Assembly (NCBI GenBank): GCA_964482725.1
Contig: CAYZYT010000002.1
Coordinates: forward strand, 5,591-69,590
DNA from: an uncultured bacterium
GTDB lineage: Bacteria; Omnitrophota; Omnitrophia; Omnitrophales; Aquincolibacteriaceae
Length of the DNA stretch: 64,000 nucleotides
Direction of reading: 5' to 3'
A program made the translations under genes and the position numbers. The notes below the pieces were generated by a model that ran no database searches, was not told the origin of the DNA, and saw nothing but the letters and a program-made list of their open reading frames with translations. Positions 1 to 64,000 of the stretch are shown piece after piece. Within the stretch, counting starts at the first letter, position 1. The number at the start of each line of letters is the position of its first letter.

Positions 1-3000
1 TTTTTACAGATCGGTAACAGACGGAAAAGATCCGACGTATCAGTGGACTAATCCCGTCAATTCCGACGAAAGTTGGAGCCTTGGGATCAATCGTCATGTT
101 CCCACGGGGGACGCCGGAACCCCGATCGGCCTGGAGGCGACTTTCTCGCACAATGTTCGCGTGACATCTTCCGAGGTGGCGACTGAGATCAATACGATCC
201 TGGATCCTCTCAAGAAGGCGGAGGCCGCTGCGGCTCTCGTTGCGGGGGCGGCGTTCTATCTGGCCCAAGCCGGTCTGGATGACGGTGTCTATCAGTGGTC
301 CAATAAAGCGAATCCCAGCATCAGTTACACCGTGACGATCAATGACCACGTGCCGACGGGAGAACCGGATGCGAACGGGAATTACGATCCAGCAAAATAC
401 AAAACCGAAACGATCTTTAATGTCAATACCCGGGTCAGCTTCCAGCAGATGCTCGGAGAGATTCCTCAGATCGCGGATGCGACGAAACGCGGCGAAGCAT
501 ATCTGTCGCTCTTTGATGCGGATGCCTTCTACCGGTCTAAAGCAGGGAACGATGATCCGAGTTATCAGTGGTCAAGCAATAAGGACCTGAACGCCAGTTT
601 TACGCTCGCGGTCAACCCGAGGCTTGGGATCACGTCCTTTAGCCGCTCGAAACGGGTGAGCAAAGAACAAGTCGCCGTTGAAATTGCCGTCATGAGCAGC
701 AACTATGATTCGGACAAGGCTGCGCTCCAGGCCAAGATCAATGCGCTTCCGGCGAATGACCCGAAGACTGCCGCGCTCACCGCGGACCTGGCCACACTCA
801 AGGCTGAATATGAGGCTAAGCTGAACCGGATCAATACCGCGCTCGCGGATGGGAAGAACTTCTACAAATCGCAGGCCGGGAATGACGAGCCGTCGTATCA
901 GTGGTCGAGCCTCGCGAACAAGAATGTGAATTACACTCTTTCCGTAAATAGCAAGATCCCGGTCGGGGAAGTCCGTCAGGACGGGACCTATGCAAGTTAC
1001 CGGACGGAGCTGACGTTCTCAAAGAGCGAACGTGCAAGTCTGGATGACGCGAAGCTTCAGGCGGGTCTGATCCGGGATGCCAAAGACCGGGATGATGAAG
1101 CGCTTAAACTCTTGAATGATCAGGGCAATCTTGGCCTCCCGGTCTATCGGACTCTTACGGACGGGGAATCCGTGTCGGATTATCAGGACTACACGTATCA
1201 GTTCTCGGATCTCAATAATCCCGACAAGAGCTACACGATGGCGGTCAATTCGTTCGCGATCGGTGGGAAAGAAGCGATGTGGAACGTGAGTCAGCGAGTG
1301 AAACCGGCCGATGTGGAAAAATATATTGCCGACAGCTGGTTCGCGGGCGACGCGAACGATCCGAAGCTTCAGGCTGCGCTGGCGGCATTCGCGAACGGCG
1401 AAGCGTTCTATCTTTCTTACGCTGGTGAAAATGATAATAAGAATTTTCAATGGACCAGCAAGACGAATCCTAACGTCAGTTATACCCTGAATGTGAAGGA
1501 TAAGCCGAATCCTGTGACCGGGATCAACTGGCATGAAGCAACGTTTACGCAAAGCAGTCGTGTGAGTCGCGAAGATGTTATGAAACGTTATGATTATTTG
1601 AAAAACACCGGGGACAGCCGCTACACAAACCTGGAAGCGGCCCTTAGGGACGCGGACGGGGTTCTGGGGGTCGGGATCTTCTATAAGTCTCAGGCCGGGA
1701 CGGATGATCCGAGTTTCTCCTGGTCCAGCCGCTCGAATCGGAACTTGAATTACAGCCTGTCCGTTAATACCAAGGTGGGTGTTGGGATCGCGGTGAATGG
1801 AGTTTACCCCAGCTACAGAACCGAGGTAACGTTCTCGCGCAACGAGCGGGTGACCCTTGCTGAGGCGCGCAATCAACTGGCTCTGATCGGCGACCTTTCG
1901 GATCGCCAGGAGGCCTCCGATGCAATGGATCAAAGCGGGGTTTCGATCTACAGATCCTTGACGGATGGGGAATCCGCCACGGATTTCCTGGATCCGACCT
2001 ATCAATTTGCCGACATGTTGAATCCGGATAAGAACTATTCGATCTCGATCAAGAGCGGGATTCCTTCGGGCATTCCGGTGAATGGGGTTTATCCGTCGAC
2101 AAGGACAGAAGCGACGTGGAATGTGAGCGAGCGGATCGCTCGTGAGCAGGTGGAACAGCACTTGAACGCCACCTGGATATCGGATCCCGATAAGCTGGCG
2201 GATGCCCAAACGGCATGGCTCGACGGTGAGACTTTCTACATGTCCTATGGCGGACAGAATGACAATGTGACGTATCAGTGGACCAGCCGTGCGAACCAGA
2301 ATATAAGCTGCAGTCTCCTTGTGAAAGATAAGGCGAATACGGTCACCGGCGTGAACTGGCATGAAGCGACTTTCAATCGCAATCAGCGCGTTAGTAAGGA
2401 AGAGGTTGAGGCCGGGGTTGCGAGCTTGACCACGAATTACAATGCCGAAAAGAGCCTTCTCGAAACAAAGATCTCTGAGACTACCGGAGCCGCGAAAGCA
2501 GCGCTAGAACAGGAACTCACGGCGCTTGAGTCCGACTATGGCAAGCGGAAGGACGCGATCGATAACGGCCTTTCGGACGGCAGGCTTTTCTACCGATCCC
2601 AGTCTGGCAAGGACGAACCTTCGTTTCAGTGGTCGAGTGAGACGGACCGGAACCAAAGCTACAGTCTTTCTCTCAATGCAAAAGTTCCCGTGGGTGTAAA
2701 GAATCAGGCCGGAGCGTACACCTCCTTTAGGACCGAAGTGACGTTCACCACGAATGCCCGGGTTAGCACGGAACAAGCGGTTGCGCAGGCGCAACAGATC
2801 GGCGACCTTCCCGATCGCGCGGAAGCTTTTGCGGCGCTGGGTTGGGATGCGGTCGCTCAGAAATTGACGCTCAACGGGATTGCGGTTTACCGCGCGATCT
2901 CGGATGGCGAATCTCGGTTGGACGGGATCGATCCCACCTATCAATTTGCGGATGCCGTCAATCCGGACAAGAGTTATTCCATGAGCGTGAAGAGCGGATT

Positions 3001-4920
3001 GCCACAAGGAAATCCTCCGGCGAATACGCTTTCCGAAACGATGTGGAATGTCAGCGAGCGGATCAGCCGTATTCAAGTGGAACAACATGTGACGGCGACC
3101 TGGGTGGCAGATGCCGCGAAGCTTGCCGACGCGCTTGAAGCTCTGGCTTCGGGCGATATGTTCTACATGTCTTACGGCGGCAAGAACGATAACGTCACTT
3201 ATCAGTGGACGGACCGTGCGAATTCTAATGTCAGTTTTAGCCTCCAGGTCAAGGAATCCTGGCACGAAGCGACTTTCAACCGGAGCGAACGGGTGACGCT
3301 TGAGACCGTGGAGGCAGAGCTCAGTCGTCTGGCCCCATCGGACAGCCGGTACGCGAAGCTTGTTGCGAATCTGGCCGATGGACGGATTTTCTATAAGTCT
3401 CAGGCCGGAACGGATCAACCGGGCTACCAGTGGGCGAGCGAAGCGAGCCGGAACAAGAGCTATGGTCTCTCGCTTGCGGTCGTCAACGGCGGAATCCAGC
3501 TTACGGTTTCCACAAGCGAGCGCATGAGCCTTGCTTTCATAAAAGCGCAGACCCCGCTTATTAAGAATGTGAATGACAAAAAGGATATCGATGATGTCCT
3601 GAACATTTCAGGCGTGGTGGTCAACCGGTCTATTTCGGACGGAGAGTCCTCAACGGACGGCAATCCCGCCAACCCGACGTATACCTTTTCAGATCCCACG
3701 AACGCGGACAGGAATTTTTCAATCGGAGTCAACAGTACGGCCGTCGATGGTCCGGAGGCCACGATCAACATCACAACCCGCCTCAGCCGCCTCCAGGTCG
3801 AGCAACATATAAAAACAGATGCGAATGGCGCGTGGATCCAGGATCCCAAGAAATTAGCGGACGCGGTCGTCGCCCTCGCGGATGGCGATTTATTCTACAT
3901 GTCCCAATCCGGTATGGATGAAAAGACCGTTCAATATCAATGGTCTAGCATGAGCGATTCCGATAAGAGTTACAGCCTGCAAGTTCGGGACGATTGGCAT
4001 CAATCCCTTTTTAGCCGGACCGTCCGGGTCCTGATCTCGGAACTGAATGCCCAGCTTACCGCGCTCATCGCGGCCTATGACGTCCGTCGCTTGGAGATCC
4101 AGAACGATCCGCAGGTTACGGATAAGGCCGGAACCTTGAAATTGCTGGATGATCATTACACGGCTCAAAAAAACCAGTTTGAAGCCGCCATCACGAACGG
4201 GGAAATGGTCTACAAGACTCAGGCCGGAAGCGATGACCCATCGTACCAATGGTCGAACAAGGCGGATCGCAACATCAGCTACAGTCTTTCGATCAATTCG
4301 CATGTGCCGGTGGGGATCAAGCGGAACGATGGAACGTATCCTTCGTATCGCACGGAATTTACAGTCACGGTCTCCGAACGCATCAGCATCACAGTGTTGA
4401 AGGATCAAGACCCCGCAACAGCGGATCCTTACAGTTTGATCATGGACCCGAACCAGTTGGAGCCCGCCAGTGCCGCGATCGCCGAGCAAGGGGTCATGCT
4501 TTATAGGGCCGTAACGGACGGGAAGATCACCGATCCTGTTTATCAATGGACGAGTTCACTCAAGAGCGATGTGAGCTACAGCATTTCCTACGACCATCGT
4601 ATGCCGACCGGGACCGCGGGCGCGGTGATGACGATCGCTAATTTCACACGGGTGGAGAAGGTAAGTCGCGCGACCCTGCTCGGCCTTCTTGATAAGGTCA
4701 AGAATCCCACCGAGCATGCGAACGCCTTGGGAGCGATCGCGGACGGCGAGAGTTTTGCGTTCTCCCAGCGGGGCACCGACAATCCGAACTATTCCTGGTC
4801 TAGCTTTTCGGATCCGCTTGTGAACTATTCCATCACGCTCGATACCCGCGCGGTGCGCACATCCGAAGCGACGTTCAAGAAAACGACCCGCTTGAGTCAG
4901 GAAGAACTCGAGGCCTTGAC
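1..4920 (+). repeat. Protein-level tripartite beta-rich repeat array, about 5 super-units of roughly 810-910 nt (about 270-300 aa), each with three sub-modules. A: FYKSQAGxDDPSYQWSS…NYSLSVNxKVPVG…SYRTEVTFS. B: VYRSLTDGESxxD…PTYQFAD…NPDKSYSxSVKS. C: FYMSYGGxNDNVTYQWTxRAN…SLxVKD…WHEATFNRxxRVS.
   Basis: Recurrent motifs read directly from the translation. Type A units begin near nt 841, 1650, 2560 and 3370. Units are divergent at nucleotide level. Confidence 0.8.
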
Positions 4921-7900
4921 AAGCCCGGAGACAATCGTGACGGCGCCTGCGGGCGTGACAGACGACCGCTTTAGCACCACTCAAAGTATCCGCGACCTGC
5001 TCCTCGGAAATCTTACGACTCAGCCTGCTTGGAAGGATGCGCAGGTGCAGATGATCGAAGGTATGGGCACCGACGGCACGCTTTCCTGGACCGGTTATGC
5101 GATCACTTCCGCAGACGGTAAAACGACCCGGATGATGGTCCTGAGCCTTGAAGTGGATGCGAACGGGAACTATGTTGACCTCGAGCCCGCGACGACCGCG
5201 ATCGACCGGATCCAATATATTGAAACGGTTTCGGTGGCCGCAGAGGACGTCGTGACTCCCGGCGGGAAAACAGCGCAGCAGGTGTTCGGGGCTCATGGGG
5301 TGACCGGGGGATGGCCTATTTCACATGTGAAGCTCTCTCTGGACTCTTTCGCGAACGCTCAGAGGACGCTCATGAGCGATTTTTACGATCTCGCCGGTTA
5401 TGATTCGAAGGAAGTCCGTATCGCGATCCTTGGCGTTTATGCAGATCCTGAGCAGCCCCAATTCATCACTGAAGTCGATTCGGCGGAAGTCCTTGAGTCC
5501 GTGAAGCTTATTCGCGATGAGGCGATGCGTCTTGCCGCGCAAGCGGCGGTCGCCGATCCTCTGGCCGTCTTCTATAAAATGGAAAGCGACGGGAAGAAGG
5601 CGACGTATCAGTGGACGAATTCTCAGAACTCGAACGTTTCCTATTCGATCTCGGTCGATCTCGATATACCCATCGGCGATGAAGGCTTTTTTACCCAGGA
5701 GGCGAATTTCAGTACGACGACCCGGATCAGTCGCGAAATGATCGTCCAGGTCTATAACGAACAGCTTGCGCTCGTGATGCTCTCTGTGATGGATGAAACG
5801 CTTCGGGTTGCTTTGACGGCTTCGGGGGTCGATACCCTGGCGGAATTCCAGGCGCTTGTCGCGGCCTCGACGACGTTACCGGCGGAGGTCAAAGAAGCAG
5901 TCGCTCAGTGGACAAATTCGAGCCCCGAGGATATTGCCGCATTCCAGTCTGTCCAACAGGACCTCGCGGATCCTACCCTGAAGAGTGAGGCTCTTTCGGG
6001 GGTTGCGACGATCTCCCCGGAAGAATTACAAATGTTCATGGATGCTCTGCGGCAGAGTACGAATCCTGCTACAAGCTTTAACAAGACGGTGACGTTGGAT
6101 ACCCTGGCAAGTGTAGATCCGACCAAGAACATCGAAGAAATTATTCAGTATGCGTGGACGGACCTTGATGGACTTCTTTCTTTCTCCTTGGGCTACAACA
6201 ATACTGCGATCGTCGGGGACGACGGAGAAGTTGCTTATGAACGGGAAGCGAGTTTCTCAGTGTCGCAAAAATTCGCTCAACTCACCGAGGCTTATCTCGC
6301 GCAGCTTTGTCTTGTTCCTTATATCGCATCTTCCATCCAAGCCCTGCAGGACGCAAACAAGGATCCCAAAGTGACACTGGCGGGGCTCCAGGCAGCTACG
6401 AACCTTGCAGCCTTCAAGTCGTTGATTGCCGCGTCCGATCTCGGCCAGGATATCAAGAGTGCGGCGGCAGGGCTGGACGAAACGAACTGGTCGCAGATCC
6501 AGCAAGATCTTGCTGAACCCCGGAATGTCACGACGCTGAACCCCAATATCTACAACGATTTCCGTGCCGCGCTTGTGGGCACGGATGAATATACGATCTT
6601 TACCATGACTCGGACCAAAGACGGTTTTAGTTATAGCTGGGAATCCAAGAACACGGCCGGTGTGATGATGAACCACACTCTCCGACAGACGATCGCACAG
6701 TGGGCGGTGGGCCAGGACATCGACGGCAACGATATCTATGCGGAAAATGAGGCCTGGGGTTTTGAGTCGGAACGGAAGGCCTCGGCGGCGGAAGTCTCCG
6801 AAAAAGACATGGTTCTCACCGAGGACAAACGGCAGCAGTACCGGGAGGCTCTCAGTAGCGTGGATACGGCGACTGATTTTACGATGACGAAGATCGGCCG
6901 CGATGTTAACTACAGTTGGGTGAGTGCCGACCGTTCCAAGGTTTTCACGCTCACCAAGACCTTCGCGAAGGTGACGGGTCAGGAGAATGTCGTCGGGCGC
7001 TGGGATTTCAACACGCAGATGCGGGTTCGCCGCAGTGTGGTCGAAAAGGCTGCCGCGAATCTTCCGCCCGGAGTTGAGAAGAATCAATATCTGGCGGCGA
7101 TCGCCGATTCGGTCAGCTGGACCAAATATACGATGGCGATCAGCGGGAATGACGTCAATTACAAATGGACCGGCCGTAATGGCGCCCGGACGTACAGCTT
7201 GACGGACAACAAATCCGCGAAGGAATTTGTGGAGAACGGTCAAACCGTTCATAAGCTTGGGGACAAATGGAATTTTTCGGTCATGGACCGGGTTGCGGCG
7301 TCTTATGTGGAGGATTTCGCGAATAGCCTTGAAGATCTTGTGCAGCGGCTGAATTATCAGAATGCTCTCAAGGATACGGATCAATCGACGGTTTACAACC
7401 GGACCTTGAGCGGGGATCTCACGACCTATCGGTGGAACGGCCTGGACGATGCGACGACGTACATCCTGGGTGCTTCAAGGCAATATACGCTGATCCCCGA
7501 TACGAATCCGGACAATACGGTGAAGATGCAAGACGGCAAAGTGGTCTATAAGACGGATAGCCACGGAAACTATCTTTATGCGACGGATGTGAACGGACAA
7601 GCGCCGTTGAAATGGTACTTCCGCTCCGAGATCCTTGTCGTGAAGGACGCGGTGGATGATTATTTTTCCAGTCTCGAAGGTTCCGAACAGCGGCGCCGGT
7701 ATCAGAGCGCGCTCGACCAGTGCAACGACGCGACTTCCTTCACGAAAAGCGTGACCGGAGATGAGGTTTCCTACTCTTGGTCGACCTATGGCATGACGAA
7801 AGATTCGTCAGGGAAGGATGTCTGGGCGCAGATCGCGAGCCACAATCTCGGTATGACCCTGGAATCGGTCGAGGGCTTGACTTCCAGGGCCGAGACATGG

Positions 7901-10900
7901 CGTTTCCGTTCCGAAATGAACGTGGATATCAGCGTTCTGCGTTCCCAGATGCAATACTTAAGTGATGATGCCGCAGCGGCACTAAAAACCGTGCTCGACA
8001 AGCTGGATCTTGAGGATGTGAATCACGGCGTTTCGATCACGAAAAGCATCTCCGGAATGGAGGATAGCTACTCCTGGCAGAGTTTCGACCGCGTGATCAA
8101 TTACACCCTTAGCGCCACGAGGATCAGCAATTCGGTGCTCGGGGCTCGCTGGAGTTTTAACGCGCAGGTGACCGTTTCGAAGGAAGCCGTGCAAGGATTC
8201 CTGAATCTGTTGGATCCGGAATACCGTACCGCCTACAGCGCGGCGCTCACCGACGTGTGCTCTCCGGGCGATTCCGGTTGTGAACTGACGACCTACGCCA
8301 TGAGCACTTCGGGGGAAGACGTCAGCTTCAGTTGGCGTTCCAAGGATGGGTCCAAGGCTTATTCTCTCAATCGCACGATCGAGCGAACCCTCAAGTCTGA
8401 AACCAAGAACCCGACGACCGGCGTGATGACGCGGGAATATAACGAACAGCCGAAATACGGTTTTTCAACCAACGTGCGGGTGGTTCGCGATCAGGCGGTC
8501 GGGCAGGCGGTCGGGTATGTGAATTCCCTCGAGACGGATGCGATCAAGGACCAGTACTTGGATGCCCTCGATCTCCCGATGCCGGCCGGCGTGACGGATA
8601 CGACGGATAGCGTGGATGCGACGACGGTCTATACCAAGATTTTGAGCGGGGGAGCGACGAGCTTTAGCTGGGGTGATCTGGATGGTGTGACCACGCACCG
8701 CCTCGGCAATTCTAAACAGAAGATCTATGATCCCGAAACGGAGGTCGTGGCGGGCATCGAGCGTGTTCTTCGCGACACCGACGGTGAGGTTCTCTATAAA
8801 ACAACTTATACGGATGTCTGGAAATGGGGATTCAGTTCCGAGTCTCTGGTCCTTCGCAATGAAGTGGAGGGGCGTACGGCGCTACTTGAGACGAAGGAAC
8901 TTCGCGATCAATACGATGCGATCTTATCGGAAACTCCGGCGACGACCGCTTTCACGAGGACGACCTCCGGGGAAGATATTAGTTATTCTTGGCAGAGTAA
9001 AGATAAAGCCCGCACCTTCTCGCTCGGGAAATCGCTTGTGAAAGTCGAGACCGGAAAAGACATCCACGGAAAACCCGTTTACGGCCAGGTCGCGGCCCGT
9101 TGGTCGTTCTCGGAACAGGTGGCAGTTCTGAAGGACGCGGTTCAGGCCAATCTTTTGCTTCTGACGGATGCGGATCAGATTCTTGCGTTCCGGGACGCGC
9201 TTGATCTGAAAGCCGATGGAACGGAGGACAATACCACGGATGATGTGGACGGTTTTACTACGTACACGCGTTCCACGAGCGGTGCCGACACGAGCTATAC
9301 ATGGAAATCATCCGACGAAGCGCGTAATTATTCGCTCTCCTCGGAGGGAATTCGCAATGATCAGGGCGCGGTGGTCAGCGCTAAAGGGTCCTTCAGTATC
9401 CAGGCGCAGGTGAAAAAGGTGGAAGTGTCCAATCTTGCGACCGAAATGGATGCGGAATATCGCATCCCCTATTTGGATGCGCTTGACCTTAAAACGGACG
9501 GCACGCCGGACGAAAGCTCTGATGATGTGAATGACGCCACGGTGTATACGAAAACGATCACCGGGAAAGATCTGAACTACAGCTGGAAATCCGTGAGCGG
9601 TGGAAAGACCTATTCACTCACGCAGGCCATGGAGAAGGTTTATGTCGCGGACACGAATCCGGACGGGTCCGTAAAATATCAGAACGGAGAAGTGGTTTAC
9701 AAAACGCATGCCGAACAACAGAACGGACAGCCGGTGACCGTTCTTGATTACACCGAGGCTCTCAAGTGGACGTTCGGCGAGCAGTCGCTGGTTTTGAAGA
9801 GCGAAGTGGCTTCTCATCTGAATGATCTTGAGACGCTGGAGCTCCGGGGGCAATTCGATCTTGCTTTGAAAGATACGGATGCGGCAACGGTTTTTACCCG
9901 GGCCACGAGTGGGAACAGTGTTGTGTACAGCTGGAAATCGGTGAGCGGCGGGAAGACTTACAGTATCGCAAAAGAGAGTGTGAGGGTTCTCGCGACCGAA
10001 ACGGTGGCGGGACGGACGTTTACGGATCTCGAGAAATGGTCCTTCAGCGAACAAGTTTATGTCCAGATCGCAGAAGTGAACAGTCATGTTAGCCAACTCG
10101 CCACGGCGGAACTCCGAGCCCAATACCAGGCCGCGCTTTCGGATATTCTCGCCGGGACATATTTCACGCGCGTAACGAGTGGTGCGGATATCAGCTATAG
10201 CTGGAAATCGAAGGATGGGGTCAAGGCCTATGCTCTTTCTGAGGAACGCGTGATCGTGACGCCGCCCGGGGTGGTCCAGGTTCCTGCAACCGGAACGACT
10301 CCGGCCTCGACGCAGATCACGTCCCCTGTTTATTCTGACGTGAGCGCAAAATGGAGTTTCACGGCCCAGTTCCGTGTCCAGCGCGCCGAAGTCGCGGGCC
10401 ATGGAAATGATCTTGAAGCCGAGTACCGGACACAGTATTTAGACGCTTTGCCGCCGGAGGATGATCTCGAAACTGAATTTTCGAAGACCGTCAGCGGTAG
10501 CGACGTTAGCTACACCTGGAGAAGTCCGGATAAATCCGCGACCTATTCGGTCAATCGTTCTGCTGAGAAGGTCTATGTGCCGGACACGAATGGGGATGGC
10601 ACGTTGAAGATGCAGGACGGGAAGGTGGTCTATAAGCAGGATCCTAACGATGCGACGAAATTATTGACGGAGACCGTGACTCGGTGGGCTTTCAGTGAAC
10701 AGATCCTTGTTCCAAAATCCTTGGTTTCCAGTCTTGTGCCAAATTTGGAAACGGCCATCACGCGTGCCCAAGCGAATGCGGCGCTTACCGGAGTGGACGG
10801 CGTTGCGGCATTTGTCCGCACGGTGAGTGGTAAGACCACGAACTTTAGTTGGAAATCCTTGTCGGGAGGCAAAACCTTCGGGCTGAGCTATAGCGCGACC

Positions 10901-13900
10901 CACGTGATGACTGCGGAGTTGCCGGCGGCTTACAGCGATAGTCGGAAGTGGAGCTTCAGCGAACAATCTCTTGCGCTCAGGTCCGATGTGACGGCGCAGG
11001 CATCCCATATTCCCGCGGATCAGCAGCAACAATATGCCGATGGGTTGTCGGCGGCAGAAGTGGATGCTTCGACTTGTTTCACTAAGACCCTAAGCGGCAC
11101 GGACATCAGCTACAGCTGGCGTTCTCTCGGTGGCGTAAAGTCTTACACGCTCGGGATCGAGCAGCTGAAGAACGCGGCGGGGACCGTGCTAACACCCGCG
11201 AAATGGGCTATGAGCGTTCAGACACGTGTGCAAAAAATCGAAGTGGAGAAGCACGCCGCTGAAATGGAAAGTCAGTATGGCGTACCCTATCTGGATGCGC
11301 TCGATCTGAAAGCTGACGGGACCCCTGACGAAACGACGGACGATGTGGATGGTACGACCGTTTACACGAAAAGCGAGAGCGGGACCGATGTGACCTATAG
11401 CTGGAAGAATCTGGATGAGACGGCGACCTACACCTTAAGCCGCAGTCGTCTCATGCTCTCGGATACGAACGGCAATCTGGTGGCGGGCACGCCTCAATAC
11501 AAGTGGACTTTTTCGCGGCAAGTTCAGGTCACAAAAGTGTTAGCGGCCGCCCATGCGGCAAAGATCGAGAACACGGCGGTGAGAGCCCAATACAACGAGG
11601 CCTTGGCCCAGGATACGGATACCGCGACGGATTACACGATGAGTACGAGCGGTGCGGACAAGAGTTTTTCATGGAAATCAAAAGCCGGCGGTAGCACTTA
11701 TTCGCTTTCGATGACGATGACCCCCACGCAGCTTGCGAACGGGAATTGGGCAACACGGCCCAAATGGCAGTTCTTAGCTTCCTCGCTGGTGCTTCTCTCG
11801 GACGTGGAGAATCTTGCGAGCAATTTCGAGTTTCCCGAACAGCAGGTCCAATACGAGGCTTCCCTGAGCCATGATCCCGTAAACGGACGGACGGATGATT
11901 CGACAGCGTATACAAAGACCGTGAGCGGGAATGAGACCTCCTACAGTTGGAAAGACAAGAACGGCGTTACGACGTATACAGCTTCAAAGTCTTTGACGGT
12001 GACTTCGGGAGCCACCCGCTGGAATTTTTCGGCATCGGCTCTGGTTTTGCAGACTGAGATCCAAACGCACCGCGCTGATCTGAACGACCCTGAGGAGCTC
12101 GCGGATTTTGACGCGGCGGTGACGGATGTTGGCGGCTTCACGGAATTCACCCGTACCACCAGCGGAAAAGATGTTTCTTATTCCTGGAAAGGATTGGAGG
12201 ATAAGAAGCTTTATTCTCTCGGACGAAGTGTCGTGTGGGAAAAGCAGGCGTCTACCTATGTGAAACTGACCGGTGATGTGACCGATGCGAAGGGCGATGT
12301 TTATCACGCGATCTTCAAAAGCAGTTTCAGCACGCAGATCTACGTAACATTGAGTGAGCTGACGGATCGTGTGGCTCGTTTGATCGATCCGGATCAGGTC
12401 GCTCAGGCGGAACCCGCGCTGTCCGCAGTGACTGACGGATTGACCGAGATCGTGAAGACGACCTCCCAGGCAGGCTCGGAGGTTTCCTATAGCTGGAAGA
12501 GCGGGAGCGGTGACGTGGCGTATACCCTGACGTTCGGAAAGCAGTGGGAGAAACAAGCCTCGACTTATGTTCCTGTCTTAGGCGATATCACCGACGCAAA
12601 GGGGAATGTCTACCACGCTCTGAATAAATGGAGTTTTAGCGAACAGACCCTGGTTCTCAAAAGTGAAGTTGAGGGCCATGTAGACGACCTTGAGCTCGCG
12701 CAGCAGGGCCAGTACACGGACGCTCTGAAATCGCCGGCAGTCAGCAATGCCACGGCCTATAACAAAACGACGAGCGGTATCGATGTTAACTATAGCTGGC
12801 AATCAACCGACAAGATTTCAGCCTATACGTTCGGGTATGGGCGAGTGTGGGAGGCGTCGAGCGCTACGGCCGGGGACTGGGTCTATAAGTGGAACTTTTC
12901 GTCGCAGGTCCGTGTCGCGAAAAATGCGGTGCCGGCGACCGTGAAGGGTCTGGCGCCCGAGGAGCAAGCGGCGCTTACGGCGGCATTGAACGAACCTGAT
13001 CCGCAGGGTCTTATCGTTTATACGCTCTCGTTGAGCGGGACTGACAGGACGTACAACTGGCAGTCGGCGGATAAGACGATGAGTTATGCGATTACGGATG
13101 TTGAAATTTGGCAGGCGGATCCGGCGAAGGCGAACGGCGGGGATTGGATCCGGAAGTGGAGTTTTACGTCGCAAGTTCGGGTGGCGAAAGGGGGGGTGCC
13201 GGCGACGGTTGCGGGATTAACGGTCGCGGAACAGACAGCGCTCACGAATGCTTTGAGTGAATCCGATCCAAGCGGTCTTATCGCCTACACGATGACGACC
13301 AGCGGGAATGACGTCAATTATACCTGGCAGTCGTTGAACAAGCATGTGAATTACACACTCTCGGATCAGCAGGTCTGGCAGGAAACGAATGCTACAACGC
13401 ATGTCGGGGAATGGATCCGGAAAATGAGTTTTTCATCGCAGGTGCGCGTAAGTTGGGGGTATCTGGATTCGATCCGTGATGCGAATTATCTGAAGATGAC
13501 GCTTGCGGAACAGAGGGCGATCGATCAGGCGCTCGGGACGGTGGATCCTGAAAATGCCTGGCGGGTTTACACGATCTCCGAAAGTGGTAATGACAAGAGT
13601 TACAGTTGGCAATCGGCGGACAAGAAGATCAATTACACGTTCTCGGACCAGGAGGCGTGGCAGGCGGATCCGGCGAAGACGAACGGCGGGGATTGGGTGC
13701 GGAAACTGAGCTTTACATCCCAAGTGCGAGTGGCAAAGAGCGTGGTGCCTGCGACGGTCGCAGGATTAACGGTCGCGGAACAGACCGCGCTCACGAATGC
13801 TCTGAGTGAATCCGATCCAAACGGTCTTATCGCCTATACGAAGACGACCAGCGGAAATGACATCAGCTATACCTGGCAGAATAAGGACAGGAAGATCAGT

Positions 13901-16900
13901 TACACGTTCTCGGACCAGGAGGCGTGGCAGGCGGATACCGCGCGATCGAATGGTGGAGACTGGGTTCGGAAGCTGAGCTTTTCGTCGCAGGTGCGGGTAA
14001 GTTGGGGATACCTGGATTCGATCCGTGATGCGAATTATCTGAAGATGACGCGTGCGGAACAGACGGCGATCGATCTTGCTCTCGGGACGGTGGATCCGAC
14101 CGATCCTCAAATGAATTATGCGATGAGCGCGAGCGGTAATGACAAGAATTACAGTTGGCAATCGTCGGACAAGAAGATCAGTTACACGTTCTCGGACCAG
14201 GAGGCATGGCAGGCGGATCCGGCGAAGGCGAACGGCGGGGATTGGGTGCGGAAACTGAGCTTTACATCCCAAGTGCGAGTGGCAAAGAGCGTGGTGCCTG
14301 CGACGGTTGCGGGATTAACGGCCGCGGAACAGACCGCGCTCACGAATGCTTTGAGTGAGTCCGATCCCAACGGTCTTATCGCCTACACAATGACGACCAG
14401 CGGAAATGACATCAGCTACACCTGGCAGGATAAGGACAGGAAGATCAGTTATACGTTCTCGGACCAGGAGGCGTGGCAGGCGGATACGGCGCGACCGAAC
14501 GGCGGAGACTGGGTTCGGAAGCTGAGCTTTTCGTCGCAGGTGCGGGTGAGTTGGGGGTATCTGGATTCGATCCGTGATGCGAATTATCTGAAGATGACGC
14601 TTGCGGAACAAACGGCGATCGATCTTGCTCTCGGAACGGTGGATCCTATGGATCCTCTGATGACTTATGCGATGAGCACGAGCGGTAATGATATTAGCTA
14701 TAGCTGGCAGGATCGCGACCGGAAGATCAATTACACGTTCTCGGACCAGGAGGCGTGGCAGGCGGATCCGACGAAGGCGAGCGGCGGGGATTGGATCCGG
14801 AAGTGGAGTTTTTCTGCGCAGGTCCGCGTGGCGAAGGGCGTGGTGCCTGCGACGGTCGCGGGATTAACGGCTGCGGAACGGACCGCGCTCACGAATGCTT
14901 TGAGTGAGTCCGATCCCAACGGTCTTATCGCCTACACAATGACGACCAGCGGAAATGACATCAGCTATACCTGGCAGGATAAGGATAAGAAAATCAGTTA
15001 TACGTTCTCGGACCAGGAGGCGTGGCAGGCGGATACGGCGCGGCCGAACGGCGGAGACTGGGTTCGGAAGCTGAGTTTTTCGTCGCAAGTGCGGATGAGT
15101 TGGGGGTATCTGGATTCGATCCGCGATGCGAATTATCTGAAGATGACGACCGCGGAGCAGACAGCGATCGATCTTGCTCTCGGGACGGCGGATCCGATGG
15201 ATCCTCTGATGACTTATACGATGAGCACGAGCGGTAATGATATTAGCTATAGTTGGCAGGATCGCGACCGGAAGATCAATTACACGTTCTCGGACCAGGA
15301 AACGTGGCAGGAGACGAACGTGACAACGCACGCGGGAACTCACGTTCGAAATTGGAGTTTCACGGCACAGGTCCGCGTGGCGAAGGGTGTGGTGCCGGCG
15401 ACGGCCGTGGGATTAATTGCCGCGGAACAGACCGCGCTCACGAATGCTTTGAGAGAGTCCGATCCCAACGGTCTTATCTCCTACACGATGACGACCAGCG
15501 GAAATGACATTAGCTACAGCTGGCAGGATAAGGATAAGAAGATCAGTTATACGTTCTCGGACCAGAAAACATGGCAGGCGGATACGGCGCGGCCGAATGG
15601 CGGAGACTGGGTTCGGAAGCTGAGTTTTTCGTCGCAGGTGCGGATGAGTTGGGGGTATCTGGATTCGATCCGTGATGCGAATTATCTGAAGATGACCCCC
15701 GTGGAACAGACGGCGATCGATCTTGCTCTCGGGACGGTGGATCCTCATGATCCTCTGCTGACTTATACGATGAGCACGAGCGGTAATGATATTAGCTATA
15801 GTTGGCAGGATCGCGACCGGAAGATGAATTACACGTTCTCGGACCAGGAAACGTGGCAGGAGACGAACGTGACAACGCGCGCCGGAGCAATGATTCGGAA
15901 GCTGGCTTTTGCGTCCCAGGTGCGAGTGGCAAAGAGCGCGGTGCCGGCCACGGTCGCGGGATTACCGGCCGCGGAGCAGACGGCGCTCACGAATGCCCTG
16001 AGTGAATCCGATCCGAACGGTCTTATTGCATACACCTATTCGGTGAGCGGGAATGACAAGAATTACAGCTGGCAGGATAAGGACAGGAAGTTCAGCTATA
16101 CGTTCTCGGACCTGGAAGCATGGCAGGCGGATACCGCGCGACCGAACGGTGGAGACTGGGTGCGGAAGCCGAGCTTTTCGTCGCAAGTCCGGGTGAGTTG
16201 GGGTTATCTGGATTCGATCCGCGATGCGAATTATCTGAAGATGACGACCGCGGAGCAGACGGCGATCGATCTTGCTCTCGGGACGGTGGATCCGAATGAT
16301 TCTCTGGTAACTTATACCTTATCGTTGAACGGTAATGATATCGGTTGCAGTTGGCTGGACCGGGATAAAAAGATCAGTTACACGTTCTCGGACCAGGAAG
16401 TGTGGCAGGCGGATTCCACGCGGCCGAATGGCGGGGATTGGGTACGGAAATCAAGCTTTACATCCCAGGTGCGAGTGGCAAAGAGCGTGGTGCCGGCGAC
16501 GGTCGCGGGATTAACGACCGCGGAACAGACGGCGCTCACGAGTGCCTTGAGTGAATCCGATCCGAACGGTCTTATCGCGTACACCTATTCGCTGAGCGGT
16601 ACCGACCAGAGTTACAGCTGGCAGGATAAAGATAAAAAGGTTAATTATACGCTTACGGGCCAGGAGATATGGCAAGCAGATCCGGCGCGGCCGAACGGCG
16701 GGGACATGATTCGGAAGTGGAATTTTGCGACGCAGATCCGTATGAGTTATGCCTATATTTATGCGCAGTCGCAGGATGCAGCGGTGCGCGCGCAGTTGAC
16801 GGATACGGAGAAGAACGCTCTTGATGCGGCGGTAGCCTTGGGCCTGAACGATCCTTGGGTGACCTACACGATGGCGGTCAGCGGCACGGATACAAGCTAC

Positions 16901-19900
16901 AGCTGGCAGTCGGCGGACCGGAAGACCAGTTACACCTTTTCCCAAGCGTGGAGCTGGCAGCAGGTGACGATGGCGGAGACGCTTCCGGCGAATGCCGTGA
17001 CCAAGACGGAGAACGGGAAGAAATACCTTTGGAGCCCGAAGTGGAGTTTTTCGACGCAGGTCCGGATCGCGAAGAATGTCATTCCCGCGATCGTTCCAGG
17101 ATTAACGACCGCAGAACAAACGGCGCTGACGAGCGCCTTAAACGAATCCGATCCGAACGGCCTTATGGTCTACACCCAGAGTACGAGCGGGAACGATATC
17201 AGCTACAGCTGGCAGTCGGGAGATAAGAAGGCGAGCTATACGTTCACACAGGCATGGAGCTGGCAGCAGGTGACAACGGCGGAGACCCTCCCGGCGAATG
17301 CCGTGACCAAGACGGAGAACGGAAAAAAATATCTTTGGAGTCCGAAGTGGAGTTTTGCCGCACAGATCCGGGTAAGTTACGCGGCGATCTATGCCCGGTC
17401 TCAAGCGGTTGCCGTGCGCGCACCGATGACGCAGGCCGAACGGAATGCGCTGGATGCGGCGGTGGCATTAGGTCAGACGGATCCCTCATTGGTCTTTACC
17501 ATGACATTGGGCGGCACGGACGTGAGTTACGGCTGGCAGGATGCTGGGAAAGTTCACAATTATACGCTGAGTGGAACGGGCATTCGCGAAAAACAGATCG
17601 ACGGAACTTATAGCGACCGGGTGAAATCATCTTTCTCAGATCAGGTTCGTGCGAGTTGGGCGGTGATGGATGCGGCCCGGGACGGTCTGAACGGAAAATT
17701 AAGCGCATCGCAATGGGCGGCCTTGAACACGGCGCTCGGGGTGACGGATCCCGGGAATGCACTGATCAGCTATACGGTGACCCAGAGCGGGGAAGATATG
17801 AATTATGGCTGGACCTCCTTGGACCGGTCAATCACCTATGCCCTCAGCTTCGCTAAAGTGATCTACACGAACGGGACAAGCGATTATGACCCGAGTTTCA
17901 CGGCTCAGAGTTATGTCAGTCATGCCGTCGTGAGTCAATATCAGAACGGTGTTCCTTCCGGGCAGCAAGAGGATCTTACGGCGGCGCTGGCGCATGCCAC
18001 GACGCGTGGTTTTGTGTCCCTCAGCATGACAGGCGACGATTCCGTTTTCACGTGGGAATCCTCCGACAAAAAATCGAATTTTACGCTATCGTCCATCAAA
18101 ACTCTTTATTCGGGAACGACCCCGGTGGAATATAAACAGAGTTTCTCGGTCCAGGAATATGTTAGCAAGGTCGTGGTGGCGCAGTGGCTTGCGAGTGTTC
18201 CCGCGAATGAGCAAATTGCTTTCGAGACAGCTCTCAAGAACGCATCCCCGAACGCGACTTTCTTTACGGGGGCCAAATCTGGAACGGATTATTCATACAA
18301 TTGGCAATCGGCGGACCGGGGTACTTCCTATACTGTGACCCGGAACCTGATAAGCCTCCGGTCGAATACCGTTCAGCCTCCGGTTTATACCCAGGGGATC
18401 GCAACCCGCTTCTCCTATTCCGCCCGTATCAATCCCGCTTCCGCACAATTGACCGTGGTGAACGGAGTGACGTACCTGAACGGAACGGTCGTGGTGATCA
18501 CGAGTGATCAGAAGAATACGCTTCAGCGGCTTTTGAACAACACTCAGGTTCGTGTTGCCGAAATTGTGAGCGGAACCCAAGTGACTTATGATGTCTCGCT
18601 TTCGGAAGCGTCTGCGACGACCTATTCTCTGACGATGAACGGGGCGGCGGTGGAGCCAAAATGGGATTTCTCTTCCAAAACGCGCGTGAAGGCGGCCGAT
18701 ATCGCGGCGCTTATCACCGCGAACGGAAATGCGTTATTGAATACCATGGAAACCAGGGCCGACGGAACGGGGATGCGAGATCAGTTCGAAGATGATTTTC
18801 TGACACCCGTGCAGAACGGCGGGGTCCTGATGGATGACCACGGAGACGTAGAATTCTATCGTTCGGAGATGGGGGTGAGCGCGGCGGTTTCAGTGACGAG
18901 CTATTCCTGGCAGGCGAATGACGTGAGCTTTACTCTTTCGCTCGACGCGTTCATGCCGTCCGGAACCGGAGTGAGCGCTGCGACAAAAACAGTTGCGACT
19001 TACAGCCGTCAGGCCCAAGTCACCCGGGATGTGATCGGAAGTATCATTGGAAATCTTGTGATCGATTCGGTCCAAAAGGCCGCGCTGACGAACGCGGCAA
19101 GAACGGGTGCTTTTGACAAAACGGATGATCTTACGGTGTTCAGCTGGAGCGTGAGCGGGACCAATGACAGCTTTTCCTGGCAATCGGAAAACGGTACGGT
19201 GTCCCACTCTCTTTCGCTCGATAAAAATTTCCCAGCCGTGGGAGTCGGCGGGGTGGCCTCGACAAAAGTGATCGCGAATTATTCCGTCATGACGACCGTA
19301 AAACGCTCGGAGATCCAGGCGCTTATCGCGAAGGTTTTGTCTACGGACGGAGACACACGAGAAAAAGATGCGCTGCAAGCGGCGCTTAATGCGGCTCTTT
19401 TGACCACGAGTTTTTCCAAGACCGTGAGCGGCTTGAGTGAAAGCTACAGCTGGAGTTCTCCCGACGGCAATACGACGCACAGAGTCAGTCTGGATAATTA
19501 TGTGCCCTCCGGCACTCAGCCGGGGACCTATACGTCTGTCGCGAGTTACAACGTCCAGCAGAGGATCAGTCTGGAAAAGGTGAAGGAGCTTCTGAACAAC
19601 GGCCAGATCAAGGACTCGAAACAGCTTGCGATGCTCGTGACGGCGCTTGCTTCAAACAACGGGGATCTTCCCTATACCAGTTTCACGATGAGCAGTTCTG
19701 TCGGCCAGCAGAGTTACTCGTGGTCCTCGCTTGACGGGAATACGAATCATTCCGTTTCGTTCGAGACCGACCCGGACAGCACGACCGAACCGAAAGCACT
19801 GCGCGCGAGTTACAGCCAATCGGTCCGCGTTACGAAGGAAACGGTCCAGGCACAGCTAGCCACTATCTATGAAGCGGACCAACGGGCGCTTTTGAGTGCG

Positions 19901-22900
19901 GCGCTGGCCGCTGCGGATCCGGCGATGACGTTCTTTAAGCAACTGATCGGGAGCAGTGAACGGGCCACACCGAAGGTGTCGTATTCGTTCTCCTCAGCGG
20001 ACGGGAATGTCTCGCACCAGATCGGTTTTGATGCTGCAGATTCGACCCGCGGCAGTTACACGAAACAGGAGCGGGTGAGCCGGGAGCAGATCCTGAGCGA
20101 GATGGCGGCCGAAAACGCTTTTACGACGACAGATACCGTTGCTCTTGTCGCGGAAAAAAGGACGTTTCTCGAGAAATTGCAAGCCTATGCCGCGAGTTTC
20201 TTTTATAAAGCCATTTCGGGGATCGATGTTTCGTATACCTGGAGTGTTGCGGCCGCGACGGGGATCGGGCTTGGTATCTTGAACATTCTCTCTACGGCGA
20301 TGAACGGCGGCTACACATGGACCGTTCAGAATACCGTTTCGCGGAATGTCTTGGGAGCTAATTATTTCGGGATCAATGGTATCGATGCTTTTAACGGACA
20401 AGATGTCACGCATGTGGTGACCTACCGCTCGACGCTTCTGGGCGGAACTCTCGATTCAGAAAGTTACTCCATCATTTCTAAGAACGGCCTAGAAACACGC
20501 ACGGTGAATCGTGATGCGGTGACCGCCCCCTGGATCCGCGGCATACAGACCCAGCAACGGTCCACCGCTCAGAATCCCGTGACTTATGAAGGCAAGACCG
20601 GCGACTGGATCATCACCTCGAATTATCTTGGCACCGCATTCGCCGCAGTGCCCGGAAAAACGGAATACTCGTTGCAGCTTCTTGAAAAAATCCAGGTTTT
20701 GGATCCGGTGACCCAAGCGCCGGTCGGCTATCGGAAAACCGGGGTGACTTATATGATCAACTCGGGGACAGACGACACGTTTGATCCGACTAAATCCGAT
20801 TACAAAATGATGAAACAAATTCAGCTGCTGAAGCCGGGCTCCGCAGAAAACAAGACCGAACCGTTCCAGGGCAAGATCGGTGTCTGGACGCGGCTCATCA
20901 CCGAGTTGAACGCCGGATTCACGGAAGTCGCCGGACTGGCAGACTACAGTTTGCAGTTCGATACCCGTGAAGGGAATGACAATATTACGTATAGCATTTC
21001 CGGATTTGACAGCGCAGCTTTTACGACCGGGGACCTTGAGATGTCCACGCAAACCCAGACCTGGGGTAAGTTCGGGGGCGACGCGCAGGCCAATCCTCCG
21101 AAAGAAGGCCAGGAAGGGAAGTGGAGCAATACGGTCAGTGGCCTTGGCAAGAACTTCGGGGTGATCGGCGGGACGGAATACAGCCGGAGTCTTGTGAAGA
21201 TCGGTGCGGACGGATTAAAGACCGGGAAGACCTACATCATCTCCGGTTATTCGGATGCCGGTTTCAAGGCAACGGATCCAGCGTTGAAATATACGATCCA
21301 GGAAAAAGAAGCGATCGAAACGACGGTCACGATCATTGATCACCCGGTCAATGGGTACTGGATGCGGACTTCGAGCAATCTCGAAGCCGGTTTTACCGAT
21401 GTTTCAAAACGTGGGGACTACAACCGGCAGTTGGTCGATCCCGTTGAAAAAGATGTCACCTATGTCATTTCGGGATACGACGCGACTTTTGATCCCGCCG
21501 TGCAAGGCCTCAGGATCGAATACTCCAAGCAGGAAAAAGAACACAACCAAACCTACGGGACGGCAACAACGCCGCCCCTCAAAGGGAACGGCATCAAGAT
21601 CTCGAGCAAGTTGACCAGCACCTTCGCCGATGACTCGGGCGAATCCGAATACAGTCGCCAGCTTGTGGGCCGCGATCCCCTCACGGGAGTGCGGACCGGC
21701 ATTACTTATGTGATCTCGGGTTATAACAAGGATTTCACCGCCGCCCCCTCAGGAAAGCGTCTTACTTATTCCATGAGCGAAAAAGAATCGGCCTCGACAT
21801 GCTATGGGACCGAAGCCTGCGGTCAGTGGACGAAGATTTCAAGCAACCTCAAGAGTGATTTCGGGGTCCAAACTTCCACGAAATACAGCCGCCAGTTAAG
21901 CGAAAAAGATACGACGTATACGATTTCCGGGTATGACAAGAATTTCAGTAATGCGACTTCCGGTCTAGAATATTCCAAGCAGGTCACGGAATACGGCAAG
22001 ACCTATTTCGGTGTCCCTGGGAAATGGACGAAGGTCTATAGCCGCTTGGATTCCGATTTCACGGAGGGAACAGAAGCTCAATACGCATTGCAGTTTGAAG
22101 ATAAGGACGGACATTACGGCGGGGATGCCTCCAAGGGGATCCCGGACAAAGAGGGGGGCTGGATCAAGAGCTACAGCAATCTTACGAGTAATTTCACGGA
22201 ACAGGAATCGAGTAAGTACAGCCTCCAGCTGTCCGAGAACTCCGTGGAGATCACGGTCGGTGTGCCGAACACAACCACGGTGGACGGAGTGGAGGTGACC
22301 ACGGTCGTTCCGACGATCTTGAGCGGAGATGCCACCTTTGTGATCGGCGGTTTTGACAGCAGCTTCAACAGTGGCTGCGGCACGTCCTGCCCGGTCCTGG
22401 AGTATTCAAAGTCCGTCAAAACTTATGGCACCACCAATACCTTCGGTGAGGGAGACTGGACCTACAGCTACAGCGAACTGAGTTCGGCTTTTCAGATTGA
22501 GGCCACGACCAAGTACAGCGCGCAGCTCGAGGAAGGACGCCAGACTTACGGCGGACAGGAAGGGGATTGGAATCAGATCTATAGCAATCTGGCATCGAAT
22601 TTCACGGCGACCACGGCTAGCAAGTACAGTCGCCAAATGACGCGGGCGGATACCACCTTCGTGATCTCGGGTTATAACAGTTCCTTTGCCTCCGCCCAGA
22701 ACGCCGTGGTGGGTCTCGAATATGCCAAGCAGATCCAGACCTATAACAAGACCTTTCTCGGCAAGAACGGGAACTGGGTCAACATGATCAGCAAGCTCTC
22801 AAATACTTTTGCGGAACAGCCCGGAACGAGTGAGTATATGAAGCAGCTGTCGGAGCCGGAATTCACCTACACGATCGCCGGGTTCGAGAATAATACGTTC

Positions 22901-25900
22901 TCAATGACCGATCCCAATGTCACGCTTTCGGTCTCCGAAGAGCAATCCGGTTTTGCCGATCTTGATACCGGGATCCTCCCCGCATCTTTGACCGGCCGGA
23001 AAGCGACGGCGATCTACGGCGTGGATAATGTTGCGAACGCCTTTGCGGATTTCAAAAGCCATGTGATCTCGTACAGCGAACAGTTGGATGTCTCGGAAGG
23101 GAACGACGGGAGCCTGCTCCGTAGCGCAAGTTATGTGGTCAATGAGGATCATACGATCGACCATGCCGTCAGCACCGGACTGATCGGTGCTTCGACGAAC
23201 CGGAAACTTTCGGAAACCTTGACCGAGATCACCGGCTATTCCGATCTCACCTTTACCGTTCCGGAGAGCATTTCCTGGCAAGATAAAAAAGATGCGAAGA
23301 CGACGGAGGTGACGACTTTTGACATAGCGACTTATAATTTTTCGGCATCCGATCTCACGACCAATGCCTCGAAGGCGATCGGATGGATGCTTTCGATGGA
23401 TCTGACCAAGAGCGTGACCCGAACCCTGACGTTCAAGGACTCGACCCGCACCACGATCACGGATATCCAGGATACCCATTATGCGGTCAAGACCGGTCGC
23501 GGCCGGTCGGAAGACTACGCGATTGGATACGACTCGTCGGTTTTCGGAACATCCGGTTACCCCGAGATCGCCGCGGGAAAACTCAGTGCCAAGACTTATA
23601 CCGAGTACGTTTATGGCGCGACGGGCGTACTTTTGGGGCAACGTGTTTATGACCTCACGCTGGCGGCGGGAACCGGTTCCCAGGCAGGGTATCAGTCCAC
23701 CGGGGCTCAGATCCTGACCGGCCAAGCCGCCGGAAATGCCATGACCTACAATGTGGATTTCGGTCCCTCGACTCAGGATTGGTATCTCTCGGGATCGGTC
23801 GACGCGGGTTTTCTCTGGATTCCCGTGACCAGTACGGAAACATTCAGCGGAAGCGCGCTTCCGTCCGGCTGGCAAGGTTCCGGGACTTCCGTTTCGAGCG
23901 GGGATGCCGTCATGACCGGGACCGGAGCGAACTACAACACCCAGATGCTCTCCAGCACCGTGCCAGTGGATCACCTGACGGGTCTCTCTGTGGATTTTCA
24001 GGATCCCGCAAACACGCTTGCGCCGGTTACGATCTCGCAAGTGAACGGATCGGCCACCATTTCGCCGACCTCTGGATGGACGACGAACGGAACTGCAACC
24101 TATAACAATTCGCCGGGCATGGCTTATTACTCCATTAATTTTGGGACCGGAGAGGAGGGGGTGCAACTGGCGTTGAATGTGCAGAATCACATGAATGGGA
24201 CTTTTAACCCTAAACCCGGCAGCAACTACAACATTATCACTCAGGTTTGTACTGGAACGGTTTGCTCCGCAACTTCCACGGATTGGGTCACTATCGGGAC
24301 GATGAATATTTCCGCCTCGAACACCGCGCAGACCGGCACCTTGAACTTGGCCGCGGGACTCTACAGCGGGACCCAAAAAGTCCGTTTCAATTGGACCAAT
24401 GACGAGTATTCAAACACCACGCTTCTGAAATGGGACAACAACCTTCAGATCAACAGTGTCAGCGTCCTGGATGCGACGCCATCCACGTTCCACACCCTCG
24501 CAATCGAAAATGGATTGACCGGGACCTCTTACCAGAGATTCGGATTGGTGGCATTTACAGACGGTGCCATGAATTATTTCAGGGTCCAGACCTGCACCGG
24601 AACGAATGCGTGCACCTGGATGAAAGACGGCAGTCAACAAGATATCAAGATCATGTATGTCCCAGCAAAAACGTATACGCTGGATTATGGTTTTTCGGGA
24701 GGGCAGATCCAGCTTTACCTTCATGAGAAGGGCACGGCCAAACCGGCGACCGCGAGTGCTTCGATCTCGGCGACAGGATGGTCGCAAGCCGCGTTTCATT
24801 CCTGGATCTACCGGGGTACGGCGAATGTCCAGGAAGTTCGCACCACCCAGGAGACGCTGATCGATCGAAGTTTCAAGATCGAGGTTCAGAATAATGGGCA
24901 GTGGATCGATATGGGAGTCCAGACCGTGGCGGCCGCGGCCACTTCCACTGCTTTTTCGATCGCAAACACAACCCAGCTTTCCGGAACTCACTCGGTCCGA
25001 ATCACCCCGTTGACCGGATCCACCAGTGTCGCGATGAGCGGCCTTACGGTCCTGACGAAGCCTCTGGATAATGCTTATGTGAGACCCTCGGCGACTTCAC
25101 TCGTATCGGAAAATTTTTATACCGGAGCGAAGTTCCGCGAGATCCTGGCGCGCACCGAGTCGGTTTCTTTCGCGGCCGGAGTCAAGATCATTGACAGCAC
25201 TTCCACGTATTTTTATATCAAACCGGGGGTCGGTGTCGCAGCGGCAACGATCGTCCCGGCTTCCGAGGTGACCAATAAAGCTTGGAAGCTTGCTTATGCG
25301 GAAGCCCGGGATCCCAAAGCCGGGACCACCGGAACCAATGCGAACGTCAACGGCCTTCTTCTCTCAAGGACTTTTTACCGCGCGGACGGACAAACGAGCG
25401 ATTATGTCGTGACCTACGACGCCACAGGCGCGGCCGCGACCCGGGACCAATATATTTACCGGACACCCCTTCTGGGCGATCTGCAAAGCCCCAAAGCCCG
25501 GGATCTGATCTCGATCATTCAGTATCAGATCAATGGGTCGGCCAACGTGAATGTTGGCGATCTCATTACCAAGGTTCAGCTCACGAACCTGTATACCGAC
25601 GCGAATATTCCGGCGGCTTTCGCCGCAACTTCACCCGAGGTTCTTTTAATGAAGGAGCTCGGAAAAGATACGACGTTCCTCTGGCTCCAGAGTAATGTGA
25701 CGGATCTGCCGGCCAATCAGCCAGTCGTGCTTGTCTCCTCGCCGGTGAGTTATCCTGTGACCGGAACGCCGAATCAGACAACCCAGACCCAGGCTTTTGA
25801 TTCTGCCGACGTTTTGCAGCAGTCAACTACGGAAACCTTTGGTGGGATTTTACCGGCGGGATGGCAGACGGGCGGCATCACGACGGTTTCCAACGGAAAC

Positions 25901-28900
25901 ATCTCTCTGGTAGGGACCGGGACGGGCTACGACACGAATGTTTCCGGACCGGTCGTGACGAATCCGTCCTCCATCGCGATCGATTTCCAGGACAGCACCG
26001 CCTACACCGGACTTGTGTCGCAGCAATATTATCTGGATTTTGCAAACCCAGGCCAAGGAGCGGAGGTGATCCTCGCTCCCTTGGCAACAGGCGGGGAATT
26101 TGCGATCGACGGGCAGTTGACGGATAGCGGCTCGACCGGATTCTGGACCGCGCCTGCAGCTCAAAACGAAACGTTGACCCAGCTGGGAACGATCGATTTG
26201 GGGCAGTCCCAGAGGATTAACCAGATCACGGTCCAGTTGTGGGACGGGGAAAGTGCCCGGGTTTACTACAATTACAAAGTCGAGGTTTCAACGAATAAGC
26301 TGATATGGACCAGCGTTTTTGACGGAACCGGAAGTGGAGTGAATTATTCGGGGGCACAAACCATCAACTTTGTGGCTCGCGATGTTCGATACATCCGGGT
26401 CTCGTCAAGCGGCAACAGTACGAACGCCGTTGCGCATATTGAAGAAGTGGATGCGAGATTGATCCCGTATATCCCCGGAAGCGACCAATACATTGTGGTG
26501 AGTACGGTCAGCGGTTCGGCTTATGATACAACGACCAATACGAATACCGCGGATACCTATCGCTGGATGGTGGATTCCACGACCGGCGCAATCTACAATA
26601 ATTATGATTCCATAGACCGTCCTTCCGCAGGGGCCGCCTATTACCAGATGAATTTTGGAGCCGGCGCCGGAGGCCAGGTTCTGGAGCTTAATGTTCAGAA
26701 CCATGTCTACAATAGCTATCTGCCGGTCACGAACAGTGTCTATAACGTTCGCGTCGAGGTCTGCACCGGCACGACTTGCTCCGCCACATCCACCGATTGG
26801 GCCAGTCTCGGAACGATGGATATCGCCGCGTCATCCTCGGGACAGACCGGGCGTCTTGCGATCCCGGCGGGATTTGGCGGCACGCACAAAGTGAGGATCT
26901 TCTGGCTGAACGATCTTGCGCAGAATAGCCAGGACAACAATATTCAGATCAATAGTGTTCGCATTCTGGATCGAGCGCCGTCATCGCTCCAGCACATTGC
27001 GATCGAAGACGTCAGTCAGGGTGCTTCGGGTACGGCCGGGTACCGACGCTTTGGGCTTGTCGCGTTCCGCGATGAGGTTACGGGCTCGAATTATTACAAA
27101 GTCCAGGTGATCGAGGGAGGAACCCTTCGCTGGCTTCAGGACGATCATAAGCTCGACGATCTCCGGATCGACTACACTCCCACGAAGAGCTATACCGCGG
27201 ATTTCCGCTTCGAGAACGGCTCGATCAAGCTCTACTTCTTTGAAAAGGGAGCGAACCAGCCGGGGAATCCCCGGGCATCGATTTCGGCTGCCGGATGGCT
27301 GCAGGCGAACGCTCATTCATGGATCTATCGCGGCACGGCCAATATCCAGGAAGTCCGTTCCACTCAGACCGTGCTTTCCCAAAACTGGCAGTTCGCGGGC
27401 GCCTCGGTCAATAACGGCGTCATTACGCTAACGGGAACAGGAAGCAGTTATGGCAGCAATGTCTCCGGTCCGGCGGTTACGAACCCGACCTCCATGGCGG
27501 TCGATTTCCAGAACGGTACTCAATATACGGGAGCCGTCGCGCCTCCATATTACGTGGACTACGCGAGCGCCGCCCAGGGCGCTACTGTGATCAATGATCT
27601 CCAGACGGAAAGATTTTTCACCCCGGGACTTCCGGCGGGATGGACCACGGGCGGTGGGAACATCACTTATAATTTAGACGATCTTGTGATGACCGGGACC
27701 GGGAGCAATTGGAACACCAATGTTGCTTCCTCTTTGACTCCGGTGACCGAAGGGACGACTTATTCGATCGATTTTGCGACCCAGAATGCAAATACCCAGC
27801 TTTATCTGGCCGTGGACAACGGGGATGATTCTTCGTCGAGTTATAAACGTTTCGGGATTGTGCAGTTCTTCGATACCACAACCCAGAAGGCTTATTTCAA
27901 GATCCAGATCATTACCAACGGAACCAGTTCTTCAACCTTCGCAAAAGATGTGAACGGTAATGAGATTCGGATCAATTTCGAAGCAGCTCCAACGCATACG
28001 GTTCAGTTTAAATTTACCAATGGTCAGATCGCGCTTTCGTTTGACGGGCAGTCGGTTTACACGCTTTCCAATAACCTTGGAATGACAGCCTCGCGTTTTC
28101 ATAGCTACATCTGGAGTGGAAACGCCCGGCTGCAGGAAGTCCGTACGCTGACGACGGCGTGGGGTGCGAATTTTGCGATCGACGGAACTCAAACGGACAG
28201 CGGTTCGACAGGATTCTGGACGGTCAATACCGGAAATTCAATCACTCCCAGTACGGTGGCAAGCCCCACGAACGCGGAGCGTTTGGCGGAAGTGGGTGTA
28301 ATCGATATGGGGCAGCTGCGCACGATCAACCAGATCATGCTCCAACTCTGGGATGGGACGTCGTCCACGCGGGATAGCCGCCAATATTACAATTACATGG
28401 TCCAGGTTTCCACGGACAATGTTAACTGGAACACGATTTTTGACGGTACCGGAAGCGGCCAGAATTATCAAGGAGCGCAAACCCTGGATTTCACCGCGCA
28501 GGACGTGCGCTATATCAAAGTTTTTTCCAGCGGGAACACCACGAACAGCGGGGCCCATATTGAAGAAGTGACGGCGCAATTGGTACCCCCGAGTCCCGCG
28601 CTTCAACCGATAGACGGGGTGAATGGTTCTGATGTGATCGCCTCCATGACCCATACGTCTGGCACTCACCCCTGGGTCGTGGATTCAAGGAGCAACTCCA
28701 TTTCGAATCTATGGGATTCGTATGACAGCGCCGGAGCCGTTTACTATCAAATGAATTTCGGCTCTGCCGGGGACAATCGAGTTCTGGAATTGGATGTTCA
28801 GAACACTCCCTATAACAATTATGACCCGGTCGCGCTCAGTTCTTACAATGTGGTGGCCCAGGTCTGTCTGAAAGCAAGCTGCGCAACGGACGCGGATTGG

Positions 28901-31900
28901 ATCGGCCTAGGGGCTATGGACATCGCCGCATCCCGATTCCAGCAGACCGGTCGGTTGAGTATTTCTTCGGCGGTCACGGGTTCTCACGTGATGCGGCTTA
29001 TCTGGACCAACGATCAGGCCGCGAGTAGTCAGGACAACAACATTCAGATCAATAGTATTCGTACCGCAAAGGTGTTATCCGTTTCTCCAACGCCGGAGCC
29101 GCTGGTGATTTCACAAGCAACGGGGGCTTCCTATATTGCGCCGACCGATGTCAGTTCAAGTAACGTGTGGTATCGATGGTCCGTAGACGCTGCGACCCAA
29201 AGTATCTACACGTACGGAGATACCGCTGAGATGGCGCAGCAGCCTGGGGCTGCGTATTATTCCATGGATTTCGGGAATACGCTCGGAAGTCGGGATCTGG
29301 AACTGAACGTTCAGAATTATGCCTACAACGGACAGCCGCCAGTGGCAAACAGCGTTTTCAGCGTGCAGTCCCAGGTTTGCATGAAGACTGCTTGTACTAC
29401 GGATGCCGATTGGATGAACCTCGGTGTTATGAACATCGCGGCTTCCACGACGGGTCAGACCGGACGTTTGGCGGTTGAAGGGATCATGGGGGTCCACGCG
29501 GTCCGTTTTCTGTGGCTGAATAATATCGGCCAGTCCGGCCAGGACAATAACATTCAGATCAACAGTGTTCGTGTTCTTGACCGCGCGCCGTCTTCGTTCC
29601 AGCATATTGCGATCGAGGATACGAGCCAGGGCACGGACGGACCGGGATACCGTCGCTTTGGCCTCGTCGCTTTCCGTGATGCGATGACCGGGGTGAATTA
29701 TTATAAAGTCCAGGTCTATGACGGGGAAGGCGGTCGTTATATGACGGATGGGGCGGGGAATGAATTAAAGATCACGTACGATCCGACCAAGACCTACACC
29801 GCGGATTTCCGGTTCGCGGGGGATCAGATCCAGTTGGTGTTTGGCGTCAAAGATGCTGTCGGGACCGTGGTTGCGACGACCTCCTCCGTCGGATGGAAAC
29901 AGGCGAATATTCACTCCTGGATCTATCGCGGAACCGCGACTGTTTCGGAAGCCCGGACAGGGACCCAGACCATCCAGTATTCGCGAGGCGCGGCCTATCT
30001 TGCCGGGAGAGAATACAATTACTACAAAGGCGGCAAACTCGAGCACATCGATGTGTTTTCGATAGAGGCCGGCCGCTATGAGTTGACGCAGAAACGGTTC
30101 TTCTACAACGAGCCCGCGGATATCCTGAAATACGGCGAAGGTTCAGTCCGGATGCTCGAGTATTACGAAAGCGCCGGGAGCGATGCCCAGAACGTGCTCT
30201 TGCCGCGGACGCTGGCAAGCCGGACCTACTATAATTACAACACTTCGGCCGGGTATACGGGCCAAAACCGGTTGACGGATACGAAGACGTATGCGGTTCT
30301 AGGCGGCAGCACATTGACGCCGGGGAAAGATACGTTCCTCAAACAACAGGAACTCTATAACACCAGCGAGCTCTACACTCCGGAGCTTTGTGCGGCCTAT
30401 CAAAGTTGCTACGGCGCTGCGCAGTATGGCCACAAATCCGTACTAGTTTATAATTACGAAGGACTTCCGCAGGGGGGCACGAGCTCTTATACCACAAGCG
30501 GGACTTCTGAGGTGCTCTCGCAGGTGAACGGAAATGCGGCGCTCTCGTCGTTGGACGACGGCAGCATTGTGATGAATGGGACGGGCATGGGTTATTCAAG
30601 TAATGTCGCTTCTGAGTCGACGTCCCTATCCGGCCTGGAGTCGATTTCTGCGGATTTTCAACCGAAACAATTAATTTCCGGGCCTGAGCGTATTTCTGTC
30701 ACGAACGGTTCTTCGATCCTGCCGCCAACGAACACGACCCAGCGCGACGATGGGTATGAGGGATGGTTCACATCTGGAACAAGCGGTTACGCGTACCGGC
30801 CAGGTTTTGTTTACTACTCCATGGATTTCGGGAATGGGGAAGAAGATAGACAGCTCGAACTCTCCGTGCAAAACATTGCCTTTGAAAACCTGCCGCCGGT
30901 GGCGAACAGCTTTTTCAATGTGACCGCTCAGGTTTGTTTGAAAACAAGCTGTACGGTAGATGCCGATTGGACGAATCTCGGCACTATGGATATTAGCGCG
31001 TCGATTTCTGAACAGGTCGGACGGCTGACCGTTCCTTCGGGGATCGAGGGAAACCGCGCGGTTCGTTTTTATTGGGCCAACAATCTTTGGACAGATTCTG
31101 AGAATAACAACCTGCAGATCAACAGCATTCGCGTTCTGGATGCGACGCCTTCAACGCTCCTGCATATGTCTGCCGAAAGCGGAATCGCCGGGACGGCCAG
31201 CTATCGCCGGTTCGGACTGGTTGCTTATGAGGGAAGCGCGGGCAATTATTTTAAGGTTGAGACCATAACCGGTACCACATGGGGGGGGTGGCTCAAGGAC
31301 GGGGCGGGGAATGATATCAAACTCACGTATGACCCGGCAAAGACCTACTCGCTTGATTTCGTGTTTTCCGGCGGAAACATCCAGCTCTACTTGCATGAGA
31401 AAGGAACAGCACGTCCGGCTACCGCTAGCGCTTCAGTCTCATCGTCCGGCTGGTCGCAGGCGGCGATCCATTCCTGGATTTGGCGCGGGCAGGTCATAAT
31501 CCAATCCGTTACAAAAAAAGTCTCAGGCGTCGCAGCAGCGGCGGCTGTTCCATGGACAGGGCTTACCCAAGTAGCAGCAAGCGGAGCGAGTGTTTATCGG
31601 CTTAGCGAGGGCGCCATTGATTACGTGATGGACTTTGGTGATACGACTCAAGCCGGTCTGCAACTTCTGATCAATGCACAGAATTATTCCAATAACGGTC
31701 TTCCTCCCGTTCCGGGTTCGACATTTAATGTCAAGGTGGAGGTCTGTGAATCTGGAACGAGCTGTGGGGCTTCGGGTTGGACTTCGCTAGGAGTGATGGA
31801 CATCAATGCCTCGGCGGAAGCTCAAACCGGATCGCTTTCATTTTCTGGAAATTACACCGGAAAACATGCCGTTCGTGTTACTTGGCTCAATGATCTCTCC

Positions 31901-34900
31901 GGAACGGGTTCTGATAATAATTTCCAAATCAACGGTCTGACGCTGCAGACCGGATATGCCTCCGACATCTTCAGCTATGCGGTCCATCATTACGATGCGA
32001 TCACGCATGCCATGGCGAGTGACAGCAATTACGAGAGGCATTATGTGCCGCCCGCGACGGTTTCTACGCCGGTCGTGGTGGCCGGATCCTCGGTTGTGAC
32101 CGGAACGGGCGCCGGCTGGTACACAACAAGAGAAGGGGCGGTCCATGCGTTTAACGACAGCACTCAGGGTTCTGGACCGGTGCTTTACAACATGGATTTC
32201 GGGACCGGAGGCAGTTCCTGGAATCTTGCGATAAGCGCGCAAAATTATTCTAACATGCCGGTCTCGGGTTCCACATACCAGATCGCGGTGTCGATATGCC
32301 TGGAAGCCGCCTGCACCCAGGAAAGTCAGTGGACCAATCTTGGTACGCTGGGTATCGATGCAACCCCAGCGGCGGTCACGGGAGACCTCAGTATTGATCG
32401 GGCGATTTCCGCGGGGAGCCACACAGTTCGCCTGCAATGGCTGAACAACATGATGCCCGATTCGACCCACGATAATAATCTTCAGATCAATTCGCTCCAG
32501 CTCTTCCATAAACAAGAGGCGCAAGTCCCGGGGACCCCGCAGGATGCAAGGGTATCGGAAACTTACTACCGCGCGGACGGGGCTATTTCCAAGATCGACG
32601 CCTTTACCTGGGGCACCAACACGATCAAGAATACGACGACCTTCGTTTTTATGGAGTCCACTCAGGAAGGCGACATGCCGCCGGTCCTGCTTTACACGGT
32701 CAACACGAACGGGAGTTATTCGATCTACAACACCGCATTCGAGGCCGGAGTTATTCTCCCGGGAACCTTGACCCCTCTTTCCTGGGGCGGCTCCGATCCT
32801 GCGTCTCCGGCAGTCCTTTCGTCCAAACAATGCGGACCCAGGGTCGTGCAGGAAATGACTCGCGTTGGTGACCAGGTCCAGCGGACGAACTACACGTACC
32901 GTCAGGATGGGACGCTCCAAATGACCACGGCCCGGCAGCTGGATTCCGCCGGTTTGCATATTACTTCAGTGTCATCGTTCGACGCGACGGGCAAACGGAT
33001 CCAGACGGTGGATTCGTACGCCTGGATGTCAGGGCGGAATGGGGCGCCGTACAATCCGGTGAGTGCCCGCGAAACTTATTTTTATCATGACGGTGCCTAC
33101 GCAAGCTATATCGAGCATACCGAACAGCGCGCGGTGAGCGCGAACGGCACGGTGGCGAGCGAGATCGCTTCGAGTACCGATTACGGCAATTCCATAAGCG
33201 GGAGATCTTCCAAGCTCCGGACGACTTATTTTGCCACGAACCGTCAGGATGTTTACACGTACAACGCGGCGGGACAGCTTGCTTCCTCGACCCAATACCG
33301 GACCTCTTCCGGCCAGGCACAATCGGTCAGTTATTACGATCCCGAGACTAACCGTCTGCTTCGCTCCTATTCGATCGCCGGGAACGCAACGGAAGTTTAC
33401 ACCTATCGGGCCGACGGCACCTTGAAAGAATCCCGGTCCTACGAAGGGGATTGCGGTCCGCTCTGGACGCCGGTCGTGGGGCATCTTGATTCGCTCAAGG
33501 TTTACGACCGGTTCGGAAAAATGACGGATTCTTACTCGTATTCCGATTACGCGGCTGATATGCATGAAGTTTATACGTATTGTGTTCAGGCCTCCTGCAC
33601 GGACGATCAGATCGGAAAATTGAAAACCTCCCTGGTTTATCGCGTCGTCGACGGGGTTCTGACCCAGGAAAAGACCTACAATCTCGAGACCGGGGTCCTG
33701 ATGACCTCTGTAGACAAAGTCAACAACCTGACGACGACATTTGAATACAACGGAAATCGTGAGCTGATTCGAAGCAGCGTCTTCACTCTCGAGGGGGGGA
33801 AGAAGTCCACCACCACTTATGATCCGGCCAATTACAGCCGTCAGACCCGCACGGAAAGTTACGCGACGGACGGAACGACGGTGGTCGGTTGGACGGAGAA
33901 TTGGTATGACGCAACCGGAGCTTTAATGAAGTCCGTTTCCCAGGGCGGTTGGACCCGGACGGAAACGACTTTTTCCGGTTCCCGTGGGCATGAGCGCGCC
34001 ACCCTGGCAAATGTTTATACCAGCATTTATAGCTGGGCCGCCGGGCAGGTTTGGGACACGGATTGGGGTGATGCGGGAGGCATGCGCAATGTGGTGGCCG
34101 GGTTTGTCGCAACAGGGTCGCTCATTTATGCGTGCGGCGGCACTGGGGAAGGAAGTGCCTGTGAGCTTCACACGTTCAATTACACGTTCGATTACGGGGC
34201 GGGCGGCGAGAATGGGGTGACCCAGACCGGAACTGAATGGCGTTTCGATTCGAATTCTTCGGACAGTGTTACGACGCGGAACGGCTACGCGATCCGGAAC
34301 GGAACGCTCAACACCTATACCTACAAAACGGTTCAGGATGTCAACGGCCGCACGGTTTCCACAGAATCCCGGAACAGCAGCGGGGTAGTCACGGACAGGA
34401 CCTATGGCTACCAATACGACCAAAATGGCAACGCGCTCCGGTACACCAGCTACAGCCGGAGTACCGATGGGAAAACCCATACGTACACGGTGAACCAAAC
34501 CTATAACGCGGTGGGTCAACTTGTGCAAACCGCCCAGTACGAGGGCAGTAAGCTTGTTTCCATAACGACCTACACGTATCGTGCCAGCGGAGTTTTAGCG
34601 CAATCCGTCAATATTTCCTATGATGACCAAGGACGTCAGGATACGAGGAATACGACGACGTACGATTCCTTGGGACGCGCCGCGAGCACCAACACTTATT
34701 TCTTTGCCGGAGGGGCGACTCAGAACAGCATTGATTCTGCCCGCCGGGCGATCGCCCGGGCCCGGGCTGCGCAGCGTGCGGCTTCCCAGCTAGCGTCCGC
34801 TTCTCAGAACCTCCAAAAAGCTGTCCAACTCCAGAAGGAAGCCCAGAGAAACGCGGCGCAATCCAGAGCACTCCTCGCCCAAGCGAAAGTTCTTATTGCC

Positions 34901-37900
34901 AGGGCTCAAGCCCAGATCGCCTCCGCGATAGCCACGTTGAAACGTCTCGGGGGCAGCTACGCCACTATGGCTAATTTGGTTGAATTGGCGGGGAAAAGCA
35001 TGCTGGCATTTTCGAATGGGGGTACTTATGACATCGAATGCGCCAGCATCCTGGCAGGCCTTGTGTCTCGCTATATGCAGGGTGACAGAAGCGTTGCGCT
35101 TTTGCAGATTTCCGCCGACAGCTATGCGATCGTCGGCGCCGATTCGGTGACCACAAATCCTCTCACCGGAGAGACGGTCATCACCTATTCCGGGTTCTCC
35201 ACGAATGGAAAGAATAATGATGCCCACTGGATGAATATGACGGATACGATGCGAGCCGACGGTCAGATGTCACGCCGTGTGATCTCGAACCAAAGCAATG
35301 CCGAAGACACGATCACCATGGATTATGTCTACAACGCCGCCGGTCAGCTCCTCTATTACAACACACGTGTGGATACTCCGGATACATGGTTCATGTCAGG
35401 TTACCATTCGTCCAGTCGAACCTACGCCGACTCTTCCGCGGGCCAAGCGGCCATGGAGGCTGATTTTGCCGCGGCCGCCGCCACAGCGGGTATTTCGGTC
35501 CACGACTACATTGCGCAACACACCACGGACCGGACTTGGACTATCGATGAAGATCAGGCAGGAATTAATGGCTGGGGCCGCACTACGATTGTGGTGGTCT
35601 GTGTTGTTGTTGGTTTCTTGATCGGCGGTCCTTATGGCGCTATCGCTGGATTGATCGTTGGAATTGTTCTCTGTGTTGCCATCAACAATGCGGATAATTG
35701 GTTTGGAACTTCGGAGCAGAAAATGGCCAGTTACTGCATGGCGGCCGTGTTGGCGGTAGCTTCCTGGTATTGTCCGGCGCTGTGGTTGCTGTGGGCCGCG
35801 GTGTCAGCGGTCTGGACCTATGGCACGACAGGGGACTTGAAAGCGGCCGTAACCGCCTTCGCGATCGCCGTTGTCATGCATTACATTAATCTCGCTATAC
35901 CCGTCGAGGGACTAGGGACTGCTGCGGGAATAGCTGCAAGCACAATTCCTATTGTTCAGGCCATTGTCAGTTTTGTGGTTCAAGTGGCGATTTTGACAGT
36001 TATTAATATGGTGGTTTATGGGACTGCGGATTATCTTACGCAGTCGGGGCGTAACAAGAGAAGTTGGACCGAGTGCATGTCGGACACATCCAAATATGCC
36101 CTTATCATGGCGGTTATTGCGGTTGGAATGAGGTTCCTCGGGAGATGGTGGAGAGGAGAAAGCCCGTCGGCAAGCTTACGCCCTCCAGTAGCACCCAAAC
36201 CACCCCCTTTCAGCATTGTAGGGGCCTCGGCAATATTTTTATCTAATATTATGACGAGCATTGTTATGGGCTCGGAAGGGACGCAAGACACTTTAAAAGG
36301 ATGGGGCCTTGGCGAGGCCGAGGATACTGACAATCCCAATGATATTAATATCGCGCGTCGTGTTTTTTCAGGCGTTTTAAACGGAATGATCAGCGGGTTG
36401 GTTGGGCAGTTTGCGCCGGGTAACAGCATGCTCTCTTTCCAATTCTTGATGAGTGCCGCGATGGGAGGATTGAACGCTCTTTTTAGCGCAAGTATTGCCA
36501 ATGCCTTGATGCCGAGCGTGACTGCGGAAGGGATGTATTCAGAGGCTGTGACAGACCTGATGGGGAAATTCACGAGCGGTGTTTTTGATATGTTCCAAGA
36601 GAGCTTTTTGCAGGGGCGGCCCTTGACCGCGGCTCAAAAGGAACAGGCTTATGATACGGCCAAGGCGAGTGGCGCCTTTGACAAACAGGACGATCTAAAC
36701 GGACTGACGCTCGACCAATGGATAAACGGAAAGGATATCGGAGGTTGGCATGCGCAATTTGCTTGGAATCCGGATAAACAATGCGTCGCCACAACCCTTT
36801 TGCTTGGAGGGCGAGCGATCACCTTGCAGGGGAATCAGCAGCTCAATACTTTTCTGGGAATACTCGGGGCTGATCCGTCAAAAGTCACACCGGTGATGTT
36901 TATTACAGCGCTCGCAAAAGCGCTTTTTAATGCCGACGTAAAAAACCTCGGCTCCAAAAGCACGGCGGAACGGGCCCAAGAGGATTCCGCCAAAGAGTCG
37001 ATTAAAGTCGTGGTGGATGGCGTCACCCTTTCAATCGATGTCCTCCGATCTTCGGAGATGGTAACGCCTGAAGTGGCGGAAAGGGCCCTACGGACTTTTA
37101 TTTCAAAATATGGCAATCTGAAAACCCTATTGACGTCGGGCAATACGAACGCCCTGGGAGATCTTTTGGGAGCGATGCAGACGTCTATGAAGTCCGGGGA
37201 ACTTCGGGGCATCCTTTCCGTAACATTCGAAAACGTCAATCTTGGCAAGTTGGGGCTCGCGAGTTCCTTGACCGTCACGGGCGATTCGGTTTCCGCGACG
37301 ATCGAGTCCGCAGGGTTGGCCTGGACGATCACCGGCAAAGACTTCGCGGATATGCTTTCGGTCGGCGATCTTCTAAAATCTGCGTTGGATAAATCCGGAT
37401 TGGGGGCACTCCTGCTTGCCGGGGAAAGGGATTTTGGCAAGTTGACGGATGCCTTGATCTCGTTTGGCGATCTCCTTCAGCAGGGGCTTCTGGACGGACA
37501 AAGCATTAAGGCGACTTTTATCATGAAGTACACGGCAGAAAACGGAAAAGTGCTCGACATCACCGTCACATTCACGTGGACCAAAGATGCGGTGGCCTAC
37601 AACGCCACTATCAAATTGGCGGACGGTTCTTCCGTCACCATCGAGGCGACGGTCCGCAACACCAAAGAAGCGATCCACGATATCAAGACCGTCGCCAACC
37701 TTGCCGCTCAATACGATTCGCTTTATTTTACCCAAGCCAATATCGGAAAAGTGATCGAGTTTATGACGAGGGTATTCGACTTGCTGGGTCTGGGGGAGGG
37801 CGGTCTTTATGCGACTCAGATGAAGCTCACATTCAAGGACATCGAAGGGAATCTTTTTTCATTCACCTTGACCAAAACCAAAGGCGGAACGGCCGCAAAC

Positions 37901-40900
37901 ACCAACGTGCTTTTTGAGGTTCAGCTCGTCAATGGCATCAAGCTGAAAGGTCAGGGGACGGGGATCGAGGCGACGGCTAACGGGGTTTTTGCGCTGGCGT
38001 CCATTGTCAAGGCTCCCAAATATGCCACGCTGAACACCATGATCGCGGACAATCCCCAAGCGTGGAGTTTGCTTACGGAATGTATCACGGAGATCATCGG
38101 CGCTGTCCGGAGCGGCAAGATCACGCTGATCGATTTCTCGCTCGAATTGAAGTGGGGAACGTTTGTTTTTGATGTGGCGAAGCAGACCGTTCAATATATG
38201 AATGTCCTGGCCCAGACGCAGGACAAGACGCGCTTTGCGCTGTCAGGCAAATTTGGATTCGATAAGGTGAGTGACGGGCTCAATCAAACGCAGCAATTAA
38301 GGGGGTTGGCCGCGGGTTCCGCGACCTTGGGAGATTTTATCGGGGCCGCCTACAAGCAATTGACGGTGACGGCTCAAAAACTGGGCTCGCTTGATGAGGT
38401 GCAGACGGTGTCCCAGCAGGTGGCGATGGGAGAACTGGGGATCACGGCTTTTGAAAAGAGCGGGGCGGCGATCGGAGAATTTTTCCTTTCCGCGATCAAT
38501 GTCAATGGCCAGATTTTCAACGGCTTGCGAGCCGTGATCTCGTTCGCGGGCAAGGATGGCACGACTCTGAAATGGTCGACCCCGACTTTTATTTCCGAGA
38601 GAAAGGGTGACGGAAGCGCTGCAGGGACCGCGATGTATCAGAAAATTTCCGGGGTGGTTGAAACCCTCCGGACGCGGGCGGCGGGTATTTCGCTGGATCC
38701 GATTGCGGCAGGAGGCGAATTGCGCGGATTTCTCGCGGAGCTGCAGAAAATCTATACGGCCCCCGGAGCGATCATGGCCGGTCTTTCGATCCTGCAGGGT
38801 TCGCTGATGCGCATGGAGTTCCTGGTGGGACCCAAACAGATGGCTTTAGGCGGGCTTGTTTTTGACGGGGTCAATTTCCGTTTTAGCGGAACATTGAACC
38901 TGGATCCCAAAGGGGTGAACCGTCTGGAAGTGTCGGGCAAAGCTGGTTCTCTGGAGTCGGTGATCGGTAATTTCGCGAATATGGACACGACCCTCCGATG
39001 GATCTCTAAGTACACCGATGTGGTGAACAAACTTGCGGTGGGAGGATCCAAGCTGACGGGGGTGGACGGGTTGAGATTCCTGGCCGACATTGAGGCGGAG
39101 TTGACCAAGCAAGGGATCCAAAACACTTTGCAGGGCACGGCGATCATGGGCCTGTTCCAGCAGGTGATCTTTGGGGGTTCCCCGGCGGCTGAGTTTTTGA
39201 CCATCAATTCGAAATTGAAGGATGGGAGTATAGTCCAGACCTTCAGTCTGAACGGTAATGCCATTCTAATGGACCCCGAACATAATCGGATTATGGTGAA
39301 TGGAATTACCACGTCGATGACACGGGACAGTCTTAAAACGAGCTCGGGTCAACAGAGCGGGAAAGTCTCCCTGATAAGGACCGAGCAGGGGGCGCTCTAT
39401 CTTTCGACGGATCTTGGGAGCAGCGGTAACAGTGCGCAGTACGAGGCCAGCGCGGCGCTGGCGTTGGCGCAATTTTATGCGGAAACAGGGCTTGCGCTTT
39501 CGGGGTTTCAATTCTCAGGAACGATCGGCGGGGTGCTTCAGGCCGGACGGCGTACTTACACCGAAATCGTTAATTTTCAACTGGCCGGGGGAGTGTTCAC
39601 GCGGGACGCCAAATCCCCGGTCGTGGTGAATTATACGTATACCAATGCGTACCGAAGCTTCACGGTCTCTACGGCCTTTGAGGCGATGGGGAAAGCGGAC
39701 GAGTACACGCAAAATAGAGCCTCGGCGCTTCTGGATGCTGCCGGAGGGGCTGCCACGCCTGCAGAATTTTCGGCGGCGCTTCTGCCGGGAGGCGGCTTAC
39801 AGGGATTCTTCGGGGCTTCCGCGATGAATGCTATTTTGACAGGCGGTGCGTTTACGACTGGAGAGAAGAGCTGGAGTTTTTCGCTCATTGCCGGAACACT
39901 GGATCTAAAAACAGGTATGGGTATTTATTCGGGTGTCACGCGGGATGGAAATAAATTTTTAATGGGAGTGCCCGAGTGGCAGAAAGCCGGCGGGTTCGGG
40001 ACATTGGACAAGGCTTCCGGGACATTCAGGGATACGCTCGGCAAAGAACTTCCCGGATTCCGCGTCAATCGCATGACTCCCGACCAGATCCCCGTCGATT
40101 CCAAAACAAGTCTGCCAGTAGGGGTGACCTACCCTCTGCAGATCAAGGATAACGCGACTCTCGGCCTCGCTACACGAACTGCGCTCGACGGATTCTATCG
40201 CAGCGAATACGGGTTTTCATTCAGTCTCCTTGGTACCAACGGCGCCATCATTCTTCTCGACTCAAAATTCAATGCGTTGTGGGTCACCCGGGAAAATGAT
40301 CTTTCGAAAATCAATGACCGGGGGCTGACCGGAGTCGGGGTGAATCTCGGCAAAGTTGCTGTGAATGAGAATGGGACTTGGTATGCCGACACGGTGAAGG
40401 AAAAGTATGGGAATTCTCAAGTCGTGTCCGGGACCCTCCGAACTAATGAGGGACGTACAATTTCGATCAACTCCGCAGCACAGGTCTCGGGTTATGTTTT
40501 TGGCGGAAATCTTTCCAATTTGAGCATTGTTTCTCAAACGGCCGCCGCCGATTTGGCGCAGGCGTCCGGTCTGGTTTATCAACGCGGGATGACCGTCTTT
40601 TTCAGCGGGGGTGCCGCTGTGGGATGGGGCGACCTCCGGTTCGATGGAGGCAGGCCGAATGTCCAGAATGCGGTGATCGACGGAAGAGTTTACATCTATA
40701 GCAGTGCGGCGAATGCGTGCGTGGGTGGCGATTCGCGGAAGGTGGTCAACACTTGGAGCGCGGACCAGCAAGGAAACATCCCCGTATCCATGGAAGGAAA
40801 TAAGGTCGCGGATTATGCAAAGCGCGTGACGGGATATGATTTCAAGGACTCGGGATATGCCGGGTTGACGTTGGAAGAGCAAAAGACAGGGGGCGATTTT

Positions 40901-43900
40901 ATTGCCCGCTTCAGCTTGGGTACAAATCTATTACTTCCTGGCTCGGATGCTCTTTTTGCCGGCGGAGCATCAGGAACCTTTGTCGGTTCTGGCTCTGTGA
41001 ACTGGCAGGATAAAACAGTGAGGATCCAGGATGTAAAAAGTGTTTCCTTGAATCTCCGATGGGCGCTGACCTCGAACGGACTCTATCAGAGAACGAACCT
41101 TGCGACGGGCGAATCGGACAGAATGCTCCAGGGCGATGGAGCGACGGAGTGTAAGAAAATCGTCGACTCCACTGGCGTTGCAAAATATGCAAATCAGGGC
41201 GAGATCCGCTCCGGGGCCACGGTTGTTTACGAAGGAACGAACGTTGACGGAAAAACAGTTTTTGTAGGATACGACGCGCTGAATCGGTTCGTGCTCTCCG
41301 GCACGGTGATCGGTGGCAGCGTCAGCATTCAAAATGCCATCAATTTTTCCAAAGACAGGTCCTGGACCGTTTTGCCTAACGGCACTTTGCTCACCACCCA
41401 GATCTCAACGGGGATCGTACTGTCTGCCACGAATGCAAAGGGAACCGCTTTGCCGATGACGCGAGTAACAACCACACGGAACGGTCTTGCGGAGGCCGGA
41501 ATCACGGGCGTTGCTCTTGATCAGAACGGCAAGAAGATCCCTGTCAATTTGACAGTTCCGGTGGGGAGTTGGGTTCTCAAGGACGGTACGACGACGCTGT
41601 TCCTCAACGGAGAACGGACCAGTATTTTTGGGATCATGAACGGTGTCCAGATCCAGCAGTGGATCACGGATCAATATGTTCTGCAGGGTGATGGAAGCGG
41701 ACTTGTGATTGCGGATCGTTTCTCTGGAAAGATCCTCGGTGGATGGGACATCCGCAAGGGGGATACCTTTGGACGGGCTTTAGAATGGAAAGCCGGGGAA
41801 GTCATGAACGCTGCGGCGAGGCAGGGGGCAGAACGTCAGGTGCAGGAAGAGGTCCAAACAGCCCTGGAGACTCCGGCGGAAGTGGCTCCTGTATCCGTGA
41901 TGGAACAGTTGGTCTTGGAGATCGTGGCACAATCGCTTGAGGGAACAGGTCTGACCTTAGGCGCCAACGGTGCTCTCGAAACCATCCCAGAGGGTTTTGT
42001 GGCGATCGATCAAACCCAGATCGTCAAGGCTCAGCCGGTCACCGCGGTGAATTATAAAAATCAGGCCGGAGTATCGCAGACTGCGAACTTGATGACCCCG
42101 TCCAAGGCGCTGGTAAGCGTCGGGGCGACGGAAGCGACGACTCTCCGGATCTTCATGGACGGTGAAAGCAAGATCGTAGGAACGACCGTGGGCGATGTGC
42201 GTTACGCCAGCTCGATCGTCTTTTTCAAAACTGTCGATGCGAATGGGAATGTGAACGGATTTGTTCAGAATCAAGGGACCGGCTGGATTGCGGTGATGAA
42301 TGCTTCGGGTATCCTTGTGGGCGGCTTGGATATCCGCGATCCGTACGCGCCGCAGGCGATGGTCTGGGAAACTAGCGCCATGAACCCGCTGGGGCAACGA
42401 CAATACACCATCACAGATAAGGGCGAAGCGAAAACACTGACGCTTGACCGGTCGACGCAGGCACTCGTCGGGCGAAATGCTGATAATCCGGAGGCGACTC
42501 TCCGCGTCTACGCGAACAGAAATGCAATGACCGGCTCGTATGAAATCGCCGGAGCGACGCTGGGCGGTCTCTCCGACGCAGCTCACATTATTTTCTTCCG
42601 CGCCGGTATTTATTTGCTTTCCGGAGATTCTGTGGCCGGGATTGCTTCCGATATTTTGACTGTCCAAAATACCTTAACGCAGGAGTTTCTGGGGTATTTG
42701 GGTGCAGACGGAGCTTTTGTCTCCGGTGCGGCGGCCGCGCTTTCAACTCCTGAAGCTCGTGCTGTGAATTCCCAAGCGGGTATCGGAAAAGGTTCGGTTG
42801 CTTACGATCATGTTTATCGGGTCAAGGGCGCGGACGAGAAATATCACGGTTATTTCTATCAAGGCATCAATCTTGTAGGAAAAACGGTAGCAAACAACCT
42901 CAAAGACGTCGGCCAGCTTGGAAGCAATAATGCGAAGCAGGGGCTTCTGACCGCATTCTATAAAGTGGGCGAAACTCTTTACACTCATAGCGCGAGCGCG
43001 CTCCAGAACGGCGATTACGGGGTTTATCTTGCGACCAATAAGGCGGGAAAACCTATCGGAATGATTGGCGTCAGCGGTGCGTTCTATGCGATAGAAACGT
43101 TGTCGTCTCCGACCGAGATCAATTTAAATACCCGCACCGGAAGCGTTGCGTCTCGGCAGGGTGAATTTCGTTTGCGGGCGGATGCCGGGGAAGGTGGAGA
43201 ATTTTATTACACCTACCTCGATCGGAATCAGGCAGAAATCGTCACGATGCGCATGAATGACAAGGCCGCCCTGTCGAGCATGACCCGGGAGGGTTTGATC
43301 GTGGCTGACGTTTTGAAACCGATCGAAGGCATGAGCTATATGGCGTATCAAATCGCCGGATTTACTTATGTCTTGAGTCCTAAATTGGCTGAGACTCGGG
43401 CTCTCGCGATCTTCGATCGCAGCGGCCGATTGACCTCTTATCTCAATGAGAATGGAACGCTGGGAAGTCAGTATCAGAAGGATCCTGCGGCCGCAGGCGA
43501 ATTGATGACGGTTGCCAGGATCAACGGTTTTGACCACGATCGCAGTTTTGGGGTGGTGCGCGCGGATGGCCAGATATTCCGCATCTATGTGAAGGGGAAC
43601 GACGCGGTACTGTTGGCCACGACGTGGGAGAAGCCCGACAGCGGGCGGTCGGTGGATCAAATGATGAGCGGCGCTCTTTCGGTCGCGAATCTCGATCAGG
43701 CAAGCACCAATATCCTGTTCGTTCAAACGGCGGATTATTTCTTCCGAGGCATTTCGCAGTCTTCCGCACGGAGTATTTTCCTGAGGACCGACCTGAGAAC
43801 CGGGGAGACAAACGGGATTCAGGGGGTGAATGGATTTGTGGCATTCCCCGTGACCCATGTAGCTTTGCTGGATCCTTTGGGCGATGCCCAAAAGCCTTTT

Positions 43901-46900
43901 AAATTTTCGACATTTATGCAGGTTCAGGCCCGGGATCGGGCTGGGAAAGTTGTGGAAGCGGGTTTGTACTTGAACAACCAAAGGGAGGTCGTCGGATTGA
44001 TCTCTGCGGCTCAAGGAACCATGCTGGCCGCAAATATGCTGATGTCGACCCATGAGTTGATCCAGACCGTATTTTTTAAGATCGGCGGGATCACTTATTC
44101 CCCCTGGTTGCCTGGTATTTTGCAGACGAGGGACGCTTCCGGACAATTGGGCGCTTACGATATCAAGACCCGGGAATATGCCGTCGTGGAAGCTTATGAT
44201 CCCCAAAAACACGGAACTGCTTCGTTTACGCATCCTGGCGTTAAAAATCCGATCACGCTCAAAGCGGACACGGTCCTTTTCTTTAAAGGGAAAACGCTGG
44301 CTGAAAACCGGCTGATCTTCCTGAGTAACGGTAATTTTGTTGCTTTCCAGGTGGGGACGGTCCTCCAGACGCTTTATGACGGAAATTATCGCGTTCAACT
44401 GGAATCGGGTTCCTGGTACTCCATTGCGGAAAAACAAGGAACCGAATATGTTCCCATCGCGGGTTTGACCGCCGGGAAGGTCATGGTACCACTCTATGAA
44501 AAATCAACGACCGAGGCGGAAGCCTTGAGAGCGAGCCATGAACTTGGCGCCGGCCAATCGCTCAATCCAACGGCAAGAGACGGCTCGTCATTAGCTTCGG
44601 TCAAGAGTTACGGTCTCGCGCGTGCGTCTAAGGTTTTTGCCGACGCAACCGGGCGGACTGTAATCTTTTGCTCGAAAAATGAGTCCGGACGTTATGAAAC
44701 GATCGCTGTTTTTAACAATACTGAAAAACAGAGAAGCATTGGCTTTCTCAACACCGGCACCTACATCATCCAGCCGGTCCGGGGCGGTTTGTATGAATAT
44801 TACAGGGTGACCCCGGAGGGTTCGAGAGGGGCGTTGCTTGGCTATAGCCTGATCCAGGATCCGACCGTAACCGGGAGAATGGTCACGGATCCAAGGACGG
44901 TTGCCGGAATGGCGCGTGAGGCTTCCTTCACGACCACGGGGACCAAACGTACCTTGGACCTCAGAGGGGCAACCGCAGTACTTGTATTTGGAGATGCGAA
45001 GCCCGGAAAGAATCAAAACGAGAAAATATGCACTGTCTTTTTGGGGCCTGACGAAAGAGGCGTAACCGGTGTCATGGCGGTCTTTGATGGCCGCATGCCC
45101 GAGCTTACTAACCCGAATCGCGCGGGGGTCCTTGCCGCCCAGCTTCAATATGCTCATATTGGAAGCACCTTTTATACAAAGGCTTTAACTTCGACGGATG
45201 GTGTAGTGCTTTCAACCTACAATGCCGCCACCGGACGCACGGAATATTTTGGCGTGACGAGCGCAGGCATGGGCGTCGAGGCGACCCAGCTCAATGCGCC
45301 TGAAAACAGGTCTTTCTCGGATTTCCTGAACACGGAACTGGGACGGGTGTTTGCGGGCGAGGGGGTTCACACCAGCGCAACTGCGATGCTGATCCGTTTC
45401 GGGAAGACGGAAGCGGTATTGGATCCTGCCCGGACGGATAACGAACTGGTTTACTCTAATGTGTCTCGTGGGGAAAATTATCGAGTCGTGACCTATGTTT
45501 CTGACCGGGGATATGCGTATGCCGAAACCTACGAAAAGAAACCGATCCGGTGGGATGCTCCGAGTGGCGCCAGGAATGTAAACACGAACGTCCCGGACAT
45601 GCGATCGCCGAGTGTCCTGATCGATACACTGATCAGTGCCATCACGAGGGATCCTTCAGGAAAGATCGTGCAGGCGTGGATCTCGCAAACGCCGGGACAG
45701 TATTACGGGGCTGAACAGATCCGCGAATCGACACGGTACTCCGGAATTTCCTTCATTGAATATGCGAAGGACCAATGGGTCAGCCTGAGTCCGTGGGAAA
45801 CCGGTGTGAAGATCTATTCGGAAGGCACCAAGATCCACGAAGTATACAGCGGCAAATTCGTAGCGTTCGGGGAGGTTCAGATCAGGGAGATGACCGTCAC
45901 GTACGATCGCTTAAATCCCAATCGTCCTGAGGCCTACAAATTTGACATTGCGTGGAGTGTTGCTCATGACGTGGAATTCACTGTGAATGACTTGATGAAG
46001 ACCGGAATGGCTGCAACGATCAACTGCCAGCAATTCGGCGGGCCCAAAACGGAATTCGTTACGTTCTCGATCAATCGTGACGGAATGATCACAGGGCTTT
46101 CGCAAATGAACGACGAGGAGTTTTCAGATGCAGCCCTCACTTATGACTCGACCGGTGTTTTGAGCACGATCGACACTCATTCTTCGTTCAACCGCCTGGA
46201 AACAAAGTCTTTGGATTACTTCGACACCTACGGACAATTCGTCCGAAGCGAGGAGTATTTCACGAACAATATCACATGGACGGAACTTTCTTTAGGCCAG
46301 CAAGTGACCGCCATCGGTACCGGTGTTGCAGCCGTAGCTGCCGCAATTGCGGTAACGGCATTTACAGGGGGAACGGGCGTTGGGGTTTTTGGATTGGTAG
46401 GAGGATTAGGGTGGAGTGCGACAGCGGCTATTGCGGCTGGCGGTGTCACTGCTCTCGGGATCGGCGCGACGATGTATGTAAGCGGTCGCGTTGGCGGTGT
46501 TTATGGCTGGCAAGTGGGTGGACAAGCCGGAATAGCGGTGGGTGCTGTGATGGTCCTGATCGCTTCCGGCGGTATTGGCGGCACAGGCTGGGTCGCGTGG
46601 GCCGGCATGGGTGGCATGGCGTGTTATGTGACTCATTTTGGTTTGACTGAATTCATGGGCGTTGATAGGGACAATTTAGCCATGAAAGCTCTTGATCTTG
46701 CCGGCATGGTGGGCATCTGGACCGGGGTTGGCGCTGCTTTGTGGAAAGGCATGGTCGGGAAGGTCGGGGCAACGGCCATCGGTCGTTATCTGACGCGTAA
46801 TTTCAGCATAGAAGCCGGGGAACGTCTGGCGGTTGCCGAAGGCCGGAATGTCGCGGCAATGGGAGCTAATAAATTTACAAGATCGTTTAATTTGACAAGA

Positions 46901-49900
46901 CTGGCATTCGAAAAGAATTTCAAACCCGAAGTCCTCAACTTAAGTTTGCGTTTGTGGGACGCGACGCAATTAGTTTCAATAAAAGCAGCCTTGGCAAGTA
47001 TTCCGGTGGTTACGATGGATACCATTCTGGGAGGTGCGGTGATTGCGGTCATCGCGGCTTTCTCGATCCAGTTCCTTGCCGGTAACAATCTGACCATGGC
47101 GGAAAAAGGAGCGCTTGTCGGCGTTGCGACTGCTTTAGGGCTCGCACTCAGCTATGCCATTGCCCGAAATGTTAGTGCCTATGCTTTGGGACGCTGGACA
47201 ATGACCATGCAAAAAGCGCTTACGAAAGAAAGAAGTCTTGTTCCTTTCCGGACAATGAGAGATGCGGTTAAATCTTTCGCTCCAAGCGCAGTATTTAAAG
47301 GTTCTTCCTATGCGGGTTTTCAGGAGGTTTCGAATTGGGCGATTGGCGCTGGTATCGCAACGTTTGCCGTAGGCCAAATGATCGATTCGCAAGAGCTCAA
47401 GTTTGTTGGACTGGTCATCGGCGCCGGAGCTGCACTGCCGCGGATGTTCCTCTTTTTCTTTGGAAACCCAATTGCCCTTATGAACAATAAACCCTGGACA
47501 TTCAGCCAGGTCGCGGCCGGACTCGGCATGCTGTCGGGTTGGTCTGGTGTGATTGTCGCGTACGGGGGATGGAAGACTGGATCTGAAGATTATAAATCCT
47601 TGGGCAAGGCCCTGATCATGGCCGGATTTGCCATGCGGGCACTGGCCGGGGCGATCGGTGGGGCTACGGTTTTTGGACTTAAAGGTGAATTAGATCTCGG
47701 CCTGATGGCAGGATCCAAACTAAATGCGACATTCCTGCTCAAAGTTCCCGGGGAAACGGTACTCGACAGGCTTTGGGCTCAAGGAGTTAAAAGCATCTTA
47801 TTCTTCCGGTTCTTCGGTATCGCACAAGCGGCTTTTGGGATCGATCATATGGTGGATGCGATCGCGTCTTCTCTGGGGTACCAGACCCCGCTTCTCGCGG
47901 GCGATAAAAATGATCCTGATGGGTTGGCAAAAGCCGGCTATTGGAAGCACCTCGGCCAGGTTCTTGCCAAAGAGCTTGGCATTGGAAGAAACGTTTTTCA
48001 GCAGGGCGGCCTTCTGGATGTGGATCGTCTGGCCCATGACTTTATTCTCGGGTTCCTGATGCATCATGTCGGGATCACGTACCGTGGAGGCACGGGCTTT
48101 CTTAAGACGTTGGGAGAGAAACAAGGCGTGGTTAAATTTGTGTGGAGTTCCTTGAATCCCGCATCCTTTGAGAGAAGGTTGGCGGCAGGACAATCTCAGT
48201 CGCTGGGTATGGCGGCATTCCATTTTGCGGACAACATGCTTATGTTCAATCTCGTAGTCGCGCCGCTCCAGGCTTGGGCAACCCTTTATGGAAAAGAAGC
48301 CGCAGCAGAAAGCTCTTACCGCCAGCAGATCCTCCAACTCGGAGAGATGCTTGGGGCTTATTTTATGATGCCGCTCTCCGCGGTTTTTGCCCTGACCGGA
48401 AATACAGCAGATGAAAAAAAGTTCGTGGGCGATCTCAACTCCTTTGGCATATTCCTTGTCCCTCAGCACGGAGGCCGGTTCGCGTTGGATTACTTTATGC
48501 AGGAATTACGCGGTGAATCCACCAAGCAAATGGGCGAAAGAATCGGCGGCGAAAGATTGAGTGAAGAGAAAAAAGCCAGCACGGAATGGCAAAGAGACCT
48601 CGGAACAAGCATCATGGCGGAACGCTTGAATGATCTGGCACGAACAAATCCTGAATACGCAAAACGCATTATGGTAGATCTGCAACAGGTCGGAACTTTG
48701 CAGAGCCTCGCTGATCGTGCCAATGAAGCGCCTCTTGGAGTCAACGAAGCGGTCCGTCTGCTCGCTTCCGGTGATCTTGGCAAGAGCGTGGATCTTATGT
48801 TCAATTCCAAAGCGTTAGGGATCTTCGTCCAGGATCTTGGCGCAGAGCTTTATCGATCCGTTGTCTCCCGGGAGGTTGAGGGCGGTTTGAAAGACACGTC
48901 GGCGGATCAGGCTACTAAAAATATGAGAGTCGCGATCCTGAACGGGGCCAAGGACGGAAGAAAGATCTCGGAAGTTTGGAAAGACCCCGATGTCGGGGGA
49001 GAACTGGCGATGCCCGAAGCCTGGAGATCAGCGGCCGATCTTGTGATCACTGCAAGTCTTCGACCGATCGTGGCCTCCCGGTTATGGGAATTGCAATCAA
49101 AAATGGCTGAAGGCCTATTCAAAGAACTTGGGATATTCAAAACGAACGCTCTGAGCGGTCGTACGGATGCGACCTTTACCTATGACGGTTACAGACTTTC
49201 GAATGAAGGCGTCAAAGCCCTGTCCATCGCGGCGGGCGGGAATAAGGATTATGTCGGTTATGCCAGAGACTACATCCAGCGCAGTACGTTGGCGGGGATG
49301 AAGGATCGAGCCCTTGCCGAAGCCTATGAGAAGGGTGGTTTTGATATCCTTACGTCCGATCAAAAAATGCTATTCCTTACCGAGTACTCCACGGCGCTCA
49401 AGGATCTCTTCAGACCTCTCACGGAAAGTGAGCTGGGCCCCGGATTCCTAAAAGCGATCCTGGGCGTTTATGTAACCGAAGTCCTCACAAGGGCTTCGGA
49501 TATTATGACCGAAGGATTACGAGACGGGAGCCTGAAAATCGAGGATGGCTTGATTCGCACCAAAGACGGCGCGGAAATAGACCTGTTTAAGAATATCAAA
49601 CTCCGGGAGGACCGACTTGCTACGACCGGAAAAGACGGAACGTCCGAAGAGCAAAGACTGATCCGTGCGATGCTCGCCGGCAATGAATTGCAGAACAGGA
49701 TGATCACCGAATTCACGAAAAAGATCTCGGACCAATACCAGGCGGTTTTGATGGCGAAAGATGATGTCTCTCTGGCTGCTGCCTTGACAGCGCTTTTCGG
49801 ATCCGCGGAAAATGTGACCGAGATCTGGGGCATGCTCAATGGGCTTCGGGCCCGCTTTGAGGCGCTGGGCCTCGGGGAGATCTTCAGGAGCGAGGCGGGA

Positions 49901-52900
49901 GATTTCCTGGCATCCCAGATGTTGGGTCAGATCAACGAAGGCAAGAATGTTTTTAGTCCGAAAGCTTTGTATGCCAAGACCGGGGAGGGCGATGCAGCCA
50001 AAGTCACCGGGATCCTTGCGAACTACAAACGGCTTGCAGAGAATGTCGACAATGCCAAGAACAGGGATCTTTATAAACTAACGGAAGACGTTGATCCCAT
50101 GGTGAAGCTATTGATCGATGGAGCGTTTGATCAGATCGGCCCCATGATCATCGCGGAACTGAATCGGATCAGATCAGGAGGCATGCTTAGTTTTAAAGAG
50201 AGAGAATCTTTTAACGGTATCTCGGAAGGAATTGTTAACGAAAATGGCGAAGTGATACAGACGAACAACATTTTCATGGTTTGGAAGAACAGCCTCAAGA
50301 CGGGGTTGGCAGATCGGCCGGCGGTTCAACTGCTGGAGGCTGTCGTGGCGAAACTCCGGGCGGATGGCAAAACTGAAAGAGCGGCGGAGCTTGAGGCGAA
50401 AAGAGAGGAATACGAGTCCAAGGATCAGACCGCTCAAAGGACCGACCTAAGGGCTTCTCTTATTACTGAACTGGCCAAGCTTTATTTTGGAAAATTCCTT
50501 GATTTTGCCAAGACGATGGTCGCGAACGGCCCGAATGGCGGGCGTTTATTTGCCGAGACTTTTGCGGACAAATCCCTCCGTTTCGACCTGATGGATCCTC
50601 TGAGCGCTCTTTCCGCCGGGGATTCGGTCCGGTCGAATCTCGAGCTTTTGGCTTTCGCGAACGCAATGTGGGAAGCGAAGGGGTGGTGCGTCACAATCGA
50701 ACAGATCGACAGTTTCATGAAAGCCAAGACCGGCCATATCAACGCCGCGATGGGCGCCGGAAAAACGCTGGTCGGCGTTGCCCTGATCTCTTCGGAAAAT
50801 ATCGGGATCGTCCTTGTCCCGAATTCTGCGCTGGCGCGGAATATGATGAACGGTCAAGACTTTCTCTCAGTCATGTCAGGCGGCACCAAGAGCTTTGTGG
50901 ATGGGATCGCTCTTATCGAGCAGATCCGGAGCACGGATATGGCGGTTTCAAAAGCGGCGCTTGAAACATTCCTTGGGTATCTGGAAGCCAAGGACAAAAC
51001 GGCGATTCTTGTGACAGACCGGGACTCTTTTGGCCATTTGAAGAATTATCTTCATACCAATTCTCATCGCTATGGAGAGCTGCGCAAGGAATACAATTCC
51101 GTCTATGAGCGGTTTGAAAGAGCCTATGAAGCGAATAAGAAGCTCATGGATGAGATCCATCAGTGCGCCAACCCGATGTATTTTATCATTGGCGGCGATC
51201 CCATCAAGGCCGGCGAATCAATGCCGAATTATCGGCTGTTAAAGACCATTGCGGATGTGCTGGGAGGTGTGGGAGAGGACGGGAGACCCGATGTAACACA
51301 ATCCCTGATGCGATACGAAGGGGATAAGGATTACGATCCGGCAAGGCACATCCTTGTTCTTGAAGAAAATTCAGCGAACACCCGAATGCTCCGGGAGCCC
51401 GGATGGAAGAACCGTGCGGTTGTGCTTGTTCGAAACAAGGAATTTGTGGCCTGGTCCAATTATGATGCGATCAAGAAGGTTCTGAGGAGTGACCCACGGA
51501 TCATGGCGGAATGGGATGCTGTCGCCGGAAAAGCGACACCGCTTTATTCCTCGGAACTTGCTTCGATCTTGAGAGCGTTGGTGATCCGGTCTTCCGATTT
51601 CAGCGCCATTCTCACAATCCTTGGCAATCAACTCGGCGTTGACGGCGGACAATACCGGCCGCGCAGTTTTGAAGGCAAGCTCGAGACAAACCAGATCATC
51701 GAGGATACGGCCTGGTTGATCGGCGTACGGAGTCTCGCAAACAGTGCGCTGCATGTAAAGGAAATCGGCGGAAAGAGATTGACGGATGAACAGCGGACGG
51801 AGTTAAAAGAAGTTGTTCGAAGTCTCTATCTCCGGAACCGGAGAGCCGACGAGATCCGGAACGGCGAATCCCGAGATGCCGAGTATCACCTCGAAGTGAC
51901 TAAAACCGTCACGGCAGTCAGTATGTATGACCTTTTTGCCGGAGAACGCAGTTTTGGTATGTCCGGGACCTTGCTGGAGGTCCAGATCCCGATCGAAGTC
52001 CTGAGCGGCCGCAAGACAGGCGTAGTGACAACGGAGGGGGAAACGCTTTCCTATCTGACCGAAATGTACGCCTCCTCGAAACACGGCATGAATCAGCGGC
52101 ATAGCTTTAAGGTTTATGACCAGTTCGGAGGAACGTCGCGTGTCGATCTTGCGCTGGCCCATTATTCCGGAGAGCGAGCGCCGGGAATGGAAAACCTTGC
52201 GATTAAATTCACCAAAGGCGCTTCCACGCTTGTTGGATATGGCAATGACGGTTCCATGATGACCGATTACAAAAAAATTATGGAGCGAGGGTTTGTTGAC
52301 GGCTTAACTCATTCTGCCATTCGCGATTTGTTGCAGGTGAAGAATAGCTATGATGCTAAAAAGAGTGCATTGGAACGAGCTTCTCCGGCGGAAAGAACCG
52401 CGTTGGAGGCAGAAGTTGATGCGCTGAAAAAAACTTTAGATTTAAAATCAGCGGAAGTTAAAAAGCTAAATATCGTTCTTAAGATCGACGGCCGGTTGGG
52501 AGATGAAGGCATCAACAGTGTTGACGGTGTGAAGAAAATCTTCAATGCTTTAAATGAGCTCAATGCCAAGGTTCTTTTGTTGACCAATTCGCGCGGTTTG
52601 ACGGGCGTGGACTACCAGGCCACAGCCAACTTCCTTCTTTTTGCGGGAAGCTTCACAAATGCCCAGCTTATGCAGGCGATCTGGCGTATCGGTCGTACGC
52701 GAATGGATGGAAACCGGTGGGAAAGTCATGCCGCGGTTTTTGTGGATGAGGCACGTTCCGAGGCCCTGCTCCAGAGTCTGAGGGTTCAGGATCCTGCCAA
52801 GGGAACTTATGCAAGTATTGATGCTTGGACGGATTATTTCCGGACCCGGTGGGCGGATGCGCGGACCCGGACCGGGCTTATCTTTGAAGGCTCGGACGGC

Positions 52901-55900
52901 AGACAGAACAGCATCTTTGAGGTTCTCGAGAAGGTCCGGGATGGCGAAAAACTTACAGCCGAAGAGACGCTTTACCTTTCCACCATGATCAACACGGCCG
53001 AGGCTTCGTCGAAGACCGCCAAGTCGCTTCTGGAACAATTGATCACGTTCCGCGTGATGATCGATCCGGTGAAGGCCGCTTATCACCGGGCGCTTGGACT
53101 TGGCGATCAGCAGGCGGCCGATCTGATCATGAAGTTCGGTGAACATTTGCATCGCCAGTTAAAGAGCGATGTCGGATTGGAATATTCTTCGGATTATACA
53201 AAGGGAGACGCTTACGTCCGTTCAGTCTTGCGTGAGCGTGCCGACACGATCGCCAATGAGCTTTCTATGTTCCTGGATGGCGTCGTAACGAAAAAAGGAA
53301 TGGTTCTGGATCCCGAGACTTCTGGGAAGGGAGCAATGCTTCGGCCGGAGATCCGGGAGATCCTGATGGGTGCCAAGGTCCAGGCCAATAAGATTCTCGA
53401 CAAATTGACCGATTACAAGGATATCGAGAGAAAGACAGATGCCGCCCGCGGCGTTGCTCAAGGGGACTTGAACCGTCGCACGGATCTCTCAGCCTCGGAT
53501 AAGGCGGAGATCCTGATCAAGATCTCGCAGCAATTTGCGATCGACATTTCGCCCGAAGCGTCCAGACGAAGTCCGACGCCGGAAGCCATCCAGCGTATGA
53601 AAGAACAGAATACGTACAAGGTCAGCAATGAAGCGACCGAAGGTCTGCGGAAGAACAACGCCGACGTTTTTGATAAGGTGGCTCAAGCGGGCGGTTCGGA
53701 GAACCTCTTCTATGAGCGCAATGCCGGAGAGACCACAGGGACCTGGACATTGCTGGGGCAGACGTTGAACATGACCGAAGTACAGCTGCCGTCCGCTGTG
53801 ACCGCCATGGCGGAGATCGTGGGCGTTCTTTCGATGATGCTCAATGCGGACGGGTCGATGTCCCTCGCTCCTGCGCTGGACTACGCGGTTGACAAGAATC
53901 CGGCGCGACTCACACTTAGCGAAGAAAACTGGAAATGGAGCAAACAGCGTTCCCAGGGATTGGGAGAGGTTGTGGCTCTGTTCAGTGATTCCACAAAAGT
54001 TAAAGGGCTGTTGCAACTTCAGACCTTGCTCGATCAACTGGATGGATTTACAGCAACAGACCGGAGTATCCTGATGGAAACCGCAAGCCTGAAAACCTCC
54101 GATTTCGGAGACATGCTCAAACTCCTGAAGGGGACAAAAGGGTTCAATGAACGCCTTAGAGTGATTGCGTTTTATCTACCCAAGCTTGGGAATGATGCAC
54201 AAACGGAACTGGCACGACGCGATTCTAAAGATCTGACTCTTTTGACGCAGCTTAACGAACAGGTTGGCAACCTCAAAAAGATCGCCCGGTTTATCGCAAA
54301 CTATGTGCCGGAATTCAGCGGTAGCGTCACTGAATTGACAGGGGTCAACCTGGTACAGGTGTGGCTCGCACTCAAGACCGTAGATCAGGAGATCAATGCT
54401 CAAAGTGCTGCCGCTCGCAAAGATCCAAAACAATTTGCAAAAGCGATGCTTCCGATCGTGCTCAAGACGGCCATTCTCGGTTCTGAGGCCGTGAATCTCA
54501 AAAAGCGTCAAGCTCTCCTGAAAAAGACCCTGGAAAAAGCCGGTCTTCTGGCGATTGCGGATGCGGCCATGGAGCCCGTTGAAGGCCTTTCCACGGAAAA
54601 TGGTGATATCCTGGCTCTTGTGGCTCAGTCCGTACTTTTGCAGCGCGATTTCCAGAAAGGCTTTTCGAGTATCCGGGAACGGCTTACCATGATCCACGAG
54701 CTTCAAACGACCGGTATGACCCCTGAGGATAAAGAAATCCTTTCCATAGATCGCGTGGCCAATCTTATCCAAAATAGTCACTATACAGAAAATGATGTCA
54801 AGCAAGTGATCCGCCTGGCCAAGGAGTTAAACTCGAAAAAGATCCGTTATTCTTCCGCGGATGATGTGATCGAGCTTTACAGACAGGGAGTTCGCGAAGC
54901 CCAAGTGGCCGGAATCCTGAGCGCGACCGAGGAACAAGCCGACATCCAGATCAAAGACGCTTCGGATATCATCCAGATCATCCATGTGTTCGGTCTCGAT
55001 TTCTCTGGAGTGGAAGCGGGGATCGCTTACTTGAAAGAGAAGATCCGTGATCCCCAGTTTGTTAGATCTGCAGCCGCAAATCATTTCCTTAAACCGATCC
55101 TCGATGCGACCGGAGCTGTGACCGGATTTGAAGTGGTGGATTTGACGGGGAGGCGTCGCGGCTTACTCGACGGCCTTTCAGATCTCCAGGACATCAAAGT
55201 TCAATATCGCGGCGGAAATTGGATCTTCCGGAGCAGCAAAAAAAGCGACTTGCAGAATAAAGATTTGTATGTAGAACTGAATGCCAAGCGATTGGAACAG
55301 CGGGTCTATGACCATGACCAGGTCGCCGTCACTTTGATCCGCGAAGGAACCGAACTTCTGATCCACGGAGTATCTTTTAATGGCGGACAGCCACTTCGCC
55401 TGGATACATTCACAAACGCGACGGCATTCCGTACTGGTTGGCGCGATGTTGAGGGCGGGCGCGTTTTTGAGATCCGCGCAGAAGGGGACAAAGGAATCGA
55501 TATCGGTCGCGTCCAACTCATCTTCGATCAGAACGGACACCTCGTTCAGGCGGATCAGCAGAACCGTCCGGGGCAGGAGAACGTTCATCCTGAGGTGCGT
55601 GTACTCACGCCCGGTGGCCAAGAGCTTCTGGTTCTTCCCGTAATGCCTGAGATTCAGCGTGTGGGGACGGACGGCGTCACTTACGTCCTTCGATCGCAGC
55701 TTCCCGGTACCCAGGCAACCCCGGAATTCAAAGTACCGTTCACAGGTACCGTGGATCTCGCAACCGTTCTTCCTTTCATGAAGGATCTGATCGAAGCATC
55801 TCAATTTGATGCCAATATTGATCCCACGGTTAGCGGCGAAGATCGTGCGAACAGGAGAACGACTTCCTATAAGCTCGGAATTCTTTTTGAATTAATGATG

Positions 55901-58900
55901 AATCTTGACGCCGGCGCAAAATCCAAGCTTATTGCGTGGTGGAAGGAAAACGGTGTGACACAGACCGGTAACGAAGTCACGCTGATCCAGGCGATCAAGC
56001 AACTCTTTTCGGGAGATACTGCCGCTCTTGTGACGATTGAGGCTCTCGAACAGCTTGTTTCCCAGAGGATCCGGGATCAAAAAGAGCTGGAGTCAATGCT
56101 CCGGTCTGAAAAAGCGTTGGCGCAACATGATGGTTCCAAAGCTGATGCCAACGACCGGGCTTATCGCGTTGCCGCGGCGGCCTCCCGGTTGCAGTCTGAT
56201 TCGCCAGAATACGCCGCGATTTTGGACGCGTTTAAGGTTGCTTTCTTGGACCAACATCCAACGATTACCGAGAGAGATCTGGTTCTGGACTCCGTTTATT
56301 CTCTGGTGATGGACCAGATGTTCGGCAAAGGCACCGACGTTCCGGATAATGTCATCAAAGCCAAGCTGCAAGCTCGAGAGATCAAGAAAAAGGAAGAGCA
56401 GAAAGAGGAGCTCAAAAAGGAGCTTTTGAAATATTTGCAATATCGGACGGATCTTAAATCTGCGAGTATCGATGAGCTCTTGGGATTTTTCAACGATCCG
56501 AAGGTTTTGGAACGTTTGGATGAGGATCAAAAGGCCTTGTTGGAGCGTGTCCGCCAGAAAAAAATGTTCGTCGATTTTATCAAGGCCAATGCTGGGAAAA
56601 TCTCCGAGCAAACGATCCCGGGAATCCTGGACCCATTGAAGTCTGAGATGGTCCGTGATTTTGTGGATGCGGCGCCGTTCTGGGACCTTTTCCAGTACGC
56701 CCGGAATTACTACTTGGCGGATGCGAATCATAACGAACTTTTGAAGATCCAGAAAAGCACGACACTTTCTGTGGACCAGAAGGCCGAGCAAATGGCGGAA
56801 CTTCTGGCCGAACAGATCTCCCAAAACCAGGATACAACTCGCGGCGTAAGCAAGGATAACCGTGACATCCTCAAGACGAAACTGAAAGAACTCCTGCGTC
56901 GCGGTTTTGAGAAAAAACCCGGGGACGAAACGATCCGGGATTATGTCCGTTTTGAATTTGACCGAGGTTCCGAACTTGCTAAGCATGTAAACGCGCCGTG
57001 GCGCCTGAACCATGGCTACCGGGACATTCCGGTCGCTGCATTGATCTTCTATGGGGATGCGGCCAAAGAACTCGAACATGCCTGGTATTTTCTGGGTAAT
57101 GATTGGGGCCGGAATTCTGGTTCTGAAGTGATGATCGCAAAAGAGTTCAAAGGCAGAGGAAAAGGTCAGGCTATTTTTAGTCAGACAGGGTTGATGCTGA
57201 TGGATGAGCGCTGGTACAAGGCCTCGATCCCGCACGAAGAACTGCACTTGATCTATCCAAAACCGGCGCTTCTATGGCCGGACGCGGATCCGCAGGTCGA
57301 AGAAATCATGAACTATATGGCTCAGGTTGAAATGGACCTTTACGACCGTGAAGAAGGTCGCAAGTATGATCTACAAAGGCTCTTTGCAAAGATCGAGCAG
57401 TATGCCCGAAGCGCTCAGTTTGATACGCGCAAGATGCAGGCCGCGGCCAAAGCCATGCTGTATTTGCTGGAAGCGACAGGAGATCTTGATTTCGTCAAGA
57501 ACGTGTTGCGGAATTCCGAACATCTTGAAGATATGATCGCGTGGCATTATTTTGACAAGGTTGAGATCGCAGGGATCCGCGAACGCGCCAAGAGCGGTCT
57601 CACAGCGACCGGATCGGCCAGCGAGTGGAAGGATTTTATGAACGGTGAACGGGCTGCTGCGGTCGATGAAGTCCGGAAAATGCCACAAGTCACGACTGAA
57701 GAAGCCAAGGCGAAGCGGCTGGATGCTATTTTATTCGAAAAAGTACAGGCCTGGCAAAAGCGGCTCGGGATTATGCCGGATTCCGAAATTTCGAAAACCG
57801 TGATCCAGGCCTCCGTTCCGGCCCTGCGTCAAGATTGGTACGGAGCGGCCGGGATCCAAAATTACAAGGCAGATGCGAGCCAGGATTTTACCGCGATCTT
57901 CAAAGAAAATACGCCGGGTTATCAAAAGCTTTTTACCGACTTGAAGAGCCTCCTTGAGATCCCGGGGCAGAGCTTTGATACAGCTCAGGCGGAAGCCTAT
58001 ATCGTCAAAGTATTGGGCCCTGCGTGGACAGTTCAAAAGGATCCAAAGAGCGGCGTCCTGTATCTGGAACATGTGCTCAGCGAAAAGGGTAAAGAATCCT
58101 ATGCGTTCTCGGCCCACACGGACGTGGTCCGTGAAGTGGATGGTGCCGTGGCGCCTGTGATCGATTCGTTGGGCGTGGTGCGGAATAGTAATGCGAATTC
58201 CGCGCTCGGTGCGGACAACCGGGCTGGGATAGCGATGATTCTCTCCCTTGTGGGGGATGCGGATTGGGTGAAGCAATTGCAAGCTTCAAATCCTGAGCTG
58301 CATTCACTCAAGATCTTCTTTTCCAACAGTGAAGAGGTCGGCAAAGGGATCCTGGAGATCCTGGACAATATGAAGCTCCGTCAGCAGTGGCTTGGCAATG
58401 TAACCGAAGTTTTTGCTTTTGATCGTCAGTCCGGAACCATCGAAAAACGAAAAGCCAAGGATATTTCGGGAAAAACTTATGATACGGGAACTTTGGGGGA
58501 GCATGCCGAAGTGTTTGTCCCGGCGACGAAAAAAGATATCAAAGGAAGCCGCTATGTCAAAACGCTGAGTGATGCAGCCGCTGCAATGAACTTGCCGAGT
58601 TTGGCGATCTTCAACGGATTTACGGCAGGGACTCAGGAAAGCGAAAACCAGAACGGTGATTTTGCCAATATGCTGGCAGTCCAACCGGATCCGGAGAACG
58701 GCACGATCAGGAGCGTTATCAATTTTCATGATGGCAGCACGAATGCTCACGAACGAGGTTTCGAAAACACGGATCTCCGAACCCTTTCGGCCATGATCGA
58801 ACTGGCAAAAAAGACCATTAGCTCTATTGCGGCGGCAGGGCCGATCGAGGAGGTTGCCGAAAAGGTTGAGGCCGGGCCAGAAAGACGTGCGGAGGAAAGG

Positions 58901-60121: not shown

Positions 60122-60168
60122 CGTTTCGTACTACCTAAAAGATCCTGAAAAAAGATATAATAGGACCC

Positions 60169-60750
60169 ATGACTCATCCAAACTCTGAACGATCAAACCA
60201 ACCTCTCGCCTCATCCTCCGAAGGGGTTCGAAAATCAACCCCTGTTGAGGCCTCTTCGTGGGCCAAGACGACGGTGGTCGTGATAGGTTCATTGCTTGTT
60301 CTCTCATCGATTTGGCAGATGCTTATATTCCTTAATTATGCGCACTACCAGTATGTGTTCCGGGAGTATTCCGAAGAGATCATTCAATTCCGGTATCTTT
60401 TGTCCTTGGGCTCTCGATGCCTGGGGATGGTGATTGGCCTTGGCATCCTGCTTCGCAAAGAAAATTTCCGGAAAGCCGCCATCGTTCTGATGGTTGCAAC
60501 GATTGCCCTCATGGTGTTTAAGCATCCTTTTTCGGCGGCGCTGCAGCTTAATCGCCAATATATTAATGCGTTAGATGCGATTTTCAAAACGGCGCCTTTC
60601 AATGCCGATATTCTTATGAGTTTTTTTCATTCGATAGAAAGACCCCTGGCATACTTAGTGATCATTACCGTGATTCTTGTGGACGATCTATGCGCGCTTT
60701 TGATCATATTCTTTTTGACACGACCTTCGGTTAGGGCTGTTTTTCGCTAG
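60169..60750 (+). CDS. Hypothetical small integral membrane protein (193 aa, about 4-5 TM helices), co-oriented 48 nt downstream of the giant gene.
   Basis: ATG at 60169 with AGGA 7 nt upstream and a TATAAT-like box at 60150-60155. Hydrophobic helices VVVIGSLLVLSSIWQMLIFL, LGMVIGLGILL, AAIVLMVATIALMVF, LAYLVIITVILVDDLCALLIIFFL. Confidence 0.55.
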   Translation: MTHPNSERSNQPLASSSEGVRKSTPVEASSWAKTTVVVIGSLLVLSSIWQMLIFLNYAHYQYVFREYSEEIIQFRYLLSLGSRCLGMVIGLGILLRKENFRKAAIVLMVATIALMVFKHPFSAALQLNRQYINALDAIFKTAPFNADILMSFFHSIERPLAYLVIITVILVDDLCALLIIFFLTRPSVRAVFR

Positions 60751-60838
60751 GTCGTTTTTTTTCTCTCTGCTTCTCGGTCCCTTGTCGTGCGCCCGCTCAC
60801 CTGTACACATTAAATCAATTCCAAATAATCTACGTCGG

Positions 60839-60868
60839 GGGGTTCTCGAAAGTAGGTTTTAGAACCCC
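60839..60868. other. Perfect 8-bp stem hairpin (GGGGTTCT-N14-AGAACCCC) inside a 624-bp ORF-free convergent spacer (60751-61374).
   Basis: ggggttctcgaaagtaggttttagaacccc. No U-tract immediately 3' on either strand, so it is not a classic intrinsic terminator. Confidence 0.35.
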
Positions 60869-61374
60869 AGCGAGCTCGTTTAAAACCCCGTTGCGACGTC
60901 AAAAAGGCCGTTTTAAAGGCTTTCTGGGGAGGATTCGAGGATTGGGGGCTGTCCATGGGTTGGGGCCATTTTAGGCCAAAATCAGCAGGGAGGGGGTATG
61001 TCCGTGGGTGGATAGGCGTCCTCCGCCTGACGAGAAGAATGCTATGAAAAACGTCGGAGAGTCGAAGCTGCCGCTGGTTGTTGGAGACGACTCGACCGGA
61101 CAAAGAATGTCGAAGCTATCATTAATCCCTCGCAGGAAGGCACCCGTAAAACCGAAGGAGATTTGAAGGAGTCGTTCGTCGCGATCAGTCTTAGCGTTAT
61201 AGGGAGAAGCGCCTTAACGACGTGGACTTAATCAAAACCAAAGCATTTTTGCCAGAGATTTGTATAGGAAGGATCTTCGCCCTAGGATTCCTGAGTCCTA
61301 TAATGTATCTTATGTAAAGTAGTCTATGGGGGCTCAAATTTCAATAAAGGGGTCTCTAAGGGCGAGCGCTGTGG

Positions 61375-61821
61375 CTATTTAAGGCGCGCCTTAACGGCTT
61401 CCTGGACACGCTTGCCGTCGGCTTTACCCTGAATGGTCGGCATAAGGACTTTCATAAGCTTTCCCATATCGGCGGAACTTTGGGCGCCCGACACAGCAAT
61501 AGCGCTTTGAACCGCTACCCCGAGCTCCTCATCCGTCAACTGCTTCGGCAAATAAGCCTCAAGGATCGCCAGCTCAATTTTCTCTTTATCCGCAAGATCG
61601 TTACGGCCCGCTTTCTCAAAACTGTCCATGCTTTCCCGGCGCTGCTTGGCCTGCTTCGTAATGATTCCAAGAACCTCGGCGTCCTCAGCCTTGTCCTTTT
61701 TGATCTGGATCAGATAGTTCCCAAGGGCGCTTTTGAGCATCCGCAAGGTCGAAACCTTGACAGCCTCCTTAGCCTTCATTGCCGTAATAACATCTTTTTC
61801 GATCTGTTCCGCGAGGCTCAT
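61375..61821 (-). CDS. yqeY: GatB/YqeY domain-containing protein (148 aa).
   Basis: MSLAEQIEKDVITAMKAKEAVKVSTLRMLKSALGNY… is the canonical YqeY N-terminus. AAGGAG RBS 10 nt upstream of the ATG on the - strand. Confidence 0.85.
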   Translation of the reverse strand: MSLAEQIEKDVITAMKAKEAVKVSTLRMLKSALGNYLIQIKKDKAEDAEVLGIITKQAKQRRESMDSFEKAGRNDLADKEKIELAILEAYLPKQLTDEELGVAVQSAIAVSGAQSSADMGKLMKVLMPTIQGKADGKRVQEAVKARLK

Positions 61822-61899
61822 CAGATATATTCTCCTTTGTGAATTATCGAGAATCGCACTGTCTTTACGTTTTGTAAAATCTCTTTATGCCCTAGCTGA

Positions 61900-61966
61900 A
61901 GTGTCAACGTGTCGAGGTGTCAGAGTGCCACTGCTTTGATACTTTGATACGCTGACACCATGACAC
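61900..61966 (-). promoter_or_regulatory. Clustered direct/inverted short repeats between the Bat-like stop and the yqeY start: GTGTC x3 (61901, 61909, 61917), TTTGATAC x2 tandem (61935-61950), GACAC x2 (61953, 61962). Inverted pair GTGTCAG…CTGACAC.
   Basis: Read directly from the sequence. The position is compatible with an operator/promoter for yqeY or a terminator for the upstream Bat-like gene. Confidence 0.3.
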
Positions 61967-61975
61967 GTATTTTAA

Positions 61976-63949
61976 CTACCAGTCTTTTTCAACCGGAGCT
62001 GGGTTTTTATTGACCGGTGGGCGACGAAGATCCTGAAGCTCTTTCTCGGACTCCTTCATGGCATCCAGAAGGTTCAGGGCATTCTCCATGCTCATTTGGC
62101 CCTGGAGCGGACGTTTTTGCTGGCCCGGACGCTCATCTTGCTCGCTTTTCTGAGGCTCCTGCTTCTGCTGTTGCTCTTCCTGTTCCTTTTGCTGCTGATC
62201 CTTCTTTTGTTGCTCTTCTTGCTTTTCTTTTTCCTTTCGCTCCTGCTCCTTCTTCTGCGCGTCTTGATCTTTCTGATCCTGGGGCTTGGGTTGCTGCTGA
62301 TCTTTATCTTGCTGATCTTCAGGCTTGGGCTGTGGCTGATCTTTGTTCTGCTGGTCTTGGGGGTCCTGATCCTTCGGATCTTTTCCTTGCTGTCCCTGGT
62401 CCTTTTTGTCCTGCTGGCCCTGGCTCTGGTTCTGCTGCTGCTCTTTCTTATCTTTTTGCTGGTCTTTCTTTTGCTCTTCCTTTTTCTGATCGTCCTTCTT
62501 TTGCTCCTGGTCTTTTTTATCCATTTTATTCTTCTGCTTTTGCAGGAACTCGAGATTGTACTTCGCATCTTTGTCGGAAGGATCAAGCGCTAGCGCCTTC
62601 TTGTAAGAATCGATCGCCTCCTCGAAATTCCCGAGTCGGTACTGGACGTTCCCATTATTGTAGAGCGCGCGGGCTTTCAGCAGCGGGTCCTGAGCTTTTT
62701 TAGAGGCAGCCTCGAGATCCTGAGCGGATTCTTGAAGCGAATCGACTTTGTAAAGGGCTGTCCCAAGATCATAAAGGACCTCCGGGGAGTCTGGATTTTT
62801 CACCTGCACCTTGCGGTAGGCCTCCAAGGCGGATTGATAACGTTTGTTTTGAAAATGCTCGTTCCCTTTCTTGACCGTTCCCTGCGAAGTTTCAAAAAAT
62901 CCTGTAAAAAGGAAAAAGGCGGCGAGGCAGGCGAACAGGGCCCCATTTTTTTTATTTTTCCGGCGGATGAGCATTTCGGCGGCCAGAAAGATCAGCGCGA
63001 GGATGAGGAACGCCTGGTATTGGTCTTCACGCTCCACGACCATTTTTTCAGAAAATTGCTGCTCTCCCCAACCGCGAAGATGTTTTAAGATGATCTCGAC
63101 CTCTTTTTCACCCGGCGTCGCGGGAAGATAAATGCCGCCGGTTTCTTTAGCAAGTCGCTCTAAAAGCGGCTGGTTGAGCCGGGTGAGCACCATTTGCCCG
63201 CTACGGTCCTTTTTGAACCCCGAGCGCTCCCCTTTTTCGTTCTTAAGGGGGATGGGCTCCCCTTCCGCGGTCCCAAGGCCAATGCAATAGATCCTGACAT
63301 TCGCCTGCTTGGCCTCTTCGATCGTTTTTTCAATGCCGCCTTCATGGTCTTCCCCGTCCGTAAATAGCACCAAGGCCTTGTATTTGAGCTCTTTTTGAGG
63401 GAAAGCGCGAATGGCCAAATGGATTGCTTGAACAAGCGAGGTTCCGGGATCTGGAAGAAATCCCACTTGGACCGCATCCAGAAATAGAAGAAATGCCGCA
63501 TGATCCAGCGTCAGAGGCGTTTGAAGGAATCCGGAACCTGCGAAGGTGACCATCCCGATCCGGTCGCCCCGGAGATTGCGAATGAAGGTCTCTATCTCAA
63601 ATTTTGCTTTTTCGATACGATTAGGCTTGATGTCCTCGGCAAGCATGCTGAGCGATGTATCGACCATGAAGATGATGTCCACGCCCTTGCGCTGGGCCGT
63701 TCGTTTTTCGTCTCCCCACTGTGGCCGTGCGAGCGCGAGCACAAAACAAAAAACGGCAAGCGTCATGAGGATCGCGCGGATCAGCCATTCCCCTTTCCGG
63801 TAGCCCTCGACCAATTTTGAAAGCAGCGCTTCGTCCTGGACCAAGCGATGAACCCGTTTCTCCCAGAGCTTGCGTGAAAAAACATAGAACGCAAAGACCG
63901 CCGGAACCAGCCAAAGATAAAGAAAATATTCAGGTCGAAAAAATTGCAT
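61976..63949 (-). CDS. BatA/BatB-like aerotolerance-family protein: N-terminal TM, von Willebrand factor A domain, second TM, TPR repeats and a roughly 130-aa K/D/Q/E-rich low-complexity tail.
   Basis: MQFFRPEYFLYLWLVPAVFAFYVF (Bat N-terminus); VDIIFMVDTSLSM…GDRIGMVTFAG…LFTDGEDH (VWA MIDAS-type DxSxS…T…D); TPR-like YNNGNVQYRLGNFEEAIDSYKKALALDP; AGGTG RBS upstream. Confidence 0.8.
   Translation of the reverse strand: MQFFRPEYFLYLWLVPAVFAFYVFSRKLWEKRVHRLVQDEALLSKLVEGYRKGEWLIRAILMTLAVFCFVLALARPQWGDEKRTAQRKGVDIIFMVDTSLSMLAEDIKPNRIEKAKFEIETFIRNLRGDRIGMVTFAGSGFLQTPLTLDHAAFLLFLDAVQVGFLPDPGTSLVQAIHLAIRAFPQKELKYKALVLFTDGEDHEGGIEKTIEEAKQANVRIYCIGLGTAEGEPIPLKNEKGERSGFKKDRSGQMVLTRLNQPLLERLAKETGGIYLPATPGEKEVEIILKHLRGWGEQQFSEKMVVEREDQYQAFLILALIFLAAEMLIRRKNKKNGALFACLAAFFLFTGFFETSQGTVKKGNEHFQNKRYQSALEAYRKVQVKNPDSPEVLYDLGTALYKVDSLQESAQDLEAASKKAQDPLLKARALYNNGNVQYRLGNFEEAIDSYKKALALDPSDKDAKYNLEFLQKQKNKMDKKDQEQKKDDQKKEEQKKDQQKDKKEQQQNQSQGQQDKKDQGQQGKDPKDQDPQDQQNKDQPQPKPEDQQDKDQQQPKPQDQKDQDAQKKEQERKEKEKQEEQQKKDQQQKEQEEQQQKQEPQKSEQDERPGQQKRPLQGQMSMENALNLLDAMKESEKELQDLRRPPVNKNPAPVEKDW
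62100..62590 (-). repeat. Low-complexity charged (K/Q/D/E/P) tail coding region of the Bat-like protein. Pyrimidine-rich on the + strand, producing spurious poly-Leu/poly-Arg ORFs in other frames.
   Basis: KDQEQKKDDQKKEEQKKDQQKDKKEQQQNQSQGQQDKKDQ…; ORF-track entries 62092-62586 and 62096-62593 are frame artefacts of this tract. Confidence 0.8.
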
Positions 63950-64000
63950 CAGGGCACCTGATTTTCTATTAAAAAATAAATCGGGAAATCAGTGTTGTCC

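Follow-up and report, generated by a model that had tools for sequence, protein, structure and literature searches.

Results

The window (by which we refer to the whole 64,000-nt stretch of DNA analysed here) is dominated by a giant ORF on the plus strand (nt 2..60121), whose 5' end is cut by the window edge and which is followed downstream by a small hydrophobic ORF, a YqeY-family gene and a BatB-like gene. Frame 2 of the plus strand was found to be open at nt 2 and to meet its first stop, a TAG, at 60119-60121 (60,117 nt, 20,039 codons), whereas the remaining plus-strand frames of the same window contain 810 and 932 stops. A preliminary description of this DNA had proposed one giant gene, open at its 5' end, in which a GTG at nt 161 opens an ORF of 59,961 nt without being the true start, and each of these elements was reproduced: the ORF counted from the GTG has the same length, the GTG sits within a repeat array, and the first match of the repeat HMM (aa 1-54) aligns only to positions 38-93 of the 93-position model, so that the first base of the window falls inside a repeat unit and the true start lies upstream. 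Furthermore, GC3 stays between 0.56 and 0.68 across all 3-kb bins of the ORF, and codon usage correlates at 0.78-0.88 among its thirds. Scans for tRNAs, Rfam families and tandem repeats (period <= 500) were all negative, and an exact 40-mer from the 5' end of the window had no match in JGI metagenomes. We consider it confirmed that the window carries a genuine, unbroken protein-coding gene of more than 60 kb, which is presumably translated as a single chain.

The N-terminal part of the encoded protein (all features of the giant ORF lie on the plus strand) is a repeat array, in which 67 tandem copies of a ~93-aa alpha/beta module (aa 1-6751, nt 2..20254) are succeeded by ten ~81-aa units (aa 6875-7659, nt 20624..22978) that are related to the beta portion of this module, giving a total of 77 units over aa 1-7,659 and bearing out the repeats noted in the preliminary description. 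The confident model of the ~93-aa unit (pLDDT 92) combines a single strand and two helices with an antiparallel sheet of four strands; a search for solved homologues of this model was negative, the repeat is a member of no Pfam family, and the database matches of the repeat zone are Omnitrophota MAG fragments only. The array thus contributes about one third of the protein as a compact, confidently modelled module without a solved homologue. Its youngest part is a 549-nt (183-aa, two-module) repeat present in 7-9 copies (nt 12884..17335; 75-95% nucleotide identity), of which adjacent copies are the most alike and identity falls with distance. The copy number of this tandem array (nt ~12,884-17,335) is a spot where the assembly could err.

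The array is followed by a zone of large beta-rich modules (aa 7952-10916, nt 23855..32749), which we sorted into two types (D1, ~157 aa, 10 copies; D2, ~165 aa, 8-12 copies) that had no family match and whose profiles had no significant match against the PDB. Lectins had been noted in this protein before, and at least two predicted F5/8 type C (discoidin) carbohydrate-binding domains (PF00754) do exceed the Pfam threshold of 28.2 bits (nt 26069..26491, 49.2 bits; nt 28145..28609, 30.6 bits), alongside ~20 further modules that are matchless. Beyond this zone lies a Y/T/S/G-rich segment (aa ~10950-11570, nt 32849..34711) that looks YD-hairpin-like by eye, with a Y-x-Y-x-x-x-G spacing that appears enriched in aa 11,000-11,570, and then an A/Q/R-rich helical stretch (nt 34724..34951), coiled-coil-like as read from the sequence, which precedes the first membrane cluster. 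The YD shell proposed in the preliminary description did not hold: RHS/YD profiles (PF05593 and TIGR01643, in Pfam and NCBIfam) gave no match at E <= 0.01-0.05, the Rhs core PxxxxDPxGL is absent (DPxGL matches being confined to the repeat array and the second membrane cluster), and a single-sequence PDB search of the YD-like zone returned nothing. Apart from the discoidin and PepT-like signals (the latter discussed below), searches of the whole ORF, chunk by chunk (1,000 aa for Pfam), against Pfam and NCBIfam were almost empty; the Pfam scan revealed neither glycoside hydrolases nor lytic domains, and an attack function is therefore not indicated.

Two clusters of hydrophobic segments, already noted in the preliminary description, were called by a Kyte-Doolittle hydropathy scan (and not by a trained predictor): cluster 1 (aa ~11860-12090, nt 35579..36271) with ~6-8 segments, and cluster 2 (aa ~15435-16131, nt 46304..48394) with ~10-14, the second half of which is conserved in all relatives. 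They are separated by a middle region of ~3,300 aa (nt 36299..46291) that has no family match and is common to the relatives from aa ~13,670 onwards. From this point to the stop, the protein constitutes a conserved C-terminal module (aa ~13,670-20,039, nt 41009..60118), colinear with a rare Omnitrophota family at 22-39% identity. This ~6,400-aa module was found in only 12 representatives among 1.84 billion proteins, is colinear in the 12 representative proteins and 16 loci, and is the only part of the giant protein that the relatives match. In two of them (L006 and L009) the homologue (~6,000 aa) starts after a stop, with a large ORF in another frame just upstream; these upstream ORFs have no family and resemble neither the window nor one another. 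The conserved module is thus apparently an ORF of its own in these two relatives, and the single-chain reading may fail for the family as a whole. The C-terminus itself is a conserved tail domain (nt 59810..60118) ending in ...AVAQQSVATAA, and the C-termini of all relatives end in AA or SA; a single-sequence PDB search of the C-terminal zone gave nothing.

Within the conserved module we identified a putative SF2-type ATPase (nt 50699..52771) with the motifs GAGKT (nt 50753-50767), DEIH (nt 51149-51160), GMSGT, LTNSRGLTGVDYQ and QAIWRIGRT. Residues G41, K42, D171, E172, H174, Q679, R683 and R686 show no variation across the aligned family, the Pfam profiles Helicase_C and ResIII match 5/9 and 4/9 family members respectively (the window's own sequence scoring 18.9 for ResIII, under the cut-off of 22.5), and the C-lobe motifs V-VI align with those of Sth1 (E 4e-4) and RapA (hhalign E 1e-4). 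The ATPase of the preliminary description is borne out by these motifs and by the profile matches of the relatives. A single-sequence PDB search of this zone gave nothing, and an AF2 model of the region built from 9 sequences reached a pLDDT of 55, with Foldseek matches (E > 0.1) that we disregarded. In the databases, the ATPase zone matched nothing but fragments of Omnitrophota MAGs, and every named genome matched by the ATPase module is an Omnitrophota MAG. An identity as SecA, plausible by eye (DEIH..PMYFIIGG, GMSGT), was supported neither by Pfam nor by hhalign: PF07517 (SecA_DEAD) had no match in the window or in 8 relatives, and the family profile aligned with E. coli SecA at a probability of 0.8%. 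Judged by its motifs and profiles, the ATPase is of a generic SF2 type and is not detectably SecA.

Downstream of the ATPase, the module harbours three candidate peptidase sites. The best-conserved domain of the family (nt 56639..57721) carries an HEELH motif (nt 57233-57247) and an EE pair (nt 57299-57304); the H, E and H together with the EE 18 residues downstream are invariant in 10 sequences, a gluzincin-like pattern, and the domain has no family match in Pfam and no PDB match. It is followed by a predicted M20 (peptidase T-like) metallopeptidase domain (nt 57989..58831), in which three motifs (H-x-D, ADNRAG and EE) are invariant; the distal D/H ligands were placed by eye only. Its NCBIfam PepT-like match has an E value of 4.8e-5 at 22.5 bits (far under the cut-off of 274), and its profile aligned with PDB tripeptidase/PepT structures (3rza, 1vix) at E 1.7e-7 over the N-terminal half only; one relative (P0005) has weak GNAT matches at the same place. 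A second HExxH motif, HENEH (nt 59468..59482), lies closer to the C-terminus, and an HExxH was seen by eye at the equivalent position in relatives. The peptidase motifs announced in the preliminary description are thereby borne out, and its view of a coherent succession of domains stands for repeats, lectins, membrane clusters, ATPase and peptidase motifs, but not for the YD shell, which is left without a profile.

A 193-aa hydrophobic ORF (nt 60169..60750, +) lies 47 nt downstream of the giant gene. It accompanies the giant gene both in a contig of an independent public assembly (L001, Logan SRR12261223), which is 100% identical to window 60043-63976, and in an ENA contig from a related strain (L024) with the same gene order at the 3' end of the giant gene. 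On the minus strand follow a YqeY-family gene (nt 61375..61821; Pfam 163.7 bits), which marks the edge of the conserved flank, and a BatB-like gene (nt 61976..63949) with VWA and TPR domains. No type II secretion genes were found in the 3.9 kb downstream of the giant gene; one relative has such genes. A 231-kb NCBI contig encodes a protein with 100% identity to the BatB-like one, and many proteins that bear the name Candidatus Omnitrophota/Omnitrophica match the BatB-like protein at 85-92% identity. The C-terminal module, too, has its named relatives exclusively in Omnitrophota, and both lines of evidence support the taxonomic attribution that had been offered earlier as a guess. The sequence of the giant gene diverges to ~46% identity while its flanks remain 94% identical. 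The locus is thus a clear case of a giant gene in a variable position next to a conserved Bat-operon/YqeY block, with a divergence far more rapid than that of the flanks.

Discussion

Taken together, these observations are best explained, in our opinion with moderate confidence, by a single Omnitrophota gene of at least 60 kb that encodes a membrane-anchored giant protein in two parts, namely a surface-binding part and a membrane base with ATPase and peptidase domains. The first part (aa 1 to ~12,100) is variable and probably extracellular, and would consist of a rod-like array of 77 alpha/beta modules, a putative carbohydrate-binding zone (two discoidins and ~20 unclassified beta-rich modules), the Y/T/G-rich segment, the helical stretch and the first cluster of predicted membrane helices. 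The second part (aa ~13,670 to the end) would be the rare conserved module common to other Omnitrophota, with the larger second membrane-helix cluster followed by ~4,000 residues that hold the candidate SF2 motor, the gluzincin-like HExxH domain, the M20 peptidase, the second HExxH and the conserved tail; as the SF2 motor is ATP-dependent, the ~4,000 residues around it would have to be cytoplasmic. We infer this topology, as well as the adhesive role of the protein and the roles of its ATPase and peptidases, from the arrangement of these domains. The protein would most likely work by letting a very small cell bind, through the surface part, to glycans on the envelope of another cell, and the conserved membrane and ATPase/peptidase base would anchor the giant protein and may aid in its insertion, export or processing. 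Giant genes of Omnitrophota are thought to mediate the contact of ultra-small, host-dependent bacteria with host or prey cells.

The same chain could instead be a polyprotein that is cut (perhaps by its own HExxH/M20 peptidases) into a surface adhesin and a membrane ATPase/peptidase machine, or the fusion of two functionally independent genes, a reading that we regard as unlikely, yet deserving of serious attention. The restriction of all relatives to aa ~13,670-20,039, the start of the L006/L009 homologue after a stop with another large ORF upstream, and the presence of three peptidase-type motifs within the conserved part all point in this direction, and self-cleavage of giant proteins has also been raised by West-Roberts et al. 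(10.1101/2023.11.21.568195). On the other hand, the frame runs through the junction in the window, there is no known cleavage site, and the upstream ORFs of L006/L009 are dissimilar to the window and to each other, which means that the split could be a frameshift error in short-read MAGs.

A bolder extension of the two-part reading, which we put forward as a doubtful speculation, is that the C-terminal ~6,400-aa unit is an undescribed, self-contained membrane machine for the export, anchoring or remodelling of a giant surface fibre, which would be exchangeable, hypervariable and built from a new alpha/beta repeat fold. Such a dedicated 'cis-acting' secretion/processing engine would differ from Sec/SecA, from type I secretion and from the other known systems. 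The parts of such a machine would be a polytopic membrane domain, the SF2 motor, the HExxH..EE domain, a swappable enzyme domain, the second HExxH and the AA-ending tail.

That the ORF was created or inflated by the assembly, through the chimeric joining of sequences or a miscount of the repeats, appears very improbable. Short reads can mis-count the 549-nt copies, which reach 95% identity over 300 nt; the independent identical assembly reaches no more than ~80 nt into the 3' end of the ORF (the other ~59 kb coming from one assembly); and tetranucleotide similarity to the 3.9-kb flank, which is 0.74 for the 3' end of the ORF, is as low as 0.29-0.43 for the repeat zones. Low similarity of this kind is nevertheless to be expected from the skewed amino acids of the repeats and from a short, low-complexity flank, and a chance or chimeric join would not preserve 20,039 stop-free codons. 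Moreover, coding statistics are smooth throughout the ORF, the repeat copies become less alike the further apart they lie, as real tandem duplication would have it, and independent relatives are colinear with the protein over its C-terminal 6,400 aa. A polymorphic toxin of the RHS/YD type, or a giant of the Archaeovorin or Dockerin type, is the least credible of all readings, since the by-eye spacing in the Y/T/S/G-rich segment is opposed by the lack of any RHS_repeat, YD_repeat_2x or Rhs core match, and since Pfam searches of the 1,000-aa chunks detected neither the glycosyl transferase/hydrolase, methyltransferase and NUDIX domains that define the Archaeovorin type nor the many dockerin and TSP3 repeats (PF00404, PF18884) that define the Dockerin type.

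The existence of giants such as the two-part protein favoured here is already known, as giant Omnitrophota genes have been catalogued by the thousands in two preprints (10.1101/2023.11.21.568195; 10.64898/2026.06.07.730766). The preliminary description had ranked the gene among the largest known and mostly uncharacterised ones, which has to be revised: the preprints list 46 proteins of >30,000 aa (West-Roberts et al. 2023, 10.1101/2023.11.21.568195) and 5,761 of >=10,000 aa (Nielsen & Lui 2026, 10.64898/2026.06.07.730766), with a maximum of 147,155 aa, so that the present protein, with 20,039 aa or more, clears the 10,000-aa bar but is mid-range, and ordinary in size, for the phylum, and is smaller than the members of the >30,000-aa set unless the upstream 5' part is long. 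The giants of this phylum are reported to be membrane-anchored, mostly extracellular, repeat-rich and fast-evolving, to carry a signal peptide with a C39 or S8 peptidase at the N-terminus, a helicase-type domain and a predicted beta-helix with paired external helices, and in 'most' cases to contain a divergent SecA_DEAD domain (PF07517) (10.1101/2023.11.21.568195; 10.64898/2026.06.07.730766). The protein described here shares with them the phylum, the single ORF of tens of kilobases, the many predicted membrane helices, the long repeat-rich and mostly Pfam-dark part, the helicase-type ATPase, the peptidase content, the fast divergence and the variable genome region, and its repeat unit, in which paired helices lie on an antiparallel sheet, is similar to the 'antiparallel beta helix with external paired alpha helices' predicted for them. 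It differs from most of them in that its ATPase is not detectably SecA_DEAD, and the rare membrane/ATPase/peptidase module may mark a subfamily without the SecA-type domain. With class 2 (tandem-repeat scaffold) of Nielsen & Lui 2026, which rests on the Pfam repeats TSP3, ConA-like, NHL, WD and HEAT (10.64898/2026.06.07.730766), it has in common the dominance of one module (77 units) and a nucleotide tandem signal that has mostly decayed, but its repeat is an unclassified one that retains a young, still recognisable tandem core of 549-nt copies.

At the level of single domains, the candidate ATPase resembles SF2 ATPases of the SNF2 and ResIII/Helicase_C type in its Walker A GxGKT, its DE[IV]H and its C-lobe motifs V-VI, but has ~260 residues inserted between the lobes and is embedded in a membrane protein, where a nucleic-acid-binding context is not evident. 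Similarly, the predicted M20 domain shares the metal and catalytic motifs of Peptidase T/M20B tripeptidases (H-x-D, the D of ADNRAG, and EE), but is a domain within a giant chain and aligns over the N-terminal catalytic half only. Giant bacterial repeat adhesins, such as the ice-binding or biofilm adhesins of the RTX type, are built of Ig-like (BIg) repeats, are exported by type I secretion through C-terminal signals and are not polytopic membrane proteins. The giant protein is like them in presenting what would be a long rod of small tandem domains that bears ligand-binding modules and bears the traces of recent tandem duplication, and unlike them in that its C-terminus is a predicted cytoplasmic enzyme module.

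Open reading frame and coding signal

Forward frame 2 runs without a stop codon from nt 2 of the window to a TAG at 60119-60121 (60,117 nt, 20,039 codons), as against 810 and 932 stops in the two remaining forward frames over the same 64 kb. The mechanical ORF list sets the start at a GTG at 161 (length 59,961 nt), 5' of which the frame is already open. Furthermore, residues 1-54 match only positions 38-93 of a 93-position HMM built from the internal repeats, so that the window opens partway through a repeat unit and the gene begins upstream of it, in agreement with the preliminary description of an unbroken giant frame (0 stops in nt 2-60118). The coding signal along the ORF is uniform (GC at third codon position 0.56-0.68 across all 3-kb bins, compared to 0.52-0.63 in the flanking genes; codon-usage correlation among ORF thirds 0.78-0.88), and scans for tRNAs, Rfam families and short-period tandem repeats found none that interrupts it. 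On the opposite strand, reverse frame 1 holds only 256 stops over the whole window (open stretches of at most 670 codons), which reflects the codon bias of the forward gene and is no evidence for antisense genes. All protein segments described below are encoded on the forward strand, with residue i corresponding to nt 2+3(i-1).

Repeat array and N-terminal zones

The first 6,751 residues consist of 67 head-to-tail copies of a ~93-aa module (consensus ...TxSGxDxSYSWxS...YTLS...KxSFSxQxRV), in which two apparent repeat families fuse into one under an iterated HMM; ten more units of ~81 aa each (aa 6,875-7,659), related to the sheet part of this module, bring the array to 77 units. A single ~93-aa unit, modelled with AlphaFold2 using 57 internal copies as alignment (mean pLDDT 91.8, pTM 0.81), is predicted to fold with a short strand and a pair of helices preceding a four-stranded antiparallel meander. 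This make-up is compatible with the 'antiparallel beta helix with external paired alpha helices' predicted for Omnitrophota giants (West-Roberts et al. 2023, bioRxiv 10.1101/2023.11.21.568195), to which, judging from one unit modelled alone, we infer that the repeat may correspond.

The array is succeeded by large beta-rich modules (aa 7,952-10,916) of two kinds, D1 (~157 aa, 10 copies) and D2 (~165 aa, 8-12 copies). The lectins proposed earlier for the protein were borne out in this zone for two F5/8 type C discoidin domains (above Pfam thresholds) and not beyond them, as the D1 and D2 profiles had no significant match in the PDB. The Y/T/S/G-rich segment that follows (aa ~10,950-11,570) resembles YD repeats by eye only: neither Pfam nor NCBIfam detected RHS/YD repeats in it and the Rhs core motif is also absent, leaving the previously suggested 'YD shell' unsupported. 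The anticipated transmembrane clusters are present, two in number, the first (~6-8 hydrophobic segments, aa ~11,860-12,090) following an A/Q/R-rich helical stretch (together aa ~11,575-12,090) and the second (~10-14 segments) occupying aa ~15,435-16,131. Between them, aa 12,100-15,430 matched no family and lacks strong internal repeats.

A conserved C-terminal module

Within aa 16,000-20,039 no direct Pfam match was obtained, and the elements of this part emerged after its relatives had been aligned. An exhaustive HMMER search of 1.84 billion representative proteins with aa 16,800-17,700 recovered only 12 relatives (30-45% identity, mostly 4,400-7,200 aa long), which are colinear with the window protein over aa ~13,670-20,039 and have nothing aligned N-terminal to that; in all of 16 further loci from genome and metagenome collections the frame stays open until the retrieved DNA or the contig ends. 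The main alternative reading, in which the chain is a polyprotein or unites two functional units by fusion, draws on this restriction of common sequence to the C-terminal third and on two relatives in which the module apparently begins as an ORF of its own, downstream of a further large ORF read in another frame. This split is equally explicable as a frameshift error of short-read MAGs, and we regard the alternative as rather unlikely. In these two relatives (loci L006, 1-2087, and L009, 1-2145) the ~6,000-aa homologue begins after an in-frame stop and is overlapped by 175-370 nt by a Pfam-dark upstream ORF in a different frame, an arrangement that could be explained by a split gene, by a frameshift, whether programmed or accidental, or by faulty assembly.

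Five elements are recognisable in the module: an ATPase, a domain with HExxH and EE, an M20-like domain, a second HExxH and a tail. The ATPase, already surmised in the preliminary description, is of SF2 type (motifs GAGKT, DEIH..PMYFIIGG, GMSGT, LTNSRGLTGVDYQ and QAIWRIGRT), and the family alignment shows no variation at its P-loop, DE-H and arginine positions. Individual Pfam scans of family members matched Helicase_C in 5/9 and ResIII in 4/9, and the family profile matched the SNF2 enzyme Sth1 in its C-lobe (E 4e-4) and aligned with E. coli RapA (hhalign E 1e-4); an AlphaFold2 model of the region was set aside (pLDDT 55). A SecA-type domain is reported from most giants (West-Roberts et al. 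2023), and the motifs are reminiscent of SecA by eye; this assignment was rejected, with SecA_DEAD found in 0 members and an hhalign probability of 0.8% against E. coli SecA.

The peptidase motifs likewise held up. Conservation within the family is highest in a domain at aa 18,880-19,240, for which neither Pfam nor the PDB gave a match and which carries an invariant H-E-x-x-H with E-E 18 residues later, a pattern that may be described as gluzincin-like. It is followed by an M20 peptidase T-like domain (aa ~19,330-19,610; H-x-D, ADNRAG and EE conserved; NCBIfam E 4.8e-5; profile against solved tripeptidases/PepT E 1.7e-7) and by a second HExxH motif (HENEH, aa 19,823), of which the relatives have, on visual inspection, an HExxH counterpart at the corresponding place near the C-terminus. 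Weak GNAT matches somewhere along the protein of one relative (P0005) suggest that the accessory enzyme of the module may vary between relatives. All full family C-termini end in ...[V/S/I/T]AA or ASA (window 60086-60118; P0002-P0011; related-strain contig L024 6829-7137, reverse strand), an ending reminiscent of ssrA-type C-terminal AA tags; in locus L020 this slot holds a convergent gene of dissimilar sequence (13825-15018, reverse strand) that also ends in ...AQAIQSAA.

Genomic setting, divergence and host lineage

The window and its relatives have in common a conserved MoxR-DUF58-x-BatA-BatB-YqeY block (relatives' flanks at ~82% nt identity), beyond which the contents differ: a WbqC/glycosyltransferase/radical-SAM cluster in some relatives, small genes and another convergent gene in one, and, in the window and L024, a 193-aa hydrophobic ORF together with the giant gene. 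This ORF (60169-60750, forward strand; about four hydrophobic segments, no Pfam match) starts 47 nt past the giant stop and may be co-transcribed with the giant gene, since it accompanies it in both L024 and the Logan contig L001. The flank (60089-63959) is 94% identical to L024 at the nucleotide level, and this identity is lost abruptly ~30 nt into the giant gene from its 3' end, the last 102 residues being only ~46% identical with the exception of the final 11 (AVAQQSVATAA), which are the same in both. From the variable slot contents and this contrast (~46% versus 94%), the giant gene is accessory and diverges, or is exchanged, far faster than its neighbours, in accordance with the long branches and hypervariable regions described for giant genes (West-Roberts et al. 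2023; Nielsen & Lui 2026, bioRxiv 10.64898/2026.06.07.730766).

Type II secretion/type IV pilus-like genes are reported beside other giants (West-Roberts et al. 2023) and lie directly downstream of the more distant relative P0005, whereas none occurs within the 3.9 kb downstream of the present gene. In locus L003 (14150-23883; GCA_016179745.1, JACPCP010000006.1) the genes after a relative of the C-terminal module comprise a HepT/NTP-transferase pair, two response regulators and a T2SS/type IV pilus-like cluster (T2SSE, T2SSF, pseudopilins, PilM/N/O and an F5/8C protein).

The guess that the host belongs to Omnitrophota is supported by the names attached to both neighbour and module. The BatB-like VWA+TPR protein downstream of the giant gene (61976-63949, reverse strand) recurs unchanged on a 231,491-nt NCBI contig and almost unchanged on L024, and it has dozens of relatives at 85-92% identity, all named ones being Candidatus Omnitrophota or Omnitrophica. 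The ATPase-region profile retrieved ten loci from the genome collection, the named ones all Omnitrophota MAGs (groundwater, fen, Lake Baikal), and the sole database matches to the ATPase and repeat zones are partial proteins of Omnitrophota MAGs. In its C-terminal part (61976-62590, reverse strand) the BatB-like protein carries a low-complexity tail, some 190 aa long and rich in K/Q/D/E, and the coverage of only ~72-75% of the query by close relatives suggests that it is variable.

Assembly continuity

Two independent public assemblies overlap the 3' end, the remaining ORF being based on a single one: L001 (run SRR12261223) is 100% identical to window 60043-63976, spanning the stop codon and three downstream genes, and L024, an ENA contig, has the gene order of the window 3' end. 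The sole spot risky for assembly is a 549-nt forward-strand tandem repeat (nt ~12,884-17,335; 7-9 copies, 75-95% identical), whose copy number could be wrong, although miscounted copies would neither make nor remove stops. A chimeric ORF is very unlikely, since adjacent copies are the most similar, the trace expected from true tandem duplication, and the last 6,400 residues align in the same order with relatives from independent assemblies. Strand-symmetrised tetranucleotide correlation with the short flank (60.1-64 kb) amounts to 0.29-0.43 in the zones of repeats and lectins (0-36 kb) and to 0.64-0.74 in the C-terminal 24 kb; the low values are probably a composition effect of the repeats, separate histories of the two parts being the less probable alternative.

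Proposed topology and comparison with known giants

We are highly confident that this is a genuine giant Omnitrophota membrane-protein gene. Because the ATPase requires ATP, the last ~4,000 residues would be cytoplasmic, and the discoidin and repeat part would be extracellular, as such domains usually are; a protein with these two ends would be anchored in the cytoplasmic membrane. It may thus extend a long, variable, glycan-binding fibre outward, probably mediating attachment to another cell, from a conserved enzyme base inside that probably aids insertion, export, processing or turnover of the giant protein. This division into adhesion and engine is put forward tentatively, at slightly less than even chances; the full statement, gene and mode of action jointly, we judge to be moderately probable.

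Giant genes of Omnitrophota are already documented, with 46 genes >90 kb encoding up to 85,804 aa (West-Roberts et al. 2023) and 5,761 proteins with 10,000 aa or more (maximum 147,155 aa), 94% of them with membrane or signal-peptide features and 15% without any Pfam match (Nielsen & Lui 2026); the sequence of the window itself appears to be already in NCBI. The present gene differs from these giants in lacking SecA_DEAD and fits neither the Archaeovorin nor the Dockerin subtype, and it matches them in phylum, in a size above 10,000 aa, in its many membrane helices, in the dominance of repeats and in its content of peptidase-like motifs. What it adds is mildly new: an unclassified repeat fold, a conserved module without SecA, and a sharp contrast in divergence between a giant gene and its flanks.

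Follow-up and report, generated by a model that had tools for sequence, protein, structure and literature searches.

A seven-copy domain of a giant Omnitrophota-type protein as a probable divergent branch of the CBM60/CBM6-like carbohydrate-binding modules

The window analyzed here, a stretch of 64,000 nucleotides from an uncultured bacterium with positions counted from its first letter, encodes a giant protein in which a preliminary description had noticed a Cys-containing domain repeated among discoidin and ConA-like modules. That description could not assign the domain (hereafter X) to a known family, and proposed that it is likely a new module. The locus raises the question of whether X is indeed new, what its pair of Cys residues represents, and what the array to which it belongs might do.

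Results

A giant protein carrying seven copies of domain X

All the modules described here are contained in a single reading frame:

2..60121, + strand, giant ORF of at least 19,986 aa (161..60121 in the ORF list)

The N-terminal repeat motif of the protein continues through the frame-2 translation of nucleotides 2-160 with zero stops. The frame is already open at the window's first base, so the start of the gene must lie further upstream; the N-terminus of the protein is outside the window, and therefore any signal peptide is too. Ten strongly hydrophobic segments fall into two clusters (aa 11,804-12,038 and 15,382-15,768), with none N-terminal of aa 11,804, and the X array precedes the first of these membrane-spanning clusters, in the long transmembrane-free part of the protein. 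The ORF thus combines two features of Omnitrophota-type giant proteins, a very long single reading frame and multiple transmembrane regions. The protein is Cys-poor, as first described, with 51 Cys in 19,986 aa (0.26%), 14 of which are the seven pairs of X.

An HMM built from the copies matches the giant protein strongly at exactly seven places (i-E about 1e-53 to 1e-67), all inside the one + strand ORF, with no other match better than about 5e-4. The sevenfold repetition noted earlier is thus borne out and the domain is genuine, with its size corrected from roughly 120 aa to a folded core of about 117 aa. The copies span aa 7985-10787:

24113..24484, + strand, X copy 1, aa 7985-8108; HMM match aa 7967-8111, i-E 4e-57; Cys pair 8030/8035; predicted CBM60-like beta sandwich
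26627..26983, + strand, X copy 2, aa 8823-8941; HMM match aa 8803-8945, i-E 1e-66; Cys pair 8868/8873; the copy modeled with AlphaFold2
28730..29083, + strand, X copy 3, aa 9524-9641; HMM match aa 9507-9642, i-E 1.7e-61; Cys pair 9569/9574
29243..29593, + strand, X copy 4, aa 9695-9811; HMM match aa 9675-9815, i-E 4e-66; Cys pair 9740/9745
30800..31153, + strand, X copy 5, aa 10214-10331; HMM match aa 10195-10335, i-E 6.3e-65; Cys pair 10259/10264
31607..31963, + strand, X copy 6, aa 10483-10601; HMM match aa 10474-10604, i-E 1e-53; Cys pair 10529/10535
32171..32521, + strand, X copy 7, aa 10671-10787; HMM match aa 10653-10789, i-E 6.9e-56; Cys pair 10713/10718

The alignment of the seven copies has 25 invariant columns, and its consensus, GAxYYxMDFG..LELNVQN..PV..S.YNV..QVC..T.C.T..DW..LGTMDI.AS...QTGRL....G.H.VR..WLND....DNN.QINS.RVLD, agrees with that given in the preliminary description. 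Pairwise identity among the copies is 36-61%, so that they are old duplicates, in agreement with the earlier statement that they are diverged and not recent. The diversification of binding specificity that the preliminary description read from this divergence is at most a hypothesis. The C-terminal block G-x-H-x-V-R-x-x-W-x-N-[DN]...[DN]-N-N-x-Q-I-N is kept and is a hallmark of the CBM60/CBM6-like group. Copies 1, 2, 3 and 6 retain its full N-D...D-x-N motif; copies 4, 5 and 7 have Asn at the first conserved Asp (copy 4 reads WLNN, not WLND), and copy 5 has Asn for both (WANN...NNN). Across the family, N115, D123 and N125 vary little or not at all, D123 being Asn in copy 5, and the positions of the motif are also invariant in the CBM60-like domain set considered below.

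Kinship of domain X with CBM60 and CBM6

We compared X with the Pfam families CBM60 (PF16841, gathering threshold 28.2 bits) and CBM_6 (PF03422). PF16841 is the 'Ca-dependent carbohydrate-binding module xylan-binding' family, with the Cellvibrio japonicus / vCBM60 module (PDB 2XFD/2XHH) as its prototype; CBM36 is a circular permutant of CBM60. Three copies match CBM60 below threshold (copy 2, E 6.5e-5, 23.8 bits; copy 1, E 4.1e-4, 21.2 bits; copy 6, E 0.048, 14.6 bits) and share one register, in which residues ~77-135 of the domain align with positions ~21-79 of the profile. The same profile also matches a 1000-aa piece containing copies 5-7 (E 1.9e-5, 25.5 bits). None of the seven copies reaches the CBM60 gathering score (best 23.8 against 28.2 bits), four have no match to that profile, and none matches CBM_6 at E≤1 or exceeds an NCBIfam threshold; searching PDB sequences with X profiles recovered no structure of a CBM.

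Profile-profile comparison gives a much clearer relationship. Aligned by hhalign with 19 CBM60-like domains from unrelated proteins, the seven copies match with 98.1% probability (E 6.7e-14) over 112 columns, with the Cys loop of X opposite a gap. Sixteen of these 19 domains match Pfam CBM60 at E≤0.01 (best 2.1e-15). In a family alignment of 28 single domains, including the seven window copies, 19 match CBM60 and 11 match CBM_6 at the same cut-off (best CBM_6 match 2.1e-8). By hhalign, X is thus homologous to domains that themselves pass the CBM60 threshold.

The relatives of X point in the same direction. An exhaustive hmmsearch with the X HMM over 1.84e9 cluster representatives (proteins) returned 54 relatives at E≤1e-3, 10 of them at E≤1e-10, and a word-indexed search of 5.8e9 protein clusters returned none. 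Most of the relatives tested pass the CBM60 and/or CBM_6 thresholds. Proteins P0003-P0006 and P0008-P0010 pass the curated cut-offs for both families, as whole-protein scores summed over two or three repeated copies, and P0011, P0029, P0035 and P0047 pass that for CBM60; in P0011 the X profile (library-wide E 2.9e-10) and CBM60 (42.7 bits) match over identical residues. These threshold-passing relatives have signal peptides and are partnered with GH123, GDSL esterase, galactose-oxidase-like and CHB_HEX_C domains. The closest family to X outside the Omnitrophota giants is the 'W.EY.VDFG...TWTNDAW..G.YDANI.V' domain of P0003-P0010 (library-wide E 1e-11 to 1e-23), which occurs in secreted, CAZyme-associated proteins (partners CHB_HEX_C_1, GH123, GDSL and galactose-oxidase-like). 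It resembles X in length, N-terminal YxxDFG strand and C-terminal motif, but has 'DG' at the turn where X has its Cys loop and is found in ordinary-size proteins with signal peptides. X relatives are also present in four other giant ORFs, always among F5/8 type C arrays, with X at regular positions in (F5/8C)2-3-X periods, the closest being those of Ca. Omnitrophota RA.bin90 and Omnitrophica UBA2337. X itself is of restricted distribution: apart from the window protein, it occurs in a small number of giant surface proteins of the Omnitrophota type, and discoidin domains adjoin it in every case.

The AlphaFold2 model of copy 2, from an input alignment of seven sequences only, is a seven-strand beta sandwich (pLDDT 78.9, pTM 0.73). 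Its best Foldseek matches include CBM36 (1w0n, TM 0.52/0.60), CBM35 (2w47/2w87), CBM70 and phage tail-tip beta sandwiches; those to CBM36 and CBM35 are weak (E>1e-2, TM 0.4-0.6).

X is of the same size class as CBM60, is predicted to have the all-beta sandwich form, and shares the C-terminal block G.H.V...W.ND......D.N.Q/R.I/V..V. It differs in having an extra N-terminal strand (AYYxMDFG) and an insertion in a hairpin, in carrying Asn for conserved Asp in some copies, in scoring below the Pfam cut-off throughout, and in its setting, a membrane-anchored giant protein of more than 20,000 aa and not a xylanase. With the CBM6/CBM35/CBM36 group the link is more indirect: in relatives such as P0003-P0010 the same domains score above the CBM_6 threshold, but X has no direct CBM_6 match. 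We judge it very probable that X is homologous to CBM60-like domains and shares their fold class. As far as its sequence allows a classification, X is a divergent branch of a known calcium-dependent CBM family (CBM60/CBM6-like) and not a new one, and the clear match to an established CBM family that would have undone the claim of novelty has in essence been found through hhalign.

The Cys pair

A close pair of Cys residues is present in every X copy, as described earlier; it is spaced C-x4-C in every copy but copy 6, which has C-x5-C, and not C-x(3,4)-C. The pair sits in a ~11-residue insertion of the beta3-beta4 hairpin that ordinary family members lack. Among X relatives it is confined to the window and Omnitrophota RA.bin90; a shorter loop takes its place in UBA2337, SRP300315_co1_21, ERZ761609 and all non-Omnitrophota relatives. 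The Cys loop is thus lineage-specific, and the pair is not conserved in homologs beyond these two sources. A local disulfide within each copy is plausible, and the pair most likely forms one, which would staple the extra hairpin loop.

Neighboring modules

Two further kinds of module are interleaved with X:

26078..26464, + strand, F5/8 type C (discoidin) domain 1, aa ~8640-8768; PF00754 E 7.7e-13, 49.1 bits (aa 8646-8763); PF22633 E 7.6e-11
28157..28585, + strand, F5/8 type C (discoidin) domain 2, aa ~9333-9475; PF00754 E 4.2e-7, 30.6 bits (aa 9331-9470); PF22633 E 9.4e-8
27602..28153, + strand, contiguous 'ZY' beta module, aa 9148-9331; phmmer and HMM self-matches
23831..24016, + strand, Z half-module upstream of X1, aa 7891-7952; Z HMM i-E 2.4e-31
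24491..24856, + strand, Y half-module directly after X1, partner of the preceding Z, aa 8111-8232; Y HMM i-E 3.1e-62
25823..26008, + strand, Z half-module, aa 8555-8616; phmmer and HMM; Y partner at 26990-27367
26990..27367, + strand, Y half-module directly after X2, aa 8944-9069; HMM
27365..27529, + strand, Z half-module, aa 9069-9123; phmmer and HMM; next unpaired Y at 29600-29971
29600..29971, + strand, Y half-module directly after X4, aa 9814-9937; HMM
30494..30670, + strand, Z half-module upstream of X5, aa 10112-10170; phmmer and HMM
31160..31525, + strand, Y half-module directly after X5, aa 10334-10455; HMM

Both discoidin domains exceed the Pfam cut-off of 28.2 bits, in keeping with their earlier identification as clear F5/8 type C domains. 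The ZY module was the earlier ConA-like/jelly-roll candidate. Its repetition is real, with non-iterated phmmer recovering the Z and Y that flank X1 at i-E 1.2e-9 and 1.1e-16, but we found no profile or fold match to a ConA-like lectin/glucanase (LamG-like) family, nothing significant in Pfam (best DUF4923 E 0.027, CBM_4_9 E 0.037), and no match in NCBIfam, the PDB profile search or the 5.8-billion-protein search. In an AlphaFold2 model of Z-X-Y the Y part has ten strands, with block-mean pLDDT mostly 70-86, and the Z part is below 50; all Foldseek matches of this model have E>1e-3. Between the Z at 25823..26008 and its Y partner lie discoidin domain 1 and then X2, and between the Z at 27365..27529 and the Y at 29600..29971 lie ZY, discoidin domain 2, X3 and X4. 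A nested-insertion architecture is possible.

Discussion

We consider the array to be best explained as a series of CBM60/CBM6-like beta sandwiches forming a multivalent lectin-like adhesion structure, a reading to which we assign a probability of about 0.6. Each X copy would be an independently folding ~117-residue beta sandwich with a galactose-binding-domain-like fold, in which, by analogy with Ca2+-dependent CBM60 and CBM36, the C-terminal block probably forms a Ca2+-holding loop beside a sugar-binding site. The N-D...D-x-N residues are the presumed Ca2+ site, in view of the family name and of CBM60/36 structures. Because Asn replaces a conserved Asp in copies 4, 5 and 7, Ca2+ binding may be weakened or lost in some copies. 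The interleaving of X, discoidin domains and the beta module would most likely yield a multivalent array by which the cell or the giant surface protein binds glycans, carried either by another cell or by a polymer surface. Since the relatives of X are carbohydrate-binding-module-like, the glycan- or surface-binding role first suggested is reasonable, and the transmembrane-free setting and the co-occurring discoidin domains fit with it. The more specific view of X as an extracytoplasmic, probably Ca2+-assisted glycan-adhesion module we regard as evenly balanced.

That X is a truly new binding family, homologous to no established CBM, might be argued from its failure to pass any Pfam or NCBIfam threshold, the empty PDB sequence searches, and the scarcity of relatives in both protein collections. 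This idea is largely refuted, and very improbable, given a profile-profile match over nearly the whole domain, relatives at library-wide E 1e-10 to 1e-25 that themselves pass CBM60 and CBM_6 cut-offs, and three independent sub-threshold CBM60 matches in one register. A more serious, if still unlikely, alternative is that X derives from CBM60 but has lost sugar binding, and acts as a rigid spacer or scaffold giving the giant protein its length and shape. Beta-sandwich arrays are common stalks of giant surface proteins, the regular periods in the relatives look architectural, and in copies 4, 5 and 7 at least one of the two conserved Asp in the putative Ca2+ motif is gone. Yet 25 columns are invariant at pairwise identities of only 36-61%, and the polar and aromatic residues among them (Y, N, H, R, W, N, N, Q and N) are ones that a pure spacer need not keep. 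Distant CAZyme-linked relatives retain the same polar motif.

Like cohesin or phage receptor-binding domains, X might instead bind a protein, either on the surface of prey or in the giant protein's own self-assembly, but this appears improbable. Among the top Foldseek matches are indeed the lambda gpJ tail tip, Eph receptor ligand-binding domains and proteins of phage tail fibres, but these are weak (E≥1e-4, TM ~0.4-0.5) and reflect a generic jelly-roll fold. At the sequence level X is related to CBMs only, and CAZyme partners accompany its relatives. A role of the C-x4-C pair in metal ligation or redox activity, instead of as a structural disulfide, is also very improbable. Closely spaced Cys pairs can bind metals, and X has a nearly invariant His (G-x-H-x-V-R), but that His is equally conserved in relatives without the pair, there are only two Cys per domain, and the insertion that holds them is simply missing from homologs. 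The transmembrane-free region also contains at least seven further short-range Cys pairs, as is typical of oxidizing compartments. A canonical CBM60 can likewise carry a Cys pair, reported at disulfide distance in a homology model (PMC9107766).

The adhesion array proposed here has a counterpart in the Omnitrophota giant proteins of West-Roberts et al. 2023, which are reported to contain CBM-like repeats, discoidin repeats and many transmembrane regions and for which a role in adhesion and cell-wall degradation has been proposed (bioRxiv 10.1101/2023.11.21.568195). The window protein resembles them in its giant size, many transmembrane regions, CBM-like beta modules and F5/8 type C repeats. 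Their repeats are CBM35-like, Pfam-unannotated and recognized by structure prediction, with a published unit in which dockerin-like helices flank a beta barrel of ~200 aa (bioRxiv 10.1101/2023.11.21.568195); compared with that published description, X is ~117 aa, lacks helices and is CBM60-like by sequence.

Two minor features of the locus were also noted. No 1000-aa piece of the giant protein has a Pfam match at E≤1e-3 to a divergent SecA DEAD helicase; by eye, its C-terminal part contains a P-loop-like stretch ('MGAGKTLVG...') and an 'LMDEIH' stretch. A YqeY gene neighbors the giant ORF; its sole match was a Logan contig of 3.9 kb from SRR12261223.

A seven-copy domain within a giant protein

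The ~117-aa Cys-pair domain (X) is encoded within a single + strand ORF (161..60121; 19,986 aa, to which amino acid numbers refer here) that fills nearly all of the window. This frame has no stop codon upstream of nt 161 and is open from the window's first base, and a ~100-aa N-terminal repeat (FYxSxxGxDxPxYQW...) goes on in the translation of nt 2-160. The gene thus has its start beyond the 5' end of the window, and the protein exceeds 20,000 aa. Scanning the protein against Pfam in 1000-aa pieces (E ≤ 1e-3) returned two F5/8 type C (discoidin) domains and a few weak matches that are probably spurious. Strongly hydrophobic segments are confined to two clusters:

Window 35570-36274 (aa 11,804-12,038), + strand: hydrophobic cluster 1, five segments
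Window 46304-47464 (aa 15,382-15,768), + strand: hydrophobic cluster 2, five segments

Since the first hydrophobic segment is at aa 11,804, the X copies (aa ~7,988-10,784) lie in a transmembrane-free stretch of more than 11,800 aa that precedes the first membrane cluster. Between X7 and this cluster (window ~32528-35560) are many 'YTYxxDGxL / TYDxxGR' strings that look YD/RHS-like by eye; a YD/RHS-repeat reading of aa ~10,790-11,800 was dropped as unsupported, Pfam giving no match there at E ≤ 0.1. Past the second cluster the translation contains P-loop-like 'MGAGKTLVG' and 'LMDEIH' stretches, neither called by Pfam, which recall the divergent SecA-DEAD helicase reported for Omnitrophota giant proteins.

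The repeated domain is real. An HMM built from the copies matches the giant protein strongly at exactly seven places (i-E 1e-54 to 1e-67), and a MAFFT alignment of the seven, with 25 invariant columns, yields a consensus that agrees with the string in the preliminary description. The copies are, as proposed there, diverged rather than recent: pairwise identities of 36-61% indicate old duplications. Both neighboring F5/8 type C domains score above the Pfam threshold, and the protein is indeed Cys-poor (51 Cys, 0.26%), with 14 of the Cys residues making up the seven X pairs. A further stretch at aa ~8238-8300 (window 24872-25060; FKIEVQNNGQWIDMGVQT...LSGTHSVRITPL...GLTVL) gives a local match to the X HMM (i-E 5e-4) and resembles the middle strands of the domain; the first strands and the N-D...DNN motif are missing, and the stretch may be a degenerate eighth copy.

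A separate repeat occupies window ~13301-16360 (aa ~4381-5400), where a 183-aa (549-nt) double unit, SGNDISYSWQD...SFSSQVRVSWGYLDSIRDANYLKMT..., is present in at least six tandem copies. These units are 78-95% identical at the protein level, and their duplication is far more recent than that of X. The highest GC skew of the window coincides with this region. Tandem Repeats Finder reported nothing at score ≥ 200 in the window because the repeats have either diverged too far or, as with the 183-aa unit, exceed its maximum period of 500 nt.

X is related to CBM60/CBM6-like carbohydrate-binding modules

The preliminary description could not place X in a known family and took it for a likely new binding module. 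Direct matching to Pfam is weak: CBM60 (PF16841) is found in copies 2, 1 and 6 at sub-threshold E values of 6.5e-5, 4.1e-4 and 0.048, in each case aligning the C-terminal half of X to profile positions ~21-79. NCBIfam gave no match to X, nor to the ZY and Y modules considered below, and a word-indexed protein search (5.8e9 clusters) with the X alignment was likewise without a match. Relatives were found when 1.84 billion cluster representatives were searched exhaustively with the X profile in HMMER: only 54 proteins reached E ≤ 1e-3, and ten of these reached E ≤ 1e-10. X is rare. We sorted the relatives into three groups. Group (a) consists of giant-ORF fragments (P0001, P0002 and P0007), the last two of which also contain F5/8 type C domains. 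Group (b) is one family of secreted proteins with one to three copies of a 'W.EY.VDFG.GG...TAKN...G.HTVRFTWTNDAW..G.YDANI.V..VSF' domain adjoining CHB_HEX_C_1, GH123, GDSL esterase or galactose-oxidase-like domains; these proteins pass the Pfam curated cut-offs for both CBM_6 and CBM60 when the scores of their repeated copies are added up over the whole protein. Group (c) comprises lipoprotein-like and rhizobial proteins in which Pfam calls the matching units CBM60.

Single-domain Pfam scans (E ≤ 0.01) of a 28-member family alignment, the seven window copies included, identify CBM60 in 19 members and CBM_6 in 11. Profile-profile comparison of the seven window copies with 19 group (c) domains, 16 of which match Pfam CBM60 at E ≤ 0.01 (best E 2.1e-15), gives a probability of 98.1% and an E value of 6.7e-14 over 112 columns that cover almost all of X. 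This match to CBM60-annotated domains supersedes the view of X as a module of no known family. We conclude, with a probability of roughly 85%, that X is a divergent branch of the CBM60/CBM6-like carbohydrate-binding modules, a group that it would extend by a rare branch of ~54 cluster representatives among 1.84 billion.

An AlphaFold2 model of copy 2, computed from the seven-copy alignment, is a seven-strand all-beta domain (pLDDT 78.9, pTM 0.73). The ~20 residues ahead of 'AYYxMDFG' are modeled with low confidence, placing the core of X at ~117 aa. Foldseek comparison with the PDB gave only weak matches (E ≥ 4e-3), to galactose-binding-domain-like sandwiches: CBM36 (1w0n; TM 0.52/0.60), CBM35, CBM70, Eph ligand-binding domains and the lambda gpJ tail tip. 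Matches in BFVD were to phage tail-fibre-type sandwiches (E ≥ 1e-4). The predicted fold class agrees with the CBM assignment and is not independent proof of it. PDB sequence searches with the seven-copy profile, the 28-member family profile or a canonical-looking CBM60-like unit gave no meaningful match, and so the Ca2+ and ligand residues of 2XFD or 1UX7 could not be transferred to X.

A conserved Asn/Asp motif brackets a variable loop

Numbered on the 143-aa slice of copy 2, the residues that are invariant or nearly so across the family are Y26, F30, G31, N45, G82, G105, H107, R110, W113, N115, D123 and N125. W113-x-N115-[DN]116 closes strand 6 and [DN]123-N-N125 precedes strand 7, and the 6-10 residues between them vary more among the seven copies than any other part. 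The N-D...D-x-N positions are the sole invariant columns of the CBM60-like set. Ligand recognition with the help of Ca2+ is the property of five CBM families, CBM60, CBM36, CBM35, CBM6 and CBM62 (PMC6852018), and the cleft of CBM60 binds xylans, galactans and cellulose (PMC9107766); for the CBM60 Ca2+ mechanism we draw on secondary citations and the Pfam family description. Taken with the conservation of the motif, these properties of CBM60-type families suggest that the Asn/Asp frame of X may hold a Ca2+ ion and that the loop it brackets would shape ligand specificity, possibly together with the neighboring Cys-stapled hairpin. One or both of the Asp residues are lost in copies 4 and 7 (WLNN) and in copy 5 (WANN...NNN), so not all X copies need be equivalent or active. 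The loss is the one sequence-level feature that might favor the functional diversification proposed in the preliminary description, and it could equally mean decay.

The Cys pair belongs to a lineage-specific hairpin insertion

A Cys pair is present in every window copy; six copies have C-x4-C and copy 6 has C-x5-C, rather than the C-x(3,4)-C first described. Strand 3 of the copy 2 model terminates in the first Cys, and the second Cys occupies the loop ahead of strand 4. The hhalign alignment sets the X segment 'C-x4-C-x-T-x-x-D' against a gap in ordinary CBM60-like domains, and the hairpin is about five residues shorter in the Cys-less Omnitrophota relatives ('EVET-----EYGEW'), indicating that the pair is part of a lineage-specific hairpin insertion. 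Beyond the seven window copies, it occurs only in Ca. Omnitrophota RA.bin90 (JAKLIQ010000007.1; 3/3 copies), of whose giant ORF P0001 is a fragment. None of the copies in Omnitrophica UBA2337 (five), SRP300315_co1_21 (two) or the metagenome contig ERZ761609 NODE_8 (three) has the pair, nor does any non-Omnitrophota relative; the pair is clearly dispensable for the X fold. Judged from sequence, the simplest reading is that the pair would form a local disulfide, stapling a loop beside the presumed binding face. A homology model of a canonical CBM60 is likewise reported to place two Cys within disulfide distance of each other (PMC9107766).

Outside X, the transmembrane-free part of the protein contains at least seven more short-range Cys pairs (aa 2700/2707, 7214/7220, 7406/7410, 8145/8151, 10077/10083, 11141/11146 and 11325/11334). 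They have 3-8 intervening residues, account for many of the few remaining Cys, and all precede the first transmembrane cluster. Such pairs would fit small disulfide loops formed in an oxidising compartment.

Discoidin partnership and domain arrangement

Local HMMs for X, F5/8 type C and the two halves (Z and Y) of a beta module, ZY, were used to scan four related loci in fetched stretches of up to 20 kb. In all four the ORF is open throughout and X alternates with discoidin arrays. UBA2337 (DDUN01000047.1) and ERZ761609 NODE_8 have a regular (F5/8C)2-3-X period. SRP300315_co1_21 (CAZLTL010000005.1) has the order 13 F5/8C, X, 11 F5/8C ... X, an array of at least 24 F5/8 type C domains punctuated by single X domains. 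The order in RA.bin90 is X, ZY, X, ZY, Y, F5/8C x3, X. The partnership of X with discoidin domains is thus conserved, which supports a shared lectin-like role.

ZY is ~185 aa long and contiguous at aa 9148-9331. Non-iterated phmmer with ZY found four more Z (~60 aa) and four more Y (~125 aa), mutually separated; iterated jackhmmer drifted into X. Searches of Pfam, NCBIfam, the PDB and the word-indexed protein database (5.8e9 clusters) allowed no family assignment for ZY, leaving the label 'ConA-like' given to such modules in the preliminary description without support. Along window 23831-31525 the modules run Z[X1]Y, Z[F5/8C, X2]Y, Z[ZY, F5/8C, X3, X4]Y, Z[X5]Y, after which X6 and X7 stand free. 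The Z and Y halves therefore surround X and F5/8 type C domains as balanced parentheses, which suggests nested insertion. Z and Y part at a short turn that links '...YSIDF' to 'TQLYLAVDNG...' and spans 7-8 residues in each of the three contiguous ZY copies of the window and RA.bin90; in the RA.bin90 giant, ZY is contiguous with X outside it. Simple shuffling of two small independent domains could produce the same order, and an AlphaFold2 model of a Z-X-Y unit (aa 7893-8245; mean pLDDT 60.7, Z part <50) is too poor to judge Z-Y packing. That X and discoidin domains are inserted into the ZY hairpin, up to two levels deep, rather than merely placed in series, is accordingly a tentative and somewhat doubtful reading. 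If nested insertion did occur, repeated domain insertion would have built a compact, branched lectin 'bouquet' bearing a lineage-specific disulfide-stapled CBM60 variant, perhaps tuned to a prey cell-wall glycan.

Omnitrophota giants have been reported to contain many transmembrane regions, discoidin repeats and CBM35-like repeats that Pfam leaves unannotated and only structure prediction reveals, with a proposed role in adhesion and cell-wall degradation during predation (bioRxiv 10.1101/2023.11.21.568195); ConA-like lectin arrays appear in a 2026 preprint as one of the repeat scaffolds of Omnitrophota-type giants. Type II secretion and carbohydrate-import genes have been reported as neighbors of Omnitrophota giants. 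For the window, the relatives of X point to an Omnitrophota affiliation. We put about even odds on X being a multivalent, probably Ca2+-assisted, glycan-adhesion module in the transmembrane-free part of an Omnitrophota-type giant. No new fold or principle is involved, CBM-like and discoidin repeats in such giants being already known in general terms. The 2,800-aa lectin-like array, with seven CBM60-like modules, two discoidin domains and five copies of an unassigned beta module, does provide a testable handle, multivalent attachment to a glycan surface, on a protein of more than 20,000 aa in which Pfam recognises almost nothing.

Genes downstream of the giant ORF

Two genes follow the giant ORF:

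Window 61375-61821, - strand: YqeY/GatB-like protein (Pfam PF09424 on record)
Window 61976-63949, - strand: 657-aa protein with N-terminal membrane segments, then a VWA-type domain and TPR repeats, by eye

The 657-aa protein ends in a ~200-aa K/Q/D/E-rich low-complexity tail and appears BatB-like by eye. An identical copy of the YqeY/GatB-like protein is found on a 3.9-kb Logan contig from SRR12261223.

Follow-up and report, generated by a model that had tools for sequence, protein, structure and literature searches.

A strongly diverged YD/RHS-type beta-hairpin array in a giant Omnitrophota protein, probably an external sheet module rather than a toxin shell

Does a run of YD-like units deep inside a giant bacterial protein form a shell that encloses and releases a cargo, as in RHS toxins, or does it serve some other role? 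The question is raised by a window of 64,000 nucleotides (the whole stretch of DNA analysed; all positions refer to it and all features described lie on the plus strand), most of which is occupied by a single open reading frame at 1-60121. From the first GTG, at 161, this ORF translates to 19,986 aa, and its frame stays open as far as base 2 at the left edge, so the true protein is longer than 20,039 aa. GC3 of the frame is 0.54-0.67 along its whole length and coding periodicity is present throughout, while the minus-strand ORFs of the region are Arg-rich shadow ORFs. We assign the locus to Omnitrophota because the adjoining gene (VWA+TPR) shares 78-92% identity with Omnitrophota MAGs, three of which also carry a long convergent ORF at the equivalent place. 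The giant gene is itself extremely divergent (<=28% identity) next to this conserved neighbour, a contrast that is open to study with new complete Omnitrophota genomes.

A preliminary description, made from the sequence alone, placed numerous YD units between 32540 and 34700 and compared them with the shell that, in RHS, teneurin and Tc toxins, releases a C-terminal cargo after autoproteolysis. The units are real, and are strongly diverged from canonical YD repeats. All of the peptides originally cited are present in the frame of the giant ORF, including YTYNAAGQLASSTQYRTSSGQ (33254-33316), YTYRADGTLKESRSYEGD (33398-33451) and ISYDDQGRQDTRNTTTYDSLGRAAS (34613-34687), and motif enrichment, AlphaFold and Foldseek together delimit a beta-hairpin array at 32543-34720 (aa 10795-11520, ~725 aa). 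Six copies of the strict pattern Y.Y[DNRT]..G are present in the entire protein, each inside aa 10911-11722, and the array (aa 10795-11520) has 12 copies of a looser hairpin pattern, compared with 2.6±1.5 (maximum 8) in 1000 shuffles of the same stretch. The array is rich in Tyr (8.0%) and Thr (13.8%) and also holds a Trp/Gly/Cys-rich insertion. Its units are far from canonical: YxYDxxG occurs just once and RxYxYDxxGR is absent from the protein by regular expression, an HMM of the YD unit, derived from RhsA together with small YD proteins and run at maximum sensitivity, gave two weak positive matches (6.5 and 1.7 bits), and DUF2963 reached 22.4 bits against a cut-off of 22.6 in the tile starting at aa 10734. 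Self-comparison found no internal paralogy at E<1e-8 past aa 10868.

Similarity at the sequence level was found to two kinds of protein. P0001, a complete gene of 2,399 aa, matched the array with a phmmer E value of 4.1e-42 in a library of 1.84 billion representatives and with 35% identity over 379 BLASTP columns, the conserved core lying at 33362-34471 (aa 11068-11437 against P0001 1882-2223). In this alignment of two sequences only, the Tyr and Gly hairpin positions of the array are conserved, and the decapeptide SGSRGHERAT (33974-34003), which sits at a hairpin turn, is identical. The other matches are small YD proteins (P0003-P0006, 188-381 aa), which score 37-72 bits with Pfam RHS_repeat, two of them also matching DUF2963; proteins of this kind align to aa 11342-11518 with whole-library phmmer E values of 2e-4 to 1e-3, and hhalign gave 94% probability across 37 columns. 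They are stand-alone proteins made of canonical units (YxYDxxGxL, flanked by charged residues), whereas the units of the array are degenerate and Pfam-negative. Several begin with a hydrophobic leader and a Cys, which by eye resembles a lipoprotein signal. Since these proteins are too short for a cocoon, YD hairpins exist as plain sheets.

An AlphaFold run with a two-sequence alignment (array and P0001) produced 32 antiparallel strands in 477 aa, with a mean pLDDT of 60 and a pTM of 0.45; the best-modelled part is aa 11054-11283 (pLDDT 60-88), aa 11287-11450 are modelled poorly, and the model of aa 10795-11053 reaches a pLDDT of ~30 only. Predicted secondary structure is an unbroken, almost all-beta run of hairpins with D/N-x-x-G turns, and extrapolation from the modelled part gives ~50 strands for the whole array. 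When the two-sequence model was compared with the PDB by Foldseek, Rhs effectors and teneurins accounted for every one of the best 17 matches (probability 1.0, E 5.5e-11 to 4e-6), led by 7q97_A (E 5.5e-11) and including the Rhs structures 8qja, 8uxt and 8cp6 (Tse5, chain 8cp6_B, E 1.9e-9) and teneurins such as 6fb3 and 8fia (E 5e-9 to 4e-6). Structures of DUF3836 and BF3112, structural relatives of small non-shell YD-repeat proteins, were among the matches of the first array model. By its predicted fold, the array is a YD/RHS-type hairpin sheet in the broad sense. We give almost no credence to the alternative that a Tyr/Thr/Gly-rich stretch yields the units by chance of composition, with no repeat fold. 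Such an accident would agree with the lack of Pfam or NCBIfam repeat matches, the weak response of the YD-unit HMM and the lack of internal paralogy, but it is effectively refuted by a motif count above that of 1000/1000 composition-matched shuffles, by the hairpin positions kept in P0001 at 36% identity, by the regular hairpins of the model (pLDDT up to 88) and by the Foldseek probability of 1.0 to Rhs and teneurin structures.

Whether this sheet encloses a cargo is a separate matter. Neither RHS_repeat (PF05593) nor the YD-repeat (TIGR01643) was matched, whether by Pfam over the tiles (E<=0.1) or by Pfam and NCBIfam over the region (E<=10), and the latter search at E<=10 likewise gave nothing for RHS core (PF03527 / TIGR03696) and DUF6531. 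E. coli RhsA, taken through the same profile test as a positive control, scored 226.5 bits for RHS_repeat (11 stretches), 57.9 for RHS core and 66.1 for DUF6531. An absence of RHS profile matches had been named beforehand as refuting a shell. The control also carries the core motif PVTNTDPLGL, while PxxxxDPxG[LW] has 0 regex matches in the 19,986 aa, in agreement with the earlier remark that the canonical PxxxxDPxGL core is absent; the next downstream DPxG is 1,400 aa away, past the membrane cluster, and a search for an aspartyl autoprotease motif found none in the 19,986 aa. Upstream, no N-terminal plug or cap (DUF6531 cork, beta-propeller, FN-plug) was matched by Pfam, and carbohydrate-binding-like repeats stand there instead; a plug of novel sequence may be present. 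After the array no toxin or cargo domain was found, this part of the chain being made up of a helix, a module termed X, a membrane cluster and ~8,000 further residues. The closed cocoon of RhsA has 76 strands (PMC8765631), so that the array, with ~50 extrapolated strands, is about two-thirds its size. The predicted sheet may be a partly or fully closed barrel; the global TM-score of the model is 0.09-0.18 to real shells versus 0.29-0.33 to single-layer OspA sheets. In P0001, the array lies near the C-terminus and is followed by an Ala/Gln-rich segment of ~170 aa that reads as a helix, and neither a cargo domain nor a membrane cluster is seen. A closed, cargo-enclosing autoproteolytic shell is not supported, in view of the missing RHS profiles, core motif, plug and cargo, the smaller size of the array, the low TM-scores to shells and the cargo-free P0001.

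Downstream, the order of array, helix and membrane helices given in the preliminary description holds. An Ala/Gln/Arg-rich helix, whose onset appears in both models, occupies 34721-34954 (aa 11521-11598, ~78 aa). It had been called a coiled coil and is possibly one: it runs for ~80 residues without Pro and its best heptad register places small or large hydrophobics at 74% of a/d positions, but L/I/V/M/F account for just 30% there. Module X follows at 34955-35560 (aa 11599-11800, ~200 aa) and holds YVYNAAGQLLYY (35324-35359), a YADSxxGxAA motif and TNPLTGETVITYSGF (35153-35197). The first of these peptides, read earlier as a YD unit at 35320, is indeed present in the frame of the giant ORF, but it belongs to this separate conserved module and lies outside the array. 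The second had been put forward, at about 35160, as a weak candidate for the RHS core peptide, but neither of the two homologues of the module conserves it. These are P0001, where the module lies away from the array at 685-869 (29% identity, E 6e-17), and P0002, at 524-578 (47% identity); in both it has no membrane cluster alongside.

The first membrane-helix cluster, at 35582-36274 (aa 11808-12038), comprises ~6-8 hydrophobic helices by Kyte-Doolittle hydropathy, beginning 290 aa past the array end, with acidic outer flanks on both sides and two K/R-rich inner loops; a phmmer search reaching aa 11989 found no homologue of it. The protein has two such hydrophobic clusters, the second likewise with K/R-rich loops. 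Within the ~8,000 residues that follow the first, aa 16850-17002 match an SF2/DEAD-like P-loop domain below threshold (ResIII 19.8 bits against a cut-off of 22.5, DEAD 12 bits) with the Walker A motif MGAGKT. Its homologue P0007 is named 'helicase C-terminal domain-containing protein' (Helicase_C 21.5 bits), and neither similarity to E. coli SecA nor a SecA_DEAD Pfam match was found for the domain.

Could the array still be a genuine RHS-type shell that non-canonical elements close, or nearly close, and that encloses or chaperones the helix, module X or the hydrophobic helices before membrane entry, in the manner of Tse5? Its 725 aa are not far below a teneurin-sized shell, its best structural matches, Tse5 included, are real shells, and hydrophobic helices begin within 290 aa of its end. 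Precedents exist: the Rhs cage of Tse5 delivers an encapsulated pore-forming fragment and thus couples an Rhs sheet with a membrane-inserting segment (PMC10684867), and the teneurin YD shell can do without cleavage, the chain exiting it (PMC8765631). The earlier suggestion that such a segment is coupled to the shell has a parallel in Tse5, but the cluster here is internal to the chain, with ~8,000 aa after it. Together with the absent core, plug, repeat profiles and protease motif despite a responsive control, the shortfall in strands, the higher TM-scores to OspA sheets and a P0001 array that has neither hydrophobic cluster nor cargo, this makes such a shell improbable in our judgement. We attach even less weight to a core-less RHS-like chamber or tube, linked mechanically to the membrane cluster by way of the helix and module X; an episymbiotic or predatory Omnitrophota cell would then have a conduit or insertion device built into one polypeptide, with the SGSRGHERAT turn as a processing or gating site.

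The upstream context bears on another alternative. Three repeats at 30560-32530 (aa 10134-10790) are paralogous to aa 7909-9938, where discoidin matches lie (self-BLAST 30-54% identity, E down to 6e-84). A CBM60 match in the three-repeat region is sub-threshold (25.5 bits), and F5_F8_type_C scores 30.6 bits in the tile preceding the repeats and, more strongly, 49.1 bits in the paralogues; the three repeats read as carbohydrate-binding-like jelly rolls. No dockerin, EF-hand or TSP3 match was obtained with Pfam in any tile. Between the carbohydrate-binding-like blocks lies a Tyr-rich segment (29960-30481, aa 9934-10107; 12.6% Tyr) that had been taken as a first patch of YD units. Its motif count is no higher than in shuffles (2 versus 1.06, with 295/1000 shuffles reaching 2) and nothing in it significantly resembles the main array, P0001 or the YD proteins, so that it is at most a putative YD segment. 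The array might mainly be a ligand-binding surface for glycan or cell wall and would then cooperate with the discoidin/carbohydrate-binding-like repeats when the cell attaches to a host or prey. It stands directly after ~3,000 aa of such repeats, amid which short YD-like patches are interspersed (aa 7814 and 8404-8431), its Tyr and Thr content would suit this role, the SGSRGHERAT turn and the Trp/Gly/Cys-rich insertion resemble a specific site, and roles in attachment and in the processing of cell-surface polymers have been proposed for giant proteins of Omnitrophota. However, no binding-domain profile matches the array, and, being close to the membrane, it fits a stalk more readily than a binding tip at the far end, such that we consider this role unlikely.

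The reading that we favour, and think probable, is that the array is a highly divergent YD/RHS-type sheet module serving as an external spacer or adhesion element of a giant membrane-anchored protein, and not a toxin shell. It would form a rigid beta-sheet module (aa 10795-11520) in the external part of the protein, placed between the distal discoidin/carbohydrate-binding-like repeats and the membrane anchor, to which it would be tied by the long Ala/Gln-rich helix and the conserved ~200-aa module X. Its geometry would be open rather than closed, possibly curled as an open spiral. The topology comes from a crude hydropathy scan and draws support from the acidic flanks of the first cluster, the K/R-rich loops of the second and the putative P-loop domain downstream, and we place the array outside because P0001 has a hydrophobic N-terminal leader that reads as a signal peptide and homologous modules are taken to share a compartment. 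A mechanical or adhesive role is suggested by context.

Set against known systems, the array resembles the Rhs/YD toxin shells (T6SS RhsA, Tse5 and Tse15; TcB-TcC) in its antiparallel hairpins with Tyr-x-Tyr...Gly turns, but it is not C-terminal, being embedded around residue 11,000 in a protein of >20,000 aa in which no toxin domain was found. As in our reading of the array, the YD-type sheet of teneurins lies externally in a protein anchored to the membrane and releases no encapsulated cargo. In teneurins, however, the membrane anchor is N-terminal to the YD shell, whereas that of the giant protein is C-terminal to the array. Teneurins further have a full shell, closed off by an FN-plug and an NHL propeller, and, at the C-terminus, a Tox-GHH domain (PMC8765631); none of these features was detected here.

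With published giant Omnitrophota proteins (West-Roberts et al. 2023, bioRxiv 10.1101/2023.11.21.568195; preprint 10.64898/2026.06.07.730766) the protein shares its Omnitrophota origin, a single ORF of >20,000 aa, and a long N-terminal part that has discoidin/carbohydrate-binding-like repeats and no membrane helices, followed by membrane clusters and a putative, divergent DEAD-like NTPase; at 19,986 aa with an open edge, it exceeds the 10,000 aa used to recognise such ORFs in Omnitrophota genomes. It differs from them in its sub-threshold NTPase with no E. coli SecA similarity and, as regards the 'Dockerin-type' members, in having no dockerin or TSP3 matches. In the published tubules, each spanning ~1,500 aa, exterior helices recur at regular intervals, whereas the array covers ~725 aa and is almost all-beta.

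These comparisons also carry a caution, in that 'YD repeats' should not be equated with 'toxin cocoon' unless core, plug and cargo have been checked. YD arrays can drift under every profile threshold and yet keep their fold, which is relevant to the large unannotated fraction of giant proteins. If our reading is true, giant Omnitrophota proteins would use YD/RHS-type sheets simply as construction material for their external parts, far from the toxin-shell context in which these sheets are mostly annotated.

Almost the whole window is filled by a single forward-strand ORF (161-60121) encoding 19,986 aa, with GC3 raised in its frame over the full length; the segment at 29960-35380 corresponds to aa 9934-11740 of this giant protein, and the minus-strand ORFs within it are Arg-rich shadow ORFs. 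The first GTG lies at 161 and the frame is stop-free back to base 2 (window 1-160), so the giant protein exceeds 20,039 aa and its N-terminus, together with any signal peptide, falls outside the window. Self-comparison defines tandem paralogous repeats over aa 1-7597 (window 161-22950, + strand), in which Pfam matches are weak, sub-threshold or biased (WIF, DUF2960 and Gp34_trimer). Discoidin/carbohydrate-binding-like repeats with strong internal paralogy follow on the same strand at aa 7909-10868 (F5_F8_type_C matches of 49.1 and 30.6 bits and a CBM60 match of 25.5 bits), and from aa 10868 on the sequence is unique in an internal comparison of the protein. The spacers between the carbohydrate-binding-like blocks hold short YD-like units, TEYVYGATGVLL, TFYRADGQTSDY and VVTYDATGAAATRDQY (window 23600-25800, aa ~7814 and 8404-8431), one of which gives a weak DUF2963 match (16.8 bits). 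The overall layout agrees with that of published giant Omnitrophota proteins, unlike which the protein described here has no dockerin matches.

Downstream of the giant ORF, on the opposite strand (61976-63949), lies a VWA+TPR (BatB-like) gene sharing 78-92% identity with its counterparts in MAGs of Candidatus Omnitrophota, which identifies the source as an Omnitrophota bacterium. Three MAG loci carrying this flanking gene (L008, L009 and L017) have an open frame of >2,600 aa at the same convergent position; the convergent ORFs of L008 and L009 match the C-terminus of the giant protein at 26-28% identity, and that of L017 gave no match to it. The syntenic giant genes on contigs JBDRCT010000010.1, PLLJ01000040.1 and CAIOAT010000047.1 were covered over their final ~2,700 codons. 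Comparison of these loci indicates that the position is conserved across Omnitrophota MAGs and that the giant gene is hyper-divergent. A 193-aa ORF without a Pfam match (60169-60750, +) begins 48 nt after the giant gene stop.

The peptides cited as YD units in the preliminary description were all found where it had placed them, and the whole protein has six instances of the strict pattern Y.Y[DNRT]..G, all of them within aa 10911-11722. In the main array (aa 10795-11520, window 32543-34720) a looser hairpin pattern was counted 12 times, compared with 2.6±1.5 (maximum 8) in 1000 shuffles of the stretch. The enrichment does not extend to the proposed first patch (aa 9934-10107, window 29960-30481), which has a Tyr content of 12.6%, a pattern count not above shuffles and no significant similarity to anything tested. 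The unit at 35320, which had been listed among the YD units, is part of a separate module of ~200 aa (module X, aa 11599-11800) conserved in two of the homologues, P0001 and P0002. Between array and module X, where a coiled coil had been proposed, lies a long helix (aa 11521-11598) that lacks Pro and contains 23 Ala, 12 Gln and 9 Arg. A coiled coil is plausible here; in the best heptad register, A/L/I/V/M/F occupy 74% of a/d positions, but L/I/V/M/F just 30%.

By sequence, the array is not RHS. The whole protein, searched with Pfam in tiles of 1000 aa, and the region, searched with both Pfam and NCBIfam at E<=10, gave no match to RHS_repeat, YD repeat, RHS core or plug; the sole repeat match in the region was DUF2963 (22.4 bits against a cut-off of 22.6), the remaining matches being noise. 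The positive control, E. coli RhsA, scored 226.5 bits for RHS_repeat in 11 stretches, 57.9 for RHS core and 66.1 for DUF6531. An HMM trained on YD units of RhsA and of four small YD proteins found two weak units and no more in the array protein; direct comparison with E. coli RhsA by phmmer gave a negative score, phmmer of the region gave no matches among PDB sequences, and hhalign of a two-sequence alignment of the array with P0001 (A1) assigned RhsA a probability of 5.6%. The control carries PVTNTDPLGL, and the canonical core PxxxxDPxG[LW] is indeed missing, with no occurrence in all 19,986 aa. Its suggested stand-in, TNPLTGETVITYSGF, was rejected by motif search and by its lack of conservation in the homologues. 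DPNGL at aa 4280-5664 was likewise discarded as a core, being an unrelated motif that lies far upstream in a tandem repeat of 183 aa; over aa 4552-5467 it recurs with this period.

An exhaustive phmmer search with aa 10790-11989 against 1.84 billion representative proteins found six proteins. The gene for P0001 (2,399 aa, E 4.1e-42) is complete and lies on a bacterial contig; the protein opens with a hydrophobic leader resembling a signal peptide. Its residues 1882-2223 align to aa 11068-11437 at 35% identity with the Tyr/Gly hairpin positions kept, and SGSRGHERAT (aa 11272-11281, window 33974-34003) is identical at 10/10 positions in modules that are ~36% identical overall. To our knowledge, no known RHS motif corresponds to this peptide, which sits at a hairpin turn and is followed by a Trp/Gly/Cys-rich insertion (aa ~11287-11340) not modellable by AlphaFold. 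Module X and the N-terminal repeat type (P0001 aa 978-1857) also occur in P0001 in a different order, and behind its array P0001 has an Ala/Gln-rich segment, which reads as helix, before the protein ends. Cys makes up 0.3% of the giant protein, yet the YD module has five (aa 11098, 11141, 11146, 11325 and 11334), including two closely spaced pairs (11141/11146 and 11325/11334; window 33400-34200), and the corresponding insertion of P0001 carries a CC pair; this pattern would fit disulfide bonding in a module outside the cytoplasm. The neighbours of P0001 are response-regulator, EAL and PilZ genes (Logan SRR15237811 contig, around 1793-8992); conserved PilZ genes have been reported downstream of giant genes (West-Roberts et al. 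2023).

P0002 matches module X and nothing else. The other four homologues (P0003-P0006; 188-381 aa) have Pfam RHS_repeat at 37-72 bits and match aa 11342-11518 with whole-library E-values of 2e-4 to 1e-3, and hhalign of A1 with them gave 94% probability over 37 columns; these matches tie the array to the YD family in sequence only weakly and locally, and the YD proteins so linked are too small for cocoons. Scans of genome, metagenome and viral contigs with the region, and of metagenomes with A1, found no relatives; as they need near-exact 8-mers, they exclude close relatives only. The window's protein has no self-match in the protein library, so giant genes may be under-sampled there.

A single-sequence AlphaFold model of 745 aa (mean pLDDT 35) was usable at aa ~11410-11510 only, and its Foldseek matches were all above E 1e-3. 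The A1 model rests on two sequences, covers aa 11054-11530, two thirds of the array, and reached a mean pLDDT of 60.3 (60-88 over aa 11054-11283) and a pTM of 0.45. It contains 32 strands (55% strand), all in hairpins with D/N-x-x-G turns. Its best 17 Foldseek matches in the PDB are Rhs effectors and teneurins, from RhsA (7q97_A, E 5.5e-11) through 8qja, Tse15 and Tse5 to teneurins at E 4e-6, with probabilities mostly 1.0 (>=0.97). Superposition on these structures gives TM-scores of 0.09-0.18 and an rmsd of ~30 Å; the next matches are single-layer OspA sheets, with TM-scores mostly 0.2-0.3 (range 0.17-0.33). In the model, then, the local geometry is YD-type, while the cocoon is not reproduced and the global shape is unreliable either way at this confidence. 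The RhsA cocoon has 76 strands, against an extrapolated ~50 here, and a plug and an aspartyl protease domain close off its two ends (PMC8765631); no sealing element was found for the array.

These differences bear on the earlier suggestion of a shell coupled to a membrane-inserting cargo. Hydropathy places a first hydrophobic helix cluster at aa 11808-12038 (+), shortly after module X, and Tse5 is a real precedent for a shell with membrane cargo; even so, we regard this arrangement as improbable here, because the array is small and has neither core nor plug nor cargo, because ~8,000 aa of chain still follow, and because P0001 contains no membrane cluster. A second cluster with long K/R-rich loops (aa 15380-15800, window 46298-47560, +) resembles neither the first nor its surroundings in sequence, and since the regions upstream share no similarity either, a duplicated YD-helix-membrane cassette is ruled out. 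A lone YD-like unit, TYDSTGVLSTIDT, lies at aa 15327, ~45 aa upstream of the second cluster. Further on, a sub-threshold SF2/DEAD-like P-loop domain (aa 16850-17002, window 50708-51166, +; ResIII 19.8 bits) carries the Walker A motif MGAGKT (aa 16864). The sole database homologue of the domain, P0007 (34% identity), is an Omnitrophota protein, partial and named 'helicase C-terminal domain-containing protein'. When compared directly, E. coli SecA shows no similarity to the NTPase, so a SecA identity is not supported.

We therefore favour, with reasonable though far from full confidence, a divergent YD-type hairpin module with a structural or adhesive role in what is probably an external part of the giant membrane-anchored protein. 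External placement is suggested by the homologous modules of P0001 with its putative signal peptide, by the discoidin-like neighbours of the array and, on a hydropathy-based topology, by the acidic flanks on both sides of the first cluster and the position of the NTPase beyond the second. The array would be membrane-proximal, following the carbohydrate-binding-like arrays and joined to the anchor through the helix and module X. RHS-like tubules have been described for giant Omnitrophota proteins, and by analogy the array may form a similar open spiral or tube.

Follow-up and report, generated by a model that had tools for sequence, protein, structure and literature searches.

Internal hydrophobic clusters in a giant protein

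Nearly all of the window (the whole 64,000-nucleotide stretch of DNA analysed) is occupied by one open reading frame, which probably encodes the C-terminal part, at least 20,000 residues, of a giant Ca. Omnitrophota surface protein that is anchored in the membrane, with two embedded hydrophobic clusters as transmembrane (TM) bundles. The ORF lies in frame 2 (+), covers bases 2–60121 (at least 20,039 aa) and is open at the left edge; the N-terminus, together with any signal peptide, is located outside the window. In the ORF listing, the same frame is given as 161..60121 (19,986 aa), and amino acid numbering is counted from base 161. The downstream genes are YqeY and a Bat/MoxR cluster. The features are as follows:

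2..60121, + strand: giant ORF, N-terminus beyond the window, no in-frame stop
32558..34720, + strand: YD/RHS-like repeat region before cluster 1, identified by eye only
35582..36526, + strand: putative TM cluster 1 (aa 11808–12122), from hydropathy peaks and uncharged runs
36527..46285, + strand: inter-cluster segment (aa 12123–15375, ~3,250 aa), composition like the N-part
46286..46654, + strand: cluster 2, Gly/Ala-rich hydrophobic part (aa 15376–15498), from uncharged runs and Gly content
46655..47449, + strand: cluster 2, middle part (aa 15499–15763), putative TM pairs between K/R-rich loops
47450..48469, + strand: cluster 2, conserved core domain of ~340 aa (aa 15764–16103), from the A3 HMM
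50708..52720, + strand: SF2/DEAD-like ATPase, ~770 aa downstream of cluster 2, from motifs and weak profile matches
52721..60118, + strand: charged Leu/Glu/Lys-rich C-terminal tail, collinear with relatives

Hydrophobicity was calculated on the Kyte-Doolittle scale in 19-residue windows (KD19) with a cut-off of at least 1.6. Of 96 windows reaching it, 93 fall in aa 11790–12122 or aa 15370–16083, about 5% of the protein, which bears out the two internal clusters proposed in the preliminary description. Whole-protein shuffles also give ~50 such windows, scattered along the chain; therefore the non-random part is the clustering and the depletion elsewhere, rather than the total number. The three longest uncharged runs of the whole protein (67, 55 and 53 residues) are all within the clusters. 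In cluster 1, KD19 peaks reach 2.45 and the uncharged runs measure 37, 37, 21, 40, 25 and 55 residues (aa 11808–11844, 11855–11891, 11895–11915, 11917–11956, 12017–12037 and 12068–12122), and its runs of 37–40 aa are of hairpin length, in agreement with the paired long stretches noted previously. Cluster 2 contains the 67- and 53-residue runs plus ~10 shorter hydrophobic segments. No similarity was found among cluster 1, cluster 2 and the remaining protein.

The AF2 model of cluster 2 contains helices only, without beta structure, which supports helices over beta strands at low confidence; both AF2 models obtained were of low confidence (pLDDT 44 and 48), and fold searches returned no matches. 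All relatives keep hydrophobic clusters at the homologous place, consistent with a TM reading. Clusters 1 and 2 are almost certainly alpha-helical membrane segments far from any terminus, and the chain therefore contacts the membrane in two distinct regions, as had been suggested. The earlier coordinates were right in position and too narrow in extent: cluster 1 reaches nt 36526 (aa 12122) and cluster 2 reaches ~nt 48409 (aa 16083). The former end at 47850, which coincides with a conserved GIDH motif, omitted a further ~190 aa into the conserved core, and the SF2 ATPase beyond it had been missed.

A TopPred-like scan gave ambiguous helix counts of 7–9 for cluster 1 and 14–16 for cluster 2, and passages of West-Roberts et al. 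(bioRxiv 10.1101/2023.11.21.568195) call TM predictions on Omnitrophota giants unreliable. According to parts of a 2026 catalogue of long Omnitrophota proteins (bioRxiv 10.64898/2026.06.07.730766), TM helices number 22 on average (median 16) in those reaching 10 kaa or more and cover ~2% of residues; with ~22–25 candidate helices in 20,039 aa, the window protein is entirely typical. Those parts of the catalogue give DeepTMHMM classes and counts, without describing homology of individual TM modules.

Conservation of cluster 2 and the downstream ATPase

When 1.84 billion representatives were scanned exhaustively with HMMER, only 8 relatives of cluster 2 were identified. Of five looked up, four have a source name: three are named Omnitrophota/Omnitrophica, and P0007, a short incomplete fragment of 749 aa, bears the label Deltaproteobacteria. 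Four relatives were checked on their contigs, and each is truncated by a contig end or scaffold gap. A further 11 loci came from scans of genomes (8) and metagenomes (3); all are open giant ORFs, and 7 of the 8 from genomes bear the name Omnitrophota or Ca. Taenariivivens. The relatives, taken together as pieces of giant ORFs from Omnitrophota MAGs, share a collinear C-terminal module in the order cluster 2, ATPase (~1,000 aa downstream) and conserved tail, with blastp collinearity to the final residue (aa 19986) in P0002, P0004 and P0006. Pieces of the inter-cluster segment likewise align in the same order with sequence that precedes cluster 2 in relatives (P0003/P0004 and L012 aa 1940–2326).

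Sixteen sequences, that of the window and those of 15 non-redundant relatives, are matched by the A3 HMM (E 1e-38 to 1e-158) over the whole core, except for two contig-truncated fragments matched in part. The core carries the motifs FFGNP, SWxGxG, AGFxxR, FRxFPxxQAxxGIDHxxD, RxxHDxxLGxxxHxxGxxY, FxDNMxMFN and LVPQ. Residues R15956, H15959, D15960, D16024 and N16025 are invariant in the 16 sequences, as are several Gly, Phe, Trp and Tyr, and searches of the core against Pfam and PDB gave no match. Judged by its sequence, cluster 2 holds a conserved, predicted membrane domain without a known family, and the whole cluster (aa 15376–16083, ~15 predicted spans) would be the family-defining membrane module. 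The invariant Arg, His, Asp and Asn would lie mostly near the outer face in our topology model, which suggests that the module probably does more than anchoring, such as catalysis or ion/substrate handling.

The preliminary description was correct in calling cluster 2 Gly-rich (26% Gly in aa 15376–15498). Its Gly-zipper motifs did not hold up: GxxxG occurs 8 times (7.8±2.1 in shuffles), zipper triplets 7 times (6.5±2.3), and no i+4 Gly periodicity was found in this part, so that the spacing follows from composition. Among relatives, the composition of this part is kept and its sequence is not; Gly content is 11–23% in most, with the exception of L012 (8% Gly, non-hydrophobic there). The segment thus resembles TM glycine zippers (the concept of Kim et al. 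2005) in being Gly-rich and hydrophobic with several GxxxG, but differs in having no excess over shuffles, no match of the giant protein to Pfam Gly-zipper families and no sequence conservation. For the conduit that cluster 2 had been proposed to form, no positive evidence was obtained, and cluster 2 resembles neither SecY nor YidC nor any channel; the data speak neither for nor against a pore.

The ATPase region is kept in 10 related sequences (8 without near-identical copies). Its motifs are:

50753–50767, + strand: GAGKT
51149–51160, + strand: DEIH
51956–51970, + strand: GMSGT
52583–52618, + strand: TNSRGLTGVDYQ
52685–52699, + strand: RIGRT

The window ATPase shows only weak ResIII/DEAD matches, while those of relatives match DEAD (30.1 bits, cutoff 26), ResIII and Helicase_C; in a PDB profile search the best hit was XPB (E 0.01). 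By eye, DEIHQCANPMYFIIGG resembles DEVDSILIDEARTPLIISG of SecA, TAVSMYDLF...GMSGT resembles ASITFQNYF...GMTGTA, and TNSRGLTGVD resembles TNMAGRGTD. SecA-specific membership was not statistically supported: Pfam SecA_DEAD matched neither the window nor 6 relatives, hhalign against E. coli SecA reached E 0.057 over the P-loop only, the ATPase HMM scored SecA no better than 2,000 shuffles, and XPB remained the best PDB hit.

This arrangement raises the alternative of a built-in export machine, with cluster 2 as a protein or substrate channel driven by a SecA-like/SF2 ATPase and, as cargo, the giant's own N-terminal at least 15,000 residues or accessory proteins. Cluster 2 and the ATPase always occur together in the same order, the invariant polar residues of the core exceed the needs of a passive anchor, the ATPase motifs look SecA-like, and passages of West-Roberts et al. 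(bioRxiv 10.1101/2023.11.21.568195) propose that SecA-like domains export the giant itself. SecA with SecYEG offers a parallel: here too the motor is of DEAD type and carries an insertion separating motifs II and III, its motifs look alike by eye, and it would sit beside a polytopic membrane module. We nevertheless regard this alternative as unlikely, given the missing similarity of cluster 2 to SecY, YidC, Tat or any channel family, the statistics of the ATPase and the failed Gly-zipper argument. The similarity to SecA is not significant past the P-loop, scaffold and wing domains are absent, and the membrane module, itself unrelated to SecY, belongs to the same chain as the motor. A C-terminal device, being the last part synthesised, also cannot work on the N-terminus of its own chain during translation.

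Sidedness of the chain

The charged fraction is 0.188 in the N-part, 0.181 in the inter-cluster segment and 0.268 in the C-part (0.27 in the C-terminal tail); the inter-cluster segment cannot be told apart from the N-part (p=0.41) and differs from the C-part (p=8.5e-5). A compositional step is thus found at cluster 2 and not at cluster 1, and 12 of 12 relatives likewise show it at cluster 2. This suggests that cluster 2 is the boundary between outside and cytoplasm, and cluster 1 an even-numbered "staple". Compositional steps of this kind could also mirror domain type instead of cellular compartment.

Within cluster 2, K/R-rich and acidic loops alternate, fitting an N-out/C-in arrangement with an odd number of spans. 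The loops at aa 15533–15599 and 15670–15722 contain 11 and 8 K+R against 5 and 3 D+E, and the family mean for loop 15669–15750 is 9.8 K/R against 3.8 D/E; against the model, the predicted outside loop aa 15805–15816 carries 3 Lys. Both flanks of cluster 1 are acidic and its internal loop aa 11957–12016 (nt 36029–36208) is K/R-rich, which fits an even number of spans. Parity can be answered by inference only, and from composition and the positive-inside rule we favour even spans for cluster 1 and odd spans for cluster 2.

In the proposed architecture, both clusters would be alpha-helical bundles in the cytoplasmic membrane. The outside part would be repeat-rich, charge-poor and rich in Ser/Thr/Asn/Gly; at cluster 2 the chain would pass into the cytoplasm, where a charge-rich tail of ~3,900 aa would bear the SF2/DEAD-like ATPase, tethered to the membrane by cluster 2. 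Cluster 1 would consist of lineage-specific helical hairpins that staple the extracellular chain to the membrane again without a change of side, which would leave the 3,250-aa inter-cluster segment outside as well. Sequence searches detected no homologue of cluster 1. Analogous, non-homologous upstream clusters are present in two relatives (L014, L005), and none is seen within ~3,000 aa in L010 and L012; cluster 1 as a possible conserved feature rests on the two analogous cases.

The opposite parity (cluster 1 odd, cluster 2 even) would place the inter-cluster segment and the tail in the cytoplasm, with only the part before cluster 1 outside. Span parity would shift if the 37–40-aa stretches were single tilted helices, Leu/Glu/Lys/Arg/Ala/Met make up 37.8% of the first 880 aa past cluster 1 (26–33% in the N-part), and parts of the 2026 catalogue (bioRxiv 10.64898/2026.06.07.730766) class many giants as 'TM-only' with the bulk cytoplasmic. 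This arrangement is improbable in our view, since the inter-cluster composition matches the N-part without overlapping the C-part, YD-like repeats precede cluster 1 and cluster 2 alike, the acidic flank before cluster 2 followed by K/R-rich loops fits an outside-to-inside passage, and the step at cluster 2 is constant among relatives.

Cleavage of the giant chain as a polyprotein, in which every cluster would end up as membrane domain in a mature protein of its own, appears very unlikely and would be compatible with the clusters as TM anchors. The tail contains two HExxH motifs, and passages of West-Roberts et al. (bioRxiv 10.1101/2023.11.21.568195) suggest C39/S8-mediated processing of giants; the ORF of one relative is broken at a scaffold gap, which is an assembly artefact. 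Pfam found no protease domain in the window and no match in the C-terminal tail, and a motif search found no RHS-type DPxGL autocleavage motif before either cluster. Soluble helical domain cores or low-complexity Gly/Ala-rich linkers are hardly credible as readings of the clusters, for although the Gly-rich part has moderate hydropathy (mean KD ~1.0–1.3 over long runs) and shuffles of this Ala/Val-rich protein also yield many windows of at least 1.6, runs of 37–67 residues without any charge and with KD19 up to 2.5 occur only in the clusters, loop charges alternate, and the hydrophobic clusters of all relatives stand at the same place.

Comparison with known giant and repeat proteins

Internal TM anchoring has already been reported for Omnitrophota giants, and the protein is an ordinary member of this recently described kind. 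Like the 'Dockerin-type' and 'Archaeovorin' giants in passages of West-Roberts et al. 2023 (bioRxiv 10.1101/2023.11.21.568195), it is one ORF exceeding 20,000 aa, with relatives from Omnitrophota, a long TM-free N-part in which F5/8 type C (discoidin) domains and RHS-like repeats occur, a TM anchor close to the C-terminal quarter with a helicase/'SecA-related' ATPase after it, and almost no Pfam coverage. It differs from the giants in those passages in that no dockerin, TSP3, HEAT, C39 or S8 was detected in the visible 20,039 aa, the ATPase scores as generic SF2/DEAD and not as SecA_DEAD, and the downstream genes are not PilZ. The new details are the ~340-aa conserved core, the compositional step at cluster 2 and a cluster 1 without detectable homologue; neither the membrane core nor a second, upstream TM cluster is found in those passages.

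Units resembling Y-x-Y-(D/N)-x-x-G-(Q/R)-L are repeated at 32558..34720; as in teneurins and RHS/YD-repeat proteins, a surface protein of very large size combines such units with neighbouring TM helices. They were recognised by eye, with no Pfam or NCBIfam match to RHS/YD families and without the RHS core or autoprotease motif of those proteins, and here the TM segments come after the repeats, not before.

Giant gene and its sequence features

The giant open reading frame (ORF) is open from base 2 to its stop codon at 60121, so that at least 20,039 aa are visible; its first GTG has no in-frame stop 5′ of it, and the protein is longer still. Amino acid positions are counted from base 161. A Pfam search over all 20,039 aa returned two F5/8 type C domains, the sole confident assignment, together with weak CBM60 and weak ResIII matches, and otherwise nearly no coverage. 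The following features were observed within the gene:

12880–17340: tandem array with a period of 549 nt (183 aa), about 8–9 copies
~26096–26450, with a second stretch nearby: F5/8 type C (discoidin)/NedA-like galactose-binding domains, Pfam E 4.9e-18
57233–57247 and 59468–59482: HEELH and HENEH, two HExxH motifs in the C-terminal tail
58208–58234: "GADNRAGIA" stretch in the C-terminal tail

Since adjacent copies of the 549-nt array are up to 95% identical in DNA, its sequence suggests a recent expansion inside the giant gene. The HExxH motifs and the "GADNRAGIA" stretch of the tail, none of them covered by a Pfam family, may mark cryptic metallopeptidase sites with a bearing on self-processing. 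A region resembling RHS/YD repeats by eye matched neither the RHS_repeat nor the YD_repeat HMMs of Pfam and NCBIfam, and an RHS core with a DPxGL autoprotease was likewise not found. RHS-type autocleavage ahead of the hydrophobic clusters was dropped as an idea, as the DPxGL motif is absent near both. No significant Pfam or NCBIfam match was obtained for either cluster, the YD-like region or the tail. Nearly the whole giant gene (window positions 1–60000) has a positive GC skew, which turns negative straight after the stop codon; the cumulative skew peaks near 60 kb.

Two hydrophobic clusters

Hydrophobicity was scored with the Kyte-Doolittle scale in 19-residue windows (KD19) at a cut-off of at least 1.6. 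Among the 96 windows reaching this value in the protein, 93 fall within aa 11790–12122 or aa 15370–16083, in agreement with the preliminary description, which had reported two internal multi-transmembrane (TM) clusters. Its coordinates were correctly placed but too short: position 47850 falls midway through the conserved portion of the second cluster. Shuffling the whole protein yielded about 50 such windows, scattered along the chain; the signal is therefore extreme clustering and depletion elsewhere, not the total count. Cluster 1 (aa 11808–12122) contains charge-free runs of 37, 37, 21, 40, 25 and 55 residues. Cluster 2 (aa 15376–16083) opens with runs of 67 and 53 residues, and about ten more hydrophobic segments extend it to aa 16083. 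The clusters share no similarity, which rejects a duplication of one from the other, and neither resembles the remainder of the chain. Both carry the marks of a generic alpha-helical polytopic membrane domain, namely multiple charge-free hydrophobic helices, each at least 18 residues long, and loops with a charge bias, and a low-confidence AlphaFold2 (AF2) model of cluster 2 is helical; reading the clusters as membrane helices is sound.

The proposal that cluster 2 is a Gly-zipper domain and possible conduit fared differently. Its Gly-rich character holds (26% Gly in aa 15376–15498), but the zipper register does not exceed composition-preserving shuffles, with 8 GxxxG motifs against 7.8 ± 2.1 and 7 (G/A/S)xxxGxxx(G/A/S) triplets against 6.5 ± 2.3. 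Gly-Gly spacings in the same segment showed no peak at i+4, and none of the Pfam Gly-zipper families matched cluster 2, even at E ≤ 10. In relatives, the corresponding part keeps a Gly/Ala/Thr-rich hydrophobic composition and not the sequence. Cluster 2 therefore lacks the enriched register of a transmembrane glycine zipper, and the pattern that had been taken as pore-like follows from its composition. With this misleading cue removed and no similarity to a translocon, the conduit reading is unsupported. Among channel families, SecY, YidC/Oxa1 and TatC gave no significant Pfam or NCBIfam match, the YidC hit on cluster 1 (E 0.76) being insignificant.

Conserved membrane core

In blastp, the relatives align collinearly with the window over the second half of cluster 2 (~aa 15520/15750–16200), aa 16770–19235 and the C-terminus to the last residue. 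Within this module, the last ~340 aa of cluster 2 (aa 15764–16103) align cleanly in 16 non-redundant sequences and are referred to here as the core:

47450–48469, plus strand: core of cluster 2, with motifs FFGNP, SWxGxG, AGFxxR, FRxFPxxQAxxGIDHxxD, RxxHDxxLGxxxHxxGxxY, FxDNMxMFN and LVPQ

Invariant positions across the 16 sequences include R15956, H15959, D15960, D16024 and N16025, while H15896, H15968, N16030, P16101 and Q16102 are among those nearly invariant. The core matched nothing in Pfam, NCBIfam or PDB sequences. Sequence and profile searches of the PDB with the whole of cluster 2 were also empty. An AF2 model of cluster 2 from nine sequences was entirely helical, with a pLDDT of 44. 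The motif order of the core (R-x-F-P … G-I-D-H … R-x-x-H-D … D-N) is superficially reminiscent of PAP2 phosphatases and remains a lead only; the spacing differs and the Pfam PAP2 model was unmatched in 9 of 9 members. Because core positions 20–100 weakly match upstream hairpins in several relatives, there is a hint that the module may have grown by duplicating a TM hairpin.

Extra strong TM clusters were observed in two relatives, at aa ~3750–4014 of one (L008, protein P0002) and aa ~5912–6243 of the ORF of another (L010), past the position at which other members carry an ATPase; neither matched the ATPase region. The window has no such additional clusters downstream of its ATPase region, and the number of membrane modules therefore varies within the family.

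SF2-type ATPase downstream of cluster 2

The second conserved element of the module is a predicted ATPase:

aa 16865–17513, about 770–1,000 aa after cluster 2: SF2-type ATPase motifs GAGKT, DEIH, GMSGT, TNSRGLTGVDYQ and RIGRT

Ten related sequences (8 once near-identical copies are dropped) conserve this region, and the order from cluster 2 to ATPase is the same in all of them. In their alignment, GAGKT, DEIH, GMSGT, TNxxGxxGxD and QxxxRxGR are invariant. Walker A, DExH, motif III and motif V/VI in a Helicase_C-like second lobe place the domain in the SF2 (DEAD/ResIII-type) superfamily. One relative, P0008, reaches the Pfam DEAD model at 30.1 bits (cutoff 26), and Helicase_C scores in relatives are near threshold, at 20.8–22 bits (cutoff 23.5). 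A seven-sequence profile of the region found only XPB in the PDB (E 0.01); a single sequence or a two-sequence profile found nothing there. AF2 modelling from seven sequences gave a pLDDT of 48. Foldseek searches of the PDB with the cluster 2 and ATPase models returned nothing, which is meaningless given pLDDT values of 44 and 48.

Equivalent domains of Omnitrophota giants are called "divergent SecA DEAD" in the literature, and the motifs do resemble those of SecA, by eye only. Membership in the SecA family (PF07517, with a PPXD insert) was not supported. No SecA_DEAD match was obtained at E ≤ 0.1 in the window and 6 relatives, an hhalign comparison with E. coli SecA (E 0.057) covered the P-loop only, and the HMM score against SecA was no better than those of 2,000 shuffles. 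The domain is best described as SF2/DEAD-like, with a putative likeness to SecA.

A far-reaching reading, which we consider quite unlikely, is that cluster 2 is more than an anchor: a new polytopic membrane machine specific to Omnitrophota, which comprises ~15 TM helices and an invariant Arg/His/Asp/Asn site and is fused in cis to a highly divergent SecA-like/SF2 motor. It would then be a translocase, or an enzyme of the membrane, dedicated to deploying or servicing the giant adhesin. If true, secretion or processing would be handled by one self-contained system without relation to Sec, Tat or YidC.

Relatives and genomic neighbourhood

Word-indexed homology searches with cluster 1 and with cluster 2 gave no matches, nor did a scan of genome contigs using single-protein patterns. 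The region after cluster 2 recovered a single incomplete entry named "helicase C-terminal domain-containing protein", which belongs to an Omnitrophota metagenome-assembled genome (MAG). When aa 15340–16540 were compared by HMMER with all of 1.84 billion cluster representatives, 8 proteins were identified (E 7e-27 to 6e-9), six of 5,200–6,200 aa and two short fragments. Source names were obtained for 4 of the 5 looked up, three being Omnitrophota/Omnitrophica and one, a 749-aa fragment, labelled Deltaproteobacteria. All 4 of the HMMER relatives checked on their contigs are cut by a contig end or scaffold gap, and the apparent size of 5–6 kaa is an assembly artefact. At one locus (L005, CAYWRU010000052.1), a run of N near nt 3000 splits the giant ORF into pieces of 1,013 and 6,046 aa. 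Scans with the core alignment added 8 genome loci (7 from Omnitrophota or Ca. Taenariivivens, 1 from an "uncultured bacterium") and 3 metagenome loci without a name; in all 11, the ORF is open over most or all of the DNA fetched. The Deltaproteobacteria-labelled fragment is the one exception among named relatives, which otherwise come from Omnitrophota MAGs. A fragment of the contig or genome of the window is present in the Logan run SRR12261223.

Downstream of the giant gene, the following genes were identified:

60169–63949: in order, a 193-aa TM protein, YqeY and a BatB-like protein
61375–61821, minus strand: YqeY

The 193-aa TM protein has no Pfam match. The BatB-like protein (657 aa, VWA and TPR) has a long tail of low complexity, enriched in Lys, Glu, Gln and Asp. 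The contig of one relative, JBDRCT010000010.1 from Omnitrophota, shows the same gene order and carries BatA, DUF58 and MoxR further on. Taken together, the taxonomy of the relatives, their open giant ORFs and the shared downstream gene order indicate that the window protein probably belongs, as a divergent member at ~25–35% identity, to a small Omnitrophota family of giant genes.

Comparison with described Omnitrophota giants

With at least 20,039 aa, the protein exceeds the size used for Omnitrophota giants (a single ORF of >10,000 aa encoded by an Omnitrophota genome) by West-Roberts et al. (2023; bioRxiv 10.1101/2023.11.21.568195), and cluster 2 at aa 15376–16083 followed by an SF2 ATPase reproduces the domain order outlined there. 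Such giants are described with a T2SS-like locus upstream and with PilZ and sugar-import genes downstream; the window, whose left edge lies inside the gene, has no PilZ among its downstream genes. Compared with the dockerin-type subclass, the visible 20,039 aa are without dockerin or TSP3, the N-terminus lying outside the window. The protein also departs from the Archaeovorin subclass, which combines HEAT repeats, TM regions along the chain and metabolic enzyme domains: Pfam over the 20,039 aa gave no HEAT or enzyme matches, and TM segments occur only in the two clusters. Given the absence of dockerin/TSP3 and HEAT from the visible part, the protein belongs to the general kind of Omnitrophota giant and to neither named subtype.

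According to a 2026 complete-genome survey of Omnitrophota (bioRxiv 10.64898/2026.06.07.730766), TM helices or a signal peptide occur in 94% of 916 long proteins, and proteins of at least 10 kaa average 22 TM helices, with a median of 16; the ~22–25 candidate helices of the window are typical by this measure. West-Roberts et al. report that TM predictions on such proteins disagree between tools. Internal TM regions of Omnitrophota giants are already published, and the original observation as stated adds little. What may be worth keeping is the unannotated conserved core always paired with an SF2 ATPase, plus a topology model. For the question of how cells produce, export and retain proteins of >20,000 residues, the ~340-aa membrane core with invariant polar residues, together with the ATPase, defines a small testable unit in these giants.

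Proposed topology and the upstream cluster

The topology hypothesis draws on three indirect lines with which it agrees, namely composition, the loop charges of cluster 2 and the flanks of cluster 1. In 300-aa windows, the charged fraction is 0.188 ± 0.041 before cluster 1, 0.181 ± 0.016 between the clusters and 0.268 ± 0.025 after cluster 2. The inter-cluster values are indistinguishable from those of the N-terminal part (p = 0.41) and do not overlap those of the C-terminal part (p = 8.5e-5), and the low-to-high step at cluster 2 was found in 12 of 12 relatives. The flank ahead of cluster 2 is acidic, while the loops at aa 15533–15599 and 15670–15722 are K/R-rich (11 and 8 K+R, respectively). 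Family-averaged loops of cluster 2 alternate between basic and acidic, which fits an N-out/C-in path of ~15 spans and, through it, a position of GIDH…D and R..HD near the outer face with the ATPase tail inside. Cluster 1 is bordered by acidic sequence on either side and contains a K/R-rich loop (aa 11957–12016), in keeping with an even span count if the runs of 37–40 residues are hairpins. The chain would then run outside, enter the membrane at cluster 1 as a staple, return outside and cross at cluster 2 into a cytoplasmic, ATPase-bearing tail. Helix counts are uncertain, at 7–9 for cluster 1 and 14–16 for cluster 2.

No homologue of cluster 1 could be detected, either in the databases or among the fetched loci. 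An upstream TM cluster was observed in one relative (L014, Ga0247727_10001613), at ORF aa 819–1151; it precedes the cluster 2 of L014 by ~2,200 aa and has YD-like repeats ahead. It is extremely hydrophobic, with a 129-aa stretch reaching a KD19 of 3.49, followed by more helices. The ORF upstream of P0008 in L005 starts with a homologue of this cluster (E 1.6e-16). Homology of cluster 1 to either was undetectable, though the two are homologous to each other. Two other relatives showed no strong cluster within ~3,000 aa upstream, just short of the spacing in the window. As the L014 and L005 clusters are present without sequence likeness to cluster 1, what recurs in the second, upstream anchor is the architecture and not the sequence.

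Follow-up and report, generated by a model that had tools for sequence, protein, structure and literature searches.

The 64,000-nt stretch of Omnitrophota DNA analysed here, referred to as the window, contains a single giant open reading frame, which continues upstream of the window and encodes a protein of at least 19,986 aa, and, on the opposite strand behind it, a yqeY-like gene and a gene with VWA and TPR domains (Table 1). Behind the second of two transmembrane (TM) clusters, the same reading frame encodes a charged C-terminal region of 4,090 aa (aa 15,897-19,986), in agreement with the roughly 4,100 aa given in an earlier, sequence-only reading of this DNA. On entering this region, S+T+G+N drops from 33% of residues to 23% and D+E+K+R climbs from 19% to 26%, which bears out the switch in composition described in that reading, and the helicase-type and peptidase-type motifs that it listed were recovered with an offset of 1-11 nt at most. 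The motif set is above chance. In the whole 19,986 aa, G.GK[ST] and DE[AIVL]H occur once each and HExxH twice, all inside the C-terminal region, and the ATPase and peptidase motifs are invariant or nearly so in the family alignments.

Table 1. Features of the window (nucleotide positions count from the first letter of the window; amino acids from the first residue of the giant open reading frame)
Feature	Nucleotides	Strand	Amino acids	Basis or landmarks
Giant ORF, 19,986 aa, open at the window 5' end	161..60121	+		stop codon 60119-60121
F5/8 type C (discoidin) domain	26096..26449	+		Pfam E 4.9e-18
TM cluster 1, ~5-7 hydrophobic helices	35588..36265	+	11,810-12,035	hydropathy
Repeats	41018..41830	+	13,620-13,890	match pre-TM-cluster repeats of relatives P0005, P0006 and P0008
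TM cluster 2, ~8-10 hydrophobic helices	46292..47665	+	15,378-15,835	hydropathy; homology to relatives
Juxtamembrane domain	47378..48475	+	15,740-16,105	FFGNP, GIDH..D, R..HD, DN..FN, LVPQ
Helical spacer 1	48476..50707	+	16,106-16,849	weakly conserved, no family match
SF2-type ATPase	50708..52780	+	16,850-17,540	motifs I GAGKT, Ia LVPNSAL, II DEIH, III GMSGT, V LTNSRGLTGVDYQ, VI QAIWRIGRT
ATPase motif positions				GAGKT 50753, PNSAL 50819, DEIH 51149, GMSGT 51956, TGVDYQA 52601, QAIWRIGR 52673
Post-ATPase helical region	52781..56947	+	17,541-18,929	conserved, collinear with relatives, no family match
HEELH domain	56948..57610	+	18,930-19,150	HEELH 57233-57247, EE ~57299
M20 / peptidase T-like domain, in variable slot	58028..58840	+	19,290-19,560	profile matches, ordered ligands
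M20 motif positions				AHTD 58112, DNRAG 58214, EEVG 58331, AFDRQ 58415, AHERG 58745
Second HExxH domain	59303..59560	+		HENEH at aa 19,770 (nt 59468); weak SprT-like / M48-like zincin signal
Terminal alpha/beta-like domain	59561..60118	+		ends …QQSVATAA
Neighbours: yqeY-like gene (~61375-61821), VWA+TPR gene (61976-63949)	61375..63949	-		synteny

In the N-terminal part (aa 1-15,896), F5/8 type C, with two matched stretches, is the sole Pfam family at E<=1e-3, accompanied by one sub-threshold match to DUF2960. No RHS/YD repeats were found there at the same threshold, and the description of this part as a YD-shell finds no support. The helix numbers of both TM clusters are approximate, as these Gly/Ala-rich clusters are not countable by hydropathy and charge. 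TM cluster 2 has its homologue in the one TM cluster that the relatives described below possess; that cluster 1 might be a duplicate of cluster 2 was considered and rejected, similarity between them being absent. A juxtamembrane domain, which the sequence-only reading had missed, overlaps the final helices of TM cluster 2. It is strongly conserved, with 21 invariant residues, and has no Pfam or PDB sequence match.

Relatives and genomic context of the C-terminal module

The family is rare. When 1.84 billion representatives were searched exhaustively by HMMER, the profile of the ATPase retrieved only 15 proteins, nine of them 4,454-7,157 aa long, and word-indexed homologue searches gave one fragment for the ATPase and none for the last 1,087 aa or for the HEELH alignment. 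By BLASTP, the proteins so found are collinear with the window protein at 24-33% identity over the TM cluster, the juxtamembrane domain, the ATPase, the post-ATPase region, the HEELH domain and the C-terminus, and the order and spacing of the landmark motifs are the same in all of them. About 19 relatives share the module as a whole, ~4,600 aa that begin with the TM cluster and run to the last residue, in collinear form at 24-45% identity. Its parts are, in order, a polytopic TM cluster, the juxtamembrane domain, the SF2 ATPase, ~1,400 aa of conserved helical sequence, HExxH…EE, a variable slot, a second zincin-like domain and a terminal domain ending in Ala-Ala. The sequence-only reading had proposed checking whether homologous giant genes keep or swap their C-terminal region; the region is kept and collinear, and cargo-like variability is absent from it except in the one slot.

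The part in front of the module is variable. In relative ORFs that start with Met, ~570-2,450 aa precede the TM cluster, versus >15,000 in the window, and complete relative ORFs of 6,072 and 6,133 aa were found. Two relatives (P0002 and P0004) start with Met and have no TM cluster, and the module may therefore also occur as a soluble protein or as part of a split gene.

All nine genome loci with a named taxon belong to Omnitrophota metagenome-assembled genomes (MAGs), and three further loci are labelled 'uncultured bacterium'. In three other genomes (loci L009, L023 and L005), the yqeY and VWA-TPR genes also lie downstream of a family member. The YqeY proteins there are 82%, 79% and 55% identical to that of the window, respectively, whereas identity between the giant genes drops to 24-33% for the modules compared with L009 and to 30% for the HEELH domain compared with L023. 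The giant gene is a positional orthologue in these three genomes and diverges far faster than its neighbours. The locus of the window is present in the source samples SRR12261223 and SRR12261225.

The SF2-type ATPase and its comparison with SecA

On the strength of a family-conserved motif set and of Pfam matches in family members, the SF2-type ATPase seen in the sequence-only reading is considered real. Its six motifs lie in SF2 order and are invariant or nearly so across a 12-sequence alignment, and conservation is likewise seen in an alignment of 18 sequences. Among 12 members, Pfam matches were obtained to Helicase_C (5/12), ResIII (5/12), T1R_D3-like (3/12) and DEAD (1/12) families, the best E values among relatives being 4e-6 for Helicase_C, 4.6e-5 for ResIII and 6e-7 for DEAD; the window ATPase itself reaches 19.3 bits against ResIII (E 0.001), below the gathering score of 22.5. 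In an AF2 model (pLDDT 66), two RecA-like lobes are recognised by fold. Motifs II (DEIH, aa 16,997) and III (GMSGT, aa 17,266) are separated by ~265 aa.

The ATPases of Omnitrophota giant proteins have been called 'SecA-like' through the Pfam labels SecA_DEAD and SecA_PP_bind, as far as the available text of West-Roberts et al. 2023 (bioRxiv 10.1101/2023.11.21.568195) and related papers goes. Some likeness to SecA is indeed visible, in that the window ATPase is SF2-like, two-lobed and, in the role proposed below, membrane-associated, and has, between its motifs II and III, a large insert where SecA carries the preprotein cross-linking domain (PPXD). Some weak hhalign blocks are collinear, SecA 291-329 and GMTGTA among them, and by eye, SecA DEVD…TPLIISG resembles DEIH…PMYFIIGG of the window, and SecA TNMAGRGTDI resembles TNSRGLTGVDY. 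A SecA-like assignment, favoured at first on the basis of the 2023 preprint and of these by-eye motifs, was nevertheless rejected. None of 12 members gave a Pfam match to SecA_DEAD or SecA_PP_bind at E<=1, and a PDB profile search of the ATPase offered no support for SecA over generic SF2 proteins. By hhalign, the ATPase aligns no better to E. coli SecA than to RapA, UvrB, RhlE, HsdR or DinG, the collinear chain score being 115.5 for SecA versus 86-107 for five other SF2 proteins, and the ~265-aa insert did not rise above shuffles (120) in comparison with the E. coli PPXD, except at motif III. The helical scaffold and wing domains that follow NBD2 in SecA were not detected in the window protein, a by-eye resemblance apart. 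Because no test favoured SecA over generic SF2, the ATPase is not classed as SecA-like, and caution is advised with a label that finds no support for this family in the tests run here. For a diverse SecA set, SecA sequences were also sought on viral contigs, and none was found there.

The nearest detectable relatives of the ATPase, by sequence and by fold, are nucleic-acid translocases rather than SecA, and it might be asked whether the domain acts on nucleic acids, as a genuine helicase or translocase held at the membrane, for instance in the uptake or processing of prey DNA or RNA, with the peptidase domains as unrelated add-ons. The Pfam families matched in members are all of nucleic-acid enzymes, XPB is the best PDB sequence match of the ATPase profile, and motif V, GLTG[FV]DYQ, resembles by eye that of type I restriction R subunits. 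However, the fold matches are confined to generic RecA lobes (~180 aligned residues), hhalign against single E. coli SF2 proteins favours no subfamily, no defence-system or phage helicase model was matched, and the 4,100 aa yielded neither a nuclease nor an OB-fold, a Zn-finger or any other domain that binds nucleic acid. Compared with SF2 DNA/RNA translocases such as Snf2/ERCC6, type I/III restriction R subunits, DinG/XPD and DEAD-box proteins, the window ATPase differs in being embedded in a 20,000-aa membrane protein, in the length of sequence between motifs II and III and in its want of accessory nucleic-acid-binding or nuclease domains, and it fits no one subfamily. A helicase of this kind is regarded as unlikely.

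Metallopeptidase-type domains and the variable slot

The HEELH…EE motif pointed out in the sequence-only reading is present and invariant in the family, with H96, E97, H100, E118 and E119 unchanged in a 10-sequence alignment and the EE pair standing 18 residues past the second His of HExxH. A match to a known zincin family, on the other hand, did not emerge, as Pfam gave none at E<=0.03 in 10 members and the PDB none that was meaningful. HEELH…EE is best described as a putative gluzincin-like metal site, of a family not among the known ones. A second conserved HExxH, HENEH, and an Ala-Ala C-terminus that is invariant in the family had both been overlooked.

The single variable slot, flanked by the HEELH domain and the last zincin domain, is occupied here by an M20-like domain and in relatives by JAB-, GNAT- or kinase-like motifs. 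The M20-like set of H.D, DNRAG, EEVG and H residues noticed earlier is supported in profile comparisons: a profile built from this domain in the giant-protein family matches peptidase T (PepT) structures (3gb0, E 3.8e-7; 3rza, 7.1e-7; 1vix, 2.7e-6), with alignments confined to the domain's N-terminal third (profile positions 17-109 of 286). In addition, an NCBIfam PepT-like model is matched at E 9.6e-6 and 24.8 bits, far under its 274-bit family cut-off, and a PHROGs 'peptidase' family matches the M20 region at E 3.4e-9. Judged by these matches, the M20-like peptidase domain is real. Its candidate ligands are H19319-x-D19321, D19352, E19391-E19392, D19421 and H19530, which would supply the co-catalytic metal ligands H, D, E, D and H and a catalytic Glu in M20 order (AHTD, ADNRAG, EEVG, AFDRQ, AHERG); D63, E102, E103 and D132 are invariant in the M20-domain alignment (A4). 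As in PepT (MEROPS M20B, clan MH), H-x-D, the bridging Asp in ADNRAG, Glu-Glu in EEVG (catalytic and metal-binding) and the later Asp and His follow in order. Unlike PepT, the domain measures ~270 aa rather than ~400, aligns significantly over its first third only, and is fused within a giant protein, in a slot that other domains can fill instead.

A proposed membrane-tethered base and its alternatives

In the very small genomes of Omnitrophota, organisms thought to be predatory or symbiotic, giant genes account for several percent of the sequence, and to our knowledge, almost nothing has been learnt about the synthesis, export or use of their products. With moderate confidence, aa 15,380-19,986 are interpreted as the core module conserved in a rare family of giant surface proteins, which are anchored in the membrane and have so far been seen in Omnitrophota alone, and as the probable membrane-tethered motor and processing base of the giant protein. 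The module is probably cytoplasmic, because ATP is needed and because the slot of relatives carries motifs of acetyl-CoA- and ATP-using enzymes. At the membrane, the ATPase would power the export, the assembly or the remodelling of the huge extracellular adhesin part, a role that, in the available text of the 2023 preprint, is also proposed for 'SecA-like' domains (West-Roberts et al. 2023), and the metallopeptidase-type domains may process the polypeptide or peptides. One family keeps a fixed, probably cytoplasmic module of ~4,600 aa while its extracellular part varies in length and sequence.

A bolder version makes the module a self-contained, SecA-independent export and assembly machine, in which the ATPase, tethered to the membrane and representing a new SF2 subclass, would work with the TM cluster and the juxtamembrane domain to thread or remodel the chain that it belongs to, over more than 15,000 residues, the zincins would cut this chain, and Ala-Ala would act as an ssrA-like handle for turnover by ClpXP or FtsH. 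This would amount to a new mode of protein secretion and is put forward as a long shot. A self-contained machine was also the second proposal of the sequence-only reading, which may hold.

Less probable still, and already largely refuted, is the appealing notion of polymorphic-toxin logic, by which the C-terminal region would be a cargo or effector delivered by an adhesin/YD-shell N-terminus. The window protein does share with RHS/YD polymorphic toxins its very large size, surface character and enzymatic domains at the C-terminal end; the content of the slot differs among members, and a small unannotated membrane-protein ORF follows the giant gene. The pattern of conservation is, however, the reverse of that expected, since it is the C-terminal ~4,600 aa that the family conserves and the N-terminus that varies. 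Moreover, a TM cluster lies between both parts, the region behind it is ATP-requiring, no toxin family was matched and RHS/YD repeats are missing, the gene is inherited vertically at a syntenic site, the downstream ORF (193 aa) is absent beside relatives, and there is no conserved immunity gene. The C-terminal module is not a delivered effector, and the toxin-cargo reading is corrected here. The least probable origin, from phage or conjugative 'polyvalent' proteins or from the fusion of a defence system with a surface protein, was suggested by the helicase and zincin content and agrees with the one PHROGs peptidase match to the M20 region, but it is practically dismissed by a chromosomal, syntenic context in Omnitrophota, by the lack of a PHROGs helicase match and of PADLOC matches above noise, and by a BFVD fold search that returned weak generic SF2 matches, none at E<=1e-3.

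The interpretation as a membrane-tethered motor and processing base also accords with what has been published on giant proteins of this phylum. The statement that the architecture was not a known one proves too strong, as a layout was outlined in 2023 for the 'Dockerin-type' giants of Omnitrophota (West-Roberts et al. 2023), with further sources in Seymour et al. 2023 (PMC10066038) and a 2026 complete-genome preprint (10.64898/2026.06.07.730766). As far as the available text describes that layout, the window protein fits it in its long TM-free N-terminus, its TM anchor near the C-terminus, the helicase-type ATPase that follows (intracellular in the layout) and its Omnitrophota origin. Discoidin domains in the very long TM-free N-terminal region, peptidase and GNAT-type domains, extreme divergence and the restriction of taxon-named relatives to Omnitrophota MAGs are further common traits. 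Unlike the giants described in those texts, the window part has no dockerin or TSP3 repeats at E<=1e-3, the N-terminus lying outside the window, and its ATPase has no Pfam SecA_DEAD or SecA_PP_bind match. The published passages compared mention neither a fixed order of domains in the module nor the HEELH domain, and they do not speak of a variable slot, an Ala-Ala end or synteny with yqeY. For experiments, the module offers expressible pieces in place of a 2-MDa protein, namely the 690-aa ATPase, the 220-aa HEELH domain and the 270-aa M20 domain.

Layout of the giant ORF

Most of the window is occupied by a single ORF, whose features are collected in the table. A sequence-only reading had described the region behind TM cluster 2 as a possible effector or cargo carrying SF2 ATPase and peptidase motifs, and all of the motifs it listed were found again, each no more than a few bases from the position given. 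The composition switch after TM cluster 2 was likewise recovered, with Ser, Thr, Gly and Asn together making up 23% instead of 33%, and charged residues 26% instead of 19%. Across the 19,986 aa, G.GK[ST] and DE[AIVL]H occur once each and HExxH twice, all inside the 4,090 residues of this region.

Features of the giant ORF and its product in the window
Feature	Window (nt)	Residues (aa)	Strand	Remark
Giant ORF	161..60121		+	19,986 codons; frame open at the window's left edge
F5/8 type C (discoidin) domains	26096-26449 (best)	8,646-8,763 (best)	+	Pfam; two matched stretches
TM cluster 1	35588-36265	11,810-12,035	+	hydropathy
TM cluster 2		15,378-15,835	+	hydropathy
Juxtamembrane domain	47378-48475	15,740-16,105	+	21 invariant residues
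Region behind TM cluster 2		15,897-19,986		4,090 residues
HEELH domain		18,930-19,150
M20 domain		19,290-19,560

In aa 1-15,896, F5/8 type C is the sole recognisable Pfam family at E<=1e-3, and the absence of RHS/YD repeats, as well as of dockerin and TSP3 repeats, from these matches leaves the proposed YD shell without support. The discoidin-bearing N-terminus is presumably extracellular. TM cluster 1 is unrelated to TM cluster 2, and the ~12,000 aa before it (window 161-35587) have no counterpart in shorter relatives. The repeats preceding the TM cluster in three relatives match window aa 13,620-13,890 (BLASTP), a match by which aa 12,036-19,986 look like one whole family member, with the extra ~12,000 aa and their own TM cluster in front; the protein resembles a family member that was extended, or fused N-terminally to a second membrane-anchored giant segment.

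A conserved core in a rare family

Word-indexed searches returned a single match, a 609-aa fragment from an Omnitrophota MAG, whereas with the ATPase profile an exhaustive HMMER search through 1.84 billion representatives yielded no more than 15 proteins, of which nine measure 4,454-7,157 aa. In BLASTP the window is collinear with these relatives at 24-33% identity over the TM cluster, the stretch after it, the ATPase with the 1,400 aa that follow, the HEELH domain and the extreme C-terminus. Moreover, landmark order is constant and spacing similar in every member (GIDH, LVPQ, Walker A, DExH, GMSGT, first HExxH, second HExxH, C-terminal end). When each GTDB species was scanned through one genome, 12 loci turned up, none more than 31% identical to the window; all nine taxon-named loci belong to Omnitrophota MAGs and the other three are labelled 'uncultured bacterium'. 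A JGI metagenome scan added six further loci. The family is rare and, as far as the records say, phylum-restricted. One Omnitrophota MAG, AM-lipid-02-D9_bin-1187, holds two paralogues on different contigs, CAISGE010000065.1 (L012) and CAISGE010000021.1 (L013), with ATPase regions 59% identical. Two protein relatives, P0002 and P0004 (= locus L004), have no TM cluster and start with a Met ~800-1,400 aa ahead of the ATPase; the P0004 contig has a stop codon shortly upstream. With the DNA further upstream missing, the module may also be encoded as a soluble protein of its own, or the gene may be split.

Relatives keep the C-terminal module, from the TM cluster to the last residue, and what differs is the stretch before the TM cluster, ~570-2,450 aa in Met-starting ORFs versus >15,000 aa in the window; ORFs of 6,072 and 6,133 aa are complete. 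The supposed cargo is the part common to all relatives, hence the core of the family. The suggestion of exchange holds in a weaker form: one slot, between the HEELH domain and the last zincin domain, varies, while the rest of the module is shared. At motif level only, the slot is M20-like in the window, P0007, P0010, P0012 and L013, has a JAB-like HNHP motif in seven other members, and has GNAT-like and kinase-like motifs in some. In locus L009 the JAB-like motif stands at the place of the window's M20 domain.

The giant gene is followed by a yqeY-like gene and a VWA+TPR gene, both on the minus strand, in four genomes: the window (60122-64000), L009, L023 and L005. YqeY is 82%, 79% and 55% identical to the window copy in L009, L023 and L005, respectively, whereas the giant gene reaches only 24-33% in its modules (L009) and 30% in the HEELH domain (L023). 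RHS/YD repeats, defence-system models and phage helicase families gave no match. Judged by sequence and gene order, the giant gene is a positional orthologue that is passed on vertically and evolves very fast, not a mobile toxin cassette. A 193-aa ORF with several hydrophobic helices (window 60169-60750) begins 47 nt past the giant gene; it has no family match, was not found beside relatives, and turned up otherwise on just two short Logan contigs (SRR12261223, SRR12261225).

The SF2 ATPase and its subfamily

For the window alone, the sole Pfam match was to ResIII at 19.3 bits, below the 22.5-bit threshold. Across 12 family members, Pfam matched Helicase_C in five (best 4e-6), ResIII in five (4.6e-5), T1R_D3-like in three and DEAD in one (6e-7). 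Conservation of motifs I, Ia, II, III, V and VI is complete or almost so, and an unusual gap of ~265 aa separates motif II (aa 16,997) from motif III (aa 17,266).

West-Roberts et al. (bioRxiv 10.1101/2023.11.21.568195) describe divergent SecA_DEAD and SecA preprotein-binding domains in most Omnitrophota giant proteins, placed behind TM anchors, and propose self-export. The present ATPase recalls SecA in that the motif II-III insert occupies the position of the preprotein cross-linking domain (PPXD) and, by eye, there is resemblance in several local motifs. However, SecA Pfam models matched none of the 12 members (E<=1), and SecA was absent from the PDB profile search results. In hhalign against E. 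coli proteins, the best local score of SecA (30.0) lay below those of HsdR (34.7), RhlE (36.7), RapA (40.5) and UvrB (42.9), and its collinear chain score (115.5) was no more than marginally above the 86-107 of other SF2 proteins. Aligned to the PPXD, the insert exceeded 120 shuffles solely via generic motif III. Since these results do not favour SecA over generic SF2, the ATPase is called a divergent SF2 ATPase with its subfamily left unassigned; a SecA-like enzyme is possible.

Peptidase-type domains and proposed function

An M20 profile from four family sequences matched peptidase T structures (3.8e-7, 7.1e-7 and 2.7e-6) over a stretch that takes in H-x-D, the bridging Asp and Glu-Glu; the remaining members of the ligand set follow as an Asp in AFDRQ and a His in AHERG. 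The region also matched a PHROGs 'peptidase' family (3.4e-9) and NCBIfam PepT-like (9.6e-6, far under that family's own cut-off). The HEELH domain, 220 aa without a match in Pfam or PDB, shows the highest conservation in the family (mean column identity 48%); its HExxH is invariant, as is the EE that follows the second His at a distance of 18 residues. A second HExxH, HENEH (nt 59468), had been overlooked; the zincin matches of its domain are all weak (SprT-like in four of 11 members, best 0.003; M48 0.007; BepA 0.15). Second in conservation is the juxtamembrane domain, which has no Pfam or PDB match, contains two further moderately hydrophobic helices, and bears its invariant residues in FFGNP, GIDH..D, R..HD, DN..FN and LVPQ.

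What is observed of the module is which domains it has, in what order and how well conserved, and its synteny; we infer that it is cytoplasmic, because an SF2 ATPase needs ATP and the slots of relatives carry motifs of acetyl-CoA- and ATP-using enzymes. In the most economical model, the module serves as a motor and processing base tethered to the membrane: the ATPase, beside the polytopic TM cluster and the juxtamembrane domain, would supply the energy to export, assemble or remodel the giant extracellular part, and processing of the polypeptide or of peptides would fall to the zincin-type domains and the enzyme in the slot. The main rival reads the ATPase as a true translocase of nucleic acid sited at the membrane, and draws on the fact that every detectable ATPase similarity is to DNA or RNA motors; however, this similarity is confined to generic RecA lobes, and the region behind TM cluster 2 yielded no accessory domain for nucleic-acid binding.

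The overall layout is already known for Omnitrophota giant proteins (including bioRxiv 10.1101/2023.11.21.568195). The portions of that literature available to us contained neither the fixed module order, the HEELH domain, the variable slot and the invariant Ala-Ala C-terminus, nor the yqeY synteny with extreme rate disparity and the failure of the SecA label for the window's family.

The C-terminus is Ala-Ala or Ser-Ala in every complete member (P0002-P0012, L003, L005, L009, L013, L020-L024), mostly as …VAA, …IAA or …SAA and in the window as …QQSVATAA (last two codons 60113-60118), and the last two columns of an 11-sequence alignment are invariant Ala. This end resembles that of the ssrA degradation tag and, as a guess by analogy, might be a built-in ClpXP or FtsH handle.
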